Assembly (NCBI GenBank): GCA_963753345.1
Contig: CAVWBU010000023.1
Coordinates: forward strand, 1 to 64,000
Source: an uncultured Fibrobacterota bacterium
GTDB taxonomy: Bacteria; Fibrobacterota; Chitinivibrionia; Chitinivibrionales; FEN-1185
Reading direction: 5' to 3'
Length of the DNA stretch: 64,000 nt
Positions 1 through 64,000 of this stretch are shown here, piece after piece. The translations under genes were made by a program, and so were the position numbers. Under the pieces are notes generated by a model. That model had not been told where the DNA came from. It saw nothing but the letters and a program-made list of their open reading frames with translations, and searched no databases. How positions within the stretch are numbered: position 1 is the first letter of the stretch; each line of letters opens with the position of its first letter.

Positions 1-2
1 TC

Positions 3-89
3 GGCACATTCCCCTGCCACATCGCAACGCTGCCGGTGGCGGTGTCGCTGTCGTGCCACGCGGCACGGCTTGCGGGAATATCGCTGTAA
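3..89 (+). CDS. 3' end of Fe-S hydro-lyase (fumarate hydratase/tartrate dehydratase) alpha subunit, partial
   Basis: Frame 3 reads GTFPCHIATLPVAVSLSCHAARLAGISL*, the typical alpha-subunit C-terminus; the beta subunit follows. Confidence 0.85.
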   Translation, partial: GTFPCHIATLPVAVSLSCHAARLAGISL

Positions 90-128
90 GAAGTTGGAAG
101 CTGACAGTTGACGGTTGACAGTTGACGG
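90..128 (+). repeat. Heptamer tandem repeat (GTTGACA/GTTGACG)
   Basis: gaagttggaagctgacagttgacggttgacagttgac; near-identical array at 38652-38686. Confidence 0.8.
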
Positions 129-193
129 ACAGACACCGCGGGGTGCCTTGTCAAATCAGACAGAAGCTAGGCTGGGGCCTCCTGGAATCCATC

Positions 194-760
194 ATGAAAA
201 AGCCCATTCGCATACTCACTCCCCCGCTTTCCCGCAGTGTTGTCACGTCCCTGCGTGCAGGCGACGAAGTTTTAATCACCGGCACCATTTACACCGCGCG
301 CGACGCGGCGCACAAACGGTTCATGGAACTTCTGTCGCGCGGCAGGAAACTTCCCCTTGACTTGCGCGGACAGATCCTCTATTACACCGGCCCCACGCCG
401 GTGAATCCGAAGACCGGCCGATTCAGCGCAGGCCCCACCACAAGCTCGCGCATGGACGCCTTCACGCCGCTCCTGCTTGCAAGAACCGGATTGGCAGGCA
501 TGATCGGAAAAGGCAACAGGAGCCCGGCCGTAGTTGACGCAATGAGAAAGCATTGCGCAGTCTATTTCGCCGCCGGCGGCGGCCTGGGCGCGCTGCTCGG
601 GAAATGCGTTATGAGGTCGCGGGTGGTGTGCTACGATGACCTCGGACCCGAGGCGGTGTACCAATTGGAGGTGGAGAATTTTCCCGTGATTGTGGCAATT
701 GACAGCAGGGGAAACAATCTGTACGAAGCGGGGCGGAAGAGGTATCAAGAAGAGAGTTGA
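194..760 (+). CDS. Fe-S hydro-lyase (fumarate hydratase) beta subunit
   Basis: GTIYTARDAAHKR, AGPTTSSRMD, GMIGKG, DLGPEAV and VAIDSRG motifs; ATG at 194. Confidence 0.92.
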   Translation: MKKPIRILTPPLSRSVVTSLRAGDEVLITGTIYTARDAAHKRFMELLSRGRKLPLDLRGQILYYTGPTPVNPKTGRFSAGPTTSSRMDAFTPLLLARTGLAGMIGKGNRSPAVVDAMRKHCAVYFAAGGGLGALLGKCVMRSRVVCYDDLGPEAVYQLEVENFPVIVAIDSRGNNLYEAGRKRYQEES

Positions 761-891
761 AGGTTTAAAGTTGAAAGTTGGAAGCAAATAAATTCCAGCC
801 GAGGCAACACCTGAAAATCCTGGCAATATGTGAACCTTAAGATCCGCCCTATTCCGTCATACTTTCAACTTCCAACCTTCAACTTTCAACT
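755..891. repeat. Two inverted heptamer arrays (AAGTTGA-like, 755-785 and 862-891) at convergent gene ends
   Basis: agttgaaggtttaaagttgaaagttgg versus ctttcaacttccaaccttcaactttcaact. Confidence 0.75.
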
Positions 892-1505
892 TGTTTTTGT
901 AAAGACCATTCCGAGCAATATAGCGTAACACTCCCGCAGGGACCAGGTGCTCGCACGAGTAGCCCTTGGCAAGGTACCGCCGGATCATGGTTGAACTGAG
1001 CGCCCATTCCGGTGAGGGAAACGTCTTGATGACGGCGTCTCCGAGTTCCTCGGGTACGTGCAGGGAATGGCCCGGCCGGTGCGCGACGCACAGCGTGACG
1101 CCCGCGAGTATTTCCCGGTAGCGGTTCCAGGTGACGATCTCGCCGAGATTATCCGACCCTATTATAAAGTAGAGCGGCCTGCCGTGATGCCGCGCCCTTA
1201 TCTCCCCTATGGTGTCCACCGAGTACGAGACGCCGTCACGCCTGATTTCGCCGTCCCACACGACAAGCGTCGGCGATCCCTTTACGGCCAGCTTCGTCAT
1301 GGCAAGCCGGTGCGCCGGACTTGTCGCGCCGGATTCGTATTTGTGCGGCGGGTATTCCCGACGGGACAAGGTACACTTTTCCGAGCCCGAAATAGTCGCG
1401 CGCGAGGCAGGCGGCCGCGCAATGGCCGTTGTGGATGGGATCGAACATGCCGCCGAGGATGCCGAGCGGCGGGCGGGACGGCCTTGCTTTGCGAGAATCC
1501 TTCAT
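857..1505 (-). CDS. nadD: Nicotinate-nucleotide adenylyltransferase, frameshift at ~1352 (probable sequence error)
   Basis: GILGGMFDPIHNGH in one frame joins PPHK...YFIIGSD...SSTMIR in another; one extra C in a CCC run. Confidence 0.9.
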
Positions 1506-1534
1506 GGGGGCACCACCGGCGATGAGCCGCGCCG

Positions 1535-2287
1535 CTACTTTGCGGACACTTTCGACTGCAAAAGCTGCGCCTTTTTCAGGATGGCCTCGTCCTTGGTCTG
1601 GTGCGAAAGGTCTTCGAGAACCGCGGCGGCCTCCGCCGCCCTGTTCGTCTTGATGAGGTCCTCGGCCGTTCCCAGCAGAGCCTGCGGAACAAACTTGCAT
1701 TGCGGGTATTCGCTGATGAGCAGCTTGTAATAGACCACCGCCGCATCGTACTGTTCGATCTGCTCGTAGAACCTGGCGGCCTGGAATTCCTTTTCCGCGA
1801 ATTTCGCGTCGGCCTTTGCAATGTACTCTCGCGCGCTGTCGGCGAGCGGGCTCCTGGGATACGTCTCGACGAAATCCTTCAGCCTGGACTGCGCATCCCT
1901 TGTCGAAGCCTGGTCGAGTTCCACGTCGGGCGACGAAAGGAACATTGCGTATCCGACAAGGTAATACGATTCCTCGTAAAACGGCGAACTGGGGTAGGTC
2001 TGCACGATGCGGTCGAACTCGGTCTTGGCCTCCGCGTATTTCTTGAGCGCAAGGAGCGACTTTGCCTGGTAATACAGCATCGAATCAAACGCGTTGTGAC
2101 CGGGGCATTGCAGGAGCACGTCGGTGAGGATGCTGGTGACATCAACGTATTTCTTCTTGTTGTACTTTTCCACGGCCTTTGCGAGCTGGCCGCTGCAGTC
2201 GTACAGCTTCTTGGGCTTTGCCGATGCAGAAAAGGCTATCGCTGCAATGAGGAGAAAAAGACAAGCGCGGCGCACACAAGTGTTCAT
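1535..2287 (-). CDS. bamD: Outer membrane protein assembly factor BamD
   Basis: Signal peptide, TPR repeats, ELDQASTRDA...YPRS and KFAEKEFQAARFY motifs. Confidence 0.85.
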   Translation of the reverse strand: MNTCVRRACLFLLIAAIAFSASAKPKKLYDCSGQLAKAVEKYNKKKYVDVTSILTDVLLQCPGHNAFDSMLYYQAKSLLALKKYAEAKTEFDRIVQTYPSSPFYEESYYLVGYAMFLSSPDVELDQASTRDAQSRLKDFVETYPRSPLADSAREYIAKADAKFAEKEFQAARFYEQIEQYDAAVVYYKLLISEYPQCKFVPQALLGTAEDLIKTNRAAEAAAVLEDLSHQTKDEAILKKAQLLQSKVSAK

Positions 2288-2404
2288 TGCGTATCCTGTT
2301 TTCGTAAATGTTTCCTAAGATTACGTATTGCAAAATACTTTGTACGCGGGAAAAATCGAGGATAAATCTTATAGCATATAAAAGAGAATTAAGATTTGCT
2401 GGGC

Positions 2405-3075
2405 GGGGGAAGTTTCCCCCTCGCTGCGGCCCGGTCGCGCCGCTTTACAATCAAGAAACATGAATTTGCGCGACCGGTCCTCCGCTACCCCCTCTTGGGT
2501 GCACCCCAAGAGGAAGCGGTTACAGAACCTGGCACCTGTGTGGGGGCACCCACGAAGAGCAGTTGTACAGGTCGAATTCCTCGCTTTGTAACTTTGCGAG
2601 CGGAGCGAAGCAATCTTCTGATTTTTCAGAATAAAAAATTCCGTTCGCCTCATCCCCAACCCTTCTCCACAGCGTGGAGAAGGGAGTTTCAAGCATACTG
2701 TTTTTTATGTTTCCCCTCTCCACCTGTGGAGAGGGGTGGCCGCTATGGCGGCCGGGGTGAGGCGACGGTCCTGAGAATTGAAGAACCCCGCCCCAAGTGG
2801 CGGGGATTCTTCCATAGCTAAGGAAATAGAATAACAAATATTCGCCCGCTAACCCCGCGCCAAGTCGCGGGGAATGCGCGGGCTGTGCTATTCAACATAG
2901 CGCAAGTATTACTCCTTGACAAAACAGATTTCTTTTGCCGCGCGTTAGGTGGACCGCAGGGTGAGCCAGAGCGAATTGCCGGCCGACCCTCGCCGCAGGC
3001 GACTAGGGCGGTCCGGCAACGAGGCGAACAGCCGAGCCCGGAGGGAGACCGACCCCGCGAAGTGGGGGAACGCCC
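2405..3075 (+). repeat. Bipartite element copy 1: B (2405-2565), nested palindromic repeats, A (2916-3075)
   Basis: Matches the other B and A copies in the window; multiple hairpins. Confidence 0.9.
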
Positions 3076-3134
3076 GGATTCTTCTTATTTAGCCTTTGGA
3101 TTAATATTTCAAGGAGGTATTTTACAAGGCAACC

Positions 3135-5747
3135 ATGATCCTTTACAGATACATCATCAGGGAACACATCCTCCCGTTTTTCTACTCGCTCGGGATCCTG
3201 ATTTTCATTTTCGCGATGCAGCTTGCGGTGCAGCTTTTGCCGAGCATCATTGCCAAGGGCCTCAACCCGGGCGTCGTGTTCGAGATTTTCCTCATCAATA
3301 TAGCGTGGGTCGTCGCGCTTGCCATTCCCATGTCGATCCTTGTATCCACGCTCATGGCGTTCGGCCAGATGTCGGGCGACAACGAGATCATGGCGATAAA
3401 GGCGTCGGGCCACAATCTTACCTTCCTCCTCGCGCCGGTGCTCGCGGCGGCATGCGTGTTCACCGTGGTCACCACCTATTTCAACAACGACATCCTTCCG
3501 GACGCCAACCACCGCGCCGCGAACCTCCTTACCGACATCTCCCGCAAGAAACCGGCGGCACTCATAGAACCGGGCGTGCTCATCACCTCGTTTGAGAATT
3601 ACGCCCTGTTCGTAAAAAAGGTGAACGCGCAGTCCGGCGAACTCCGGGACGTCAAGATTTTCTCGCAGGTCCCCGGCGAAGACCCGTCGACCACCGTGGC
3701 CGAGCGCGGCACCCTCACCATGACAAAGGACGAAAAGCTGCTCAAGCTCACGCTGTACAACGGCGAGACCCACCGGCAGAACTCGAAGAGCAAAAGGGAA
3801 TACTTTGTGGCGCGCTTCCGCAGCCAGGTGTCCTTTATCAAGAACGTTGACACCGAACTGCGACGTACCAACAGCAGCTACCGCGGCGACCGCGAGAAGA
3901 GTTCGGCAATGATGCTGGGCGAGGTCGCCCAGTACCGGCAGGCCAAGGATTCCTACCTTAAGAGCTTTAGGGCAAGCATCGACTCCGCGCTCGTCCGCAT
4001 CGATTCGGTCGAGCGGCTCGCCGCGCGCCCCGCGCGCTCCGATTCCGCGGCGCGCACGGACTCGGCAGCGGATTCGTCCCACACCGTTGCCGCCTGGTTC
4101 TCGCAGTTCAGGTCGCCGGGCGCGCGGGAAACCGCCGCCTCGGCGGCGCGGCTCGAACACAGCACGGCGTCTCGGCTTGTCTCGCAGATAAAGTACCAGG
4201 AAACCAAGATAAGCCAGCTTATGGTGGAGGTGCACAAAAAGTTCTCCATCCCGGTCGCCTGCATCGTGTTCGTGCTCATCGGCGCGCCGCTCGGGATCAT
4301 GGCGAAGCGGGGCGGCCTCATGGTCGCCGCGGCATACAGCCTCTTTTTCTTCATTGTCTACTGGGCTTTTCTCATCGGCGGCGAATCGCTCGCCGACTCG
4401 TGCGTGATCTCGCCGTTCGCCGCCATGTGGACCGCGAACATCGTGATCGGCGCCTGCGGCCTTATCCTGCTCTTTCTCATGACAAAAGAGACGAAGTTCA
4501 TCTCCTTCGCGTTCTTTGGGAAATTCTATCACGCCGTGTTCGGCAGACATTCGACGGCCATGCGGCGGGTGGCGCCGCGGGGCGTCTTGAGCGGCGCGCG
4601 CGCGGCGGCGGCATGGTGCGCGAACCTCCCCTTTCGGCTCCTCAACAGAATCGCCGGAAGGCTGCCCACGTATCTTATCCGTAAATTCGCGGGATACTTT
4701 GTGGGTCTGTTTTTCGTCATCGTGATCATCTTCGTGGTGGTGGACTACGTATCGAACCTCAAACGGTTCGAAGGCGTGTCGTTTGTGACGGTGGCGCTTT
4801 TCTACTGGTACTACCTCCCGTGGCTCTTCGGCTTCGTGTTCCCCATTGTCATTCTGCTGTCGACCATGTCGGCAATCGGATCCATGGCCCGCCAGAACGA
4901 GCTCACGGCGATCAAAGCCGCAGGCGTCAACGTGCGCCAACTCGCCACGCCGCTCATGGCGCTCGGGGTACTGCTCGCGGCGTTCGGCTTTTACATAAGC
5001 GAAGGCGTGCTCCCGAAGGCGAACACCGCGCGAAGGGAACTCACCGAGCGGATGGGCGACGACCACGCCGCGCAGGCGCACAGCGCCCCGGCCGCGCGGC
5101 CGCAGGAATACCGCCGCAACTTTTACTATTTCGGCGACAACAGAAACATCTATTTTTTCGGGGAGTTCCGCACCGAGCCGCTGTACACCCGCAACGTGTG
5201 GCGCGAGACGTTCGACGGGCCCCGCATCATCAGGCGGATCTCGGCCGACGCGGCCGACTTCCGGAACGGACACTGGTCTTTTGTCAAGGGTTCGCTGCGG
5301 ACGTTCCTGAAGGACTCGGTGGCAATGACGACCTTCGACATCCTTGCCGACACGATTCTTACGGCGCGGCCGCAGGACATGGTGGCGCAGATACGCAGCC
5401 CCGAGGAAATGAGCTACTGGGAGCTCACGAGCTTCGTCGACAAGGCGCGGCGCCGCGGTGAAGACGTTTCGAAGTGGCGGGCGCAGCTCGATTTCAAGAT
5501 CGCGCTGCCGTTTTCGATCCTTATCGTGATCCTGCTCGGCATTTCCATCTCGGCACGCGTGGGAAGGAAAGGAGGCGCGGTCTTGTTCGGGATCGGTCTT
5601 ATGCTGTGTTTCTCCTACTGGATCATTTCCCAGTTCGCAATCGCCTTCGCGCAGAACGGGCAGTTGTCCCCAATCGTGGGCGCGTGGTTCGGCAATTGGC
5701 TGTTCCTCGGCATCGCCCTGCCGCTGTTCAGGAAGGCCTCGCAGTGA
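3135..5747 (+). CDS. Fused LptF-LptG LPS export permease (870 aa)
   Basis: Two permease halves: MILYRYI...DNEIMAIKASG...EVHKKFSIP and LPTYLIRKF...QNELTAIKAAG...KIALPFS; RBS aggagg. Confidence 0.9.
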   Translation: MILYRYIIREHILPFFYSLGILIFIFAMQLAVQLLPSIIAKGLNPGVVFEIFLINIAWVVALAIPMSILVSTLMAFGQMSGDNEIMAIKASGHNLTFLLAPVLAAACVFTVVTTYFNNDILPDANHRAANLLTDISRKKPAALIEPGVLITSFENYALFVKKVNAQSGELRDVKIFSQVPGEDPSTTVAERGTLTMTKDEKLLKLTLYNGETHRQNSKSKREYFVARFRSQVSFIKNVDTELRRTNSSYRGDREKSSAMMLGEVAQYRQAKDSYLKSFRASIDSALVRIDSVERLAARPARSDSAARTDSAADSSHTVAAWFSQFRSPGARETAASAARLEHSTASRLVSQIKYQETKISQLMVEVHKKFSIPVACIVFVLIGAPLGIMAKRGGLMVAAAYSLFFFIVYWAFLIGGESLADSCVISPFAAMWTANIVIGACGLILLFLMTKETKFISFAFFGKFYHAVFGRHSTAMRRVAPRGVLSGARAAAAWCANLPFRLLNRIAGRLPTYLIRKFAGYFVGLFFVIVIIFVVVDYVSNLKRFEGVSFVTVALFYWYYLPWLFGFVFPIVILLSTMSAIGSMARQNELTAIKAAGVNVRQLATPLMALGVLLAAFGFYISEGVLPKANTARRELTERMGDDHAAQAHSAPAARPQEYRRNFYYFGDNRNIYFFGEFRTEPLYTRNVWRETFDGPRIIRRISADAADFRNGHWSFVKGSLRTFLKDSVAMTTFDILADTILTARPQDMVAQIRSPEEMSYWELTSFVDKARRRGEDVSKWRAQLDFKIALPFSILIVILLGISISARVGRKGGAVLFGIGLMLCFSYWIISQFAIAFAQNGQLSPIVGAWFGNWLFLGIALPLFRKASQ

Positions 5748-6145
5748 CCGCCGCGCCGAAAAAGAAGGTGCTCGTCGTGGACGACAGCCACGACGCTCTC
5801 GACCTGCTCGAGGTTTTCCTGTACGGAACGTACGAGGTGACGACCGCGCTCAACGGGTTCGAGGGCCTCAGGGCCGCGCGCGAAACCGCGCCCGACCTCG
5901 TCATCACCGACATCATGATGCCGGTGGTTGACGGCATCAAGCTGCTGAGCAGCCTTCGCGAGGACCAGAAGACCGCCCGCATTCCCGTTATCGCAACCAC
6001 CTCGTTCATCAAAAAATCGAACGTCAAGAGCCTGCTTTCCCTCGGGTTCTCGGCCGTGATAACCAAGCCCATCGACAGGAACGCGATCGTCGATGCGGTG
6101 GGAAAGGCGCTCGCGCAGCGCCCTGCGGAGGCGGGTGAAACCTAA
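5744..6145 (+). CDS. Single-domain response regulator (CheY-like)
   Basis: VLVVDDS, DLVITDIMMPVVDG and ITKP motifs; GTG overlaps the upstream stop. Confidence 0.9.
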   Translation: MTAAPKKKVLVVDDSHDALDLLEVFLYGTYEVTTALNGFEGLRAARETAPDLVITDIMMPVVDGIKLLSSLREDQKTARIPVIATTSFIKKSNVKSLLSLGFSAVITKPIDRNAIVDAVGKALAQRPAEAGET

Positions 6146-7898
6146 ACAAAGAGGAATCCTCTGGGCGCTGGCCCTTGTGGTGTTCGGGCTGGTCTTCCAC
6201 CTTTGCGGCGGCGGGCTCGGCGCCGCGGGCACGCCTCTTGCGCTTGTCGCGGCGGCCCTGGTGCTCGCGATCGCTTTTGTAAAGAAGCGCCGCGAGCCTG
6301 TAACAGGCGCGGACGAGGCCGGCGGCGTGTCGCAGCAGGCCCGCAGGATAGAGACTGAAGTGGACGGCGAGACCGCGCGCATCGGCGTGAGCGTCCTCGG
6401 CGCCACCTACCGCAAGGAGCAGTGGAAGTCCGTCGAGCTCGCGGTCGACGCCATCCTCGAGACCTTTCTCCGGCTCATGCGCCGCAGGCTCGACGCGCAC
6501 ACCATTGCCGTGCTCTTCCCCACCGAAGACGGCGGCTACACCCTTCGCAAGTACGATTCGAAAAGCGACTGCATCAACGCGGCCGCCGTCATCTACCCGG
6601 GCAAGGGAGTTCTGGGCAGCTTTCTCAAGGACGGACTCAAGCAGCTCAACCTGCACGAAATCGTGAGCGACAGCGTCACCCTCCACTACTACACGCGCGA
6701 CGCCGGCATCCGTTCCCTCATGGCAAGCCCGATTGACACCGGCGACGGCGTGGAACGCGGCACCGTGATTGTCGACAGCACCGAGCCCAAACACTTTTCC
6801 GACGACGACCACGCCTACCTGGCGACCGTAGCGCGCCTGATCGGCCTGTCGGTCTATTACGCCTACGTCGGCAACGCGCACCGGCTCTCGCACCAGCGCA
6901 TCGCGGCCATGAGCACCATCGAGAAGGACTTCTTCCAGAACCTGGAAATCGACGCGATCATCAACAGGATGATAGAAATCATCCCGTTTGCCATCGACTG
7001 CGACCGTATAACGCTCAGCCTCCGCAACCCGGACGCGAAGACGGCCACGGTACGCCGGGCCTGGGGCGTGGAAGCCGATGCATTTTCGGGGATTACGTTT
7101 TCCCTGGAAGGCAAATCGCTCGTGAGCCTCCTGTACGCGAAGAACATGGCGTTCTCCCGCAATTTCACCGAAGACCGATCCGAGGTCCGCTATGCCGAGG
7201 GCGAGCCGGGCGGGGGCGGCATGCAGTCGTTCCTTGCCTTTCCCATCGGCGTGGGCGGATGCAGGGGCGCGGTCCTTCTGGAATCAACGAAAAAAAACGC
7301 ATTCTCCAATCCCAACAACGAGCTTCTCGCGCGCATCGCCACGTCGGCGGGATTGGCCATAGAGAAGCTGCAGCTGCTCGAGCAGGCGCAGAACCTTGCC
7401 ACGCACGACGGCCTCACCGGCCTCATCAACCACCGCGAGTTCCAGTCGGCGCTCAAAAACGAAATCACGCGCTCCATCCGCTACGGGGAGCCGCTCTCGC
7501 TTGCGCTGGGCGACATTGATTTTTTCAAGAAAGTCAACGACACCTACGGCCATCCGTTCGGCGACGTGGTGCTCAAGGAGATTTCGTCAAAGCTTTCCGC
7601 GAACATACGGCAGGGCGTCGACATCGCGGCGCGCTACGGCGGCGAGGAATTTGCGCTCATCCTTGTCAAAACGGACGGCGATACGGCAATGGAGACCATG
7701 GAGCGGATCCGGCAGAACCTCGCCGATTCGGTGTACAAGGGGCCGCACGGCGAGGACCTCCGCGTCACCATGAGCTTCGGCATCGCGGTCTACGGCCAGC
7801 ATGCAAAACAGCTCGACCTTCTCATTTCCAAGGCCGACAAGGCGCTGTACCGCGCCAAGGAAGCCGGCCGGAACCGTGTGGAGATGCTGAGCGCATGA
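6135..7898 (+). CDS. Membrane-anchored GAF-GAF-GGDEF diguanylate cyclase
   Basis: Two N-terminal TM segments; THDGLTGLIN, DIDFFKKVNDTYGH and ARYGGEEF motifs. Confidence 0.92.
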   Translation: MKPKQRGILWALALVVFGLVFHLCGGGLGAAGTPLALVAAALVLAIAFVKKRREPVTGADEAGGVSQQARRIETEVDGETARIGVSVLGATYRKEQWKSVELAVDAILETFLRLMRRRLDAHTIAVLFPTEDGGYTLRKYDSKSDCINAAAVIYPGKGVLGSFLKDGLKQLNLHEIVSDSVTLHYYTRDAGIRSLMASPIDTGDGVERGTVIVDSTEPKHFSDDDHAYLATVARLIGLSVYYAYVGNAHRLSHQRIAAMSTIEKDFFQNLEIDAIINRMIEIIPFAIDCDRITLSLRNPDAKTATVRRAWGVEADAFSGITFSLEGKSLVSLLYAKNMAFSRNFTEDRSEVRYAEGEPGGGGMQSFLAFPIGVGGCRGAVLLESTKKNAFSNPNNELLARIATSAGLAIEKLQLLEQAQNLATHDGLTGLINHREFQSALKNEITRSIRYGEPLSLALGDIDFFKKVNDTYGHPFGDVVLKEISSKLSANIRQGVDIAARYGGEEFALILVKTDGDTAMETMERIRQNLADSVYKGPHGEDLRVTMSFGIAVYGQHAKQLDLLISKADKALYRAKEAGRNRVEMLSA

Positions 7899-8485
7899 TC
7901 TCCCTCGCCCTTGCCATCGACCATGCCTTGTTCTGTTTTGTAAACTCGCACCACGCGCCGTTCTGGGACGGTTTCTTCTGGATTGCCACGTGGCTCGGCA
8001 ACGGGTGGGTCGTCACGCCGCTGCTTCTCGGCATCACCCTGCTCGCGGTCCCGTGGAAAAAATACCGTCTGTTCTTCGTGTTCGCGGCGGGCGGCATGAT
8101 TCTTTCGAGCGTCGTCAACACCCAGATAAAGGACAACGTGCAGCGGCCGCGGCCCATCGGCTATTTCGCAACCCACAGGTCCGCGAGCCCGGCGGCCGTG
8201 AACGGAACCTATGTCGTCCACGTCGTGGGCGAGCCGCTGGCGTGCAGGTCGTTTCCCTCGGGCCACAGCAACACCGCGTTCTGCGGCGCGTGCGTGCTTG
8301 CCTTCTTTCTCGGCGGATGGTACTGGTTCGCATTTGTCCCGGCGTTTGTCGTCGCGTATTCGCGCGTGTACCTGGGCGCGCATTTCCCGCTTGACGCGGC
8401 CGCGGGCGCGGCCATCGCCCTGGCCGTTATGGCGGGGGCGCTCGCCGGCTACCGCTTCACCCTTCACGCTCTGGAGAAAAAATGA
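7895..8485 (+). CDS. PAP2-family phosphatase
   Basis: K...RPRP, SFPSGH and SRVYLGAHFPLD motifs. Confidence 0.92.
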   Translation: MISLALAIDHALFCFVNSHHAPFWDGFFWIATWLGNGWVVTPLLLGITLLAVPWKKYRLFFVFAAGGMILSSVVNTQIKDNVQRPRPIGYFATHRSASPAAVNGTYVVHVVGEPLACRSFPSGHSNTAFCGACVLAFFLGGWYWFAFVPAFVVAYSRVYLGAHFPLDAAAGAAIALAVMAGALAGYRFTLHALEKK

Positions 8486-9262
8486 TTCTCGGAAAGAAAG
8501 TGGCCGTGGTCCTTCCCGCCTACAACGCGGAAAAGACCCTGCGCAGCACCTACGACGAAATCCCCAGGGACATTGTTGACGAAGTGATACTCGTGGACGA
8601 CGCAAGCAGGGACCACACCGTGGCCGTGGCAAAGGCCATCGGCATACGGCATGTGTTGCAGCACGAAAAGAACCGCGGCTACGGCGCGAACCAGAAGACC
8701 TGCTACGCAAAGGCGCTTGAGATCGGCGCGGACATCGTGGTGATGCTCCACCCGGACTACCAGTACACGCCGAGGCTCATTCCCGCAATGGTCGAGCATT
8801 ATCGCGGGCGGCCTGTATCCGGTCGTGCTCGGCTCGCGCATTCTGGGCAACGGCGCGCGCAGCGGCGGCATGCCGTTTTACAAATACACAGCCAACCGTT
8901 TCCTCACGCTTGCGCAAAACATCCTTATGGGCCAGAAGCTCTCCGAATACCACACCGGCTACCGCGCGTTCTCGCGCGAGGTGCTGGAATCGGTCAACTG
9001 GAAGGACAATTCCGACGATTTCGTATTTGACAACCAGATGCTCGCGCAGATCTGCTTTGCCGGGTTCCCGATCGCGGAAGTGACGTGCCCCACAAAGTAT
9101 TTCAGGGAAGCGTCGTCGATAAATTTTGTGAGGAGCGTGAAGTACGGGTTGGGAGTGCTGAGCGTGGCGGTGGGATACAGGATGGAGAAGTGGGGGTTGG
9201 GGAAACGGGGGATGTTTAACCCCCAAGGGCCCGGAAGCACAAACCAGGTCAAATCCCGCTGA
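8482..9262 (+). CDS. GT2 (DPM1-like) glycosyltransferase, frameshift at ~8794
   Basis: VVLPAYN, VDDAS and HPDYQY in one frame continue as VLGSR...EYHTGYRAF...FVFDNQML in another. Confidence 0.88.
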
Positions 9263-10466
9263 CCGGTATTGCCCGAGAAGACCGGTCAATAGGAACGGTA
9301 TTTTCAACAAGACAGACAACCGCCCCTGCGCCGCGTTTTTGTGAGAATCTGTCGATAAGAGGAAAACTCTGCACCCACTCCTTCCTGACTGTTGCGTTTC
9401 TTTTGATTTCCACAGGATAAAGCTTGTTGTCCTGCTCAATAAGAAGGTCGATTTCCCTTCCATCCCTGTCTCGGAAGAAATAGAGTGACGGCCGGCGGGC
9501 GCAAAAAAGATGACTTTTCAGGATCTCGATCACCACAAACGTCTCGAAAATTGCACCGGACATGGCGCCCTCGCGGAGCGTTGCCGGTGAAGACCATCCT
9601 GTCAGATATGAACAAAGGCCTGTATCGACGAAATACAGCTTGGGTGTTTTTACCAGACGTTTTGTAATATTGCTGTGAAACGGCGGAAGCAGAAATACCT
9701 GAAAGCTGGCGACGAGCATCGACATCCACCGTTTTGCCGTCGCCATGTTTATGTCCACGTCCCGAGCCAGATCGGCGATATTGAGAAGTTGCCCTGTGCG
9801 CGCCGCGCATGCCTTGATAAACCTCGAAAACTGTTCAAGGTCGCCGACCTGCGCAAGGTCTCGGATGTCGCGGTGCAGATAGGTTTGCAGATAAGAACCG
9901 TAGAAAACAGACCAGTCGGTGCCGGGGTTTGCCGAAAGCGCGGGAAATGATCCGCGCCATATTTCACCGAAAATCGATGTGGGAGTATGGAGCGCCTTTC
10001 TTGCGGTTGGGCGAATGTCAAGCGACGGAATAAACGGCGCTTCCTTGCCGGCCAGACCGGATTTCTCCTTGAGCGACAGACCGAGCAGATCGATCACCGC
10101 CACCCGGCCCGCCAGTGTTTCGGAAACGCCTTTCATCATCTGGAACTGCTGCGAACCGGTGAGCCAATAGGCACCGGGCGCATGATCACGATCAATGCGC
10201 ATTTTGATAACGGGGAGCAGTTGAGGGGCGTATTGTATTTCATCGATCATCAGTGGCGGCGGAAACTGCTCAAGGAATAGATTCGGGTCTTCGATGGCGA
10301 GCGATCTGATCGACATGTCGTCGAGCGTAACTGAAGCGCGGCCTTTTTCCTTGATCTTCTGCAGCATGGTCGTCTTCCCCACCTGACGCGGGCCGGTCAG
10401 CAGAAGAGCGGGAAATTGCTTTGATAACGCAAGAAAACTGGTTTCAAGCGAACGGCGCATGTACAT
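9249..10466 (-). CDS. AAA_14/DUF4143 ATP-binding protein
   Basis: Walker A GPRQVGKT, IDEIQY, TGSQ, KTPKLYFVDTGL and EIDL...PVEIK motifs. Confidence 0.92.
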   Translation of the reverse strand: MYMRRSLETSFLALSKQFPALLLTGPRQVGKTTMLQKIKEKGRASVTLDDMSIRSLAIEDPNLFLEQFPPPLMIDEIQYAPQLLPVIKMRIDRDHAPGAYWLTGSQQFQMMKGVSETLAGRVAVIDLLGLSLKEKSGLAGKEAPFIPSLDIRPTARKALHTPTSIFGEIWRGSFPALSANPGTDWSVFYGSYLQTYLHRDIRDLAQVGDLEQFSRFIKACAARTGQLLNIADLARDVDINMATAKRWMSMLVASFQVFLLPPFHSNITKRLVKTPKLYFVDTGLCSYLTGWSSPATLREGAMSGAIFETFVVIEILKSHLFCARRPSLYFFRDRDGREIDLLIEQDNKLYPVEIKRNATVRKEWVQSFPLIDRFSQKRGAGAVVCLVENTVPIDRSSRAIPVSGI

Positions 10467-10471
10467 AATAG

Positions 10472-10521
10472 GCCTCGGCTGGTTTATTACTATTATAATA
10501 AACTAGCCGAGGCAGAGTCAA
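10472..10521 (-). promoter_or_regulatory. sigma70 promoter of the ATPase, overlapped by an 18-bp inverted repeat
   Basis: TTGACT-N18-TATAAT on the minus strand; arms 10472-10489 and 10496-10513 with one mismatch. Confidence 0.7.
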
Positions 10522-10584
10522 GACAAATTTTCTGACTGACAAAAACTGCGTCGTATAAAATGTATTCGGTATACCATTTTCATA

Positions 10585-10620
10585 TTGACAGTAAATATCA
10601 TAAATTGTATATTATCTGTC
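10585..10620 (+). promoter_or_regulatory. sigma70 promoter of the AbiE operon with an overlapping inverted repeat
   Basis: TTGACA (10585)-N17-TATATT (10608); GACAGTAAATAT...ATATTATCTGTC. Confidence 0.72.
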
Positions 10621-10623
10621 GTT

Positions 10624-11232
10624 ATGAATAATCGCGTTGACGACTACCGGCTCATTGAAAAATGGTCTTCCCCCATGGGCGGAGTCTTCTCCCTCAGCGA
10701 TTTGAAAAACCTCTTTAATGAAAAAACCCCGCTGCTTCTGCACCGGAGGGTCCGTGCTCTAGTTATTCTCGGCGTGCTCGCACGCTTCAAACGGGAATTC
10801 TACGTAACGGAAAAATTCAACCTCGAAACACTGTCGCAAAGGCTGTATCCGGATTCGTATATAAGCCTGGGCACTGTTCTGGCGCGCCATCTGTTAATTG
10901 GTTCCATCCCCGCGAAAACCATATACGCTGTAAAAACAGGCCGTAACCGTATTTTCAGTTCCACCGTGGGCAACCTGGTGTATTGCGGCATCGCGCCGCA
11001 TCTGATGTTTGCCTTTGCATATGAAAACGGCATACGGTATGCAACGGCAGAAAAGGCATTTCTTGACACATTGTATTTTTATCAGAAGGGATTCCGCTTT
11101 TCCTTTAATATTTTCGAGGACATAGACGTTTCCCCGTTGGATATGAAGAAGATTCGGGGCCTGCTCAAACGGTACAGGAACCCGAAATTCGTCACCTTTG
11201 TAAAAGGAGTACTCTCTGGCAGACATTCATGA
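10624..11232 (+). CDS. AbiEi-like type IV antitoxin / transcriptional regulator
   Basis: SYISLGTVLARHLLI and ATAEKAFLDTLY motifs; directly upstream of AbiEii. Confidence 0.8.
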   Translation: MNNRVDDYRLIEKWSSPMGGVFSLSDLKNLFNEKTPLLLHRRVRALVILGVLARFKREFYVTEKFNLETLSQRLYPDSYISLGTVLARHLLIGSIPAKTIYAVKTGRNRIFSSTVGNLVYCGIAPHLMFAFAYENGIRYATAEKAFLDTLYFYQKGFRFSFNIFEDIDVSPLDMKKIRGLLKRYRNPKFVTFVKGVLSGRHS

Positions 11233-11245
11233 CACGGAAGGCCTG

Positions 11246-11947
11246 ATGGTCTGGATAATCAACCAGCTTGCCGACAGGTTCGGCAGCCACGCCGTATTAA
11301 AAGGCGGGATGGAGCTGCGGATCGTGGACTGCCCGCGCTTCACCAACGATCTTGATTATGTCTTTATACCGTTTGTCTCGAAGAAAGAAATAAAGGACCG
11401 GATCCTTGAAGCTCTCAGGGAAAACCCGGAGCTTGACGTTTCATGTTCCGTGAACTCGAAATGCATACGATACCTTGTCGCACAGGGAAACATCAAAGTC
11501 CAGGTTGAGGTCAATGTCGCCCTTGAATGCGAAAGCCGGGAAATGAGCACTTCGTCGCTTGCGAAATCGAAAAACCAGCAGGGCAGAATGATCCGCGTCA
11601 TGGATTTTGATTCGGCGCTTGCGCACAAACTCGCGGCGTGGAATGAAAGGGGCCTTGTAAGGGACCTGTATGACGCGTATTATCTGTGCGTGATTTTGCG
11701 GGCAAAACCGGATGTGAAGGTCCTCAAACAACGGCTGGCCCATGTGGAAAGAAGAAAGAAGGGGGCAAAGCCGATGGTGATGAGCATTGATGATTTTATT
11801 GACAACCTCGAATCGGCCGCGCGCGATTTGACGGAGGATACGGTGAAAAACGAGCTCAGGGATTACATGCAGCAGGAGGAACTGGCGGGGCTGGACAGGA
11901 AAATTATCGGGGGAATAAGCAAAGTCGTTGAGTATTTGCGAACGTAG
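11246..11947 (+). CDS. AbiEii/AbiGii nucleotidyltransferase toxin (possible CTG start at 11216 after the AAAGGAG RBS)
   Basis: LKGG, RFTNDLDY and HKLAA...RDLYD motifs. Confidence 0.85.
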   Translation: MVWIINQLADRFGSHAVLKGGMELRIVDCPRFTNDLDYVFIPFVSKKEIKDRILEALRENPELDVSCSVNSKCIRYLVAQGNIKVQVEVNVALECESREMSTSSLAKSKNQQGRMIRVMDFDSALAHKLAAWNERGLVRDLYDAYYLCVILRAKPDVKVLKQRLAHVERRKKGAKPMVMSIDDFIDNLESAARDLTEDTVKNELRDYMQQEELAGLDRKIIGGISKVVEYLRT

Positions 11948-12024
11948 AGGGGCTGCACTCGGGAGGAAGCATCGTCGATAAATTTTGGGGGAAGGTTTAG
12001 ATTAGCAACAAGAATATTATTTGT

Positions 12025-12207
12025 GGGGGAGGTTTACCCCGTCGGGTAATTCCAAGGGTCGTCCCCCTCGCTCCGGCCCGACGCTCATATTTTCAGAGTA
12101 CATCTCATTTCGCGCCGGTCCTCCGCTACCCCCTCCTGGGTGGCCCCCAAGTGGAGACAGTTGCAAGAATCAAGCACCCGTGTGGGGGCACCCACGAAGA
12201 GCGGCTG
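12025..12207 (+). repeat. Solo B module (copy 2)
   Basis: GGGGGAGG...CCCCCTCGCTCCGGCCC...GGTCCTCCGCTACCCCCTCCTGGGT...GGGGGCACCCA. Confidence 0.9.
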
Positions 12208-12230
12208 GAAAAGAAAATAGCCTTCTCATT

Positions 12231-13913
12231 TCATCGTACCACCTTTTCATCCCCGCCTTCCCCAGCCTTCCCCGCCTCCCTCACAAAATACACATACCCG
12301 TACTCCGCCTTTACTTCCTTCAGCTGCGGCAGCTTGCGGTACTGCCACGCCTTGTCTATTCTGCAAACGAAATACGCGGGTTTATCTATCGGGCCGTTGA
12401 TCAGCCAGTCCTCGTCGTAGTCTTTGGGATTGCCCCCGGGTTTCTTCTTTGCATAGAACAGGTCGGCATAGCTCTTGAAAAGCGCCCGTGCATAAACGTC
12501 CTTTCCAGCAACGCTCCGGAATAATTGAATGGGGCCGGCGTCGGTATAGTATTCCATTTTCGGAACAAATGCGATCATTGCTGTCTGAAGACACAGCGCA
12601 GTCGACACAAGAAGCGTCGCGAACCCTGCGCCGAAACGTTTGCGCGAAAGAAGAATTGCCGTTACAATGAGCGCCGCGCCGTATCCTGCACCGATGAGCA
12701 TCTCCGCGTAATGCCAATGGCCCGGATACGTGAGGCAGTCGCGCGCGAACGGATCGTGCACGAGCGGTGTGAGCCACCGGGTGTGCATCATGACAAAAGG
12801 GAACGCCGCGACAGCGGCGGCGACGATCAGGCCGAACGCGACGAGCGATGCGGTGAGCCAGCGGTTCCACGCGAGTTTTCCCGCCATCACCGCGTGCATG
12901 TGATACGCGGCAAGAAAAGTTAGGGGAAAATAGCACAGCGACGAATACAGCACGGTCTTTGTCTTGACAATAGAAAACAGGACCAGCACCACCCAGAATA
13001 CGATAAGCATCCACCGGGTGAACCGCCGCTGTTCTTCGGTTCCTGTCTTGCCGGGAAAAAACGACCGGATGGCCATGAACGACGCGGGAAAACACCCGAA
13101 CAGCAATATCACAAAATGAAACCAGAATGGCCTGCCGTGGCCGGCCGCTCCCGACGTTAACAGCTCCATCTGATATTTGACAAACCTGGTGACGAACCAC
13201 GGCCCGTGCGCCATGGTCTCGGCGCCGTACCAGAGAAGCGCAACAGCCGCACACGTCACGGTGCAGACCACAATTCCTTTCCACGAAATGAACCTTCCGA
13301 AACCGCTTCGTGACGCCCAGTAGACAAACGCGCACAGCACTGCCACGATAACCGCCACCGGTCCCTTGGTGAGGGTCGCACAGCCGAGGAATGCTCCGGC
13401 GAGCGCGAGGAATCCGGCCGCACTCCCTGCTTTTTCATCAGCCATATCACTTTTGTAAAGGAAATAGATGCCGCAGAAAATAAACAGGTTGAACACCGGA
13501 TCGATGATGCCGGACTTGAAGAACAGGTGCGGCAGGAACGAGCCGATAAACGCGCCTGCCCACAACAACCCGAACCTCCTGTCGAACACGCTTCTTCCGA
13601 TGCGATACACCACCAGCAGGGTTGCAATACCGCACAGCGCATTGACAAATCGGGCGGCGAACTCGTTAACGCCGAACACGGCCATAGAAGCGGCCTGCAG
13701 CCAGAAAAACAGCGGCGGCTTTTCCCAGAACGGCTGGAAGTTGATCTGCACCTGGAGAAAATTATGCGTTACAAGCATCTCCCGGGCGGCTTCGGCGAAA
13801 TTGATCTCGTCCCAGTCGAACAGGTGGGCGGCGCCGAGAAAGGGGATAAAGAAGAATATTCCCGCGGTGAGGATAAGGAGCTGGAATAACAGTTCTTTGT
13901 TTTTCGAGTTCAC
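12231..13913 (-). CDS. ArnT/PMT_2-family (GT-C) glycosyltransferase
   Basis: LFDWDEINFAEAAREM, EKPPLFFW, EFAARF and LTKGP motifs; multiple TM segments. Confidence 0.92.
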   Translation of the reverse strand: MNSKNKELLFQLLILTAGIFFFIPFLGAAHLFDWDEINFAEAAREMLVTHNFLQVQINFQPFWEKPPLFFWLQAASMAVFGVNEFAARFVNALCGIATLLVVYRIGRSVFDRRFGLLWAGAFIGSFLPHLFFKSGIIDPVFNLFIFCGIYFLYKSDMADEKAGSAAGFLALAGAFLGCATLTKGPVAVIVAVLCAFVYWASRSGFGRFISWKGIVVCTVTCAAVALLWYGAETMAHGPWFVTRFVKYQMELLTSGAAGHGRPFWFHFVILLFGCFPASFMAIRSFFPGKTGTEEQRRFTRWMLIVFWVVLVLFSIVKTKTVLYSSLCYFPLTFLAAYHMHAVMAGKLAWNRWLTASLVAFGLIVAAAVAAFPFVMMHTRWLTPLVHDPFARDCLTYPGHWHYAEMLIGAGYGAALIVTAILLSRKRFGAGFATLLVSTALCLQTAMIAFVPKMEYYTDAGPIQLFRSVAGKDVYARALFKSYADLFYAKKKPGGNPKDYDEDWLINGPIDKPAYFVCRIDKAWQYRKLPQLKEVKAEYGYVYFVREAGKAGEGGDEKVVR

Positions 13914-13946
13914 AATTGCTCATTTCAATAATTTCAAATTCAAGAC

Positions 13947-14364
13947 TTGGGCGCCCCGCCGCATCGCGGCGGCGGCCCTCCTTTCAGGCTCGGCCTAACG
14001 GCCTCGTTGCCGCCTGCCACAAGGGCTCTTCGAGCCGTGGTCAGGCGGCAATGCGCTCCAGCGCACCTTCCAGTCCGGCCTGGCGCGCGGCAGAGGAAAT
14101 CTATTCAGTCAAGTACCTTCTTGCGCCAGCCGGAATAATTAGACAATCCGTCAAGACTTCTCATTGTCCTGCTGTCAACTGTCAACCGTCAACTTTTCAA
14201 CTCTCTTTCTCGGTGCCCCCTCAGCCGAGGTTTTTTTCTCGCACATCAACCCTCTAGGGGGCTACGCACGAGGGGGTGTGGGTGCGGATCGCCGGCGCCT
14301 CGCATGATATTTAGCTTTGTCAAGAAGGCGCCGGAAGCCGCACCCCAGGGGGAAACTTCCCCCT
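13947..14364 (-). repeat. Bipartite element copy 3: B (14200-14364), heptamer spacer, A (13947-14133)
   Basis: Reverse complement aligns with copies at 20198 and 39568. Confidence 0.9.
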
Positions 14365-14388
14365 CCAAGACAACTTTTTTCATCTATT

Positions 14389-17175
14389 TTAATCTTGATT
14401 TTTAGAAACCGGCCCCCCGGTATCAACCTTCGGCACTGTGTTCGGTAATACTTTTGTCGAATCGCCCTTCTTTTTGAACAGCGAGAAAAACTGCTCAAAC
14501 GGATTGCCGCCCTTCGGCTTTCGCGCAATTGTCCCTCCGTTGACACATTCCATCGAGTCCCTCGGCGTCGCGCGCTTCAAGTACACTTCGTACCTTGTAA
14601 AGAAGCCCTGCGGGCTCGGGACGCCGGCGCGCAGCAGCAAGCCCCTGGTGAGGAACTTGTGCAGCGATTTCCCGTCCCGCGCGCCGGTGTACTTCTGACT
14701 GCATTCGCCGATGCAGGCCACCGTGATGTCCCGCACGTCGGGCGCGCCCGCCGCGCCGGGGAGCCTTGACAAATCCACGCGCAACACCGCGTTCCACAGG
14801 CCGTAGTTGGTCTTTGCCGCCTTTGCGCCCGCGCTCGTCGAACGGCCGGATCACGTCGTCGGTGGTGCCGCTCTTCGCGAAGTTGGACGCCGGACCCGGA
14901 AGCAGCGAGCGTGTTCTTGTCAAAGACATCCTTCTGCTCGAGTCCCGCGGTGTCGGGCGGCGCGACGAATATCGTATACGTCAAGAGCGTCGCTGGCCAC
15001 CAGTCTCTTGTGAAGGCCGAGATAGGTCGGCCGCAAGTTATTGACATCAGCGAACGGATGATACCGCTTCACCGTGTCGCTCAGTTGCACCGTGTCGCCG
15101 TTGAGCACGATGTTGTCGATTACGAGAGACGGGTGATCGGCGGGCCGTTCGACAAGGTCGTTGTTGTACAGCACATTGAACAGGTGCAGCTGCTCGTACA
15201 GCGTGAGCTCGAGCGTGCCGAGCGCCACCGAATACATGCTGTCGGATATGGCCGAGCGCCTGCCGCCCGACCATGTCGAGTCGACCTCGGCGCCCACGAT
15301 GCGGGCGAGCTCCTTGTAAGCGCGCACGCCCGTCGTTGCGGTCATGTGCAGATCGTCCTTGATGCGGTCGAACGCGCCGATGCGGTAGAAGTACTGGACA
15401 AGAGGGAACGCCTCCTTGCTGATGCTTCCGTCCAGTGAGAACAGGGGCCGGTTGAGACGGTACACGGTCTCCACGCCGAGAATGTTGTCCGACGCGTTGA
15501 GCTGGTCGAATATATACCGGCAGCCTTCGAACTCATCGTGGTCGTTGTGCACTTCATAGCCGCGCCCTTTCACCGCGCTGTGCGTGAATATCACGCCCAC
15601 GAGCCTGCCCCGTGCGTCGCGCCGGAACGTGCGCTGCCACGGAACATTGTCGGTGACTTCCACGCTGTCGCTCCAGCGCGCGTACGGCGAAAACGTCCCG
15701 AGGTCGAAATTGAGCGCGTTGAAGATCGGCTTGGCCGTGGACGACCCGTTGGGCGTCCTGTTGCGCAGCAGTCCCGACAAACGCGACCCGATGCGGTCCC
15801 TCGAATAGTATGCGAGCAGCCTGCCGTCCTTCGAATCCATGATCGCGTAGGCATAGTACTGGCCGCCCACGAGAATCGGCCTGCCTCCCATCATGACCAC
15901 CGTGTCGGGCCCGAACCCCCTGGCGTTCACGAGCCGCTCGAGCTCCTTCTGCAGCGGAACGTCTATGGAGAGCCGGATGGTGAGGTTGCCCTTCTTGCGG
16001 ATGAGCGAATTCGGGTTCACGATGTTCATCTGCTCGATCCGCGCGTCCGAGGCGCCGTTTTTTCTGAGCACCGCGCACCAGTATTCGTTGGCGCAGTCGA
16101 CCAGCGCGCCGTAGTCGGTCTGAATCTGCCTCGGTTTCTTGAATGTCAAGTCCCTGATCTCGGACAGCACCTTGCTGCGCCGGGCCGCGTCCCACCCCAG
16201 CGCCGCGCCGATGCGGGGCATGTCCGCGGCGCACTGCGCCGCGATCTTGGGCTTCACGTTGCGGCCCCACTTCACCATGCGCGCAAGGTACACGCATTGC
16301 GCATCAGTCAAGTCCTTCAGGTCCCGCTCAAACAGCGCCCGGCCGATGTCCCTGCAGCCGATGAGGCCGTTGTCGCTCGTGATGCAGTGGTTCAGGTACA
16401 CTTCGATAATGTCCTGGGGCCGGTAGGTCTTGCGCAGGGCGTTGGCGAGCCGCATCTCCCGCAGCTTGCGGTCCATGGTCCTGGACACGCGCCGCTGCCC
16501 GCTCTCGTCGACGTCGGAAATAAACAGCTTGGCCACCTGCTGCGTGATGGTCGAGGTGCCGCGCGGCGGTTTGAGCCTCAGGGAAAGGGCGCTGTGAAGA
16601 GCGCCGAGCGCCGCAGACCGCACGATGCTGCCGTATTCGACGCCCGTGTTGTTCTTCCAGAAATTCGCGTCCTCGGCCGCAACAAGCGCCTTGACAAGTG
16701 TGGACGGGAACTCGGCGAACCGGGCCCTGGTGTGGTTCGTGCGGATGCGCGCGATGTCGCGGTCGGCGCGGTCGGCGATGCGTATTTCGTTCGCATAGGT
16801 CTGCACCGCGTTGAGCCGCGCGATGATCGACAGCGAGGGATAGTCGTTGACAAGCACGCCATCCACGAGGCGGGCGCTGTCTCTTTTCCCCGCGGTGTCG
16901 GCGCCGAGGACCGCGCCCGCCTCGCGCTGCATGGCCTCGTCCTTGAGAACGTCCTGCCATGCCGCGCCGAACTTCGTGGAAAGAAGACCGCGTTTTTCCA
17001 AATCCACAAGTTTTGCGCCCCATTGATCGAAATACCGGTTGAAGGCGTATTGCCCGACAAGGTATGCGGGGTAAACTGCGGCGAGCACGAGCGCGGCAAG
17101 ACAGGCGGCAATGATCAGCAATTTCTTGACAAAAGGGTTTCCCGACTTGTGTGAAGGTCTTTTTTTCTTGGGCAT
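14389..17175 (-). CDS. Bifunctional transglycosylase/transpeptidase-like PBP; about 3 frameshifts at ~14968, ~14908 and ~14825
   Basis: TG motifs AAEDANF and GTSTITQQVAK; TP motifs SSTAK and SDN; KSGT appears in a shifted frame. Confidence 0.75.
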
Positions 17176-17307
17176 GGGAGCCGCGTGTAGGCGGAAAACG
17201 TCGCACCGAATGTGTGTTTGTGCATATGAAAAATACTTCTGCAGGAATTTTCCCGCTACTGGAATGTATTTTTCACCGGTGTTTGTTTCCCTTACACCGG
17301 GCAAATC

Positions 17308-18918
17308 ATGAAAAAAGGCTCACTCCTCCGGATATTCGCAGTCGCACTCCTCTGCGCCTCGTGCGGCAGGCCGGTCATCAAGCAGCAGGAAACCATCCGG
17401 AAAGGCCACGACATTGTAAAGACCGAAAAGGGCGACACGGTCGGGTATGTCGTCTCCTTTCACGATTCCGCGGACAGGAAAAGGTTCGCGCTGTCATTTG
17501 AAAAACTCCTTGACGAATACCCGTTCCGGCGTGACACCCTGGTGCAGAACCGCTATTTCCATCTCGACCTTGCCTCGGCCGTCCGTGCCGGCGCTGAGAC
17601 AAAACCGGCGCCGATCGAGACACTTTTTATGAAAGAAGCCCCGCTCGTTCCGGGACTGCCGGAGAAAACAACGGCCAAGCCTGGCGGCAGCGTCACCTTC
17701 TATTCGCAGCGCGCGTTCCTCGACGAAAAGCTCTCCGAGCTGGTCGAATGCCGCCCCTTCAGCGAAAGCGGCTGTCCCGGCAACGAACGGGGAACCGCAG
17801 GCTATCTCCAGGTGAAGAACGTCTCGGACCGGGAAATAACCCTGGTTCTCACCGACAGGGCAATAACCTCGTCGGGAAAGCACCAGACCTCGTTCGACCT
17901 CGTTAACGCCTGGACCGCGTATGTAAAGGCGCATCCCGCGGAAGGCCTGGCGCTTTTCCTGAATGTAAAGGGACTCGGCGGGTTTATCCGCGGCCAGGAG
18001 GCCGTTATCGTCGGGTTTGCGGTGACCGACGACAGGACCGTGGTCCTCAAGTTCGATCCGCCGGACCCGCGCGGCCTGGCGCGGCTGTGCACGCCGCGGA
18101 TCATGCCCGCCTCCCTCGCCATGGGTCCGTACGCGGTGAAAAGCGAGGCGGGCGGCGCTGCCGCGCTCGTTCCGAACCCGCACTTCCCTGGCGAAAAGGC
18201 CTATCTTTCGTCCTGCACCGTGCGGCTCGGCGGCGACGCAAACCCGATGCTTTCGTTTTCGCTCAACAGATACGACGCGATCATGCTGCATTCGGCCAAG
18301 GACCTCGATTTCGCGCGACACAAGGCGCCCGAGCAGTCGGCCCTTGCCGTTTTTTCCGAGGACCGCTATTTCCTTTCGTGCAACCTTGACAACCCGGCAG
18401 CGCGGCAGGCCGTAAGAAACGCAATCAATCCCCGCGAGATTCTCACCAATTTCGTTAAGGCGGAAGGGACTGTTCTCTCCGCGCTCGAAACCGACAACGC
18501 CGCTCCCGCGCCGCCGGTCGCAGGCGACAAGGGACCAATCCCCGCGGCGCAGCAGATACCGGTGCTTTACAGATCAGACGACCCCGTATCAGCCATCATC
18601 GCCGAGAAGGTTGTCGCCGACCTTACCAGGAACGGACTGTCGGCGTCTCTCAAGGCGGCAACCCAGAAGGAGTACGAGCTGTCGCTTGTCAGGCGCGACT
18701 ACGGGCTTGCCGTGGGATGGGTCCCCTCGAACGTCGTTTCCGACGAAAGCGAAAAACTGCGGCTCTCCACCATGTGGTTTTCCGGCGCGGTTGACGAAAG
18801 CAGCAGGATAGCCGATAATAAAGAGATACCGTTGTTCTCTGTAAAGGAATATTTACTGTGCAGAAGAAAGATCGGGTTCGCAGGTGATGTTGTGCAGGGC
18901 ATATTCGTTGCGGAGTGA
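17308..18918 (+). CDS. Lipoprotein resembling a family-5 ABC substrate-binding protein
   Basis: Lipobox-like LCASC; MGPYAV...LVPNPHF, RQAVRNAINP. Confidence 0.6.
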   Translation: MKKGSLLRIFAVALLCASCGRPVIKQQETIRKGHDIVKTEKGDTVGYVVSFHDSADRKRFALSFEKLLDEYPFRRDTLVQNRYFHLDLASAVRAGAETKPAPIETLFMKEAPLVPGLPEKTTAKPGGSVTFYSQRAFLDEKLSELVECRPFSESGCPGNERGTAGYLQVKNVSDREITLVLTDRAITSSGKHQTSFDLVNAWTAYVKAHPAEGLALFLNVKGLGGFIRGQEAVIVGFAVTDDRTVVLKFDPPDPRGLARLCTPRIMPASLAMGPYAVKSEAGGAAALVPNPHFPGEKAYLSSCTVRLGGDANPMLSFSLNRYDAIMLHSAKDLDFARHKAPEQSALAVFSEDRYFLSCNLDNPAARQAVRNAINPREILTNFVKAEGTVLSALETDNAAPAPPVAGDKGPIPAAQQIPVLYRSDDPVSAIIAEKVVADLTRNGLSASLKAATQKEYELSLVRRDYGLAVGWVPSNVVSDESEKLRLSTMWFSGAVDESSRIADNKEIPLFSVKEYLLCRRKIGFAGDVVQGIFVAE

Positions 18919-18984
18919 GAAATGCGCCGAAATCACGTCTTGTTCCGGAAAATCCATAATCATCAGAACCAAGGATCCACAATC

Positions 18985-20169
18985 ATGATTCAATCGGTCC
19001 GCCGCTGGTTAGCCGTCGCACCAGGTTTCTGCCTTTCCACAATTCTTCTGACTGCCGCGTTTGCCGTTGCAGATGGCGTGCCCCGCACGCTCCGCCTCAC
19101 GTTTTTCGGCTCCAGCACGTGCGGCGAATGCGCGGAAATCAAGACTCAGCTTCTCAAGCCCCTGGAACAGAAGCACGCGGGCAAACTTCGCGTAACGTAC
19201 CGCGACATCGAGGTCGACAAGGACCTCGCCCTGCTCACCGCAATGGAAAAGGGCTATCACGTGAAAACGACCGCGCCGCAGGAGCTTTTCTTCCCGGACA
19301 CCGTGCTTGTCGGATACGACAACATCACAAAGACCGGCGGGCAGCTCATCGAGACCTATCTTTTGCATCCGGAAAAATGGGCCTACGCCCATGCTTACGG
19401 CGACAGCACCATCGACACCATCAGCGCTGCGACCATGATACGCGACAGGATGAAAACGTGGTCGTTTGTTGGCCTGTTCCTCATCGGCTTCGTTGATGGC
19501 GTGAACCCCTGTGCAATCGCCTCCATGATATTCCTCATTTCCTTCCTCGGCACGCAGAACCGGAAGCGCAGCGACGTGCTCAAAATCGGGCTTGCGTTCA
19601 CGGGCATCACCTTCCTCACCTATTTTATGCTTGGGCTGGGCGCCTTCCGCATCCTGTCCCTCATGGACAAATTTTACTGGTTTTCGCTCGCCATCCGCAT
19701 GCTCGCCGTGGGCGTGGCCGTGTGGGTTGCCCTGCTTGCCATATGGGATGCGGTCCACTACTACCGTACAAAAGACACGAGCGAGATGAAGGTCCAGCTG
19801 CCCAAGAGCGTGAAGATGCTTATCCACACCGTGATCCGGGGCAACCTTTCCACCAACAAGATCGTGGTGGGCGCAGTGGTCACCGGGTTCCTTGTCACCC
19901 TTCTCGAAGGTGCGTGCACAGCCAAGATCTACCTTCCGACAATCATGGCCATGACCCACACGTTCGGGTTCCGCCTCATTGGGTGGCTGCTGCTGGTAAT
20001 TTATAATTTCCTCTTTGTCCTGCCTCTGCTCATCGTGCTCACCGCGACAGCCTACGGACTCAAATGGAAAAAACTCTCCTCGTTCCAGCAGCGGCACATG
20101 GTGTTCACCAAGATGCTCCTGGCGCTTGTGATGTTCGGGCTTGCGGCGTTTATAAGTGTCGGAAGATAA
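18985..20169 (+). CDS. Thioredoxin-like (CxxC) domain fused to a CcdA/DsbD-like transmembrane domain
   Basis: CGEC; GFVDGVNPCA; LEGACT. Confidence 0.75.
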   Translation: MIQSVRRWLAVAPGFCLSTILLTAAFAVADGVPRTLRLTFFGSSTCGECAEIKTQLLKPLEQKHAGKLRVTYRDIEVDKDLALLTAMEKGYHVKTTAPQELFFPDTVLVGYDNITKTGGQLIETYLLHPEKWAYAHAYGDSTIDTISAATMIRDRMKTWSFVGLFLIGFVDGVNPCAIASMIFLISFLGTQNRKRSDVLKIGLAFTGITFLTYFMLGLGAFRILSLMDKFYWFSLAIRMLAVGVAVWVALLAIWDAVHYYRTKDTSEMKVQLPKSVKMLIHTVIRGNLSTNKIVVGAVVTGFLVTLLEGACTAKIYLPTIMAMTHTFGFRLIGWLLLVIYNFLFVLPLLIVLTATAYGLKWKKLSSFQQRHMVFTKMLLALVMFGLAAFISVGR

Positions 20170-20197
20170 TACAAGATAAGAAGAAGGTTTCTTTGGT

Positions 20198-20635
20198 GGG
20201 GGAAGTGTCCCCCTAGGGTGCGGCTTCCGGCGCCTCCTTGACAAAGCTGAACAAATGCGCAGGCGCCGGCGATCCGCACCCATACCCCCTCCTGGGTAGC
20301 CCCCTAGAGGAAGCAGTTGCAAGAATCAAGCACCCGCGTGGGGGCACCCGAGGAGAGTAGTTGAAAAGTTGAATAGTTGAATATTAAAGAAGTATTTATG
20401 ATATTGATCTTGAGAATTCCGATTGGCGCAAGAAAAAGCAATTGACTGAATAGAATTCTGTTGCCGCGCGCTAGGTGGACCGGAGTGGTCCCGCCATAGC
20501 GGGATTGCCGCTGACCACGGCCCGCAGGGCCCTCGTGGCAGGCGGCAACGAGGCTGAAGGCCGAGCCCGGAGGGAGACCGGCCCCTTTTATAGAGGCGCA
20601 ATATCTTTCGCCTCTACAAAAGGGGAAACGCCCAA
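20198..20635 (+). repeat. Bipartite element copy 4: B (20198-20363), octamer spacer, A (20419-20635)
   Basis: Full B-spacer-A layout. Confidence 0.92.
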
Positions 20636-20677
20636 CGTTCTTGGTTCAAAGGGAAGTATTTTATCTAAATATCACCC

Positions 20678-21826
20678 ATGCCTTACTTCGCCCTCATCTC
20701 CGCCCTCCTATCCCTTGCCTATCTTGCCATAATTCTCTTTCTCTTCCTCGGCCTCCGGCGTCTTTTAAAGTCACCCTCTCTCGCCGCCTCCCATAACCTG
20801 AAATTCTCAATTGTCATCTCCGCTCACAATGAAGAACAGAATATCGAAAAGTGCCTCAAGTCCATCCTGTCCCAAACAATAGATTCATCCCGCTACGAAG
20901 TAATCCTTGTAAACGACCGGTCCTCTGACGCCACTTCATCGGTAGCCGGTGCAATTGCAGAACGCCATGCCAACCTGTCAGTCATCAACGTGAACCAGAC
21001 CCCTCAAGAAAAGTCTCCAAAGAAGCATGCCGTCGGCCTTGGCATCGCAGCCACCCACAACGAGATCATCGTCTTTACCGATGCGGATTGCGTCGTACCG
21101 ACAACATGGCTCGAAACCATCGACCGCTACTTCGATGAGGACACCGGGCTTGTCCAGGGCATTACCGCCTACGAGCGTGTTCCGGGGATGAACCGTTTGT
21201 TCTTCGGGCTCCAGGCTGTGGATTTTCTGTCGCACGGCGTGGTGGCGGCGGCGGCTATCGGCGCGGGCCTGCCCCTCAATTCCAACGCGAACAACTTTGC
21301 GTTCAGGAAAAAGGCCTTTACCGACGCGCAAGGATACGGCGACCAGGCCGCGGTGATTTCCGGCGACGACGATCTTCTGCTTCAGAGGATTTGGCGCACC
21401 GGCACGTGGCGCGTGCGGTATATGACTGAAAGTGCGGGAAAAGTTACCACGCTGCCGACGCCCACGGTTCGAGGCGTGTTCGAGCAGCGCAAGCGGTGGG
21501 GATCAAAGACCGTGCACTACAACGCGGGCCAGGTGTATCTGCTGTCTTCGGTGTTCCTCTTTTACGCCGCAATCGCGGCCGTCTTCTGCGCCGGTTTTTT
21601 CCATCCCGTTTCTTTTGCCTTGTGCGCGGGAATGCTGCTTGTCAAGCTGTTCGGCGAGATGTGGCTCATGGTACCGGGCGCACGCCTGTTCGGCGAGCAG
21701 CGGCTGGCAAAATTCATCGCGCCCGCCTCGCTCATCCAGCTCCCTGTGGTGCTTTTCGCGGTGGTTCTCGGGGTGTTCGGAAAGTTTACATGGAAGGAAC
21801 AGCGGTTCGCCAGATTGTCGAGATGA
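20678..21826 (+). CDS. GT2 glycosyltransferase (membrane, CESA-like)
   Basis: SAHNEE, VNDRSSD, FTDADC, SGDD and QRKRW motifs. Confidence 0.92.
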   Translation: MPYFALISALLSLAYLAIILFLFLGLRRLLKSPSLAASHNLKFSIVISAHNEEQNIEKCLKSILSQTIDSSRYEVILVNDRSSDATSSVAGAIAERHANLSVINVNQTPQEKSPKKHAVGLGIAATHNEIIVFTDADCVVPTTWLETIDRYFDEDTGLVQGITAYERVPGMNRLFFGLQAVDFLSHGVVAAAAIGAGLPLNSNANNFAFRKKAFTDAQGYGDQAAVISGDDDLLLQRIWRTGTWRVRYMTESAGKVTTLPTPTVRGVFEQRKRWGSKTVHYNAGQVYLLSSVFLFYAAIAAVFCAGFFHPVSFALCAGMLLVKLFGEMWLMVPGARLFGEQRLAKFIAPASLIQLPVVLFAVVLGVFGKFTWKEQRFARLSR

Positions 21827-21850
21827 CCTTCAAATCGCTTGCCAAGTAAT

Positions 21851-21882
21851 AAAGGCGCCCGAATGCGGGCGCCATTTCTTTT
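21851..21882. terminator. Probable bidirectional intrinsic terminator
   Basis: GGCGCCCG-aatg-CGGGCGCC with A-rich and T-rich flanks, between convergent genes. Confidence 0.65.
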
Positions 21883-21904
21883 CATCAAACAATCTCCATG
21901 CATA

Positions 21905-24736
21905 TCATTGCGAAACAAGAACCCGCCTTACAATCCGGTTCCCGTCGTTAAACGAGAAACGGGCAAAGTAGACCCCCGATCCTGCGGCACGGCCCGGCAC
22001 CGCGCTCGCTATCGGATGCCATCCTTCGGTCTGCAGAGCCGCGGGAATCCTCTCCACCACCCTGCCGTTCGCGCTGAGCATCTCGACAGCAACGATTGCC
22101 GGCCTGCTCAGGAAATAACGAATGGTTTTGCCGCTCACGCCGATCTTCACGCCGGGGAGTGCCGCGAACAACTGCGACACAGCGGGCTTGAGATAGGTTA
22201 CCGGATCGCTTACGGGACCCACGTTGAACGTCGTCGAGCCGCCCGTGAGCCCTGCCGACGCGGCACTGACCGTCACAGCGCCCGACGTGAACGTTGTTCT
22301 CACCGCGACTTTGCACTTTCCGCCTTCGATCATCAAATTGGGGTCGCCGGGCGCATGCCAGTTCGCGGGCTGCGCGGCGTTGACGTATTGGTCAGAGCCT
22401 CCTCTGTAGGAGCCGGGGCCGCTCACGCTCCAGGTTATCAAACCGCTGTCCATCGGACACCAGTTTCCGTTTGCGTCGACAACGGTTGCCAGGATCAGGG
22501 CGGCATCCGTTCCGTTGGCCCTGAACGTAAAGACTTCGCCGTCCGGCTTCACTATGTGCGGATCAACGGTGAGCACAATGTGGTCAGGATTACCTGCGGT
22601 CTTTTCCGTGTCGGAGCAGACCACGTTTCCGCTTCCGTCAAGCCCTTGGGCCACAAGGGTGCCGGAGGCCCACGCAACGTTGTCCCACCAGACTTCGCAC
22701 GGTAACTGGGTGCTGGTCTGGGTGTGATCGTTGTTGGGCGCGACGCCCGTAAGCCCGTTGGGTGCCTTTGTCCCGATGGCCGTACCGTTTAAGAGAAGCC
22801 GTACCTGGGGACAGTTGCTGAACCCGTAGACACGCACCGTGCCCGACCTGTTCCAATGGTTCCCGAGCTTCACCGCCGGTTTTGTGGCGAACGGGATCCA
22901 GCAGGACTGGTACCCGTAGTACAGGAGCTTGGGAATGCGGTTGAAATCCATCATCGAGCACTCAAACGACCTGCACTTCGGATACGTTGCGGTGTTCTTG
23001 TAGGGAAGCGAAATGCCGTCCTCGCCGGGCGTCTCGGACATGTACCATTGTGCCATGCCGAAGCAGTTCTTCGCCCTGCTGTTCACCCACGTGTTCATGT
23101 AGTCTGCGCAGAAGGCAATTTCGTAATCGTACTCGAACCTCGCCATCCTGCTGTAGTCGCTCCACCACTCCGCGCCCCAGGCAGGATTGTTGGGATACTG
23201 GTTCTTCACGCCGATTTCGCATCCGACAACCGTGCAGGAAAGCAGGAAGCCATATGCTGGATTTGGTGTACGGTCGGCGGTCACATGCGGGTTGACGGGT
23301 TCCCACTGCGCGATAAGCGCCGTGAGCGACTGGGCCAATGCCAGGGAGTTCCCGCCGTTGTCTATTTCCCACGCAAGGATGGACGGATGGTTCCTGTCCC
23401 GGATTACTACGTCGCGCTGTATCTCGCTTTTGAGTATGCCTTTCGCGTCGGTGGGCGCCACTCCGTTGAACGAGCCCTCGCCATCGCCGCTCGGCTGGAT
23501 GAGCATGACTCCCTCGTTGTCGCATGCCTCAACAAATCCCGCGCTGCACGACGAGTGTCCCGGCCGCCACAGGCTGCCGCCTATGTCCGCGAGCAGTTTG
23601 GCGTCGCGCCACTCGACCTCCGGCGGAAGCGCGGTCCCGAGAGCGGGATAATCGTAGCGTGCCGAAGCCCCGTACAAAAGATGCTTGTGGCCGTTGAAAT
23701 AGGGGAAGTTCTGGTCCCATGTCAGCATGTGGATCCCGTAGCTGTCGGTAAACACGTCGACCGTGGCGCCGTTGACTTTGAGGATATGATACACCTGGTG
23801 CATGTACGGCGTGCCGTAGGGGCTGTTGTTGGGATACCACAGGTGCGGGTTGGCAACGGTGGCAGTCTGGTTGAAAACATAGGCAGCCCCGGCGGCTATC
23901 GACTGCGTCGCGTCGCCGGACCACACCACGGTGTTGGTTGCATCGACCAGCTTGGTGGTAAGAGTGACGTTCGCCGCCGCGGTGCCCTGGTTCTGGACGT
24001 TCGTCTGGAAGTCGATCGTGGCAGAGGAGCCGTCGTTGGCCACGCTGCTCGCCGACTCGTAGGTACCCCATTGGTTCACGCACGAATACACGTTGAGCGG
24101 CACGTGCACAGGGTCGGTGATGTGCAACCACACGGGCCTAAAGATTCCGGCGTCGGCCTGGCCGAACCGGAAGACTTCCGAAAAACCCGGGTCGGCATAG
24201 AAACCCTGGTTCTTTGAAACCAGAACCGCAATCACGTTGTCCACGCCGCCAAAATGTACCAGGCTGGTGATATCCAGGACAAATCCGATGAAGCCGATAA
24301 CGTGCGTTGCCTGCGGGTTCTCCGCGCTGTTGCCAGGCATAAACGTCCCATTGCAGTACACCTGGCAGCCGATGTGGACGCCCTCAAATTCTATGAATAT
24401 CTTTCGGGCGGCATAAGCGTTGTCGAGCGTGAAGTGCTTTCTGTACCAGAAGGGACCGCCCTCCATGCTGCCGTCGCCGCCGCCCGATGCCTGGTTGAGG
24501 AATGATTCGGAGTCGGCCCACGTGTTCGGGATTCCAACAGTGAGACCCGCTGCATCGTTATAGGCGACCGCAGCAGCCGCATTGTTCGGAGGATTGGACT
24601 TGATCAATTTCCATGGCGTCTCGCCGAGGTTGATTTTCACACGGTTGCTGGGCTCGCCGGTGTAAACATCGGCCCGGACCGTTATCGAGCCTGCGAGCAG
24701 GACTGCGAATACTGCGATTGCATTCTTGATGGACAT
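21905..24736 (-). CDS. Secreted GH2-family glycoside hydrolase with C-terminal Ig-like sorting tail
   Basis: WYRKHF, FIEFEGV, GIFRPVWL and RDRNHPSILAWE motifs; signal peptide. Confidence 0.88.
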   Translation of the reverse strand: MSIKNAIAVFAVLLAGSITVRADVYTGEPSNRVKINLGETPWKLIKSNPPNNAAAAVAYNDAAGLTVGIPNTWADSESFLNQASGGGDGSMEGGPFWYRKHFTLDNAYAARKIFIEFEGVHIGCQVYCNGTFMPGNSAENPQATHVIGFIGFVLDITSLVHFGGVDNVIAVLVSKNQGFYADPGFSEVFRFGQADAGIFRPVWLHITDPVHVPLNVYSCVNQWGTYESASSVANDGSSATIDFQTNVQNQGTAAANVTLTTKLVDATNTVVWSGDATQSIAAGAAYVFNQTATVANPHLWYPNNSPYGTPYMHQVYHILKVNGATVDVFTDSYGIHMLTWDQNFPYFNGHKHLLYGASARYDYPALGTALPPEVEWRDAKLLADIGGSLWRPGHSSCSAGFVEACDNEGVMLIQPSGDGEGSFNGVAPTDAKGILKSEIQRDVVIRDRNHPSILAWEIDNGGNSLALAQSLTALIAQWEPVNPHVTADRTPNPAYGFLLSCTVVGCEIGVKNQYPNNPAWGAEWWSDYSRMARFEYDYEIAFCADYMNTWVNSRAKNCFGMAQWYMSETPGEDGISLPYKNTATYPKCRSFECSMMDFNRIPKLLYYGYQSCWIPFATKPAVKLGNHWNRSGTVRVYGFSNCPQVRLLLNGTAIGTKAPNGLTGVAPNNDHTQTSTQLPCEVWWDNVAWASGTLVAQGLDGSGNVVCSDTEKTAGNPDHIVLTVDPHIVKPDGEVFTFRANGTDAALILATVVDANGNWCPMDSGLITWSVSGPGSYRGGSDQYVNAAQPANWHAPGDPNLMIEGGKCKVAVRTTFTSGAVTVSAASAGLTGGSTTFNVGPVSDPVTYLKPAVSQLFAALPGVKIGVSGKTIRYFLSRPAIVAVEMLSANGRVVERIPAALQTEGWHPIASAVPGRAAGSGVYFARFSFNDGNRIVRRVLVSQ

Positions 24737-24903
24737 TGAGAACCCCCCTTTTATGGTTAATCGGATAAATAATGATCGAAAACTTCCGCACTGCATGCCC
24801 GTTGGCACCAGTCAGATCTGGTCTATAATATAAGGTATTTGGGGCGATTTGGCAAATAAACGCGATGTGGTGGTAAGAGTAATATTTGGAGTAAGAAAAA
24901 GAA

Positions 24904-25050
24904 TTGGGCGCCCCGCCGCTTCGCGGCGGCGGCCCTCCTTCCGGTCTCGGCCTTCGGCCTCGGGCCGCCTCGGCCCTATGCCGCAGCAGCGGTCGGGTCC
25001 GGGCGGCACCGCGCTCCAGCGCGGCCTCCAGTCCTGCCTGGCGCGCGGCG
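24904..25050 (-). repeat. A module (copy 5), partner of B at 26519
   Basis: Nearly collinear with A at 59356. Confidence 0.9.
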
Positions 25051-25211
25051 AAACGACCAATGCCGCAATTGTCAAGGTCCTGTTTACAATCCGCAATATA
25101 CAATCAACAATCTACAAGAAGGAGTCTTGCCGGGCACAGATAAGGAATTCATCAGGCAGTTCCTTCTATCTATGAGCCGCGGAAATAGTGAACCATTGAA
25201 ACCGCATTCTA

Positions 25212-25574
25212 TTATGGGGCCACATAAACATCGGAACACAGACATTGATTTTGGCCGCGAACGTAGTCAATCACGCTAATCTTAGTAACGTACTTGCCAG
25301 GCCCAACCGGATTGCCGTTCATGTCCTTCCCGTCCCAGATGTAGTACAATCCCGTTCCGTTCGAATCTTGAGAATAGGCAACGAGGCGCTTATTGAAATC
25401 GTAGATTTCTACAAAGCCGAAAATCTTGGTCGTATCCGACGGTTTCGTTTTTGGCATAGTCACCTTGGAGCAATCCAGTCCGTAGGTGCTTTGAAATTGC
25501 GTCGGCGAGTTGAAGCAGCCCAAAGCAAACACCAGATGACCGGCAAGGATAATAGGAAGAATATTTCTGACCAT
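25212..25574 (-). CDS. Small lipoprotein with FlgD-Ig-like domain
   Basis: Lipobox ALGC; VEIYD...WDGKDMNGNPVGPGKY. Confidence 0.7.
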   Translation of the reverse strand: MVRNILPIILAGHLVFALGCFNSPTQFQSTYGLDCSKVTMPKTKPSDTTKIFGFVEIYDFNKRLVAYSQDSNGTGLYYIWDGKDMNGNPVGPGKYVTKISVIDYVRGQNQCLCSDVYVAP

Positions 25575-25582
25575 ACTTCTCC

Positions 25583-26239
25583 TTAATAGAAAGTATACCG
25601 CAATGTCAATCTAATGGCGCTTGTGTTGTAAATTTGAGCGAATTGAACCTGTTTCCAATCGGTCTGACCTGAAACAGTGTCTTGGTATGCCACTTCGATC
25701 TTATCGTAATATCCAGGCTGCGAAAACTGATACTCCAGCACGGCAGACAAGTGCTTGATAAATTCAACCCCGGTTCCCAAAGAACAGCAGAAGCCAATGC
25801 CGGCAAATTGTTGGTCCATTGCGCCGCCAAAAGGATACCTCCACATGGCTACTCCTGCAGACCCGGATATAAATACTAATGGAGCAACCTTACGAACATA
25901 ATACGAAAGCTCAAGAGCGTCGGCATTGTTCAAAATCATGGTTGTATACGGATACATAACGTCGGACTTGTTCGCAAACGCAAACTCAAACCTATTGCCG
26001 AAATTATATCCAACTCTGAAATCAAGACAGAGAGCGGTATTTCCGCTGGTCTTACCGTATCCTTTGGCGGTGTCGATTTGCACGTAGGGAACTGTTATGT
26101 CTTCCGCTAACCCTGCACCGGCGGAGAGGATGAAACCCTTGAGGACGTCGTCGAAACCGAAAGCATTTACCGAGAAGAAGACCATCAAGAGCGTTGGAAG
26201 AACGGGGTTGGAAAAGTGTTTGAGGTTCTTATTAGTCAT
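25583..26239 (-). CDS. Putative outer-membrane beta-barrel protein
   Basis: Signal peptide, alternating beta pattern, C-terminal LTLRYTFY. Confidence 0.6.
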   Translation of the reverse strand: MTNKNLKHFSNPVLPTLLMVFFSVNAFGFDDVLKGFILSAGAGLAEDITVPYVQIDTAKGYGKTSGNTALCLDFRVGYNFGNRFEFAFANKSDVMYPYTTMILNNADALELSYYVRKVAPLVFISGSAGVAMWRYPFGGAMDQQFAGIGFCCSLGTGVEFIKHLSAVLEYQFSQPGYYDKIEVAYQDTVSGQTDWKQVQFAQIYNTSAIRLTLRYTFY

Positions 26240-26359
26240 TATGAGTCGTTCACTCGCGTCATCTCGTGGCAAGTCTTTTTCGTCGAGAGCGGGCGCGTAT
26301 AACTGACAAGATGCAATATAGGTGTCCCCACTTACCATTGGCAAATCTGTTACTTCAAA

Positions 26360-26389
26360 ATTGCTTCGTCGCAGACTTCTCGCAATGAC
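26360..26389. repeat. REP-like palindromic repeat (ATTGCTTCG...CGCAATGAC)
   Basis: Related to the reverse complement of 2594-2616 (TTGCGAG...CGAAGCAATCT). Confidence 0.55.
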
Positions 26390-26518
26390 ACGACATCCGG
26401 CCCATTCCACTTTGTATTTCTACTTCTTTGTCATTTTGTATTTCTTCAACAATCGCTCCTTGGTGCCCCCGCAAGAAGAAAAGTTACAAAGTGACAAAGA
26501 GAAGTAAGTGCATAGTAC

Positions 26519-26679
26519 CACTGCTCTCCATGGGTGCCCCCACGCCGGTGCTTGATTCTTGCAACAGCACTCTCAAGGGGTGCACCCAGGAGGGGGTAGC
26601 GGAGGACCGGCCGCGGCCATTCAGAATACTGTCTTGAAAAGTGTCGCGGCCGGGCCGGAGCGAGGGGGAAACCTCCCCC
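26519..26679 (-). repeat. B module (copy 6), with a partial duplicate end at ~26452-26470
   Basis: Reverse complement aligns with B at 2405 and 12025. Confidence 0.9.
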
Positions 26680-26716
26680 GCAAAAAGTCACATCTTGATA
26701 AACCATAATTACAATC

Positions 26717-28156
26717 TCAACCTCCCCCCTCATTCCTCGCAATGCAATCCTTCCAATATCCCTTTATCGCCTCCCACACTTCCCTGCCCGATCCCGACCG
26801 GCTCACCCACACGATGCACAAATCGTCCCGGTGCCGCTTCACCCAGCGCGTGGCGATTTCCTGCTCCGGAAAGTCGGTGGGGTTGGGCGGGAGCGTGCCG
26901 CCAAAGAAGAACGCCTCGAGCTCCGACTCCATGGCCGGGCCGTCGGCGTAGTCCGACGAAAACGGTCTCAGGTTTATCTTCTGGTTCTTGCGGAACCAGA
27001 ACGACATGCCCCTGCCCTGCTCGGCGTGCGGCAGGAGCACCACGCAGTCGTCAAGCGGCGCGAAATCGCCCTTGCGCTCCGCGATCTCGATCTGGCTGTT
27101 GAGAACCGGCGAATGCTTTCGGATGAGGCGGTATTCGTAAATCAGGCTTTCCAGCTCCGAGCCGCACCGGTGGGTCACGAGCTGGTGGGATTCGGAGCGT
27201 ATGCGGTCGAGCTTGTCCGGCGATTCGTCGGACGCGCGGAAATATCCCGAAAGCCTTCTCCTGAGGCTCGTCGCCTTGCCGATATACAAATAGGAATTAT
27301 TTTTTGCCTTGAACCCGTACACGCCCGGGCCGGCCGGCGCGTTCGCGATGTCCTCACGGGAAAACGCCTTTGACGAAAAGTCGAACGAGAACAGCTCCTT
27401 CTGCTCCGCTTCCTCAATATCGGAGAACCGCGTGATGCCTTTTCCGCGCATTTCATCGAGCAGCCTGGAGCAGCACAGGGCGAAGCGCTCGCCGTGCCGG
27501 TAGGCATAGCCCGCGGCGGCCGGCGAGCCAAACAGGGTTATATTGCATTGGTCAAGAGAGAGTGGCCGCGGCGCCGGCCGGCCGCAGCAGGAAAAAAGCG
27601 TCCCGGCGAGCACGGCGCTGTCGGGCGCGGGCAGGCCTGCTTCGGCGGCGAGCTGTGAAAACAGCGCGTGCTGCCGCCAGGATAGAAACAGCGGCGTTCT
27701 TGCTTCACAGGCGCGAATGAGAAGGCCGGCCTTTTCCTGGCCCGGCTCCTCGGAAAACGGCGTGTCGCCCACGCTTGCGAGAAGCTCCTGTTCCTCAAAG
27801 GGAAGCGACGCCGGGTCCGCAAGCCACCGCTCGAACAGCAGTTCGGGGGCTTCGCTCACCGTCCACACGGAAACGTGCGCCGCGCGCCGGGGGTCGTTGG
27901 GCAGCACGAGAAAGTAGACCGCAGCCCAGGGGATTTCCGAAAGCGGCTTCGATGCATCGGGCGACGCGGCCGTTTCTGAAACGCGCCAGAGATTGTCTTC
28001 GCCCAACGAAAAGCGTCCATCCTTTGAAAGGATTCCCCGCATTGCGACATGCGCGAGGTTTTCGTCGGGGTTCTTGAACTTGAGGAACTCTTGCGCCAGT
28101 ACGGGCGACGGAGACGGCCCGTGCTGCCGCAGGTATGTCAGTATCTCATCGTGCAT
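26717..28156 (-). CDS. UvrC/Cho-like GIY-YIG nuclease with a degenerate N-terminal (DnaQ-like?) region
   Basis: PAGPGVYGF...YLYIGKATSLRRRLSGYF...SELESLIYEYRLIRKHSPVLN. Confidence 0.8.
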   Translation of the reverse strand: MHDEILTYLRQHGPSPSPVLAQEFLKFKNPDENLAHVAMRGILSKDGRFSLGEDNLWRVSETAASPDASKPLSEIPWAAVYFLVLPNDPRRAAHVSVWTVSEAPELLFERWLADPASLPFEEQELLASVGDTPFSEEPGQEKAGLLIRACEARTPLFLSWRQHALFSQLAAEAGLPAPDSAVLAGTLFSCCGRPAPRPLSLDQCNITLFGSPAAAGYAYRHGERFALCCSRLLDEMRGKGITRFSDIEEAEQKELFSFDFSSKAFSREDIANAPAGPGVYGFKAKNNSYLYIGKATSLRRRLSGYFRASDESPDKLDRIRSESHQLVTHRCGSELESLIYEYRLIRKHSPVLNSQIEIAERKGDFAPLDDCVVLLPHAEQGRGMSFWFRKNQKINLRPFSSDYADGPAMESELEAFFFGGTLPPNPTDFPEQEIATRWVKRHRDDLCIVWVSRSGSGREVWEAIKGYWKDCIARNEGGG

Positions 28157-28393
28157 GACGCGCTCTTTCCGTGAGCTGGTGACAGCATAATAAAACTACC
28201 TTCCCGGCGTAAAATGGCGCAACAAGCCTGCCGCAAGGCAATATTCGCCTTTGTTAAGATTCCGAGGCGGGACCGGCGGGGCGTTTACCCATTGCGCCGG
28301 AAAAGGGTTGTGCGCCGCCGCACGGGCTGTTATTTTATACACCGACCGGGACGCGGCGTGCGCTGCGTCCCGTTTCCCGACGGCAACAACCGG

Positions 28394-29959
28394 ATGTCAA
28401 CTCTCCACACCACCATCGACCGGCCCGACCTCAGGCGCTCGATCACCATCGCGTCGGCCATCATGATGTCGTCGGTGCTCCTCAGCAGGATTATGGGGCT
28501 GGTGCGCGAACAGGTGCTGTCGGGATACTGCGGTACGTCAACCGAGATGAACGCCTACGTGGCGTCGTTCATCATCCCCGAGATCCTCAACCATTTCCTG
28601 GCGGGCGGCTTCCTTTCCATCACGTTTATCCCGATTTTCCAGAAATACCTGCTGAGCGGCGAGCGCGAAAAATCGTGGCGGGTGTTCTCCAACCTCCTCA
28701 CCACCGGCACCATCGCGCTTTCGGTGCTCGTCGCCCTCTCCATGATATTTACAAAGCAGATCGTCGGCCTCATGGGCCATGGCGTGCCCACCGAGCTCAC
28801 GGTGCGGCTCACCCGCATCATCATGCCCGCGCAGCTCCTCTTTTACTGGGGCGCGTTCCTTCTCGCGGTCCAGTACGCGAACAACCGATTCTTCCTGCCC
28901 GCGATGCTGCCGCTCTGCTACAACGGCGGCATCATCCTCGGCGGTATCGTGCTGTACCCGATTATCGGCATCGAAGGATTTGCGTGGGGCGTTCTGGCCG
29001 GCTCGATCGTGGGGAACATCGCGTTGCAGCTGCCCGGCGCGCTCGGCGTGGGCATGCGGTACCGGTTTGTCGTTGATGTCAAGGACAAGGACCTTTCGCG
29101 GTACGTGCTGCTCACCCTGCCGCTTATTCTGGGCCTGGGCATGACCTTTTCAAACGAGATTTTCTTCCGGTATTTCGGGTCGTTCCTCAAGGGCGGCGCG
29201 CTCGCAAGCATCAACTATTCCCTCCGCACCATGATGATTTTCGTGGGCGTGTTCGGCCAGGCCGCCGGCGTGGCGTCCTATCCGTTTCTGTCAAGGCTTG
29301 CCGCCGAGAAGAATTTCGGGGAAATGAACGATATCCTCAATTCCCTCATCCGCAAGATTTCCGCGTTCCTCATCCCCTGCTGCGGCGCGCTCATCCCGCT
29401 CTCCTCCCAGGTGATCGCCGTTTTGTACCAGCACGGCAGGTTCGACGCAGCCTCGACCGCGGCCACCGCGCCCGTGCTCGCCGTGTACCTTGTCGGCGCG
29501 TTTCCGTTCGCCGCGAGCACCATCGTGATGAGGAGCTATTATGCGGAGCAGAAGATGATTTTCCCCATGGCGGTGAACTCGGCGGTGGCCCTGGCAAGCA
29601 TCCCCTGTTACCTGGGGCTGAGCGCCGCGCTCGGCGCCATGGGCATTGCGCTCGCGTCGTCGGCCGCGATGACCGTGCAGTTCTTCATCCTGTACTGGAC
29701 ATGGGAGAAGCGGCACTCCTTCTTCGCGGCGTTTTCGGAAACGCTTCTCTGCCTCGGCAAGGTCGTTGCCATTGCGGCCGGGGCGGCGGCGCTCAGCCTT
29801 GGCGTCAAGACGGTCCTCGCCCGGCACCTCGGCGGCCACTCGGTCGTTGCGAATCTCCTTCTCGCGGCCGGCGCCGGTATTCCCGCGCTCGCCGCGGCCG
29901 CCGCGGCGCTGCACGCCCTTAAGGTGGTAAACCTTCGCCGGCTTGCGAAAAGGGTTTGA
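28394..29959 (+). CDS. murJ: Lipid II flippase MurJ
   Basis: LSRIMGLVREQ, FIIPE...GG...FIPIF and QHGRFD motifs; many TM segments. Confidence 0.92.
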   Translation: MSTLHTTIDRPDLRRSITIASAIMMSSVLLSRIMGLVREQVLSGYCGTSTEMNAYVASFIIPEILNHFLAGGFLSITFIPIFQKYLLSGEREKSWRVFSNLLTTGTIALSVLVALSMIFTKQIVGLMGHGVPTELTVRLTRIIMPAQLLFYWGAFLLAVQYANNRFFLPAMLPLCYNGGIILGGIVLYPIIGIEGFAWGVLAGSIVGNIALQLPGALGVGMRYRFVVDVKDKDLSRYVLLTLPLILGLGMTFSNEIFFRYFGSFLKGGALASINYSLRTMMIFVGVFGQAAGVASYPFLSRLAAEKNFGEMNDILNSLIRKISAFLIPCCGALIPLSSQVIAVLYQHGRFDAASTAATAPVLAVYLVGAFPFAASTIVMRSYYAEQKMIFPMAVNSAVALASIPCYLGLSAALGAMGIALASSAAMTVQFFILYWTWEKRHSFFAAFSETLLCLGKVVAIAAGAAALSLGVKTVLARHLGGHSVVANLLLAAGAGIPALAAAAAALHALKVVNLRRLAKRV

Positions 29960-30101
29960 TACAAACTTCCAATAAAAATGTAATATCTGTTTCACCTGCC
30001 GTGCGCAATTGTTAATTTATTACCCCTCTGCCTTACAAACGGGGAATCCGGTCTCTGTACAGTCGGGAATTGTCGCAGGAAAAGAGACAGACGCGCCGCC
30101 C

Positions 30102-31109
30102 ATGAAACCATTTGACAGGAACAGCAGCCTTCTTTTCGCCGGCGCCGCGGCCGCATGCATATTCACCGCAGGCGTGCTCGCGCATGCAAAGAGCCCCGGC
30201 CGTAGTGACCGCGACACAATGGCGTCCCGGAACGCAGCCGCACCCGCTGCCGCGCGGCACCCGCGCGATTCGGCGCTCTTTGTTCCTGCGGCGCAATGGA
30301 CAGGCAGAAAATTCCATGTGCTTTCCAAACAGAAGATGTTCCGTCAGTTCGGGTACGAGCTGTACCTGTCGAAGAACCTGGCCGCGGCCACCGGACCCCT
30401 CGACACGTCCATCGAGACCGCCAAGCACCATGTCCGATGCGACAAGTTCGCCGGCACCACCCTCGTGGCCGCCTCGGTGGAGCCCGCCGGCGACGAATTC
30501 CTTGTTTCCTTTACCCATGCGAAAACGGGCCGCACGGTGTTCGGAAAAACACACAAGGGCGCCATTGAAGGCCTCGCCTGCGAAAGCGACCTCGACAGCG
30601 CCGCAAAAAGATGGACGGGCGCGACCGTATACTCGCGTCGCGGGTTCATCAACACCGGGGACTCGTCCGCGGGTTCCTACGGGAAGATCGCGGTGAAGAT
30701 CCAGGACAGGCTCAAGGTGACCGCGGTGGTCTGGGGCCTCACGCCGCTCCCGCCCAAGCCGCTGTGGCTGCAGGTGGAAACGGCGGCGAAGGAAAAGGGG
30801 TTCATCCCCGTCGCGGTGAGCTGGACAAACACCATGACCGACAAGATCCTGCCCCAGGCTCCCTGGAACGACGAGATCTTCGAATCGAACCCGGCGGACC
30901 TTTACAAGTGGGACAGCCTCACGTGGAGCGCCGTCAACCGGCACACCATCGTAAGCGGCATGACCAAGGAGCAGGTGACCGTGAGCTGGGGCCCGCCGCA
31001 CTCGGTGAACGCCGACACGGCGCGGCGGCAGTGCCCGCTGCAATGGGTGTACGGCGGCCAGTACGTGTGCTTCGACCACGATACGGTCGTTGCCATCGGC
31101 GCGCGGTAG
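30102..31109 (+). CDS. Exported hypothetical protein with a C-terminal GMTKEQV..SWGPP motif
   Basis: Signal peptide; high-GC codon pattern. Confidence 0.7.
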   Translation: MKPFDRNSSLLFAGAAAACIFTAGVLAHAKSPGRSDRDTMASRNAAAPAAARHPRDSALFVPAAQWTGRKFHVLSKQKMFRQFGYELYLSKNLAAATGPLDTSIETAKHHVRCDKFAGTTLVAASVEPAGDEFLVSFTHAKTGRTVFGKTHKGAIEGLACESDLDSAAKRWTGATVYSRRGFINTGDSSAGSYGKIAVKIQDRLKVTAVVWGLTPLPPKPLWLQVETAAKEKGFIPVAVSWTNTMTDKILPQAPWNDEIFESNPADLYKWDSLTWSAVNRHTIVSGMTKEQVTVSWGPPHSVNADTARRQCPLQWVYGGQYVCFDHDTVVAIGAR

Positions 31110-31243
31110 CCGGGCGGCCGGATGCTTTTTTGTAAACACTTCCCAAAGGGGAGAAGACCCGTAAAATTGTCCAAAATTGTTTTCCTTGCGTTGTACCAAT
31201 AGTATATTTAATCAATCCACCCTAAGAAAGGAGAGGTTGTACC

Positions 31244-31528
31244 ATGGCAAGACTCAGCAAGCAGCAGCTTATCGCCCTTCAGAAGAAACTCGGGACCGAC
31301 CAGGCAATAGGAGACAAGGTTGGTGTCACCCGTCAAGCGATCCATCAGCTGCGCAACAAGTTCGGCATCGACTCGCTCATTGCGAAGAATGCGGACAGAA
31401 ACAAGAAGATCCTCGGCATGTACAAAGGCGGAAAGACCGGCACCGACATCGCCAAGAAGTTCGAACTGTCCGTTTCGCAGACATACCGCATCATCAGCAC
31501 GTCCGGAAAGGGAAAGAAGAGGAGATAA
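31244..31528 (+). CDS. Small basic protein with two HTH motifs
   Basis: DQAIGDKVGVTRQAIHQ and GTDIAKKFELSVSQTYRI; strong RBS. Confidence 0.8.
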   Translation: MARLSKQQLIALQKKLGTDQAIGDKVGVTRQAIHQLRNKFGIDSLIAKNADRNKKILGMYKGGKTGTDIAKKFELSVSQTYRIISTSGKGKKRR

Positions 31529-31559
31529 GCTTCTTTCTAAGGGATTTGTCAATATCGTT

Positions 31560-31597
31560 CCACATGGCGGGCTGTTCCGCCATGTGGATTTTTTTTT
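31560..31597 (+). terminator. Intrinsic terminator
   Basis: CCACATGGCGG-gctgtt-CCGCCATGTGG followed by a T run. Confidence 0.85.
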
Positions 31598-31654
31598 GCC
31601 CCACTTTCCCGGGCGTAAACTATCGCAGCCGGCGCGAGTCAAGGAACGCCGCCT

Positions 31655-32494
31655 ATGCCCCTTGTGTCGGTCATCATCCCGACGTACAACCGCGCCGCGC
31701 TGCTTGAGCGGGCGATAGGCTCGGTGCTTTGCCAGACCATGCGCGACTGGGAATGCATCGTGGTCGACGACGCGTCAACCGACGGGACAGAAGGCGCCCT
31801 GCGGTCGCGGGGACTTCTCGCGCACGTGAAGTATGTCCGCCTGCCGCTTCACAAAGGGGTATCGGCTGCCAGAAACGCCGGCGTGGAAGCGGCCGGGGGC
31901 GCGTGGCTTGCGTTCCTGGATTCCGACGACGAGTGGCACGCCCCGAAACTGGAACGGCAGATGCGGTGGCACGAGAGGAATCCGTCGTACCGGATTTTCC
32001 AGACCAGGGAAATCTGGGTGCGGCGCGGCAGGCGCGTCAATCCCCCGGCAACGCATGAGAAGAGGCATGGATATATTTTTGAAGACAGCCTTGCCCGGTG
32101 CATGGTGACGCCGTCGTCGGTGGTGATGGAAAAGTCGCTGTTTCGCGACGCAGGCGGGTTCAACGAGTCGTTTCCCGCCTGTGAAGACTACGACCTGTGG
32201 CTCAAGATCACCTGCGAACACCCCGTGGGGCTGGTTGACGAATGCCTGCTCACCCGCTACGGCGGACACAGCGACCAGCTTTCCGCAACGGTGCCGGCGA
32301 TTGACAGGTTCCGCATCCAGAGCATTGAGGACATTCTCGCATCCGGAAAGCTTTCGGCCGCTCAGGCGGACCTTGCGCGAACAACCCTCGTGAAGAAGGC
32401 GCGCATCATGGCGAACGGTTGCAGGAAGAGAGGAAACGGTGAGGACTACGAACGGTACTCGCGCATCGCAGGAACTCTCGCGCCTGGAGGCTGA
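31655..32494 (+). CDS. GT2 glycosyltransferase
   Basis: VSVIIPTYNR, VVDDASTD, FLDSDD and CEDYDLW motifs. Confidence 0.92.
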   Translation: MPLVSVIIPTYNRAALLERAIGSVLCQTMRDWECIVVDDASTDGTEGALRSRGLLAHVKYVRLPLHKGVSAARNAGVEAAGGAWLAFLDSDDEWHAPKLERQMRWHERNPSYRIFQTREIWVRRGRRVNPPATHEKRHGYIFEDSLARCMVTPSSVVMEKSLFRDAGGFNESFPACEDYDLWLKITCEHPVGLVDECLLTRYGGHSDQLSATVPAIDRFRIQSIEDILASGKLSAAQADLARTTLVKKARIMANGCRKRGNGEDYERYSRIAGTLAPGG

Positions 32495-33440
32495 CCTCCC
32501 GCGCATTGCAGCATCGCTGCGCTTTACCCAGGTGCAACTTGACAAACTCACCTTGCCGGAAGATTTGTTCGCAAAGAACTCCGCGCCCCTTCCCGAGGCC
32601 GCCCTTCTCGTTCCGCTGGTGGTCGCGGAAGAACGCGGCGGGTATCTGATACTGGACGGATGCAAACGGTATCTCGCGATGCGGGCGCAGTGCCGGCCCG
32701 CCTGCGCGTGCGGCGTTGTCAAGGCGCCGGTTTCCGCACCCCGGGCCGGCCTGCTGCGGATCATGCTCAACCGCGGCAGGAATCTTGACATTGGCGAGCG
32801 TGTGCTCTTTTACCAATGGCTCGCCGACCGCGGGTTCGGCGACGGCACCAAGCGTCTGCTCGGCCTTGACGATAATGATGTGCACGATTTTCAAAACATC
32901 ATCTCATGTCACGATGATGTCATCGCAGCGACATCCAGAGGACGGATCAATGTCCGGAACGCCGCCGACTTCAATCTGCTTGACGAACGAGACAGGTCCG
33001 CCTATCTGATGTTTTTCGACGGCTTGAAGCTTTCCCTTCAGACCGAGCGGGAGTTTCTTGAGTGGCTTCCCGAAACGGCCTCAACGCGGGGAATCGAGGT
33101 CCGCGACATTCTTGCGCTCCAGGAACTTTCCGCAATAAAATGCAACACGACATTGAATGATCCGCAGAAGATCCAGAAAATCCGGGCCTCCCTGCATTCC
33201 CTGCGTTATCCCCGATTCGATGCCGCGCTCAAGCAATGGAACGCGCTTGCGCAGAAGATCAATCCCGATCCTTCATCGATACATTTCGTGCCGGGCCGGT
33301 TCTTCGAAAAAGACAGGCTCGATATACGGGTCACGGCGTCAAAACCCGACCAGGCGATTAACGCATTCGAAAGCCTTCGGGAAATTTCCCGGGAAGAATG
33401 GTCGCAACTGATCCGGCCGCCGGGCACCAGCGGAACATGA
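32439..33440 (+). CDS. ParB/Srx N-terminal-like domain protein (start uncertain)
   Basis: PLVV...YLILDGCKRY motif. Confidence 0.6.
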   Translation: MRTTNGTRASQELSRLEADLPRIAASLRFTQVQLDKLTLPEDLFAKNSAPLPEAALLVPLVVAEERGGYLILDGCKRYLAMRAQCRPACACGVVKAPVSAPRAGLLRIMLNRGRNLDIGERVLFYQWLADRGFGDGTKRLLGLDDNDVHDFQNIISCHDDVIAATSRGRINVRNAADFNLLDERDRSAYLMFFDGLKLSLQTEREFLEWLPETASTRGIEVRDILALQELSAIKCNTTLNDPQKIQKIRASLHSLRYPRFDAALKQWNALAQKINPDPSSIHFVPGRFFEKDRLDIRVTASKPDQAINAFESLREISREEWSQLIRPPGTSGT

Positions 33441-33631
33441 TGAGGTGCGCAGCAATCATATATATTATTGCTGCCTCAAACGCGTCTCCCGTTTCCGCAG
33501 GGGGAACTGACATGATCAAAAGCAGTACTCAAACAGCACGACCGGCAGGGACTCCGGCGCGCTCGTCACAAACCATCCAGTTGAACCCTTCTTCCGCAAC
33601 CGCGTTGTAACCCTTTCGATTCCAAAAGGCG

Positions 33632-33901
33632 ATGGCCATGATCCGACCAGCAATGGGACACCTGCAACTGCACGGATTTCCGGTGATGATGGCGGGGTTC
33701 TCGGTGGTGGCGCTATGCGCGGCGTTCTTCGGGATCGGCGTCGCCGCGCATTTCATGACGCATCAGCTCCGGAGCGTGACGTACTTCTGCGCGCTGGGAG
33801 GGCTGGTCGTCTACGCGGCGGGCCGGATCCTCATCATTGTCGAAAAGAGAATGCGCAACCGCGCATCCGAGCAAAAGGACACAACCGGGGAACTGTCGTG
33901 A
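33632..33901 (+). CDS. Small membrane hypothetical protein
   Basis: Two hydrophobic helices; stop overlaps the next start. Confidence 0.55.
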   Translation: MAMIRPAMGHLQLHGFPVMMAGFSVVALCAAFFGIGVAAHFMTHQLRSVTYFCALGGLVVYAAGRILIIVEKRMRNRASEQKDTTGELS

Positions 33902-34365
33902 AAATCCAGGACCTTCTGCAGAAAAACGGCATCATCACCAATCTGGATTCTCCGGACAAGAGCGCGCTGCTCACCCAGATGGCCAGGTACCTCGCCTCGC
34001 TGTACGATATCAAGGACCAGGACCTTATCGTGCGGAAGATCCTGGACAGGGAGGCAGAAGTGTCCACGGGCATCGGCTACGGCATCGCCATTCCGCATGC
34101 CCGCATAGAAGGGATAGACCGCGTCTTTATGATAGCGGGTCGGATGGTGAAAGGAATCGATTTCAACGCGATCGACGAACAGCCGGTGCACCTCGTTTTC
34201 ATGATGCTCTCCCCCGCGCACGCCTCCGCCCAGTACACCCAGCTCCTTTCCTCTCTGTCAAGGATCATGTCCTACGAAGAAATCCGCATCAGCCTGATCG
34301 AAACCGAAGACCCGGAAAAATTCCTCGACGTCATAGCCCGCGGCGAAAACAAATACGTGGGGTAA
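33898..34365 (+). CDS. PTS IIA (PtsN/Fru-type) protein
   Basis: DRE..STGIGYGIAIPHAR with the conserved phospho-His. Confidence 0.9.
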   Translation: MKIQDLLQKNGIITNLDSPDKSALLTQMARYLASLYDIKDQDLIVRKILDREAEVSTGIGYGIAIPHARIEGIDRVFMIAGRMVKGIDFNAIDEQPVHLVFMMLSPAHASAQYTQLLSSLSRIMSYEEIRISLIETEDPEKFLDVIARGENKYVG

Positions 34366-34556
34366 CGGGCCCTGTTCCCCGCGCCTGCCGGCTTTCTGCA
34401 TGCTGCGGCGCGAGGATCAAGCTGCCCGCGCTTTATCTGCCGTCATGGTTGCTTCCGATACATTTTTGTGTTTTGTTGGGCATGAGAAGGATTTTTCATT
34501 TATTTTGTGTGCTCACCGGGCCGGGCAATCCTGCCGCGTTGTAGCGGAAAACCTTC

Positions 34557-36122
34557 ATGAGCAACCCGAACGAAATAGGCTCCCACCTCAGTTTCAACGG
34601 CCTCGCCACGCTGTACCGCATCGCCCAGCTCTTGAGCTCCGGCGGCGGCATCGAGAAGATCATGGAGGGCGTGCTTGACATACTGGAAACGCATGCGGGC
34701 ATGAAGCGCGGCATGATCTCCATCCTCAACCCCGAGAATTCCGAGCTTGCCGTCGACGTGGGCCGCGGTATCTCCGAAAGCGGCAAGCAGCGCGGACGCT
34801 ACCGGCTCGGCGAAGGCATTACGGGGAGGGTGGTGGCCACGGGGAGGCCCATCGCGGTTCCCAAGTTGAGGAACGAGCCCACGTTCCTTGACAAAACAGG
34901 AGCACGCAAAAACCTTAAGGACACCGACCTTGCCTTCCTCTGCGTGCCCATCAAGGCTGCGAACGACGTGGTGGGCGCGCTTTCGGTTGACAAAGTGAGC
35001 GTGGAAAGCGCGGTGACGCTTGAAGGCGAGCTGCAGTTTCTCCAGGCCGTCGCGGCCCTTGTTGCGCAGGTGGTGGTGGCCCGGCGGAGGCAGCAGGAAC
35101 TGATTTCGGCCCTGGAACGCGAAAACCTCGAACTCCGCAAGACCCTCGAGGAAAAGGGCAAGCCCGACCAGATGGTGGGAAACAGCGGCTCCATGCGCGA
35201 AGTGTACCGCCAGATCGCGCAGGTCGCTCCGTCGATGACCACGGTGCTCCTTCGGGGAGAAACCGGCACGGGCAAGGAGCTTGTGGCGCGCGCCATTCAC
35301 CAGAAGAGCGCCCTTTCGTCCGGACCCTTTGTGCCCGTCAACTGCGCCGCGCTTCCCGAATCGCTTCTGGAAAGCGAACTGTTCGGGCACGAAAAAGGTT
35401 CGTTTACCGGCGCGCTGTCGAAGCACATCGGCAGGTTCGAATCGGCCGACAACGGCACGCTCTTTCTTGACGAGGTCGGTGAAATGACCATGTCGGCCCA
35501 GGGACGCCTCCTGCGTGCGATCCAGGACAAGGAAATACAGCGCGTCGGCGGCTCCGCGGCCGTCCGCGTGAATGTGCGCCTCATCTGCGCGACCAACCGC
35601 GACCTCGAGGCCGACGTGGCCGAAGGCCGCTTCCGCGAGGACCTTTACTACAGGATAAACGTCTTCACCGTCCATCTGCCCCCGCTCAGGGAGCGCGGCG
35701 CCGACGTTCTTTTGCTTGCCGACTATTTCGTCAAGAAATACGCTTTGCGGAACAAAAAAAAGATCGAGCGCATTTCCACGCCGGCCATCGACATGCTCTC
35801 CGCGTACCATTGGCCGGGGAACGTGCGCGAACTTGAAAACGTGATCGAGCGCGCGGTCCTTGTGGCAACCGGAAACGTGATAAACGGCCACGACCTGCCG
35901 CCCACGCTCCGCATGAAAGAAGCAAACCTGCAGGGAACACGCAAGGACACCTTTGAAGCAATGGTCGCGGCGTACGAAAAGGAGCTTATCATGGAAGCGC
36001 TCAAGGACGCCCGCGGCAACCAGACAAAAGCCGCGCAGATACTCGGCACCACAAAACGTGTGGTCCAGTACAAGACCCGGAAACTCGGCGTCGACTTCCG
36101 CAGACTGCGCGGCACCGCGTAG
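34557..36122 (+). CDS. NifA-like GAF-AAA-Fis sigma54 activator
   Basis: GEGITG in the GAF domain, GETGTGKE, ESELFGHEKGSFTGA, WPGNVREL, C-terminal HTH. Confidence 0.92.
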   Translation: MSNPNEIGSHLSFNGLATLYRIAQLLSSGGGIEKIMEGVLDILETHAGMKRGMISILNPENSELAVDVGRGISESGKQRGRYRLGEGITGRVVATGRPIAVPKLRNEPTFLDKTGARKNLKDTDLAFLCVPIKAANDVVGALSVDKVSVESAVTLEGELQFLQAVAALVAQVVVARRRQQELISALERENLELRKTLEEKGKPDQMVGNSGSMREVYRQIAQVAPSMTTVLLRGETGTGKELVARAIHQKSALSSGPFVPVNCAALPESLLESELFGHEKGSFTGALSKHIGRFESADNGTLFLDEVGEMTMSAQGRLLRAIQDKEIQRVGGSAAVRVNVRLICATNRDLEADVAEGRFREDLYYRINVFTVHLPPLRERGADVLLLADYFVKKYALRNKKKIERISTPAIDMLSAYHWPGNVRELENVIERAVLVATGNVINGHDLPPTLRMKEANLQGTRKDTFEAMVAAYEKELIMEALKDARGNQTKAAQILGTTKRVVQYKTRKLGVDFRRLRGTA

Positions 36123-36260
36123 ACCATTGGCCCGCCGATGCTTTGCATTTTCCGCATTCTTCCTGCCGACGAAATTGGAAATCCAGATAATTAACCGCGG
36201 CGTTCATGGCATGCGCCTTGCAATAGAAAAGGCAGACGCGCACTTCATCCAAGGAGCATC

Positions 36261-36542
36261 ATGTCCGGTTCCGCACAGAGAAATCTCGACCAGATCCTGG
36301 CGGGGTTCGAGCGCAACATGATAGAGAAAACGCTGCGGGACACACGCGGGAACCAGAGCGAAGCCGCAAGGATACTTGGCATTTCCAAACGAAAAGTGCA
36401 ATACAAGGCCAGAAAATACCGAATCGATTGCAGAGCGTTCAAGGACCGTCACCTGTCGGAAAGGAACATGCTTTTCCCCTGGCAACCGCCCGCGGATGCA
36501 AACCGTAACACCAGCGAGGATTTCCACAGTCTTCTTCCGTGA
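36261..36542 (+). CDS. Stand-alone Fis-type HTH protein
   Basis: RGNQSEAARILGISKRKVQYK; RBS aaggag. Confidence 0.75.
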   Translation: MSGSAQRNLDQILAGFERNMIEKTLRDTRGNQSEAARILGISKRKVQYKARKYRIDCRAFKDRHLSERNMLFPWQPPADANRNTSEDFHSLLP

Positions 36543-36781
36543 CTTCATGTGGGCCTGGCGAGCGCGGATCGGCACAATTCCCGCCTATTCATCCATTCCC
36601 GCAAACCCATTATCGGCAATCTTCTCTTTAGTCAACATGTTCCGCCAAGTTTCATGGTGATGTGGAGCGATACAAAATTGTGTCCAAAGAGTCGTTTATT
36701 ACAATTTTGTCCGATCATCAGCATTGACCGCAGTTGTGCACGATTCAGCCTTTCATAGCGGAACAATGTCCGCTTTGACAA

Positions 36782-36797
36782 TGGCACGGATCTTGCA
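36782..36797 (+). promoter_or_regulatory. sigma54 -24/-12 promoter of the amtB operon
   Basis: TGGCACGGATCTTGCA matches TGGCAC-N5-TTGC. Confidence 0.88.
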
Positions 36798-36907
36798 TTT
36801 CCAACCACTCCGGAGGAATATCACAAGTAAACGGCATCAGGCATTGTTGCAAGATACCCTAAACACTCATCAAAGATAGAACGGTTTTAAAACAGGAGGA
36901 GGATGCA

Positions 36908-38266
36908 ATGGTGAAAAAAGCTTTTGTGGCCATCGTACTCGGGTTCATCCTGGCGGCGGTCATGCATTCGGTCGGACAACCCGTCGCCTCGGCGGACACG
37001 GTAAAAGCGGTAATTTCCGCCGCGCCCGCTCCAGCCCCGGCTCCCGCCGCGATTCTCAATTCCGGAGACACGGCATGGATGATCGTGGCCACCGCGCTCG
37101 TTATGCTCATGACGCTGCCGGGGCTTGCATTGTTTTACGGCGGCATCGCAAAGCGCAAGGACACTCTTAACGTGATCGCCATGTCGTTCGTCACGTTTGC
37201 AATCGTGAGCGTGCTGTGGGTGATTTACGGATATTCCCTTGCCTTCGGCACCGACGTGCACGGCATTATCGGCAACCTGCAGAAATTCATGATGAGCGGC
37301 ATCAAGGTCGACACGCTTTCCTCGTATCAGAACACCATTCCCGAGTTCATCTTCGTGGTGTTCCAGCTCACCTTTGCCGCGATAACGGTTGCGCTGGCAA
37401 GCGGCGCGTTCATCGAGCGGATGAAGTTTTCGGCGTGGATATTGTTTTCGATATTGTGGCTCACGTTCGTGTACTGTCCGGTCGCCCACTGGGTGTGGGG
37501 CAACGGCTTCCTCGCCAAACTCGGAGCGCTTGACTTTGCGGGAGGGACCGTGGTGCACATCAACGCCGGCATCGCGGCACTCGTGGGCGCGCTGGTGCTC
37601 GGAAAACGCAGGGAACCCTCGCTTATCCCAAATAACCTTGTTGCGACCGTGACCGGCGCGGGTCTTTTGTGGTTCGGGTGGTTCGGGTTCAACGCAGGGT
37701 CGGCGCTCACCGCGAGCGGACTCGCCTGCGCCGCCTTCATCAACACCAATACGGCAACCGCCATGGCCGCGGTCGCCTGGATGGTCACCGAATGGATATT
37801 CCACAAAAAGCCAACGGTGCTGGGGCTTGCCTCGGGCGCGGTTGCCGGGCTCGTTGCGATCACGCCGGCGGCCGGTTTCGTCAACGTGGGCGGCTCAATC
37901 ATCATCGGAATTCTGGCGGGCGTGGTCCCCTATTTCATGGTTGCGTTCGTCAAGGAGAGGCTCGGCTACGACGACACTCTCGACGCATTCGGCATCCACG
38001 GCATCGGCGGGACGGTCGGCGCGCTTCTCACCGGGTTCCTTGCCGACCCCGCGATCAACGCGGCGGGCAGAGGCCTGTTCTACGGCAATCCGGCCCAGGT
38101 GAAAATCCAGCTCATCGCCATAGGCACGACCATCGGGTACGACGCGGTTGTCACCTTCATCATCTTCATGGTCGTCAAGGCCGTGGTGGGCGTCCGCGTG
38201 AGCGCAGACGACGAACTTGTGGGAATGGACCAGAGCACGCACGGCGAACGGGCAATGGGATACTGA
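36908..38266 (+). CDS. amtB: Ammonium transporter
   Basis: GLALFYGG, FQLTFA, DFAGGTVVH, WFGWFGFNAGS and DAFGIHG motifs. Confidence 0.97.
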   Translation: MVKKAFVAIVLGFILAAVMHSVGQPVASADTVKAVISAAPAPAPAPAAILNSGDTAWMIVATALVMLMTLPGLALFYGGIAKRKDTLNVIAMSFVTFAIVSVLWVIYGYSLAFGTDVHGIIGNLQKFMMSGIKVDTLSSYQNTIPEFIFVVFQLTFAAITVALASGAFIERMKFSAWILFSILWLTFVYCPVAHWVWGNGFLAKLGALDFAGGTVVHINAGIAALVGALVLGKRREPSLIPNNLVATVTGAGLLWFGWFGFNAGSALTASGLACAAFINTNTATAMAAVAWMVTEWIFHKKPTVLGLASGAVAGLVAITPAAGFVNVGGSIIIGILAGVVPYFMVAFVKERLGYDDTLDAFGIHGIGGTVGALLTGFLADPAINAAGRGLFYGNPAQVKIQLIAIGTTIGYDAVVTFIIFMVVKAVVGVRVSADDELVGMDQSTHGERAMGY

Positions 38267-38302
38267 CCGCACCACCAAACATTTGCAACAAAAGGAGAGA
38301 CC

Positions 38303-38650
38303 ATGAAATACATCGTAGCAATCATCCAGCCGTCGCGGCTCGAGGCCGTGAAGGAGGCCTTGAGCAAGTTGGAAGTGTTCCGCCTCACCGTCACCGACGT
38401 GGAGGGCATCGGCCGCCAGAAGGGACATACCGAGGTATACCGCGGACACGAGTACAAAATAAGCTTTATCTCCAAAGTCAAACTTGAGATCGCCGTGGAC
38501 GACAAGCATGTCGAGCCCATTGTGGAGGCGATCGCATCCGCTGCCCGCACGGGCAAGGAAGGACAGATCGGCGACGGCAAGATATTTGTCCTCCCGCTCG
38601 ATGACGTGATGCGGATAAGGACCCGGGAACGGGGCGCGGAAGCGTTGTAG
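38303..38650 (+). CDS. glnK: P-II nitrogen regulatory protein (GlnK by position)
   Basis: GRQKGHTEVYRGHEY and IGDGKIFV motifs; follows amtB. Confidence 0.9.
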   Translation: MKYIVAIIQPSRLEAVKEALSKLEVFRLTVTDVEGIGRQKGHTEVYRGHEYKISFISKVKLEIAVDDKHVEPIVEAIASAARTGKEGQIGDGKIFVLPLDDVMRIRTRERGAEAL

Positions 38651-38651
38651 G

Positions 38652-38686
38652 AAGAAGTTCAAAGTTGACAGTTGACGGTTGACAGT
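38652..38686 (+). repeat. Heptamer tandem repeat
   Basis: gaagttcaaagttgacagttgacggttgacag. Confidence 0.75.
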
Positions 38687-38740
38687 AAACGAATAAATGC
38701 AACCCTGATCTTGGTTAACTACAATGACAAAGGAAACATC

Positions 38741-39529
38741 ATGAAAAGAATGACTTTCAATCTCCTACTCGCTGCAGCGGTCCTGCTGTGCCTCAGGACG
38801 GCACAGGCCACGCCTTCCACGCAGATTTGGATTCCGTCAACCGACATACAGGGATTCGGTGTCCTTCATCTGGGGTGGGATTCCTATATCAAGACACGCC
38901 TGGCGGCGGGAGATGTGGGTACCGTTACCAATGGAGGCATAACCGTCGGCGTGTTACCGTTTAAGAAAGTCGGCATGGAAATCGGCCTTGACTACAGGGA
39001 TATCAGCTCCAACCACATATATCCGATGTACTTCAATGCCAAGCTGGGGGTTCCTGAAGACGCATTTTTCAAATACATGCCTGCTGTCGCAATCGGGACT
39101 TTCGATGCAGGCACGAAAACCGGCGGCGCAAGTCTCACGAATTTCAACATTACGTACGGCCTTATTGCAAAGAACATCTGGAAGCTCGGACGCATTTCGG
39201 CAGGATACTACGTGGGCAACGACAAAGCCCTCCTTGTTCCGAAAAAGGACGCGCAGGGATTTCTTGTGTCGTGGGACCGTACCCTCACCGAAATTTCCGA
39301 CAAACTATGGCTTGCCGTTGATTACATGGGAGGCTACAACAGCTACGGCGAGTTGAGTGTCGGTGCCTCGTATGCAGTGACGCCCGACGCGAGCTTCATC
39401 GTCGGATACGACGTTTGGAGTGACGTAAATTCCACGCCGTTGGTCCAGGCAAAACCCACGGTAACGGTCCAGTTTGACGTCAATCTCCCCGCAATCCAGG
39501 ATTGGTTTAAGAAGCCGGAAAAGAAATAA
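38741..39529 (+). CDS. Exported, probably beta-barrel, protein in the amtB-glnK operon
   Basis: Signal peptide ending AQA; amphipathic beta pattern. Confidence 0.65.
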   Translation: MKRMTFNLLLAAAVLLCLRTAQATPSTQIWIPSTDIQGFGVLHLGWDSYIKTRLAAGDVGTVTNGGITVGVLPFKKVGMEIGLDYRDISSNHIYPMYFNAKLGVPEDAFFKYMPAVAIGTFDAGTKTGGASLTNFNITYGLIAKNIWKLGRISAGYYVGNDKALLVPKKDAQGFLVSWDRTLTEISDKLWLAVDYMGGYNSYGELSVGASYAVTPDASFIVGYDVWSDVNSTPLVQAKPTVTVQFDVNLPAIQDWFKKPEKK

Positions 39530-39567
39530 TAGTGATTGACAAAATGATACTAATTAAGAATTCTGGT

Positions 39568-40067
39568 GGGGGAAGTATCCCCCTGGGGTGCAGCCTCCTC
39601 GGAAAGGTTTTGGTTTGTCTTGTTTGTCAACCTTTCCTGTGGGGTCTGCACCCACACCCCCTCCTGGGTAGCCGCCTTGATAAGGCAGTTGTAAGACCAC
39701 ACATTGTTGTGGCGGCACCGATGGAGAGTAGTTGAGAAGTTGAGGAGTTGAGAAGAAAACGCGTTGAAAAGTTGAAGAGTTGAAACGTTGAATGGTTAAG
39801 AAGTTGACACATATACGGGTAGACGCATTAACGCGTTCACGTATGCGTGTTTTTAACACCGATTGGCGCGAAAAATGTAAATTGACAGAATAGATTTCTT
39901 ATGCCGCGCGTTAGGTGGACCGGAGGGTGCGTAAGAGCGAATTGCCGGCCGACCCGGCCGACAGGCATAGGGCGGTCCGGCAACGAGGCCGAATGGCCGA
40001 GCCCGGAGGGAGACCGACCCCTTGCAGAGTCGCACGACCGTGCGACTCCGCAAGGGGGAACGCCCAA
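39568..40067 (+). repeat. Bipartite element copy 7: B (39568-39734), octamer array, A (39859-40067)
   Basis: Full layout; about ten (A/C/G)GTTGANN-like 8-mers, some degenerate, in the spacer. Confidence 0.92.
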
Positions 40068-40077
40068 TTCTTTCTCA

Positions 40078-41577
40078 TCATTTTAAAACAGCAACCACAC
40101 CCGAAACCACCATATTACCTAATTCGTACGTGACAACATACAACCCGTTCCTCACTCTTTCACCACGCAGATCTGAATAATCCCAGATAAGAGCGGAAGA
40201 CGATGATGAAAGAGAGCGCACCAGCCGTCCCTGCATCGAAAAGATGTTGATGCGAAAACCGGCAGACGAAACGCCGCGCATGCCGATGATGCACCTGTTT
40301 GCCGACGCGTTCATCGTCATTGCCGGTTGAAGGTCTTTCAATCCCCCCTTGCCTGCATCAACAACCTTTGTCGCCGGCGGAGCGTACACTTCGAACTCGA
40401 ACATGGAATAGCCGAACCCGGAGAGGCGCTGGAGGCATCGGACGCGCACGAACCGCGCCTGGGTCTGGGCAATCTTGATCGGCCGCTTTTCCCAGCCTTT
40501 GCCGTCGGTGATGTGGGCGACGGTCGTCCAGCCGTCATCGTCGTCGGATGCCGCAAGGGCAATCTGCAGCAGGTATTCCTTTGCGCCCGAGTCTTCCCAG
40601 TTGAGAAAAACCGAGTCTACCGTGAAAACCGCTCCGAGGTCGACGTAGACCCACGCGGAGTCTTTGTTCGGGTCGTTCTTGTAATCGGTCCCCCACCTGG
40701 TCGAGGAGTCATCGTCGACCACGTTCGCGGCGACAAGGTCGCCGCCTTCGGCGCTTGTGCATTTTGCAAACTTCTTGCACGCGAGGTTGATTTTCGCTTT
40801 TTTGGAAAATGAAAGCGAGGCCCAATTGCTCGTGACGTTGCCGCACGGAGAGGAAACTGTGCACCGGAAAACGGCACCGCTGTCCACCAACGTCGGCTTG
40901 AAGGCGTAATAGGCTGCCGTCGCCTGTGGAATATCATGGTACGTGGCGTCGATCAAGCCCATGCGCTGCCACTGAAACGACATGTCGGTCCCGTCTGCAT
41001 CCACATAGAAGGAAGTGTTGAGCCCGGCCGTGTACGTCCGGTCGGCCGGGTCGGCGGCGATCACCGGCGGAACGCAGCCGGTATAATTCCCGTACACCTC
41101 GAATTCCCATATCGAGTACGCGAAGATCGACGCGCGCTTGTATCCCTGCATGCGCACATAGCGCGCCTGGACAGGCACGAACGTGATGGACCGCGTCTCG
41201 CCCTGGGTTCCGTCGGTGATGTGCGCCGCGGTGGTCCAGCCGCTGTCCGTTGCCGGAAGCGCGGTGGCGACCTGAATCGCGTAGTCCTGGCCGGCCGCAG
41301 TTTCCCAGTAGACAACAACAGAATCGACCGCGTACTGCACGCCCAGGTCAACGTAGATCCATTCGGAATCGGTGGTGAGGCTTTCCCACCGGTCGGTAAG
41401 AACGCCGTTGACGGCCTTTCCGGGCGGGTTGTCCTCGCCCACGCTGGAGGAAAAAACAGGGCGGTAGAGCGCGAGATTGGGTCGGCCGAAAACGTTTGAA
41501 ACCAGCAATGTTGCCAGCAGGATGAAAAATGCGGACGTGACAATGCGGACATGATCAGGGAATGTAATCGATTTCAT
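40078..41577 (-). CDS. Secreted protein with two F5/8-type C (discoidin/CBM32) domains, an Ig domain and a C-terminal tail
   Basis: Twice NLA...RW...WIYVDLG...ARYVR...YSI/MxEFEVY. Confidence 0.88.
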   Translation of the reverse strand: MKSITFPDHVRIVTSAFFILLATLLVSNVFGRPNLALYRPVFSSSVGEDNPPGKAVNGVLTDRWESLTTDSEWIYVDLGVQYAVDSVVVYWETAAGQDYAIQVATALPATDSGWTTAAHITDGTQGETRSITFVPVQARYVRMQGYKRASIFAYSIWEFEVYGNYTGCVPPVIAADPADRTYTAGLNTSFYVDADGTDMSFQWQRMGLIDATYHDIPQATAAYYAFKPTLVDSGAVFRCTVSSPCGNVTSNWASLSFSKKAKINLACKKFAKCTSAEGGDLVAANVVDDDSSTRWGTDYKNDPNKDSAWVYVDLGAVFTVDSVFLNWEDSGAKEYLLQIALAASDDDDGWTTVAHITDGKGWEKRPIKIAQTQARFVRVRCLQRLSGFGYSMFEFEVYAPPATKVVDAGKGGLKDLQPAMTMNASANRCIIGMRGVSSAGFRINIFSMQGRLVRSLSSSSSALIWDYSDLRGERVRNGLYVVTYELGNMVVSGVVAVLK

Positions 41578-41617
41578 GTCCCCCCCTTCCCGAAAAGCAT
41601 GAAACCATTTTGCACTA

Positions 41618-41920
41618 TCAGGCGATCTTAATGCCGGTGGTCCGTATTTCCCTCTGAAATCCGACAACGTCCTTTCCGGCGATAAAAAGATGCGGCTCGA
41701 TCAGAGCGTCTATTTCCCTTCGCGTCTTGAAGAGCTTTTTGAGCAAGGAAAAGTAGTCCTCAGTGAGCCCACTCGTAAAGATGCCGATGTCGATATCACT
41801 GTCCGGGAAGGCGGTACCGCGCGCGCATGAGCCGAAAACCCATGCGCTTTCCACATCGACAATGCCGCGTATGGCCTCCACATACCGCTTGGCCTTCAGG
41901 ATAATTTCATCTTTATCCAT
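41618..41920 (-). CDS. Minimal nucleotidyltransferase (MNT)
   Basis: VFGSCARG...SDIDIG motif. Confidence 0.88.
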   Translation of the reverse strand: MDKDEIILKAKRYVEAIRGIVDVESAWVFGSCARGTAFPDSDIDIGIFTSGLTEDYFSLLKKLFKTRREIDALIEPHLFIAGKDVVGFQREIRTTGIKIA

Positions 41921-41997
41921 GCGTAAAGCTCCTCCGTCTTTCCGAGCACCAATTTCGCATACGCTGCATCCATTTTCACGAGCAGTGCTTCTTTCAT
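41896..41997 (-). pseudogene. Probable C-terminal remnant of a HEPN gene
   Basis: MKEALLVKMDAAYAKLVLGKTEELYAWIKMKLS* overlaps the MNT start; in-frame stop just upstream. Confidence 0.5.
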
Positions 41998-42140
41998 GAC
42001 GGCCATCCTGTTGTTTGTCTAAAGATAAATCATGTAAACAAGGCAGCCTATCTCCAAGAAAGGTTACTGTCAAGGAAACCCCGGCCGGGTCAGATCATCC
42101 TTTCTCCGATCAAGAATACCCCCAGCACATGCGCAGTCGT

Positions 42141-42827
42141 TCACCTTGCCGCAGAATGGGGCGCACCATAGCTCTCCATTGCAAACGGTTTCCCGTGCCC
42201 GGGATAAACCACTGTGACATTCATCTTGCTTAACCTGTCAAGGCTGCCGCGGAGCGCCGCTTCGTTTTCGATGATGTTCGCGCTGTCCGGTTTCTTCCTG
42301 TTGACAAAGGTGTCCCCTGCAAACAGGTCGCCCGAATCGGTCAGAATCCCGATCGAGCCGGGAGTGTGGCCGGGAAGATGGACAATCCTCGCGTTCAAAC
42401 CGTATTCCTTGAGGCTTTGTCCGTCGGAAAGCAGAATGTCCGGAGCAAATTTCGGAACGCTCACCCGTTTCCCCAGCAGGACCCTCACCATCATCCTCAC
42501 GGTAAAAAGCATCCTGTACGAAAACGGCCGCACCTTGCGTTTAAGGAACACGCCCTTCTCCACCTGGTTTACATCGCCGGAATGCATCGCGATCTTCACC
42601 TTGTACTTGTCCCGAAGCCGCAGCGCGTTCCCCGTATGGTCCCCATCTCCATGGGTAATGAGCACCACCTTGAGACTGCCGGGCACGCAGCCGGCCGACT
42701 GCAATTCCCTCTCCAGCATTTCCCCTTGAAAGGGCAAACCGGTGTCAATTATAACGTACCCGTCTCCGGCCTTAAGAAGATATGCATTGACAAAACCCAA
42801 TTCAATCACCCTGATGTCATTGTTCAT
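42141..42827 (-). CDS. MBL-fold metallo-hydrolase
   Basis: THGDGDH, PGHTPGS, AGD and PGHG motifs. Confidence 0.92.
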   Translation of the reverse strand: MNNDIRVIELGFVNAYLLKAGDGYVIIDTGLPFQGEMLERELQSAGCVPGSLKVVLITHGDGDHTGNALRLRDKYKVKIAMHSGDVNQVEKGVFLKRKVRPFSYRMLFTVRMMVRVLLGKRVSVPKFAPDILLSDGQSLKEYGLNARIVHLPGHTPGSIGILTDSGDLFAGDTFVNRKKPDSANIIENEAALRGSLDRLSKMNVTVVYPGHGKPFAMESYGAPHSAAR

Positions 42828-42844
42828 ACCCTATTCCTCCTTGT

Positions 42845-44137
42845 TTACAAAGAATCGGTGACTTCTTCCGAACGTTCTATGCCCTCCTCCACCGCAATGG
42901 TGATTTCCCTTTCCGGCGCGGGCATGCTGTTTCCTGCCTGCCGGATGCCCCCTGAAAAAATGAAGGCGCCCAGAATGCACAGCGTGCCTCCCGCGAGAAA
43001 GGCATTCGGCGCGCCGATGGCCCCGGCAAGCACGCCCGCAAATAAATTGCCAAAGGGAGCCATCCCCAAAAAGGCCATTGCATAAAATGCCATCACGCGG
43101 CCCCTTTTCCTGTCGTCCGCCAACACCTGAAGCAGCGTGTTGCTGGAGGCTATCTGGACCATCATCCCGCATCCGACAACAAGCAGCGCCAGCATGGAAA
43201 GCCAGAAACTTTTCGAAAACGAAACCGCGATGAGCCCGACCCCGAACAGCCCTGCCGCAAAAGGTATCAATTTCCAGACGTCATAACTGTTTTTCCTTGA
43301 CGCGAGGTACATCGCGCCGATCAACGCGCCCATTCCGGTGGCGCCAAAAAGGAAGCCGAGCGTATGAGGCCCCCCTCCGAGGACTGCCTTTGCAAACACG
43401 GGCATCAGCACCTGATACGACATTCCCAGGAGGCTCACCAGCGCCAAGAGCAGTATGGTGGACCGCATGGGGACCGATTTGTAAATATAGGCGAATCCTT
43501 CCGAGAAATCATGGATGATGCGCGGGTTTGCGGGCTCCCTTTTCCTCGGCGCGATGTTCATGGCAAGCAGGGCCACGATTATCATTGCATAGCTTGCGGC
43601 GTTGACGAAAAAGCAGACCCCTTCGCCCGCCGACGCGATGAGAATGCCCGTAATCGAAGGTCCCACCAGACGCGCGCCGTTCACCATGGACGAATTAAGG
43701 GCGATCGCGTTGCCGAGGTCCTCCTTTTTTTCGATCATCTCGACGACAAATGATTGACGGGCGGTAACATCGAAGGCGTTGATTATCCCCAGGCAGGCAT
43801 TGAGGACAATGATCCACGGCACCGTGATTGCGCCGGTCACCACGAGGACAGCGAGGACAGCGGCCTGGATCATGGCAAGCGCCTGGGTAACGAGAAGAAT
43901 GTTCCTCTTGTTCCACCGGTCGGCCAGTACTCCGCCGAGCGGTGAAAGAAGAAAGGAAGGTATCTGACTCACGAATCCGACAATGCCCAGCATGACCGCC
44001 GAATTGGTGAGCCGGTACACCAGCCAGGCGGTTGCCACGCGCTGCATCCAGGTGCCGATCAGCGACGTGCCCTGCCCGACAAAGAACAGGCGATAATTCC
44101 TGTATTGTAAAGCTCTGAAGGTTGACTTGAGGGACAT
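42845..44137 (-). CDS. MFS transporter (MFS_3/DUF894 type)
   Basis: RNYRLFFVGQ..SLIGTWMQ, GGVLADRW and RGRVM motifs. Confidence 0.92.
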   Translation of the reverse strand: MSLKSTFRALQYRNYRLFFVGQGTSLIGTWMQRVATAWLVYRLTNSAVMLGIVGFVSQIPSFLLSPLGGVLADRWNKRNILLVTQALAMIQAAVLAVLVVTGAITVPWIIVLNACLGIINAFDVTARQSFVVEMIEKKEDLGNAIALNSSMVNGARLVGPSITGILIASAGEGVCFFVNAASYAMIIVALLAMNIAPRKREPANPRIIHDFSEGFAYIYKSVPMRSTILLLALVSLLGMSYQVLMPVFAKAVLGGGPHTLGFLFGATGMGALIGAMYLASRKNSYDVWKLIPFAAGLFGVGLIAVSFSKSFWLSMLALLVVGCGMMVQIASSNTLLQVLADDRKRGRVMAFYAMAFLGMAPFGNLFAGVLAGAIGAPNAFLAGGTLCILGAFIFSGGIRQAGNSMPAPEREITIAVEEGIERSEEVTDSL

Positions 44138-44385
44138 AAGCAGGTACGGAAAAAGCCTTTGCGGGTTACCTTTGTGCTGACTCGAAAGATAATTCTTCCG
44201 CAACGACGCTGCGAAGGACGACTGTTCTGTTTTATCACAACAAGAGGACGCCGCACCAGCCGCCTTTCATCATGGTCTGGCAAGAACCATGAAGATGGCA
44301 ATGGTTGATAATTTGCAAATGAGCTTCGATCACGAACCAAACATAGGGATGAGGAGCTCCGCGCCAGAATCACGAGGTCGGTTTC

Positions 44386-44700
44386 TCAAGCTTCGATTCC
44401 CGCATATCTCACATTCCGGGAATTTGCAAAAACGCGAGGCCTTCTATTGATGGTTACCCCGTGCCTGGCCCTCACTTCCGCCTCGGCTCTCAACCAATCT
44501 TCCAGATCTTTTCCCGGCGTGCGATGGTGTTCGCAAAATATCTCATACGCCCGTTTCCGTATTTCGGCTCTCAGCAGCAGGCGTGCCGTCAATTCCTCGG
44601 CGCCAACGGCGACCGCGCTTCCCGCGGGCGAACCGCCTCGGCCCCACATAACCAGCGGCATTGCGTTGAGTTTTCTTCCGTTCGCCATACGTTCCTCCAC
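44386..44700 (-). CDS. DUF2934-domain small protein
   Basis: IRKRAYEI...DLEDWLRAE motif. Confidence 0.75.
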   Translation of the reverse strand: MEERMANGRKLNAMPLVMWGRGGSPAGSAVAVGAEELTARLLLRAEIRKRAYEIFCEHHRTPGKDLEDWLRAEAEVRARHGVTINRRPRVFANSRNVRYAGIEA

Positions 44701-44778
44701 CTTTAATTCTCGACAACCCAGCCCTGTTCCCGGGATTTCCTTTTTCCTGATTATTAGACCGGAAGCGCTGTGTTCCCG

Positions 44779-45795
44779 TTACCGTATACCGGCAAGAAGA
44801 GCGACTCGACGGGCGTATTCGTTGGGAAGGTGGTCGGGCAGGAGCTTCTTGTAGTCCTTGCTCTTGAGATTTTTCCAGATCGTTGCGGCGTACAGATAAC
44901 CGTTCCTGAATTCGTTGTGGGTGAGGCTGTAGTCGTATCCGCCGGGAAGGTGAAGCACCACCTCATCGCCCAGGTGGCGGTAGATGCCATGCCACGACGG
45001 GTGGAGCGAATCCGCCGGGTTGCCCGACGCCGGCAGCGTGGGCGGAATAAAGGGGACCGGATCGTCGTCATTGACAAACCGTATAACCGGAAGGCACCGG
45101 TACGCCACGACGGTTGACTCCGCAAGCACCTTCGGCTGGCCGAAGGTGTACACCGGCCCCAGAAAGAAACCGGCCTTCTGCAGGTGAATGGCAAGAAGCA
45201 AAGCGACGGCCCCGCCCAGCGAGTGGCCGGTGATGTAAAGCCGCGCGTGTGCGGCAATTTTTGAACGGATGAGGGGCTCAAGCCGCTCGGTGGCCTGCAG
45301 AAAGCCCCTGTGCACCCAGGCGCCGATTATCGGATCATACGCTTTGGGATAGTCAAAGTCCTGGATGACATTTTCGACGGAAAACGTGCCCCGGATGATT
45401 ATCCACACACGGCCGCCGGCCGAGTCGAACCAGATGCACGCTTTGTTGCCGGCAAGATAGGGAACCGGCAAACTTCCCACGCTGTCGATCCAGACCGTTC
45501 CCAGCTGTTTGAGCGAATCGTTGCACAGATAAGAAAGCCAGGAAAGACGCGCGGCAAGGGCGGCTTCCCTGAAATTGACGGCCGGCACGCCGGCGCTTGC
45601 GCTGTCGGCGCTGCACCAGCCTTGAGGAGCGCAAAAGGCCGAATCGGAAGGGCCCGGTGCGCATACGTCAATAATGCCGCCCGCGCCAAGCACGCAAACG
45701 CGAGGAGGAAGGGTTGCAACGCAGGCAAGACCAACCACGGCAATGGCGGGAAAGAGCCTGGCCGCACGACGGAAAATCGCGTTGGAGCAGATCAT
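44779..45795 (-). CDS. Lipase class 3 family protein
   Basis: IRGT, VHRGF, TGHSLGG, TFGQP and DPVP motifs. Confidence 0.9.
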   Translation of the reverse strand: MICSNAIFRRAARLFPAIAVVGLACVATLPPRVCVLGAGGIIDVCAPGPSDSAFCAPQGWCSADSASAGVPAVNFREAALAARLSWLSYLCNDSLKQLGTVWIDSVGSLPVPYLAGNKACIWFDSAGGRVWIIIRGTFSVENVIQDFDYPKAYDPIIGAWVHRGFLQATERLEPLIRSKIAAHARLYITGHSLGGAVALLLAIHLQKAGFFLGPVYTFGQPKVLAESTVVAYRCLPVIRFVNDDDPVPFIPPTLPASGNPADSLHPSWHGIYRHLGDEVVLHLPGGYDYSLTHNEFRNGYLYAATIWKNLKSKDYKKLLPDHLPNEYARRVALLAGIR

Positions 45796-45944
45796 CGTTC
45801 CGCCATTTCCTGGAAATCCATCAAGGCCGGAGGGAACAGGATTAATGATACATAATAAATTCGGCCGAAGCAATCATTAATCCGCGAGGGATTTCACTCC
45901 TCGCCTCGCCTCTCCCCGGATACTCCGGGTTCGGCTTCTCCAAT

Positions 45945-45974
45945 TTGACAAAAACCCCGGATAAACCTTATATT
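45945..45974 (+). promoter_or_regulatory. sigma70 promoter upstream of the repeat protein
   Basis: TTGACA-N18-TATATT. Confidence 0.6.
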
Positions 45975-46313
45975 CTCATGAGTGGCGGGTGGCTGGAAAG
46001 GGTTGAGAGGTTGAGACGGCCGACGGACAGAGGGTTAGGAGTCAAACTGGATTCGTGATTTCATTCCTCCCTTTCCCACAAATCGGAATACCTGCACGGT
46101 TGTAAGAGCAAGCCTGAAGAGGCAAAAGTCCGGACGCTCGGCAATACCGCCGGAGCCGGCAACGCGGCAATTCCTTGCGCAGCCGTTAGTTCCGTTTTCG
46201 CACTATCTGCCGCAACAAGAAGGCTGTTCCCTTTTCAATCCTTTGCAGAGGACCGGGAATGCTTATTGCTCTCGTACTTGGAATGGCCTGGTTCAAATAG
46301 ATGGGGGTTTGCA

Positions 46314-49300
46314 TGTGTCCTAAAGAAACCAAGATCATTGTTTCTTCACTTCTCGTCGTAATCATCGGCCTTCTCTTCTTTTGTGAAAGAAACAATCCTT
46401 ACGACCCGAACTCCAAATCGTTTGTTCCCGGGAAAAAGCCCCATGTCGCTTTCGCAAACAAGACCATGTCCGCTTATCTTCTTGACACAATTTCTATCCC
46501 GGTTGTCTGGTCCGACACTGCCGTCGGCGGGGTAAAGGGGGCCATCAAGAAATTTTACATCGACTGGCACGGCGACACGCTCTTTAACGACAGCGTCGCC
46601 GGGACCGCGGCCGACACCCTGGTGCTCAGAAAAGCATTCCCGGTGGAAACCGTAACGGTGCGGATCAGGGCGCTCGATTACGACGGCAATTACAGCGATG
46701 CCGACAGCATGAAGCTGTCCGTGCTTTCGAGCAGGCCAAGAATAGTGATCTCCGGCGGTTCCCGAACCGTCCGTAAAGCGGCCGTATGCACGCTGTCGGT
46801 TTCGGCAACCGACACGGGCGGCAAGATACAATCCTTTCTCTGGGCAAAAAACGGCGCGGATTTCAACGACACCACCTTTGCTGGATCATTTCAGGTTTCG
46901 TACAGCGACACTGGCGCGAAGATCGTTCTTGTCAAGGCCCGCGACAACAAGGGCGTCGAGTCCGGCGTTGACACGTTTCATATTACTGTGTTCGACAAAC
47001 GCGGCGCGGTGTTGTATGACGGAAATGGAAATACCGGCGGCATTGTTCCGACCGACACCAATATCTACGTTGCCGGACAACCGGTAATTGTGCTCGGCAA
47101 TACGGGGAATCTCGAAAAATCTGGATATGTTTTCTCAGGGTGGAACACCCTTTCCACGGGCAGCGGCGCAAATTATTCCCCCGGCGCCACGTTTTCGATG
47201 GATACCGTAAGTGCGATCCTGTATGCACAATGGACAGCAAACCCGACGTTTACTGTTGTCTATAATAGTAATGGCAGTACTGGCGGTACCGTTCCTGCCG
47301 ACACCGTGCACTATTCACTGGGTCAAAGCGTCACGGTGCTCGCGAATACAGGCTCTCTTGACAAGTCAGGAAATGCCTTTGTCGGCTGGAACACGGAAGC
47401 AAACGGCACCGGCATCGGCTATGCGGCGGGCGTGTCCTTTTTCATGGGATCCGCCAATGTAACGCTGTACGCGCAATGGACCGCCGACCCGACCTACACG
47501 GTGACGTATGACGGCAACGGCAACTCAGGCGGCACTGCTCCCGTGGACAACAACAACTATCTGTCCGGCGCGGCCGTGAAAGTCCTCGGCAATGCCAACG
47601 GTCTTGTCAAAACGGGAAACACCTTCATCGGATGGAACACCAAGCCCGACGGCAGCGGGACTGCCTATGCATCGGAGGTCTCGTTTACCATGGGCTCCGC
47701 GAGCGTGACCTTATTCGCGCAATGGACCGCGCTCCCGACGTACACGGTCACCTATAACGGTAACCTCAGCACGGGCGGGACCGCGCCGACAGACGCCAAC
47801 AGCTATATGCAGGGCCAGACCGTAACGGCGCGCGGCGCCGGCACGCTGGTCAAAACCGGCTCCACCTTTGCAGGCTGGAACACGAAGATCGACGGCACAG
47901 GGATCGGCTATGCGGCCGGGGCTACGTTTGCCATGGGAACCGCCAACATTACCCTGTATGCGCAGTGGACGGTTATTCCGACATACACCGTCACCTACAA
48001 CGGCAACAACAATACCTCCGGGACAGTGCCTGCGGACAATAATCATTATACGTTCGGACAGCCGGTGACGGTGCTTGCCAACACCGGGAATCTCGCGAAA
48101 ACAGGCGCAACTTTCGTGGGGTGGAACACGCAGGCCAACGGCAGCGGCACCGGCTACGCGGCTGCGGTGTCCTTTGTCATGGGTTCAGCCAATGTTACCT
48201 TGTATGCGCAATGGACCGCAAATCCAACCTACACCGTGACCTATCGGGGGAATACCAACTCGGGCGGCACCGTTCCTGTGGACTGTAAACAACTATCTGT
48301 CCGGCGCGACCGTTACCGTGCTCGGCAATACCGGCGGGCTTGTCAAAGCAGGAAATACCTTTGTCGGATGGAACACGCAGGCCGACGGCAGCGGCACGAC
48401 CTATGCATCACAGGCCACGTTTGTCATGGGCTCAGCCAACATAACATTGTATGCGCGGTGGACCGCGCTCCCGACGTACACCGTCACCTATGACGGCAAC
48501 GTCAACACGGGCGGTACCGCGCCGGTGGACGCCAACAGCTACCTGCAGGGGCAGACCGTGACAACGCGCGGGGCAGGCACGCTGGTCAAAACAGGTTATA
48601 CCTTTACAGGCTGGAACACGAAGGCCAACGGAAGCGGGACCGCCTATGCGGCAGGAGTGACGTTTGCCATGGGCGCAGCCAACGATACGCTGCATGCCCA
48701 GTGGGCGCTTGTCCCCACCTATGGCGTCGCCTATAACGGCAACACCAATACCACAGGGGCCGCACCCGCGGACAATAACCGTTATACGGTCGGACAATCT
48801 GTCATCGCGCTCGGCAACACCGGGAACCTTGCAAAACCGGGCTACACATTCGTCGGCTGGAACACGCAGGCCAACGACAGCGGCATCGGTTACGCGACCG
48901 GAGTGTCCTTTTTCATGGGTTCCTCCAATGTGACCTTATACGCTCAATGGACCCAGCTCCCAACCTACACGGTCACCTACGACGGCAACGGCAGCACGGG
49001 CGGGAGCGTCCCTCTGGATGGCAATAACTATCTGTCGGGCGCGACGGTGACGGTGCCCGACAATCCCGGCGGACTTGTCAAAACAGGAAACACCTTTATC
49101 GGCTGGAACACAAAGACGGACGGCAGCGGTACGACCTATACATCACTTGCCACCTTTACAATGGGTTCCGCCAACATAACGCTGTACGCGCGGTGGACCT
49201 CCAACCCGACCTACAAAGTGACCTACGATGGCAACGGCAGCTTGGGCGGGACAGCACCGGCCGACGCCAACAGCTACCTGCAGGGCCAGACCGTGACAAC

Positions 49301-52069
49301 GCTGAGCGCCGGGTCACTGGCCAGACCAAGATTACTATACTTTACAGGGTGGAACACTCAGGCAAACGGCGAAGGACTTGGCTACGGGGTCGGCGTCACG
49401 TTTGCCATGCCCTCCAATAACGTGACGCTGTTCGCTCAGTGGACCGGCATTCCCACGTATACGGTCACCTATAACGGCAACGGTAATAATGCCGGCACAG
49501 CACCTACAGACAACAATCGCTATGCAGCCGGACAGCCGGTAATTGCACTCGGCTACGGCAGTCTTGTGGATTCGGGCTACACATTCGTGGGATGGAACAC
49601 GAAGTCCAACGGCACCGGTATCGTGTACGCGGCCGGAGTCTCATTTGTCATGGACACCGCCAATGTGACGCTCTACGCGCAATGGACCGCGCTCCCGACC
49701 TACACCGTCACCTATGACGGCAACGGAGGTACAGGAACTCCCCCTTCAGACGGAAACCACTATCTGTCCGGCGCGATTGTGACCGTGCTCGGCAACACCG
49801 GCGGGCTTGTCAAAACAGGAAATACCTTTGTTGGCTGGAACACGAAGACTGACGGCACCGGCTTGAGCTACACATCACCGGGCACGTTTACAATGGGTTC
49901 CGCCAACGTAACGCTGTATGCACGGTGGACATCCAACCCAACGTACAGAGTGACCTACGAGGGGAACGGCAGTTCGGGCGGGACCACGCCGGCGGACTCC
50001 AACAGGTATTTGCAGGGCCAGACCGTGGTTGTGCTCGCCAACACCGGCGTGCTTGTGAAAACCGGCTTTACTTTTGCGGGCTGGGACACCAATGCCCTCG
50101 GCAGCGGGACTGTCTATGCCCCGGGAGCCTCGTTTATCATGGGAACTGCCAATGTGACGTTGCACGCGCAGTGGGCGGCGATTCCGAAATACACGGTCAC
50201 CTATAACAGGACCACCGCCAACAGCGGTATCGGGACTGTTCCTGTGGATACAAATCATTACATGTTCGGACAATTGGTGACCGTGCTCGGCGACACCGGC
50301 GGGCTTGTGAAAACAGGTTCTACCTTCGTCGGGTGGAACACACAGGCAGGTGGCGGCGGCATCGGGTACGCGGCGGGAGTGTCATTTGTCATGGGTTCTG
50401 CCAACGATACACTCTACGCGCAATGGAGTGCCCTCCCGACCTACACCGTCACTTATAACGGTAATACGAACACAAGCGGAAACGCGCCGGTGGACCCCAA
50501 CAATTATCTGTCCGGTACGAGCGTGACAGTGCTCGGCAGCAACACACTTGTCAAGACCGGATACACGTTCGTTGGCTGGGATACCATTGCCAACGGCGGC
50601 GGGAATGTCATAGGAACCTCGTTTACCATGAAATCCATCAACGTGACATTGTACGCGCAATGGACCGCAAACCAGACGTATTCCGTCACTTACTTCGGCA
50701 ACGACAGCACGGGCGGCACTGTTCCGGTTGACAAGAACAACTATCTATCCGGCGCGACGTGACCGTGCTCGCCAACACAGGCGGTCTTGTCAGAACAGGA
50801 AATACGTTCATTGGCTGGAACACGCAAGCCAGACGGCAGCGGGACATGCCTATGCCCCAGGAGACACGTTTACCATAACGTCCGCCAAGCTGCCGTATGC
50901 GCAGTGGACCGCGCTTCCCACCTGTACGGTCACCTATTCGGAAACGGCAACACGAGCGCGAATGTGCCGTCAGATGCAAGTCACTATTTTCGGAACAACT
51001 GTGCCGATTCCGGGTAATGCGGAGGCCCTGCACAGAACCGGCGATAAATTGCGGATGGGATGCCATGTGCACGTCGATGGTGGTCGACAGTCTTAGGATC
51101 CGTCGTTTACTATGGATCAGCCAACGTGACACACAAATCACACAATAGCGGCGACCTTTGCACTCACGTACATGCACCATGATGGCAACGACTGCAGCAG
51201 GCGGCACTATTCCGCGAGGAGGGAACACGATTAATCCGGTTCAACAGATGACAACGTATACCATTACCGCCGCTCCGCATTATCATATTGTGGCCGTTGT
51301 TGTAACTGGAACACGCAGAAAGATGGCAAGGGGACACTCCTACTCGTCCCGGAGACATTTTAGAAATGGGTACCAGTAATGTAACGTTATACGCCATCTG
51401 CGTCTTCACCATCACGCAACGGCCTGTTTAACCCGGGTCAATATCCCCGTCCGGAGCAGTGACTCGATACCGGGAGCGGATCAAACTTTTCTATGACACC
51501 CGGTCCCAATTATCATGTCGATAGTGTTTATGTCAATGGATCACCAGTAACTCCAGCCTTGACGTACACATTCACGGTGTTTCGGGCAACTCCACCATTT
51601 CCGCAACGTTTGTGATCAACACGTACACGATTTCATTTGATCCAAGCGGCGCAACCGGATCGATGGCTGATCAAACCATAACAAGCGGATCATCGGCAAG
51701 TCTTGCGGCGAACGTATTTACCAAAGCAGGATGGACTTTTGCGGGATGGGCAACCACTGCCGGTGGAGCAGTAGCTTATTCCGAAATGGCGCAAGCTACA
51801 CCATGGGCACATCAAATGTGACGCTGTATGCAGTATGGACAGCCACCGTTACCTTTGATGACCAGGGCGCTACCGTACTGGAAAGTCCAGCAGCGATAAG
51901 TGTTACATCGCCGGCAACAACAGTCGGTACGTTACCAACCTCGCCCTCAAAAGACCTCTATAATTTTAATGGTTGGTATACGGAGGTGAATGGCGGAGGA
52001 TCGTCATTTACCGCAAGTACCACGGTTACTGGTAGTATTACTGTGTATGCCTATTGGACACTGCAATGA
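46314..52069 (+). CDS. Giant surface (lipo)protein with at least 16 Listeria-Bacteroides (InlB B/Flg_new) repeats; frameshift at ~48285, heavily disrupted 50760-51790
   Basis: Repeated TYTVTY.GN...K.G.TF.GWNT...MG.ANVTLYAQW across ORFs 46301, 48318, 51612 and 51731. Confidence 0.85.
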
Positions 52070-52092
52070 GTTTTAAGGAATAGAAGTATCTC

Positions 52093-53982
52093 ATGCCCTT
52101 TTCATTAAACGATTTTACAACCATCAAGAAGATGAACGACGGCGCCATGGGGACCGTGTACAGCGCGATACACAAGGTCTCGAAACGCAGGGTCGTCATC
52201 AAGGAGCTCGCCTCGGGGCTGATGGCCGGCGACAGTCTTGTAAAGCGCCTTTCGGATGAAGCCAGAGCGGCCGCCGCCCTGGACCACGAAAATATCGCGC
52301 GCGTGTTCGATTTCGGCGAAGAGCACGGGGCATTCTACGTTTGCATGGAGTATGTTGACGGATGGGATTTCGAGCACCTCCTGCAGCAGCCCCAGCCGAT
52401 GCCTCTTGCGATAGGAGCCATGATTGTTCTTCAGGCATTAAAAGGTCTGTTTCACGCACATAGCAAGGACGTTGTGCACTGCGACGTCAAGCCGGGCAAT
52501 ATTCTGATTTCCAGAACCGGAAGAGTGAAGGTGGTCGATTTCGGCTTCGCCTTTGCGGGGACGCATTCGCGCGAGCGCATCGATCCGACGAAAGTTTTCG
52601 TAACCCCGGCCTATGTTCCGCCGGAGGTGGTGATGGGGAGCCGGCAGCAGGATGTGTACATGGACATCTGGTCGTGCGGGGTTCTGGCCTACCAGATCCT
52701 GGCCGGCGAGCGCCCGTTTTTTTCCGTGGACCCGGCCTCCCTCATGTTTTCCATCGTGTATGAAAGGGAAAGGGAAGTCCGGCTGCTGGCGCCGGTGGTT
52801 CCGGACACCGTCGCAGGCGCTGTTTTCAACTGCCTTAACAAAGACAAACTGCTGCGTCCGCCGACGCTCGGGCCGCTCATAGAATCGCTCGAAAATTTTA
52901 TCACCGAACTCGGGGTTCGGGACGTCCAGAAATGCGTGTGTGATTATCTCGGCGGCTCTTTCACAACGCCGCCCTATCTGGCCGGGCTTCTGGTTCGGTA
53001 TCATCTCCGGAAGGCGGAGGTATTGCGCGATGCCGGCGATGCGCTCGGCTCCGAAGCGCATTTCAGCGAGGTTGAACGCTACGGCGGCAAGGACCTGCTC
53101 CCCAAAAAATGGAGAATAACGCGTCAGGCGCCGGCGGGCGCGAAAGCGTTGAAGCAGGAAAACCGGCGTGCCGTGTATTTGTCAAGACAATTCTGGGCAG
53201 GGGCGATAGTCCTCGGGGTTTCGGGCATCTTGTCGATTGCCGGCATATCGGCGTTCATAGGGATCCAGACGCTCTCAACGCCGCACGAGACCGCCGGCCG
53301 GGCTCCGTTGGACACCGCAACATCCGCACTCAGCGTTTCAAAAATCCAGGTTCACGAGCAGGTGAAGCCGCAGCAACACGACAGTGCCCTGCAACCGGCC
53401 GCTGCTACAGTCGACCGCCAACCTGCCTCCGCCGATGACACGCTAGAGACCCAGCCAAGTCTGCCGCGCCCCGAGGCAACAAAGAAAAAGAAGCCCGCTG
53501 GCCTTCATGCAACGGAGCGCCCCCCCATCCAGGAGGCAAGCGCCGTGATGATCGGGACATTGCGGCTCAGCATTGATCCCCTGCAGGCGCACGTGCTGGT
53601 CGACGGCATAAAAATCCCCAACGCCACGTTGTCCGAAGGGGCGCGCCTCACCGTGGGGAGCCATTCGCTTGCCGCGTTCTGCGACGGGTATGCCACCTAC
53701 AACGGCACGGTGCGAATCGAACGCAACGAAACGCAGGCGCTAACGGTGGCGCTCAGGGCGCTCGAAAAAGGCACCGGTCTGCTCCATGTCCATTCGTACC
53801 CCTGGGCGGAAGTGTATGTCGACGATGTGGACAAGGGTCCGTGCCCGACCCAGCAGCCCATAGCGCTTTCCGAGGGCGATCATGTGGTGGTTGTCAAACG
53901 GGACGGCTTCAAGCCCCACTCGGAAACGGTCCACATTGCCAGAGGGGAAGAGTCCCGCCTCAAGGTCGAGCTTTCACAATAA
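52093..53982 (+). CDS. Ser/Thr protein kinase with TM segment and two PEGA domains
   Basis: GAMGTVY, VVIK, HCDVKPGN, DFG and YVPPE motifs; C-terminal PEGA repeats. Confidence 0.92.
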   Translation: MPFSLNDFTTIKKMNDGAMGTVYSAIHKVSKRRVVIKELASGLMAGDSLVKRLSDEARAAAALDHENIARVFDFGEEHGAFYVCMEYVDGWDFEHLLQQPQPMPLAIGAMIVLQALKGLFHAHSKDVVHCDVKPGNILISRTGRVKVVDFGFAFAGTHSRERIDPTKVFVTPAYVPPEVVMGSRQQDVYMDIWSCGVLAYQILAGERPFFSVDPASLMFSIVYEREREVRLLAPVVPDTVAGAVFNCLNKDKLLRPPTLGPLIESLENFITELGVRDVQKCVCDYLGGSFTTPPYLAGLLVRYHLRKAEVLRDAGDALGSEAHFSEVERYGGKDLLPKKWRITRQAPAGAKALKQENRRAVYLSRQFWAGAIVLGVSGILSIAGISAFIGIQTLSTPHETAGRAPLDTATSALSVSKIQVHEQVKPQQHDSALQPAAATVDRQPASADDTLETQPSLPRPEATKKKKPAGLHATERPPIQEASAVMIGTLRLSIDPLQAHVLVDGIKIPNATLSEGARLTVGSHSLAAFCDGYATYNGTVRIERNETQALTVALRALEKGTGLLHVHSYPWAEVYVDDVDKGPCPTQQPIALSEGDHVVVVKRDGFKPHSETVHIARGEESRLKVELSQ

Positions 53983-54011
53983 CCGGGGTTGACAAAGGCT
54001 ATTCGCGGCGC

Positions 54012-54740
54012 CTAGAACGAAAACGCGACACGAGCGCCGTTGGGTTGCAGTACAAGTGAAACCTTGTGCGGCGCGGGTTCCTTTTTGGCAAGCAATACGA
54101 TGGAAACGGGGACAAGGACGGCCGCGACTCCAGCGGTGATGCCACCGCCGATATACAGATTGCGGTACTCGTTGTAGTAATAATTGAAGTTCGCGCCCGG
54201 ACCGGTAAGCGCATTGTATTTCTGCATGTCCTGGTAACCGAAATAAAAACAATTTGCGCTCACGCCTGCCGAAACAATCCCGCACACAAGCAGGGTTACC
54301 GGAAGAGCGACGCTTTTCTTCTGGACCTGAACGATGACCGTCGGTTTCTTCTTGATGACGGTGTCCATGGTCGCAAGCGTCTTTTCCAGTTTGGCCTGTT
54401 TGAAGACAATGGCGATGGTCGGCTGCACTTCGAGCGTGTCGATATCCATTCCCGGGAATTTATCAAGCGCTGTTCTAAAGGCCGCCTTTGCCTGGTCGAC
54501 CCGGTTGAGCATGGCAAGAGAGAAACCGTAGTACTTGTATCCTTCCCGCTGGTCGGTCCCGGACAGGAGCGGCAGGAGCACGGCACAACTGTCGGCCGCC
54601 TTTTTATAGTCGCCGTCCTTGAAACTTGCTATGGCCTTTTCAAGACGGCCATGGCTTTCGGCATTCTGAGCGTGCACGCTTTGCATGCCTGCCTGAATTG
54701 ACAGGAAGAAAAACGCCGACACGATTACAATTTCACGCAT
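54012..54740 (-). CDS. Exported TPR-like protein with C-terminal hydrophobic segments
   Basis: Signal peptide, TPR-like helices, VAFSF end. Confidence 0.65.
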   Translation of the reverse strand: MREIVIVSAFFFLSIQAGMQSVHAQNAESHGRLEKAIASFKDGDYKKAADSCAVLLPLLSGTDQREGYKYYGFSLAMLNRVDQAKAAFRTALDKFPGMDIDTLEVQPTIAIVFKQAKLEKTLATMDTVIKKKPTVIVQVQKKSVALPVTLLVCGIVSAGVSANCFYFGYQDMQKYNALTGPGANFNYYYNEYRNLYIGGGITAGVAAVLVPVSIVLLAKKEPAPHKVSLVLQPNGARVAFSF

Positions 54741-54888
54741 ACCTGTTCTCGATTCTGCTGATGCATCACTTTGGACGGGAAATACCGAACCGCCGCCCTT
54801 CTGAAAATAAGGTTTTCCGGGGAAACAGTCAACTTTTGACAAATGAATGAGATGGGCGCCCCGCTATTTTTGTTTTAAAACTTAGAAT

Positions 54889-55329
54889 TTGGGCGTTCCC
54901 CTCCCCCTCGACAAAGCTCGGGGTCGCGTCGGTCTCCTTCCGGGCTCGGCTATTCGCCTCGTTGCCGGACCGCCCCGAGTCGCCTTCGGCGAGGAGTCGG
55001 CCGGCAATTCGCTTTAGCTCACCCTCCAGTCCACCTAACGCGCGGCAGAGGGATTCTATTCAGTCAAGAGTTTCTTCTCTCGCCAATCGGTATCCCAAGC
55101 AAATCAATCAAGACTTCTTCTTTGATTTTTCAACTCTTCAATCTTTCAACCATTCAACGTTTCAACTTTTTCTTTGCCACTGCTCTCCTTGGGTGCCCCC
55201 CAACCGAAGCAGCTTTCTTGCAAGTAAACTTACTTTGGGGCCACCCAGGAGGGGGTAGCAGAGGACGCCGAAGGCGGCCGGAGCGAGGGGGACGACCCTT
55301 GGAAGTACCCGACGGGGTAAACCTCCCCC
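54889..55329 (-). repeat. Bipartite element copy 8: B (55178-55329), octamer spacer, A (54889-55090)
   Basis: Reverse complement aligns with copies 1, 2 and 7. Confidence 0.92.
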
Positions 55330-55466
55330 ACTATATTCTGGTCTATTGCATCATCTATTATCATTGACAATAAAAACAGTATATTATCGGCAGAGCCCCT
55401 TCGGACCCATCACCGTCTCTTGTTCGGCGTCATCATAACCTCCACCTCATTCCCTTGGGGGACCCG

Positions 55467-58098
55467 ATGCACCTGTCACGCTTTCCCCTGTCAACCATCG
55501 TCGCGACGCTCCTAGCCACATTCATTTCCCCGCACCAAGCCGGTGCAACGCATCCGTCAATCTTCTTCTCTGCTCAGCGACGTTGCAGGCATCCGGACAA
55601 AGGCAACCACCACGCACGCCGCCATCATGCAGCCGATAGTCTCCTGTGCAAACTCACTGCTGCCGCTTCCCGTGCCCACGGCGCCAACGGGCGCGGCTTC
55701 TTCCGATTTGAGCCTGGATTCCCGGGACGTGACAGTGCTCGCTTTCGCCTATGTCGCGACCGGCGACAGCCGCTACCTGGCCCTGGCGCGGCAGTACCTC
55801 GCCGCGTTCGCCGCGTGGCCGGTCTGGGGCGCGGACGCCACGCTCGGAGACCGGGACCTTTCGCTCGGGTACATGTTGCGGGGCTGCGCCATGGCCTACG
55901 ACTGGCTGTACGACAGCCTGGCGGCCGCCGACCGCGCCGCAATGCGAAGCGCATTAGTCAAGCACAGTCAGGAGATGTACGAAGCGGCTTCCGGGCCTTA
56001 CAATGCCGCATGGGGAAACTGGTGGCCGGAATCCTACGGCCAGAACCACTGGGACAACAACAACACGGCGCTGGGAATCGCGGCCCTGGTTCTCAGCGGG
56101 GAATGCGACAGCAGCACACTATGGCTCACGCATGTGATTGCCGAAATGCGAAAAGACAGCTTCGACCTCGCAAACATCGGCGACGGCACATGGCACGAAG
56201 GATGTCTGTACCAGGACTCAAAGCTCACCGCTACCATGCCGTTCTATTTCAATCTCAAGCGCCTCAGGAACATCGATTTGTATCCGCACAATTACCTGTC
56301 GCAGTTTGCGCTGTTCGCTCTGTACAATTATCTGCCGCTCGACCGGCAGATGGCCCTGGACTTCTCAAGCTACATTGACGACTGGGGCGGGTGGCTCTCC
56401 GCAGCCGGATATTCGCTGCTCGCGCTTGCCGGATCGGAATGCGGGTCCGGCTACGGTCAGTGGCTCTGGAACAAAATGGGAACCGACCTCGGCCGCAGCT
56501 CGTACCAGGCCGGAAACCATGTGCCGGAGTTCTTCTACTATTCGCCTTCCGCACTGTCAACTGCGCCGACCGGCCTGCCGCTGTACAGGACATTCACCGA
56601 CCTCCAGGGCGTCATCTGGCGCACGGGCTGGGGCGACAGCGACCTTACGTTCGGGCTCAAGACCGGCGCCTACGGCGGAACGTTCCTTTACAATCAGTAC
56701 CTGTCGAAAAAATATCCTTTCGACACGGCCGGCGCAAACCTCAACGTGGGCCACAACCATGCCGACGCAAACACGTTCTGGCTGTACCGCGGCAACGTCA
56801 CCCTGATCGGCGAGAACGAGGGCCGCAGCCTGTATAACGACCTCGGCACCGCGTACCAGTCCTCGTCGCACAACACGCTCCTTGTTGACGGCAGGGGACA
56901 GTATTTCCCCACAAACCAGACCGGCGTCTACGCGGACAACGACGGCAGCCTGAAGACCGTCTGCGATGTTGCGGGATACGACTTTGTTGAGTCCGATGCG
57001 TCAAAGAGATGCCGGGCAACAAACACCGACGGTTCCATGGGGCCGCTCATGGTTTCCCTTTTCGTAAGAAATGTCCTGTTTGTAAGGCCTTCGTATTTCA
57101 TCATCGTCGACAATGTTGCGGACAGCACCGCCCATGCCTACGAACTGCGGTTCCATTGCGCGGATTCGGCAATCATCGACACCACGGGTGGATGGGCGCG
57201 CGCGTCGAGTTCCGGCGGCAACGTGCTCGGCATAAAAACGCTCTCCCCAGTGCCGTTCGCGTACGACACGGTTGATTCCGCGAAGCCGGCCGTGCTGATT
57301 AGGCCGCCGCAGGCCGTGAAACGCGCGGACTTTGTCCATGTTCTCTACCCTACGCAGGCTTCCACATGGTCGGCCAGGCCGCAATTCTCTCTTGTCAACC
57401 AGACCCTGTCGGCCACCGTTGTCCATGTGAGCGGCAGTGGAACGTTCGACCACATCATCCGCCATGCGGACGCGGCCGACACCGTCACCGCCGGGAATTA
57501 CGTGATCGACGGCAACGCGGCGAGCGTCGGCAGGACGGCCGACGGAAGCGTGAAAGACCTTTTCCTGGCCGCGGGCACCTTCGTGGCCGACAGCGCCGGC
57601 CGCAGGCCTCTTTTGCAAAGCGCCGCAGGCGTGAACGCCGTGCACGCATCCATAACCGACACCGCGGTGACGGTGTGGCTCGACGACAAAAGCGCGCTCA
57701 ACCTCAGGCTCTACGCCCCGCAGGCGACGCCGTCGATGGTGCGCGTGCCGGGACGGAACGCCTCCGCCTCCGCCGCGAACGGGTACCTCACCATCACCGA
57801 AACCATGCGCGTCGCTCCGGGCAATGCCGTGCGTTCGGGCGGCCCGGCCGCCGCATTCTCTTTTGACAAGAGACACGGAGTGGTTCGCATCCTGTCTGCA
57901 CGGCCGGGCAACGTGACGGTGCGCCTGTACCGTCTCGACGGAAAATGCGTGTGGAAAAGCGGCGAAACGGCTGCGGGTCCCGGACAAAGCATCTCGGTGC
58001 CGATCGACCTGCGACGCAGGGGGCATGCCACGTACATCGTGCGCGTTGAGATCAACGGCGCTGTGGCCGGGCAGTCGCTGGTGCAGCTGGCGGAGTAA
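55467..58098 (+). CDS. Secreted heparinase II/III-like (DUF4962-type) polysaccharide lyase with C-terminal tail; frameshift at ~55573
   Basis: Signal peptide + HPSIFF, then AYDWLYD, QNHW, WHEG..Y, GHNHAD and HNTLLVDG. Confidence 0.8.
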
Positions 58099-58212
58099 CG
58101 GCGGGGAACGCGGTTTGTCAATTGAAGAACCCCGTTGACCCATCGCTCCCGCAATACTACACTTTTCGTGGGTACTCGTTTGCCCGCATACCCTTTTCCG
58201 GGGAAAGCCGTT

Positions 58213-59334
58213 ATGATTCCAGCGATGCTTTGTGTCGTGCTTGCGCTGGTGCCGCAGCTTCACGCGGCAGGAGCGACAAAGACGGCACCGCGGCAGAAAC
58301 CCGCCCCCTTCGTTTCCCTCATGGGCGCATCCGCCTGGAAATTGACAAAAGCATACCGGTCAATCGAACCCTGGAAATGCACCGACAGCCTTTTCGAGCC
58401 CAGCGACGGCTGGATCGCCACCGACGCGGTGTGGGGCGATTTCGTGCTCGAAGGCGAGTTCCTGTACAATGGAAAGAGCGAGGGAGGGGTGCTGGTACGC
58501 GGCGACAAAGAAGCATGGATTCCCTGGCTTCACGGATATAAAATGGACATCGACGCGGATATGCCCGGCACCGGCCACATCCACTTCCCCTTCCGGCCGC
58601 AGCCGAACCCCGGCGTGGTCCAGTTTCCCGTTGATGTGTGGCAGCATTTTTCCATCCGCGCGGCCGGGCAGGTCATATCGGTAAAGCTTGACGGAAAAGA
58701 AGTCATCAAGTTCCGCGACGACCACTACCGGTACGGCTCCATCTGCCTGGAAGGCGAAAAGGGCGGATTGCGATACCGGAATTTGCGCGTCCAGAGGCAA
58801 GACATTACAACTCCGGCTGGCCCGCGCTCGCCCTACACCGAGCTTTTCGACTCGGCCGCGCCGCCGGGGATGAAGACCGAGGGCGCTGTTTCGTTTGCAA
58901 ACGGCGTCGTGGAAATCGACGGCAGCGCCCGGCCCGCCTCGGTCCGGTTCCCGCAGGCCGTTGTTGCGGGCGCGGTGGAGCTTGACGTCTGGTGCAAGCG
59001 GCGCCAGGGGTCAATGGCGCCCTACCGGATCGGCTTTCTTGCCGGAGCTCCCGGTTCCGGCCCCTGCTTTACGTGCAGGAACAACCGCGTCCAGCCGTGC
59101 GCGACCGGGCAATGCACGTCCCTGTTTCCCATGTTCATGGAGACCACCTGCGCGGAAACGTGGCGGTTTGAGATCACCCGCAGGAGCATCGACGCGATCC
59201 GGTTCGGCGAAAAGGTTATGTCGTGCTCAGACATCGTCCCGAAGGGTTCGACGCTCTGCGTCTCCGCCGACTCGTGCGTGTTGCTGCTGAGAGGAGCGAG
59301 AATGATGGCAAGGAGTTCGGTGATTTCCAAATAG
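58213..59334 (+). CDS. DUF1080 (3-keto-disaccharide hydrolase-like) domain protein
   Basis: WGDFVLEGEF, GGVLVR and GSICLE...YRNLRV motifs. Confidence 0.72.
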   Translation: MIPAMLCVVLALVPQLHAAGATKTAPRQKPAPFVSLMGASAWKLTKAYRSIEPWKCTDSLFEPSDGWIATDAVWGDFVLEGEFLYNGKSEGGVLVRGDKEAWIPWLHGYKMDIDADMPGTGHIHFPFRPQPNPGVVQFPVDVWQHFSIRAAGQVISVKLDGKEVIKFRDDHYRYGSICLEGEKGGLRYRNLRVQRQDITTPAGPRSPYTELFDSAAPPGMKTEGAVSFANGVVEIDGSARPASVRFPQAVVAGAVELDVWCKRRQGSMAPYRIGFLAGAPGSGPCFTCRNNRVQPCATGQCTSLFPMFMETTCAETWRFEITRRSIDAIRFGEKVMSCSDIVPKGSTLCVSADSCVLLLRGARMMARSSVISK

Positions 59335-59355
59335 AGACGACGATAGTATACATAC

Positions 59356-59760
59356 TTGGGTGCCCCGCCGCTTTGCGGCGGCGGCCGTCCTTCCGGTCTC
59401 GGCCTCCGGCCTCGGGCCGCCACGGCCCTATGGCCCACAGGGCCGGGTCCGGGCGGCATCCCGCTCTAGCAGAACCTCCAGTCCTGCCTGGCGCGCGGCA
59501 ACCGAATTTTCTTCAGTCATTTACTTTTTCTCGCGCCAATCTGTATCAAATTAAATCAGGCAAGGCTTTTTTTGTTGGAACTTCTCAACCTCTTCTTTTC
59601 AACAACTCTCCTTGGGTGCCCCCCAACTACAGCTTTACACTTGCAACTACTCCAACTTGGGGGCCACCCATGAGGGGGTAGCGGAGGAACGGCGCGCGGT
59701 TGACATTGTGATATCACCGGGGAGAGCGCGCCGGGCCGGAGCGAGGGGAATACTTCCCCC
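59356..59760 (-). repeat. Bipartite element copy 9: B (59603-59760), spacer, A (59356-59543)
   Basis: Full layout. Confidence 0.92.
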
Positions 59761-59880
59761 ACATGCAACCTCTATTGCTTGCCAAAAATCATCATCCTGA
59801 AATTTATGGACTAAGCCCTGTTCCGCAGCGTATCTTTCTGAGGAGAAAAAATCCCCCGAAAGAACCCGTATCTGCTATCA

Positions 59881-61218
59881 ATGAAAAAATCATCCGTACG
59901 CTCAAAGACCGCTCCGCGGTCCCATGGCATCAAGCTCCGGCCCGACAAGAAATCCGAAATCCGCGACGCGCTTGTCCGAGAGCGCGACCTGCTCAGGCTC
60001 CTTCTCGACGAACTGCCCGACAATATCTACGTCAAGGACCGCGAGGGCCGCTACGTCTTCGACAACAGGGCGCACCGGAAGTTCCTCGGAGCGAAGACGG
60101 AGCAGAACGTGTCGGGCAAGTCGGTGTTCGACTTCTTTCCCAAGGCGCTTGCGCAGAAGTACGACGAGGACGACAGAAAGGTCATCGCCTCCGGAAAGCC
60201 CCTGCTCAACCGTGAAGAACCGATCACCGACGCGGCCGGCGCCGACAAATGGGTTGCCACCTCAAAAATACCGGAATTTGACAGAAAGGGAGCCGTATCG
60301 CGGCTCGTGTGCATCAGCCGCGACATCACCGACCGCAAGCGCTACCAGGACGCGCTGGAAAAGACCAAGGCCGAGCTCGAGACGCGCGTGAACGAGCGCA
60401 CCGCCGAGCTCAAATCGGCCAACGAACGGCTCCGCGAACAGATCAAGCTGCTGCGGGAAAAGGCGCGCCTCGACGCCGAGCTCGAGGCCGCCCGGAGCAT
60501 CCAGCAGCGGCTCACGCCGTCCTTCAGGCCGAAAATCCCCCGTGTCAATCTCAGGGGAGCGTACTTTCCAGCCTACGAGGTGGGGGGCGATTATCTTGAC
60601 TACTTCCAGAACGAGACGGGAAACTGGGTGATTGCCATCGCGGACGTGTGCGGCAAGGGAATTCCCGCGGCGCTGCTCATGGCCATGCTCCGGTCAACGT
60701 TCCGCGCGAGCGCGCGGCGCGAAACATCGGCGCGCGAGCTTTTGTGCTCGGTCAACGATTCCATTTCAGCAACCATCGACCACCGGTCGTTCATCACCGC
60801 CCTCTGCCTCATCATCGGCAGCGACGGCCTTTCCATGTCGTATGCCCGGGCCGGTCATCCGCCGCTGCTGCGGCTCGGCGCGGGCGGCAGGCCGCCGGAG
60901 GAGATGAAGTCGGAGGGCCTCGCTCTTGGCCTGGCGCCCGACAACGCCACGTTCAGGTCCGGCCTTGAGGAGACGGCTATTCGCCTTGACATCGACGACC
61001 GCTTCTTCATGTACACCGACGGCCTTATGGACGCCGAAGGAAAGGGCAAGGAAAGCTTCGGCCAGGAACGCATATGCGCGCTTCTCGCCTCCCTGCCGGG
61101 CGTCGACGCAGAGGGGCTTGTCACGCAGGTGATGGAGCGCATCCGTCAATTCGCGGGCGGCGTACCGTACCGCGACGACATGACCATGTGCGCCCTGAAC
61201 GTGACCGGTGCGGCCTGA
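59881..61218 (+). CDS. PAS + SpoIIE/RsbU PP2C phosphatase
   Basis: IYVKDREGRY PAS; VGGDY.D, ADVCGKG, RAGH, YTDG and DDMT motifs. Confidence 0.93.
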   Translation: MKKSSVRSKTAPRSHGIKLRPDKKSEIRDALVRERDLLRLLLDELPDNIYVKDREGRYVFDNRAHRKFLGAKTEQNVSGKSVFDFFPKALAQKYDEDDRKVIASGKPLLNREEPITDAAGADKWVATSKIPEFDRKGAVSRLVCISRDITDRKRYQDALEKTKAELETRVNERTAELKSANERLREQIKLLREKARLDAELEAARSIQQRLTPSFRPKIPRVNLRGAYFPAYEVGGDYLDYFQNETGNWVIAIADVCGKGIPAALLMAMLRSTFRASARRETSARELLCSVNDSISATIDHRSFITALCLIIGSDGLSMSYARAGHPPLLRLGAGGRPPEEMKSEGLALGLAPDNATFRSGLEETAIRLDIDDRFFMYTDGLMDAEGKGKESFGQERICALLASLPGVDAEGLVTQVMERIRQFAGGVPYRDDMTMCALNVTGAA

Positions 61219-61391
61219 AGAGCGCGGGAAAAAATGTGAGCGTTGCCCCCTCCTTGACCTTTGCCATAACCATTAAAATAAATCGGACGGATAGCCAGCC
61301 GCATGTTCAACAGCCATCTGTAAAACTGTGCGCCACGATCTTTCCCCGATCGTGTACCGTCCGCAAAGATCGCTGTTGAGGACTACACTAC

Positions 61392-63227
61392 ATGAAACTT
61401 GACAATCCCCTCGTCCAAAAAATATTGATCTTTCTTATCGGGCTGATTGCCTGGGGAAATGTGGCCAATTTCGGATTTGTTTGGGATGACACCAGTTATA
61501 TCGTGTATAACCAATCGATAAAAAGCCCGGCAAATGTGCCGCGATATTTCTTCGACATCTCCACAATGTCCCAGGGCAAGGATGGCGCGCTCGCCGCTGT
61601 CTTCAGGCCGTTGCGGAACGTTTCGTACTTTTTCGATTACGCCGTTGCGGGGCTTAACCCGGTTTGGTGGCACGTTCATAACCTGCTGCTGCATCTGATT
61701 GCCGTATTCCTGGTGTATTACATTTTGCGTCGGCTGATCGGCGGGCGCTACGCGGCCTTTCTCGGATCTCTTGTGTATCTTCTGCATCCGGTGCAGGTCG
61801 AAGCAGTAGCGTGGATAAAGGGCCGGGACGACCTTTTGTCAATGCTGTTTATACTGTCGGCATTTACCGTATGGATCAAGTCGGTGCGGTTTACCCTCTT
61901 TCGAATCGCACTTCTCTGCATGCTTTTTCTCTGCGCCTGTCTTTCGAAAGAACAGGCCATTGTTCTTCCGGTTCTGCTCTGCTTGTATGAAATTCTGCGG
62001 GCACCGCGATTGTGTGAAAATGGCGTCTGGGTTCGGAACCTGATGCTCTCAAAAAAGACATGGGCCCTGTGCGCCTTGTTCATCATTGCCGGGGGATACC
62101 TGGCATGGCGCACCACGGTTATGGGGAAAATCGGACAAGGGGCCTATCTTGCAGGGGACCTGTATTCAACGATGCTTACGATGATACGGGTGGCGGTTTA
62201 CTATGTCAGGCTTGTTGTATATCCGGTCCATTTTTTTGTTGATTACGCGTGGATTACCCCGTCCCATTCATGGTATGAATGGCGGGTGCCGGCCAGCGCG
62301 TGCATCCTTGCCATTATCGGCGCTGCGGCATTTTTGGTGCGGAAGAGGAACTTCTATTCCGCGTACGGCGTGCTATGGTTTTTTGTCTGCCTTCTGCCGG
62401 TTTCCAATATTGTTCCGACAATGCAATATATGGCCGAACGGTTTTTATATATGCCACTGTTCGGCGTCGCCTTGCTCTTTGCCGATGTCGTCAAGTATTG
62501 TGAACAACGGTGGCGGACCGCGACCGTGGCGGTTTCAACATGCATGGTCCTCTTTCTGGGTGTTCAGACCATACAACGCGCCTCGATCTGGCGCAGCGAC
62601 ACCACCCTTTTCGGAGCGACGGCGCGGGAAACAGGCTATCAACTTGCGCGACCGTATTTTAATTGGGTTGCGGCGCTTCTCAAGCAGGGAAAGGGCGCTG
62701 AGGCATTGCCGCATGCCCAGGCCATGTGGAAACGATACAGCGCCTCCAGCAGCATCAGCAAACTCCAGCTTTCCGGTCTGGCGCACAATCTCGGCGCGGC
62801 ATATTTATTATGTAACGACGTGAGCAATGCCCTGGTTTTTTTTCATATCGCCTATGCCACGGACTCAGCCAATGCGTACAACGCGCTGTGCGTCGGGCTC
62901 GCTGAGGAAAAGGCAGGCAATGCCGAGTCGGCCCTCAAATTTCTTGACAGAAGCTTGAAACTTGAACCCAATAATTCCAATGTTTTATTTCAGCGCGGTC
63001 TTGTCCTCAAGTCCCTTCGAAATTATGCGGGAGCGGAAAATGCGTTTCGCGCAAGTCTGGCGATCACGCCGAGCGAGGAAACCGTCTATTGCGCTTTGTT
63101 CGACCTGCTGTATGAGCAGAAGAAGTTCGCCGAAGCCGAAAAGGTCATAAAAGACGCACGAGCGCGATGGCCTGCAGACAGCAATCTTGCGGAAAAAGAA
63201 AAAGCGCTGCAGTCGGCCGGGCAGTAA
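61392..63227 (+). CDS. TMTC-like GT-C membrane glycosyltransferase with TPRs
   Basis: FVWDD, FRPL, HPVQVEAVAWI..R, SKEQA and AERFLY motifs; C-terminal TPRs. Confidence 0.85.
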   Translation: MKLDNPLVQKILIFLIGLIAWGNVANFGFVWDDTSYIVYNQSIKSPANVPRYFFDISTMSQGKDGALAAVFRPLRNVSYFFDYAVAGLNPVWWHVHNLLLHLIAVFLVYYILRRLIGGRYAAFLGSLVYLLHPVQVEAVAWIKGRDDLLSMLFILSAFTVWIKSVRFTLFRIALLCMLFLCACLSKEQAIVLPVLLCLYEILRAPRLCENGVWVRNLMLSKKTWALCALFIIAGGYLAWRTTVMGKIGQGAYLAGDLYSTMLTMIRVAVYYVRLVVYPVHFFVDYAWITPSHSWYEWRVPASACILAIIGAAAFLVRKRNFYSAYGVLWFFVCLLPVSNIVPTMQYMAERFLYMPLFGVALLFADVVKYCEQRWRTATVAVSTCMVLFLGVQTIQRASIWRSDTTLFGATARETGYQLARPYFNWVAALLKQGKGAEALPHAQAMWKRYSASSSISKLQLSGLAHNLGAAYLLCNDVSNALVFFHIAYATDSANAYNALCVGLAEEKAGNAESALKFLDRSLKLEPNNSNVLFQRGLVLKSLRNYAGAENAFRASLAITPSEETVYCALFDLLYEQKKFAEAEKVIKDARARWPADSNLAEKEKALQSAGQ

Positions 63228-63446
63228 CCAGGTGAAATCCGGCGGAAGGATTTGACCGTACGGGTGGACAGTCGGGTGTGTGACAACTATCTGTTAATCC
63301 CTGTGCCACGATCATCCTTGATCGTGCAGCGTCCGTAAAGGGTCCAGTCGAGGACGACGGTGGCACATAATTTGTTATTTTAGGTTTTGAAAGGCACCGG
63401 TGTGACATAGTGATAAAGTCACAAAGTAGCAGTAAGTGCATGGTAC

Positions 63447-63574
63447 CACTGCTCTCCATGGGTGCCCCCGCAGCAGAGCATGGTTTCGTAACTACTCTCT
63501 CTAGGGGTGCACCCAGGAGGAGGTAGCGAAAGACCGGCCGCAGGCCGGGCTGAAGCGAGGGGGAGACTTCCCCC
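63447..63574 (-). repeat. Solo B module (copy 10)
   Basis: Shares the extended tail AGTAAGTGCAT(A/G)GTACCACTG with copy 6. Confidence 0.9.
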
Positions 63575-63587
63575 TCCAAGTGAATTT

Positions 63588-64000
63588 CTATTTAACTACT
63601 ATGAACCTCACACACGCTGTCTCCTTCGCACTTGTCACCCTGACCACGTACACCTGATTTCCCGCGTTTCGATTTTCATCAAATTGCCAGATCACCCTGC
63701 TCTCCCCTGCGCTGCCGCGCGTTTCCCAGACCGTGCGGCCTTTCATGTCGCATACGACAAGCAGGTAGGGCGCGGGACGGCGCAGCGCAACGGCAAACAC
63801 CGCCCGGCCTCCGGTCGCGCTTGACAGCCGCACCCAAGCGGAGGAAGAAGCGAAACCGTGATTGACATTCTCAACCACGCCGCTGCCAGCGCCCGTGAGC
63901 GGGTGCGGATAGGTGTAGGGCGTGTAGTTGGGCATGGCGCTGTTGTAGAAATCGCGGCCCTCCTTGATGCGCCAGGGGTTCGTGCTGGTGAGCTTGGCAA
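63588..64000 (-). CDS. 3' end of a secreted protein with C-terminal Ig-like tail, partial
   Basis: ...EGRDFY...YTPYTYPHPL, then DMKGRTVW...VYVVRV; open to the window edge. Confidence 0.7.
   Translation of the reverse strand, partial: AKLTSTNPWRIKEGRDFYNSAMPNYTPYTYPHPLTGAGSGVVENVNHGFASSSAWVRLSSATGGRAVFAVALRRPAPYLLVVCDMKGRTVWETRGSAGESRVIWQFDENRNAGNQVYVVRVTSAKETACVRFIVVK

Follow-up and report, generated by a model that had tools for sequence, protein, structure and literature searches.

The two intergenic modules described here, A and B, form a mosaic of separable parts rather than one fixed bipartite element, and we favour, with moderate confidence, their reading as a new, previously undescribed BOX/BIME-like mosaic family of small dispersed repeats. 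The host genus is an uncultured, Chitinivibrionales-like member of the Fibrobacterota. A preliminary description of a 64-kb stretch of its DNA (the window) had listed nine B and seven A loci as parts of a single B-spacer-A element. Profile HMMs built from these window copies and then run over the whole genome with nhmmer matched all 16, each within 27 nt of the start first given and with E values from 1e-31 to 1e-51, and returned no further window copies at E<1e-3. The copies are the following.

2397..2572, + strand: B module with three hairpins (nhmmer E 1.7e-42).
2889..3083, + strand: A module (nhmmer E 1.2e-49; covariance-model core 2932-3087, cmsearch 161.5 bits), with 52 nt from the module end (3083) to the start, at 3135, of a gene assigned to lptF/G by Pfam.
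12017..12217, + strand: lone B with convergent genes on either side (profile match) and a nested 29-nt mini-module at about 12038-12066, in the loop of the first hairpin.
13942..14139, - strand: A module (profile and covariance-model matches), 29 nt upstream of the start (13913) of a glycosyltransferase gene (PMT family, by Pfam).
14188..14371, - strand: B module, partner of the A at 13942-14139 (profile match), the spacer between them (14140-14187) carrying GTTGA-type 8-nt repeats.
20189..20374, + strand: B module (profile match), about 20 nt past the stop of the upstream gene (20169).
20412..20641, + strand: A module (profile match; covariance-model core 20458-20645), with a GT2 gene start (20678) 37 nt further on.
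24897..25086, - strand: A module (profile and covariance-model matches) upstream of a GH2 gene (start 24808), its B partner lying 1,426 nt off with two single-copy ORFs in between.
26512..26686, - strand: B module (profile match), about 30 nt past the stop (26717) of a gene that is conserved, single-copy and encodes a GIY-YIG domain.
39560..39744, + strand: B module with the CCGCC/GGCGG variant of the long stem (profile match), about 30 nt past a stop at 39529.
39851..40074, + strand: A module (profile and covariance-model matches), its 3' end 4 nt from the stop of a converging gene (40078); GTTGA 8-nt repeats are abundant in the spacer (39745-39850) that follows the B at 39560..39744.
54883..55098, - strand: A module (profile and covariance-model matches), 41 nt ahead of a gene start (54842).
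55167..55335, - strand: B module (profile match) with a nested 29-nt mini-module at about 55288-55316, in the first hairpin.
59350..59551, - strand: A module (profile and covariance-model matches), its 3' end adjoining the stop of an opposite-strand gene (59334).
59590..59764, - strand: B module, partner of the A at 59350-59551 (profile match).
63440..63582, - strand: lone B with a short second hairpin and convergent genes on either side (profile match); at this site the closest relative carries an oppositely oriented A.

Across the 4.5-Mb genome the profiles yield 422 A and 281 B matches, together 121,966 nt or 2.7% of the sequence, which are spread evenly across the contigs and reach to within 300 nt of 19 of the 110 contig ends. 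These matches fall into 451 clusters that follow few fixed orders, namely B then A (189 B-spacer-A units), A alone (137), B alone (77) and two A head to head (27), the remaining orders occurring one to seven times each. The statement that every A has a same-strand B upstream holds for the window (7/7) but not genome-wide, given the lone A copies and A pairs among the clusters, and the fixed bipartite element of the preliminary description is given up in favour of parts that combine in several arrangements. The separable modules comprise B (about 140-200 nt), a spacer of 8-nt GTTGA repeats, A (about 190-230 nt), a 45-nt extension that some A copies carry at their 3' end, and the mini-module of 29 nt, which is present in at least 68 copies nested at three different positions within A and B. 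In 73 of the 422 A copies the first ~40 profile positions, corresponding to the A/T-rich 5' part, are missing.

The anatomy of both modules is as first described: A runs from an A/T-rich 5' part with TTGAC and GAATAGA through a GC-rich multi-hairpin core to a terminal CGCCCAA, and in B a GGGGGA-loop-TCCCCC hairpin is followed by a second, variable one and then by a long third stem. With a helix of 5 bp closing it, the A core forms a multi-helix domain that spans about 140-190 nt. In 108 copies, 96.2% of the cells of this fold are paired, compared with 81.2% in shuffles (a value of 96.2% being reached by 0/500) and 35-46% in slid controls, and changes on both sides are found in 21 of 28 pairs. 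The same fold applied to 32 copies from nine other genomes gives 94.8% paired cells against 72.1% in shuffles, with 22 of 28 pairs double-changed and four pair types at one position of the closing helix. The exchange of TTGCCGG/CCGGCAA for TTGCCGC/GCGGCAA noticed in the window is borne out by pair 66-235 of A, which 67 of the 108 copies have as CG and 27 as GC, and the variable hairpins retain their fold despite unrelated sequences (mean z -1.95 and -2.67). These comparisons show compensatory changes that preserve the predicted A fold in this genome and also between families of the order, where unpaired purine-rich motifs of the core are also conserved; single-stranded segments rich in GGA/GGAGG are conserved as well. 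An excess of G-U over A-C cells (183 vs 25), together with tandem G-A pairs, points to the '+' strand as the likely folding strand of the A core. Covariation had been claimed for A and B alike; it is strong in A and weak in B, which is largely invariant and has few double changes (4/19 pairs, a count also reached by 76 of 500 shuffles), even though the CCCCC/GGGGG versus CCGCC/GGCGG swap reappears at B pair 178-221 (CG in 56 and GC in 13 of 70 copies). Abundance and the covariation of A both support the original view of a multicopy, structure-constrained intergenic element.

Gene context was taken from crude in-house gene calls, by which just one A midpoint of 422 and two B midpoints of 282 lie inside predicted genes. 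Modules occur between divergent, convergent and codirectional genes, in agreement with the preliminary description, and are enriched in convergent spacers, where 127 (31%) of 404 A and 71 (26%) of 270 B lie, although such spacers make up 13% of the total. The outer module ends lie at a median of 21-22 nt from stop codons and are followed by T-rich tracts, and no conserved target motif was seen at the module flanks. The gene downstream of A is on the same strand in 203 of 404 cases and on the opposite strand in 201, and 74 A copies are antisense to both neighbours. In codirectional spacers the modules tend to be oriented with the flanking genes (A 134 vs 74, p=4e-5; B 111 vs 37, p=9e-10). The neighbours are unrelated housekeeping genes, both here and in five distant genomes, and no conserved ORF was found adjoining the modules among them. 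A riboswitch or gene-specific leader, already thought unlikely in the preliminary description, is rejected because the neighbouring genes are unrelated, belonging to no single pathway, and because one A copy in two points at a gene's 3' end, leaving no constant position.

Comparison with other genomes reveals gain, loss and replacement at orthologous sites, which is compatible with mobility or turnover. One species of the genus lacks the modules at loci 3-6, and a second species shows a lone, oppositely oriented A at two of these loci as well as modules at two sites that are empty here. The closest relative, which differs by 18.6% at 4-fold sites, carries an inverted A where the present genome has B plus spacer, and an additional B at 61.2 kb. 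Five of the nine positional orthologues are no closer than the median paralogue, the other four being 88-92% identical (in ungapped columns, a value inflated by the gap-tolerant aligner) compared with 81% at 4-fold sites. In syntenic alignments identity amounts to 81.3% for modules (gap share 9.6%), 84.9% for other intergenic DNA and 81.4% for 4-fold sites, showing that the modules change between sister species at what appears to be about the neutral rate. The mobility first proposed is supported by differences in presence, orientation and module type at orthologous sites but not by a clean pair of empty and filled sites with exact breakpoints, none of which was recovered, the polymorphisms being replacements or lying in diverged DNA.

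Within the genus, five of six species have hundreds of copies, and the sixth (99% complete) has none. No strong matches were obtained in two other genera of the same family, 6 of 53 genomes from other families of the order contain weak short homologues, among them one possible head-to-head A pair in a distant genus, and 63 genomes from eight further families of the phylum gave no homologues. A scan of 185,579 species genomes with an exact pattern found three that match, labelled Fibrobacterota, Fibrobacteres or Chitinivibrionales. Rfam 15 has no match in the window at gathering score, in keeping with the earlier failure to name a family, and at E<=10 the locus at 20150-20700 gives three chance-level matches of 13.7-17.8 bits against gathering scores of 48-86.

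The earlier observation that no cognate enzyme is evident in the window is supported, since 0 of 45 ORFs scanned there encode a transposase, recombinase or HUH enzyme. Y1_Tnp (PF01797) has no matches in the present genome (94% complete) or in the closest relative (73% complete), but is present in three of the six species of the genus, and the same search was positive in 6 of 14 control genomes. Around the four Y1 genes of three species, each examined over 3.5-4.5 kb, no A or B lies within about 1.5-2.3 kb even at E<=1. The present genome further gives no matches to the TnpB-type domain (PF07282) or to RVT_1 (reverse transcriptase), has a single IS110-family gene and shows seven DDE_Tnp_1 matches; a repeated ORF was seen in none of 42 B-to-A intervals of 265-4,817 nt, one of which was checked by search. 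Target-site duplications were sought at 140 B-A units, 14 A pairs and 22 lone A, with boundaries set from motif anchors and offsets of 0-8 nt scanned, and match counts for k=2-8 did not exceed the maxima from permuted flanks (at k=5, for example, 5 observed against a largest permuted value of 5). No terminal inverted repeats bounding the B-A unit were seen, the 5' end of B not being the inverse of the 3' end of A; within A alone, ATTGGCG and CGCCCAAT match weakly over about 8 nt, and 20 of 31 copies of a linker motif give an end inverse to the B 5' motif, such an end being confined to a subset of A copies with the 45-nt extension.

In the closest published parallel, a study of BOX, RUP and SPRITE repeats (PMC3049150) describes these families as genus-restricted, slow to transpose, extensively folded into secondary structures and co-transcribed. 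Like BOX of Streptococcus pneumoniae, which is assembled from boxA, boxB and boxC, the A/B family has separable modules in variable numbers, is intergenic and extensively folded, and shows a genus-restricted expansion where BOX is confined to a genus or species. BOX elements number about 100-130, whereas the A/B family has about 700 modules that are longer (A 190-230 nt, B 140-200 nt), a closed multi-helix domain in A instead of a simple extended hairpin, and short homologues across families of an order. The likeness is one of kind only, without sequence similarity (homology was checked through Rfam only), and we know of no transposase that has been assigned to BOX. REP/BIME and REPIN-RAYT systems of Proteobacteria are long-persisting, high-copy structured extragenic repeats near gene 3' ends. 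The A/B family shares the copy number, structure and position of such repeats and also their mosaic or doublet arrangements, BIMEs occurring as mosaic combinations or inverted doublets. REP units, however, are single palindromes of about 20-40 nt as against the 190-nt multi-helix A, and where a REPIN consists of two short inverted palindromes forming one long hairpin, the commonest unit here is B followed by A on the same strand (189/451). A REPIN-RAYT system is defined by a single-copy RAYT flanked by REPs, for which no counterpart was found. The REPIN-like label of the preliminary description is not supported: searches found no Y1/RAYT gene here or in the closest relative, and no A or B beside the Y1 genes of three other species. 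MITEs such as Correia/NEMIS of Neisseria are short, non-autonomous, intergenic and high-copy and can carry signals affecting neighbouring transcripts, yet a DDE transposase gives them target-site duplications, and they end in terminal inverted repeats; neither repeats bounding the B-A unit nor duplications above controls were seen, and the MITE-like label is not supported either. Comparative genomics has also turned up large structured non-coding RNA motifs of unknown function, such as the HEARO/omega RNAs of IscB, with covariation-supported multi-helix folds (100-200 nt), a link to mobile DNA and in some cases many copies; the A/B family differs from these in that searches found no Rfam match in the window (nor above chance at E<=10 in the locus at 20150-20700), no TnpB-type gene and no adjoining conserved ORF.

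Several other readings have to be weighed against that of a mosaic mobile repeat. The modules may serve the host as cis-acting RNA, with B as a 3'-UTR domain, terminator or exonuclease block and A as a 5' leader or as an insulator that separates transcription units; the family would then be retained for shaping mRNA ends genome-wide. We regard this as unlikely, although several observations favour it: the 5' end of B lies at a median of 21.5 nt past the stop of a same-strand gene (182 of 270 cases), module orientation follows the flanking genes, the outer ends lead into T-rich tracts, the fold is specific to the '+' strand, and its core is conserved across the order. Where A faces a gene start in the window, its 3' end leaves about 29-89 nt, so the promoter of such a gene must be within or upstream of A. 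This promoter placement counts against the mosaic mobile-repeat reading, as do the orientation bias in codirectional spacers, the four positional orthologues of 88-92% identity and the conservation of the A core across families including its unpaired motifs, the last of which would also be expected of a host-useful RNA. On the other side, 201 of 404 A copies aim at the 3' end of an opposite-strand gene and 74 are antisense to both neighbours; a simple scan found no canonical terminator or sigma-70-type promoter inside the modules, and the A 5' motifs lack the TTGACA-17-TAtaTT spacing that visual inspection suggested ahead of tRNA genes. Orthologous sites vary in the presence, orientation and type of module, the sequences of the modules diverge at least as fast as other intergenic DNA and 4-fold sites, one member of the genus does without modules, and they are few or absent in most genomes of the order. 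A trans-acting or protein-sequestering multicopy non-coding RNA of a new class, which would be transcribed from its own A/T-rich 5' part and end after CGCCCAA and a T-rich tail, is quite improbable. Its closed and strongly covarying fold, the conserved GGA/GGAGG-rich single strands, a conserved TTGAC..TAGATT region directly ahead of the first paired base, an A orientation independent of the neighbouring genes and the lack of an Rfam match fit such an RNA, but the 5' part is missing in 73 of 422 copies, its motifs are not a normally spaced promoter, and hundreds of diverged, neutrally evolving copies, varying from zero to hundreds among close species, would be unusual for it.

Still less probable is a role as DNA-level sites for nucleoid or replication proteins, with hairpins that would arise incidentally where binding sites are palindromic. 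IHF and gyrase are bound by BIMEs, and both the conserved motifs outside the stems (TTGAC, GAATAGA, ATTGGCG and the 8-nt GTTGA arrays) and the even spread over contigs would suit such a role; however, compensatory changes retain pairing and not sequence, the variable hairpins fold with unrelated sequences, and G-U and tandem G-A pairs favour one strand, a bias that double-stranded sites do not need. We think it very improbable that the modules are ends or non-autonomous derivatives of an HUH single-strand transposon (REPIN with RAYT, or IS200/IS605). Asymmetric hairpin-rich ends, the lack of target duplication and the strand-specific fold agree with this origin, and the 27 head-to-head A pairs, with possibly one more in a distant genus, resemble inverted REP doublets, but the modules are 5-10 times longer than REP sequences and the searches for Y1_Tnp here and in the closest relative, for A/B beside the Y1 genes of three other species and for TnpB-type domains here were all negative. 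Miniature IS200/IS605 derivatives in particular are rejected on the lack of PF01797 and PF07282 matches in this genome and on the B-to-A intervals, in which no repeated ORF was seen. That the analysis found no enzyme, no duplications above controls, no conserved target motif and no clean pair of empty and filled sites is counted against the mosaic mobile-repeat reading too.

Under the favoured mosaic-repeat reading, the A/B modules are probably selfish and would have multiplied to about 700 in one genus. A trans-acting enzyme or recombination machinery would recognise the fold on a single-stranded intermediate, whereby the fold would be selected in propagating copies and not at each locus, and copies would spread slowly or overwrite one another. 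Modules that are co-transcribed would extend the 3' and 5' untranslated regions of their neighbours by large stem-loop domains, a side effect that may sometimes be useful. More tentatively, and with the same low probability as the cis-acting role, the A core may represent a new class of large structured RNA of about 120-190 nt with four or five helices, found order-wide in Fibrobacterota, that would be transcribed from many loci and either act genome-wide on expression or copy itself via an RNA or single-stranded intermediate with a novel enzyme. If so, B-spacer-A would be a portable 'end-of-gene / start-of-gene' cassette in about 190 intergenic regions of one genus.

To our knowledge, the mechanism by which most small dispersed repeat families of bacteria, BOX and ERIC among them, spread is still unknown. 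The A/B family is a well-marked case, with about 700 modules in 4.5 Mb, a large fold, unusually clear covariation and conservation beyond the genus, and the sister species without copies makes a phyletic-pattern search for the responsible enzyme possible. In practical terms, the modules interrupt the assembly of these uncultured bacteria of peat and sediment, as the contig ends attest, and might be misread as regulatory RNAs. Should the fold function at the RNA level, it would represent a large RNA class that is new, from a phylum for which hardly any RNA biology is known.

The two folded non-coding repeat modules A and B were recovered by profile HMMs trained on the window's own copies at the places where the preliminary description had put them, nine B and seven A with no others, and model-free repeat finding recovers the same families. 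B, 140-200 nt long, opens with a GGGGGA-loop-TCCCCC hairpin, continues with a second hairpin of variable length and A/T-rich loop, and ends in a long third stem. A, 190-230 nt long, begins with an A/T-rich part of about 45 nt bearing the motifs ATTGGCG, TTGAC and GAATAGA, followed by a GC-rich multi-helix domain, the A core, which is closed by a 5-bp helix and has the terminus CGCCCAA. No Rfam family matches the window at the gathering score, in agreement with the initial failure to assign the element to a named family, and one B-A locus searched at E<=10 gives chance-level matches only. A consensus scan for promoters and terminators found none within the modules; a promoter made of the 5' motifs of A was likewise rejected, their spacing differing by eye from that upstream of tRNA genes. 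Many tRNA genes throughout the genome have, also by eye, a TAtaTTTt-like box upstream, sometimes with TTGACA 17-18 nt further upstream, suggesting that this box is the look of the organism's -10 region.

Across the assembly (4.5 Mb, 55 contigs, 56% G+C), the HMMs match 422 A and 281-282 B modules, together covering 121,966 nt or 2.7% of the genome. These form 451 clusters with few fixed arrangements.

Arrangement of modules in the clusters of the genome
B then A, same strand: 189/451 clusters, median gap 56 nt
Lone A: 137/451 clusters
Lone B: 77/451 clusters
Two A head to head: 27/451 clusters
Any other order: 1-7 occurrences each

The 'bipartite element' first proposed, B followed by a spacer and A, therefore holds as the commonest combination but not as a fixed unit, since its parts are separable and variously arranged within a mosaic of modules; in relatives, too, parts of the unit are found singly. 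The mosaic extends to smaller pieces. A 29-nt mini-module with at least 68 copies sits in the loop of B's first hairpin, including that of two of the window's B copies, and at two places within A. A linker motif occurs 31 times in the genome, and 20 of its copies connect the A 3' end to a short end motif inverse to the B 5' end. The B-to-A spacers are packed with 8-nt tandem repeats built on GTTGA, which occurs in them 322 times versus twice for its complement, at 16 times the density in the genome. An inverted pair of such GTTGA-type arrays also lies at 746-787 and 852-893 of the window, with convergent genes either side and no A or B beside it. Long spacers, at 2575-2890 and between B and A at many places in the genome, have several more families of small palindromic repeats nested within them; examples are CCCCGCC..GGCGGGG-type hairpins and a CATTGCGAGCG..GCAATC palindrome, which recur on other contigs. 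The median identity to the nearest paralogue within the genome is 91% for A and 86% for B (over at least 120 nt), with 25 A and 12 B pairs at 95% identity or above. Contig ends lie within 300 nt of a module match in 19 of 110 cases, making the modules one cause of assembly breaks.

The fold of the A core was described by a covariance model whose structure derives from 18 copies and whose search of 445,565 bases of the genome returned 108 copies. In the window, the first paired base of the core is at 2932, 20458 and 39898 in three examples. In these, 96.2% of 2,835 cells hold standard pairs versus 81.2% in shuffles (0/500 as high) and 21 of the 28 pairs are changed on both sides, the cells not being independent events because the model itself guided the alignment and the copies belong to a small number of subfamilies. 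Sliding the partner columns lowers pairing to 35-46%, and the top pairs of an unbiased mutual-information scan comprise true Watson-Crick pairs as well as non-pairing subfamily markers. In an independent set of 32 copies from nine other genomes, 12 of them short versions that come from five genomes in other families, 94.8% of cells are paired, versus 72.1%, and both sides have changed in 22 of the 28 pairs; the long-range closing helix shows UA, GC, CG and AU at one position. The covariation initially reported for A is thus upheld in both sets. Folding on the '+' strand, as originally drawn, is borne out by an excess of G-U over A-C cells (183 versus 25, or 39 versus 24 with two G-U-consensus positions left out, p=0.08) and by one subfamily having a tandem G-A / A-G pair where others have G-C / C-G.

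The corresponding claim for B stands in part: doubly changed cells number 21 versus 4.6 expected (0/500 shuffles), but the conserved stems are nearly invariant and the double changes fall at 4 of 19 pairs, a count reached by 76 of 500 shuffles. The outer part of the long B stem pairs poorly (82.6% in our alignment); an alternative proximal hairpin, with 74.6% of cells paired, is weaker than the long stem and was discarded. The second B hairpin and the last A hairpin keep their folds with unrelated sequences, at mean z-scores of -1.95 (235 copies) and -2.67 (291 copies) against dinucleotide shuffles. RNAalifold applied to a sequence-only nhmmer alignment produced poor structures.

The position of the modules relative to genes was assessed with our own crude codon-usage gene caller, whose start codons are unreliable. 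Module midpoints fall within predicted genes in 1 of 422 A and 2 of 282 B, and convergent spacers, which make up 13% of all spacers (444/3,318), hold 127 of 404 A and 71 of 270 B. The B 5' end lies a median of 21.5 nt past the stop of a same-strand upstream gene (182 cases), or a median of 120 nt from a divergent upstream gene (88 cases); the A 3' end points towards a same-strand gene start in 203 cases and towards the stop of an opposite-strand gene in 201, the latter at a median distance of 22 nt. Within codirectional spacers, orientation with the genes outnumbers that against them for both A (134 versus 74) and B (111 versus 37). The flanks show only that an A-rich stretch precedes B and a T-rich one follows A. 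Neighbours in the window include lptF/G, a BamD-like gene, a PBP, glycosyltransferases, GH2, a heparinase-like gene and a SpoIIE-type phosphatase. A-core copies of distant genomes also neighbour unrelated genes, for example those for lipid A acyltransferase, sigma-54, AspRS, GcpE and OmpA, and about half of them adjoin the stop of a converging gene. The window further contains, at 46301-51300, a very large surface-type protein gene with about 16 tandem units of 243-252 nt (82 aa) of the Listeria-Bacteroides (InlB B-repeat) type; its sequence gives two overlapping ORFs (46301-48493 and 48318-50762), suggesting a frameshift or an assembly slip within the repeats.

Comparison with other species of the genus revealed turnover at orthologous spacers, several of which are referred to here by locus number. 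The closest relative, differing at 18.6% of 2,641 four-fold sites, shares occupied sites at loci 3, 4, 5/6 and 8. It has an inverted A with a 45-nt extension where the own genome has B and a 317-nt spacer, an A in place of the lone B at 63.4 kb, and an extra B at 61.2 kb within a rearranged segment. Simple insertion was rejected for this extra B, which sits between two diverged copies of an intergenic segment of about 170 nt; in the window, two copies of the same segment (about 100-170 nt, at 61222-61392 and 63257-63358) are about 70% alike and lie either side of a TPR gene, so the site is taken as a rearrangement. Among three more distant species, whose coding DNA is about 70-80% identical, one has no module at loci 3, 4 and 5/6. 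Another carries a lone A pointing the other way at each of loci 3 and 4 but no module at 5/6, and two spacers without modules in the own genome are occupied in it, one by a B-A unit and one by a lone A. Presence, orientation and module type thus differ between species, and the fixed presence that would speak against mobility is not what the orthologous sites display. Over ungapped columns, four of nine positional orthologues are 88-92% identical, with 0-19 paralogues closer, and the other five are no closer than the median paralogue, with 63-217 paralogues closer.

Syntenic alignments with the closest relative
A/B modules: identity 81.3%, gap share 9.6%
Other intergenic DNA (may include missed genes): identity 84.9%, gap share 3.7%
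Coding DNA: identity 91.1%, gap share 0.1%

With 81.3% identity against 81.4% at four-fold sites, the modules change at about the four-fold rate, with more indels. Logan contigs of four DNA runs, aligned to window 11500-28500, are broken at or piled on the modules and contain no clean excision joint; in three of the four runs, 244 other letters take the place of the lone B at 12 kb. Upstream of this B, a stretch of low GC (49-53%) at 9249-12000 holds an AAA_14 + DUF4143 gene and an AbiEii-type toxin gene. The closest relative has a B about 44 nt past the end of the block aligned with the orthologue of the gene at 8825-9262, so the stretch may be an island that was inserted immediately before the lone B (12017).

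As the preliminary description had stated, the window offers no cognate enzyme, none of 45 scanned ORFs being a transposase or recombinase. In a search of the genome for PF01797, PF02371, PF07282, PF01609 and PF00078, no Y1 (HUH), TnpB-type or reverse transcriptase match was found, and one IS110-family gene and seven DDE_Tnp_1 matches were. Y1 genes occur in only three species of the genus, where neither A nor B flanks them, and target-site duplications did not exceed permuted controls. Two candidates near modules were set aside: orf275 and orf120, which separate the A at 25.0 kb from the B at 26.5 kb, are single-copy without Pfam match, and a GIY-YIG-domain gene beside one B is conserved as a single copy in 54 of 61 genomes from the order, that of the module-less species among them. 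The two ORFs are absent from the closest relative, and three of the four DNA runs cover their stretch (25.1-26.2 kb) at low depth (0-2.6). The sole IS110-family transposase gene lies at a contig end (C16:258596-261149), and about 220 nt downstream of its stop are 22-24 nt like the A-core start (GGTGGACCGGAGGGTGAGC region); IS110-type elements are known to target repeats, so an A copy may be where this gene was inserted. In one species of the genus, DDE transposase-family matches number at least 147 and Y1 genes eight, versus seven and none in the own genome; insertion-sequence load is thus very uneven among these species and does not follow the modules.

By DNA similarity, the unit is present in four of five other species of the genus and absent from the fifth (99% complete); two further genera of the family and 23 genomes belonging to the order's other families lack it as well. 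With the A-core covariance model, every one of the five species that carry modules yields at least 45 strong matches and the sixth yields none, and weak matches occur in 6 of 53 genomes of other families, with 1-16 copies each of 117-178 nt. These short homologues keep the closing helix, a GCGUUAGG-like start, a CGAGG..GCCGAGCCCGGA centre and a GGGGAACGCCCAA end. All six matches outside the own genome in a phylum-wide sample (E<=1e-7) fall within families of the same order, with none in 63 genomes of eight further families, and the three genomes matched by an exact-pattern scan of 185,579 species, one genome each, are titled Fibrobacterota, Fibrobacteres or Chitinivibrionales bacterium. The titles and abstract openings of the literature on Chitinivibrionales or Fibrobacteres repeats make no mention of elements like these.

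Together these observations favour a dispersed repeat family of the BOX/BIME kind over a gene-specific regulator: the modules form an intergenic mosaic with ends adjoining stop codons and no link to gene function, range from zero to hundreds of copies among close species, replace one another at orthologous sites and change near-neutrally. The same trait set is described for pneumococcal repeats (PMC3049150). On balance, we lean slightly towards a selfish, structure-dependent repeat. Structures in untranslated regions that serve the host would fit the orientation bias within codirectional spacers and the folding strand; set beside the differences at orthologous sites and the near-neutral rate, this reading appears unlikely. 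A trans-acting RNA, for which the covarying core would be the natural candidate part, is quite improbable, near-neutral change in hundreds of diverged copies being unusual for such an RNA. Modules acting as sites at the DNA level, or of HUH-type origin, are very improbable; hairpins kept with unrelated sequences and the strand-specific pairs both speak against the former, and against the latter, the Y1 genes of the genus are not flanked by modules.

The A/B family is distinguished by its A core, which is large, has a closed multi-helix fold, covaries strongly and is conserved outside the genus as well. Together with the strand-specific pairs and the orientation bias, these features would be in keeping with a possible role at the RNA level.

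Follow-up and report, generated by a model that had tools for sequence, protein, structure and literature searches.

Minimal mobile elements of Neisseria are small gene cassettes without mobility genes. A given cassette may be present or missing at a site enclosed by conserved genes, and homologous recombination in these genes exchanges it after natural transformation. They are reportedly treated by Kong et al. in 2013 and by Bentley et al. in 2007. In integrons, genes are added as gene cassettes at a defined non-coding platform. The REP and BIME elements are said to have been treated also by Nunvar et al. in 2010 and by Bertels and Rainey in 2011. REP sequences were described as hot spots for mobile-DNA insertion and genome plasticity (Tobes and Pareja 2006, PMC1525189), the known cases being insertion sequences with their own transposases, which enter palindromes of 20-40 nt. 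BOX (boxA-boxB-boxC), RUP and SPRITE of Streptococcus pneumoniae are modular interspersed intergenic repeats with extensive predicted secondary structure, whose range is a single species together with its nearest relative (Croucher et al. 2011, PMC3049150).

The window analysed here is the whole stretch of 64,000 nucleotides from an uncultured Fibrobacterota bacterium. It harbours copies of an intergenic repeat composed of two modules, B and A, and in one of them (copy c5) two genes, here called cargo, lie between the modules (Table 1). This small, AT-rich two-gene operon is best read as a gene insertion into an intergenic repeat, rather than as a two-ended transposon, because in the closest relative the corresponding site holds the repeat without any cargo. 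The repeat resembles BOX, RUP and SPRITE in secondary structure and narrow range. Unlike BOX, the B and A modules are much larger and very GC-rich, with a tandem array and a conserved box between them; and, whereas large BOX elements are described as forming open reading frames themselves (PMC3049150), the B-A pair encloses complete foreign genes with their own promoter. A relation by sequence to these repeats is not expected. Similar to REP and BIME, these are high-copy extragenic hairpin repeats arranged in mosaics. Unlike in the REP cases, the modules are long units of many helices, and the inserted DNA brings no transposase with it. As in minimal mobile elements, a small mobility-gene-free cassette is present or absent between conserved genes, but its immediate flanks are repeat modules instead of conserved genes. 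Unlike integrons, the B-A locus lacks a Pfam integrase family, attI/attC-type sites and a cassette array, and the cargo has a promoter.

Table 1. Features of the repeat copy c5, its cargo and the flanking genes (positions in the window)
Feature	Position	Strand	Details
GIY-YIG nuclease-domain gene, conserved upstream neighbour	26717..28156	-	479 aa; Pfam GIY-YIG, E 1.4e-6
B module, copy c5	26502..26687	-	nhmmer 1.9e-49; CM R2 182 bits
3' extension of the B subtype of c5	26473..26523	-	alignment with c9; blastn 63409-63446
Partial second B end (3' strand of P3)	26454..26472	-	local alignment
Array of 7-8 nt units after the partial B end	26407..26453	-	inverted repeats
Palindrome, 32 nt, TTGCGAG...GAAGCAA	26356..26387	-	local alignment coordinates
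Predicted sigma-70-like promoter of the cargo operon, TTGCCA-N18-TATATT	26315..26344	-	promoter scan, 10/12 positions
Cargo gene 1, small outer-membrane beta-barrel	25583..26239	-	218 aa; signal peptide; C-terminal ...RYTFY
Cargo gene 2, lipoprotein (lipobox ...ALGC), Ig-like beta-sandwich	25212..25574	-	120 aa
Five 7-nt units (TTGNNNA), just 5' of A	25082..25117	-	direct repeat; spacer comparison
Box 5' of A	25050..25076	-	upstream alignment, 9 A copies
A module, copy c5	24905..25049	-	81% GC; CM R1 122.7 bits; pair counts
GH2 gene's own promoter, TTGCCA-N17-TATATT, 3' of A	24827..24855	-	promoter scan
Glycoside hydrolase family 2 (GH2) gene, conserved downstream neighbour	21905..24739	-	944 aa; Pfam, six GH2-related domains

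Both modules of c5 were delimited with blastn, nhmmer and covariance models, and lie in the usual order with 1452 nt between them. A sequence-only reading had placed B at 26519-26679 and A at 24904-25050, in the usual order and strand and with about 1.45 kb enclosed, and the models reproduced this layout. The GIY-YIG gene, for which some records from Chitinivibrionales use the name nucleotide excision repair endonuclease (502 homologues), shares 95% nucleotide identity with positions 1-477 of the closest relative (L004). The GH2 protein is 92% identical at the amino acid level to that of L004 and 81% to that of a more distant relative (L002). The GH2 promoter has the same hexamers as the cargo promoter; L004 conserves it, and in L002 it can still be recognised.

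The 6.5 kb of L004 that were compared are collinear with window positions 27202-19443, with 88-95% nucleotide identity in the genes. L004 possesses the GIY-YIG gene (stop codon at 471-473), B (516-715), an array, A (814-982) and the GH2 gene (ATG at 1163), and no cargo; its GIY-YIG-GH2 spacer measures 689 nt versus 1977 nt in the window. In L002 the two genes are about 215 nt apart, without B, A or cargo. L002 is bare at another place too, the hyp1601-LptFG spacer, which measures about 300 nt there versus 770 nt in the window; the L002 bare sites are too diverged for defining the borders of the unit. Two further loci, L001 and L003, have other genes between GIY-YIG and GT2. The sequence-only reading had proposed the spacer as a possible insertion site and an empty B-A pair between the GIY-YIG and GH2 genes of relatives as its check, and this is what L004 holds, with L002 bare between the same genes. 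The comparison thus supports an insertion site. Synteny of the two cargo genes in relatives lacking the modules, named there as the contrary outcome, was not found, as L002 has neither gene.

Similarity between window and L004 is lost just past the GIY-YIG stop codon and returns within A. A collinear 90% match to L004 takes in the final 41 nt of A (24946-24905) and continues into GH2, and 61 nt spanning the end of A match at 93% identity, thus the outer edge of A did not change along with the cargo. Since fourfold-degenerate sites are only 78% identical between window and L004, the divergence of B may largely be plain drift, with the junctions of the event eroded. The L004 unit at this locus matches window copies c7 (98% over 56 nt), c2 (85% over 136 nt) and c3 (84% over 289 nt), and c5 only at 79% over about 90 nt. 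The two A copies of L004 are 89% identical to each other, and 80% and 67% to their positional counterparts. In the window locus, a full B of c9 type is followed by a piece of a B of c8 type. The window genome and L004 carry different subtypes at corresponding loci, which points to recombination between repeat copies.

The promoter of the cargo operon had been proposed from the letters, and the promoter scan recovered the same hexamers and spacing. The product of cargo gene 1, read earlier as a putative beta-barrel, has a weak Pfam OMP_b-brl match (E 0.004), and the domain matches 17 of the 32 members of its family; at E<=1e-3, 118 remote relatives were detected among 1.84 billion representatives. 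Its AlphaFold (AF2) model is all-beta with a pLDDT of 90.8, and the best fold matches in Foldseek were OprG (E 1e-6, TM 0.52), NspA, OmpW and OmpA, which upholds that reading. Signal peptide, antiparallel barrel and C-terminal aromatic residue are those of small outer-membrane barrels (OMP_b-brl; OmpW/OprG/OmpA-TM fold class). Cargo gene 2 starts with an ATG located 8 nt past the stop codon of gene 1 and preceded, at 6 nt, by AAGGAG. It was read as an FlgD-Ig lipoprotein gene; a lipobox is present, but Pfam FlgD_ig reached 18.9 bits, under the cut-off of 27. The AF2 model, built from three sequences only, is of moderate confidence (pLDDT 68.9); its best fold matches, FlgD and PorU/PorZ domains among them, lie at E 4e-3 to 7e-3, and none reached E<=1e-3. 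The designation FlgD-Ig-like is therefore weak.

The earlier impression that the interval is AT-richer was confirmed by computing its GC content, which for positions 25051-26518 is 45.6% versus 57.6% for the window. Among 38 ORFs (mean GC 0.576, sd 0.049), the cargo genes (0.457 and 0.471) rank lowest and third from the bottom, 2.1-2.4 sd under the mean, and their GC3 values are 0.52 and 0.57 versus 0.69 +/- 0.10. Pfam matched no transposase or recombinase family in either cargo gene, neither protein had a homologue in the 38 loci searched, and blastn in distant mode found no match to the 1.9-kb locus in either the plasmid or the phage collection. Absence from L004 and L002, a conserved locus and deviant composition are the traits of a horizontally acquired genomic islet. 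The region 3' of the cargo showed no significant structure (z -0.6), so that no terminator was called there. Module A now probably serves as the 3' end of the operon, given that the operon is co-oriented with A, shows no terminator of its own, and the box of A is lost.

Outside the genes, the spacer holds further repeat-related sequence, most of it already pointed out by the sequence-only reading. The partial second B end, placed there at about 26452-26470, was confirmed by local alignment, with 27 of 31 aligned positions the same as in the 3' end of the most similar B, that of c8. Around it, a long AT-rich inverted repeat (26408-26447 / 26473-26500) folds with -36.2 kcal/mol (z -3.6). The REP-like palindrome described there corresponds to the 32-nt palindrome in Table 1. 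A related palindrome, noticed by eye and unscored, follows B in copy c1, so that this one is probably part of the repeat rather than of the cargo. The short tandem repeats are the two arrays of 7-8 nt units, and the cargo sits between these array segments; the one next to A corresponds to the GTTGAAAA/GTTGACR arrays of the other spacers. Such arrays occur also away from B-A, at 62-127 and 38626-38691. A REP-like doublet is present in the c1 spacer, and L004 has one at a different site.

The window contains nine copies of B and seven of A. A B-core pattern gave 20 matches versus 1.5 +/- 1.25 expected, an excess which is in part due to the palindromic helix matching both strands. A pattern for the 5' part of A gave seven matches versus 0.18 expected, six of them true and one off-target (43660). 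Between the last position of the B model and the first base of A there are 355 nt in c1, 90 in c3, 83 in c4, 152 in c6, 114 in c7 and 84 in c8, and 98 and 60 nt in L004. Thus the eight readable pairs other than c5 (six in the window, two in L004) span 60-355 nt, in agreement with the 55-125 and 350 nt read earlier with different module borders. Each A copy has a B upstream on the same strand (9/9), the order B, array, A is fixed in all nine pairs, and two of the eleven B copies (c2 and c9) have no A. Every copy falls in a gap between ORFs, and all four arrangements with respect to the neighbouring genes occur, with four units on the plus and five on the minus strand and no strand bias. Among 39 sources (684 kb), A and B are present only in the window and L004, and the other 37 loci (613 kb) gave no match at E<0.1. 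On these comparisons the A/B repeat appears confined to one Fibrobacterota lineage (Chitinivibrionales-like). Copy number, extragenic position, orientation, module order, hairpins and narrow range agree with an interspersed mosaic repeat of the BIME/BOX kind. A limited literature search, by title and start of abstract, returned nothing relevant on intergenic repeats of Fibrobacterota, which is a weak foundation for calling the repeat absent from print.

Module B is about 150-205 nt long and consists of three predicted hairpins, of which P1 and P3 were obtained with RNAalifold. In c5, P1 is GGGGGA/UCCCCC (26679-26664) and P3 is the long helix CUCCUGGGUGC.CCCC/GGGGGCACCC..GGAG. P2 varies in length and sequence and always keeps its pairing; its region folds into a hairpin in all ten anchorable B copies, and one of the eleven lacks the anchor. 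The 3' extension of c5 is shared with the solo copy c9 and holds inverted 8-nt array units. B of c5 is on the strand of the GIY-YIG gene and starts about 30 nt past its stop codon; it would sit in the 3' untranslated region of that gene.

Module A is about 145-180 nt long, with about six predicted helices. In c5 the hairpins P2-P6 lie inside a closing helix, the fold has -91.2 kcal/mol (z -2.5), and AAUUCUUUUUCUU (24893-24905) follows directly. Pair cells of A are paired in 81% of cases versus 37-46% when slid, and double changes number 34 versus 15.2 +/- 3.3 in shuffles, with none of 500 shuffles reaching 34. A and B are thus, as predicted from the alignments, structured modules with compensatory base changes, and their hairpin tips differ by insertions. 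Counts of G-U versus A-C (11 versus 0 in P1 and P3 of B, 19 versus 10 in A) lean weakly to folding of the B-to-A strand; the summed minimum free energies are -768 forward versus -732 reverse for A, and -843 versus -880 for B. Of the box 5' of A, c5 kept CTTGAC and misses TGAATAGAWTT, which is intact in six other A copies and weaker in two (c8 and L004b). A canonical sigma-70 promoter was rejected at this place, as the conserved TTGAC and TAGAAT boxes are only 3-4 nt apart, and with this spacing independent transcription of A is not established.

Rfam returned no match at gathering thresholds in the whole window, and permissive searches of three units returned noise only. The best sub-threshold candidate was the twister-sister ribozyme RF02681, with 23.3 bits versus a threshold of 34 in A of c3 and 15.7 bits in c5. 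It was rejected, since one helix of the model is deleted and the alignment splits the conserved GGCC hairpin of A itself. By score and by family helices, A and B thus correspond to no Rfam family.

The reading that we prefer, with a probability of about 0.55, is that the operon was gained in the B-A spacer by transfer and recombination, B and A not being its ends. The composite repeat consists of the three-hairpin B and the GC-rich multi-helix A, which ends in a hairpin and a T-rich tail; between the two lie, in this order, a short array with units of 7-8 nt and the conserved box. One copy is located between GIY-YIG and GH2 in both the window genome and its closest relative. In the lineage of the window, a compositionally foreign two-gene envelope operon with its own promoter would have entered the spacer, which may be dispensable DNA in a region of variable gene content, with flanks that recombine often with many paralogues. 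Arrival would have been by horizontal transfer and fixation by recombination in or next to the repeat, presumably with no transposase acting on B and A.

The opposite history is a possible, if unlikely, one: the shared ancestor would have had B-cargo-A, and a compact B-A copy would have overwritten the locus in L004 by recombination within B and A. The L004 unit differs in subtype (its B is c2/c7-like, its spacer and the 5' part of its A are c3-like), as expected after overwriting, and recombination between copies is evident. Because each scenario needs two events (gain of B-A and then of the cargo, or gain of B-cargo-A and then loss of the cargo in L004), gain and loss are not formally separated by event number. 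But the outgroup L002 has no cargo genes, the still strongly AT-shifted cargo fits recent arrival better than long residence, and the window copy is itself rearranged, with a nested partial B, so that the window side is not pristine either. Separate landing of B and A beside two pre-existing genes could draw on the B copies that occur alone (c2, c9); it is scarcely credible, as the module-free L002 is also without the genes, L004 has B and A together without them, and A never occurs without B in nine copies.

If B and A were left and right ends, as the sequence-only reading had considered, c5 would be the cargo-carrying version of a mobile element whose enzyme is encoded elsewhere, and the compact pairs would be its non-autonomous forms. 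Fixed order and strand in nine of nine pairs, units in all four orientations to the neighbouring genes (as for inserted elements), nine B in 64 kb against none in the 613 kb of the 37 other loci, and the drop in similarity to L004 from the GIY-YIG stop codon to inside A are consistent with such ends. Nonetheless, comparison of the 5' end of B with the reverse-complemented 3' end of A scored 7-9 versus 7.1-8.2 +/- 1.2-1.4 in shuffles, and 50-nt flanks scored 4-8 for target-site duplications, within shuffles, in all nine units; the terminal inverted repeats and target duplications typical of MITEs were thus found in none. The cargo interval has neither terminal inverted nor flanking direct repeats. 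Pfam detected no transposase, recombinase or integrase family among 46 scanned ORFs of the window, ten of which matched no family at all. With B alone in two of eleven cases, no strand bias, and the outer part of A collinear with L004, the proposal of two ends is not supported, and we consider it improbable. The spacer could also be a dedicated integration site, possibly at the 7-8 nt arrays, that serves an unknown recombinase as an integron-like capture platform. The cargo does lie between array segments, and a second spacer (c1) has unrelated inserted repeats. This reading is very doubtful: the arrays also occur away from B-A, the cargo bears its own promoter, and neither a Pfam integrase family in the window nor a repeated junction sequence, as expected of an integron, was found. 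No tRNA or tmRNA gene was detected as integration site, and the junctions showed no standout microhomology or recognised site. Gene capture as a recurrent function, also suggested earlier, finds one gene-bearing case among nine pairs, and for this reason a preference for the spacer over other intergenic DNA is without support.

Gain in the spacer, as preferred here, is an event of a known kind, of which the locus gives one more example: an accessory-gene insertion that is ordinary in itself and unusual in its setting. The place presents a three-state series: bare in L002, repeat only in L004, and repeat with two foreign genes in the window. The A and B modules, with compensatory changes and no Rfam match, are more interesting objects than the insertion. 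A far bolder view, which we hold to be a long shot, is that B-array-A is a new RNA-structured self-propagating element whose spacer is a recurrent landing pad for promoter-bearing accessory operons; if true, it would be a capture platform, with either an unknown recombinase or homologous exchange guided by the repeats as its mechanism, and this locus would be the first example caught. Dense, lineage-specific structured repeats coincide here with a change in gene content in a poorly studied phylum, the Fibrobacterota of soil and peat. If more loaded pairs exist genome-wide, the repeats would be a candidate recombination platform.

The sequence-only reading had placed two cargo genes, for a beta-barrel protein (gene 1) and a lipoprotein (gene 2), between a B and an A module of the composite intergenic repeat, in an AT-richer interval. 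Reading the layout of this repeat copy (c5) again gave the same order and parts (see table), and the GC content of the B-A interval is 0.456, against 0.576 in the window. Ranked by GC among 38 window ORFs, the cargo genes come lowest and third-lowest. Reading by eye also showed an imperfect 11-nt direct repeat, CATTGCGAG[G/A]A, at 26736-26746 and 26377-26387 (minus strand), at the extreme end of the GIY-YIG gene and ~350 nt downstream. The pair, which may be due to chance, encloses B, the partial B end and the array.

Features of the c5 locus in B-to-A order, followed by slot contents in relatives, an accessory block and a mini-hairpin (window positions unless a relative's locus is named)
Feature	Position	Strand	Remark
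GIY-YIG gene	28156-26717	minus	
B module c5	26687-26502	minus	
Extension of c5 B subtype		minus	51 nt, 3' of B in reading order
Partial second B end	26472-26454	minus	
Array	26453-26407	minus	7-8 nt units
Short palindrome	26387-26356	minus	
Cargo promoter-like site	26344-26315	minus	TTGCCA-N18-TATATT
Cargo gene 1	26239-25583	minus	218 aa
Cargo gene 2	25574-25212	minus	120 aa
7-nt array	25117-25082	minus	
A module c5	25049-24905	minus	then T-rich tail
GH2's own promoter	24855-24827	minus	
GH2 gene	starts 24739	minus	
Slot contents, window, L004, L002			GH2
Slot contents, L001	11487-20517		amidohydrolase-like gene, unknown gene, 1624-aa RCC1/Ig-repeat protein
Slot contents, L003	11503-13974		hemerythrin, ThuA
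DUF4143/AAA_14 ATPase	9249-10466	minus	accessory block
Unknown ORF	10585-11232		accessory block, GC 0.461
AbiEii toxin-type nucleotidyltransferase	11246-11947		accessory block
28-nt mini-hairpin	12036-12063; 55291-55318; L004:912-939		also inside L004 B 516-715

Gene 1 encodes a small outer-membrane beta-barrel with a signal peptide and the C-terminus ...RYTFY. Of 32 relatives, 17 match Pfam OMP_b-brl, and the best folds for its AlphaFold model (pLDDT 90.8) are OprG, NspA, OmpW and the OmpA barrel, at TM about 0.5. The family is small: 118 of 1.84 billion representatives match at E<=1e-3, and a word-based search found one 66%-identical cluster. Gene 2 encodes a lipoprotein with the lipobox ALGC, assigned by reading the sequence under the lipobox rule; its Ig-like sandwich is weakly tied to FlgD_ig, and one 48%-identical relative was found. 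For both the lipoprotein and the GIY-YIG protein, frameshifted and almost identical copies derive from an ENA contig listed as 9376 nt long. This is a hint, though no proof, that the cargo adjoins GIY-YIG in a further assembly of the same species too. AAGGAG precedes gene 2, the genes are separated by 8 nt, and there is a single promoter-like site, which suggests that they form one putative operon. It is directed into A, and no terminator of its own was seen at the locus. The hexamers of its promoter, with the preceding ATT, are also present in the GH2 promoter, and may be the organism's house promoter style.

Thirty-eight relative loci were gathered by a genome-contig scan anchored on the GIY-YIG protein, whose homologues carry names from Chitinivibrionales and Chitinispirillaceae. 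The closest locus, L004, comes from a Chitinivibrionales MAG; its 6.5-kb contig is collinear with window 27202-19443 (nucleotide identity of genes 88-95%, amino-acid identity of GH2 92%, identity at its fourfold-degenerate sites 78%). An empty B-A pair, proposed as a check by the sequence-only reading, is present in L004: GIY-YIG, B (516-715), array, A (814-982), GH2 promoter and GH2 follow one another without cargo, and 689 nt separate GIY-YIG from GH2, compared with 1977 nt in the window. In the more distant L002 (amino acid identity 66% for GIY-YIG, 81% for GH2) these two genes are ~215 nt apart without a module, and the hyp1601-LptFG spacer, whose window counterpart carries unit c1, is also bare. 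Searches with nhmmer and covariance models found no A or B in the other 37 loci (613 kb; best other matches E 0.19-0.26). Relatives differ in what fills the slot bounded by the conserved MurJ/GIY-YIG genes and by GT2; L001 and L003 hold other genes between GIY-YIG and GT2, and this stretch is therefore variable in gene content.

The window contains nine B and seven A copies, far above chance expectation. All seven A copies, and both of L004, have B upstream on the same strand. Tabulation of the B-A gaps, as had been proposed, covered nine pairs, from the 64-kb window and the 6.5-kb L004 contig: seven gaps measure 60-152 nt, that of c1 355 nt, and that of c5, the longest, 1452 nt. B occurs without A at c2 (12017-12223) and c9 (63430-63582), both faced by a convergent gene. 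Units stand between co-directional (c1, c3, c5), divergent (c4, c7) and convergent genes (c6), or antisense to both neighbours (c8). This use of all four arrangements fits a repeat that was inserted and not a control region tied to a particular gene. GTTGACR/GTTGAAAA unit arrays resembling those of the B-A spacers are also found by themselves at 62-127 and 38626-38691, directly upstream of ORFs and distant from any B or A (repeat family D18). Solo copy c2 directly follows a low-GC accessory block (9249-11947). Elsewhere, ~16 tandem repeats of ~246 nt (82 codons; 60-90% identical; families D1-D7) at 47084-50937 apparently lie within a very large coding region.

We favour, at a probability of about 0.55, that a repeat unit would already have been present between GIY-YIG and GH2 when a foreign two-gene operon arrived in its spacer. 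Loss of the cargo in L004, not gain in the window, would also account for the empty pair and is unlikely; the other readings are less likely still. B and A do not behave as transposon ends, because none of nine units has terminal inverted repeats or flanking duplications, neither cargo gene encodes a recombinase, B is found alone, and the outer edge of A at c5 is orthologous with L004. The earlier proposal of left and right ends thus did not hold, and the same observations make a mobile B-cargo-A unit improbable. That the spacer is a dedicated capture site is doubtful to a greater degree. Independent insertions of B and A, which the sequence-only reading had tied to cargo genes syntenic in module-free relatives, are very improbable; no homologue of either cargo protein was found in any of the 38 loci, including module-free L002.

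Similarity between window and L004 falls directly after the GIY-YIG stop codon and resumes 41 nt before the A end. Between these points the L004 unit is closer to other window copies (98% to c7 over 56 nt, 85% to c2 over 136 nt, 84% to c3 over 289 nt) than to c5 (79% over about 90 nt). L004's pair of A copies (814-982, 5376-5559) share 89% identity, whereas identity to their same-locus window counterparts (24905-25049, 20463-20634) drops to 80% and 67%, consistent with concerted evolution. At c5, the partial B end and A are closest to c8, and the full B to c9. B copies c2, c7 and L004a (a repeat copy of L004) carry a 28-nt mini-hairpin (CGACCCTTGGAAG.ACCCGA.GGGGT) nested within their P1 loop, and both L004 A copies contain it in inverted form; this mini-hairpin looks like a tiny repeat inserting into other repeats. 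A second family, a REP-like doublet of ~118 nt with two hairpins (CCCCGCSACTTGGSGCGGGG), lies directly after the GH2 stop codon in L004 (3995-4112) and is absent at the same window site (21827-21904), a clean presence/absence polymorphism; an 86%-identical doublet lies inside the c1 B-A spacer (2777-2896). The cross-locus resemblances, the c8/c9 mixture, the nested mini-hairpin and the shifted doublet argue that copies are overwritten and nested at fixed loci, and part of their difference is presumably drift, because neutral sites diverged by 22%.

Module A is GC-rich (140-184 nt). In its RNAalifold alignment fold, a closing helix surrounds one hairpin, a second that is long and irregular, a pair of short ones and a terminal GC hairpin; the tip of the last differs by up to 30 nt between copies. 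Across nine copies, standard pairs occupy 81% of pair cells, against 37-46% with slid partners. Cells changed on both sides number 34, against 15.2 +/- 3.3 in shuffles (0 of 500 reach 34), a control that overstates significance because the copies are related paralogues; the slid control is fairer. Module B has three hairpins, with P1 and P3 conserved; P2 differs in sequence and length, and folds as a hairpin in all 10 of the 11 copies that had an anchor. A weak preference for B-to-A as the folding strand is seen in the G-U versus A-C counts, and free energies favour neither strand. A conserved box stands before eight of nine A copies: six have it intact, c8 and L004b (the other L004 copy) have it in weaker form, and c5 lacks it. 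Because the box does not form a canonical sigma-70 promoter, A is not claimed as an independent gene. Rfam gave no match in the window at gathering thresholds. A below-threshold twister-sister match in the 3' half of A (23.3 bits in c3, 13938-14006, and 15.7 bits in c5, 24895-24970, both minus; gathering score 34) was judged spurious, because one model helix is missing and the match clashes with A's own hairpin.

The nearest known systems are BOX/RUP/SPRITE, REP/BIME and the minimal mobile elements of Neisseria. The BOX, RUP and SPRITE repeats of pneumococcus are modular, species-restricted, structured and judged parasitic (PMC3049150), and REP/BIME elements are reported to serve as insertion hot spots (PMC1525189). 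Compared with such BOX/REP-type repeats, A and B, without an Rfam match, are unusually large and complex, and the event at the c5 locus is a single case of a known kind of event.
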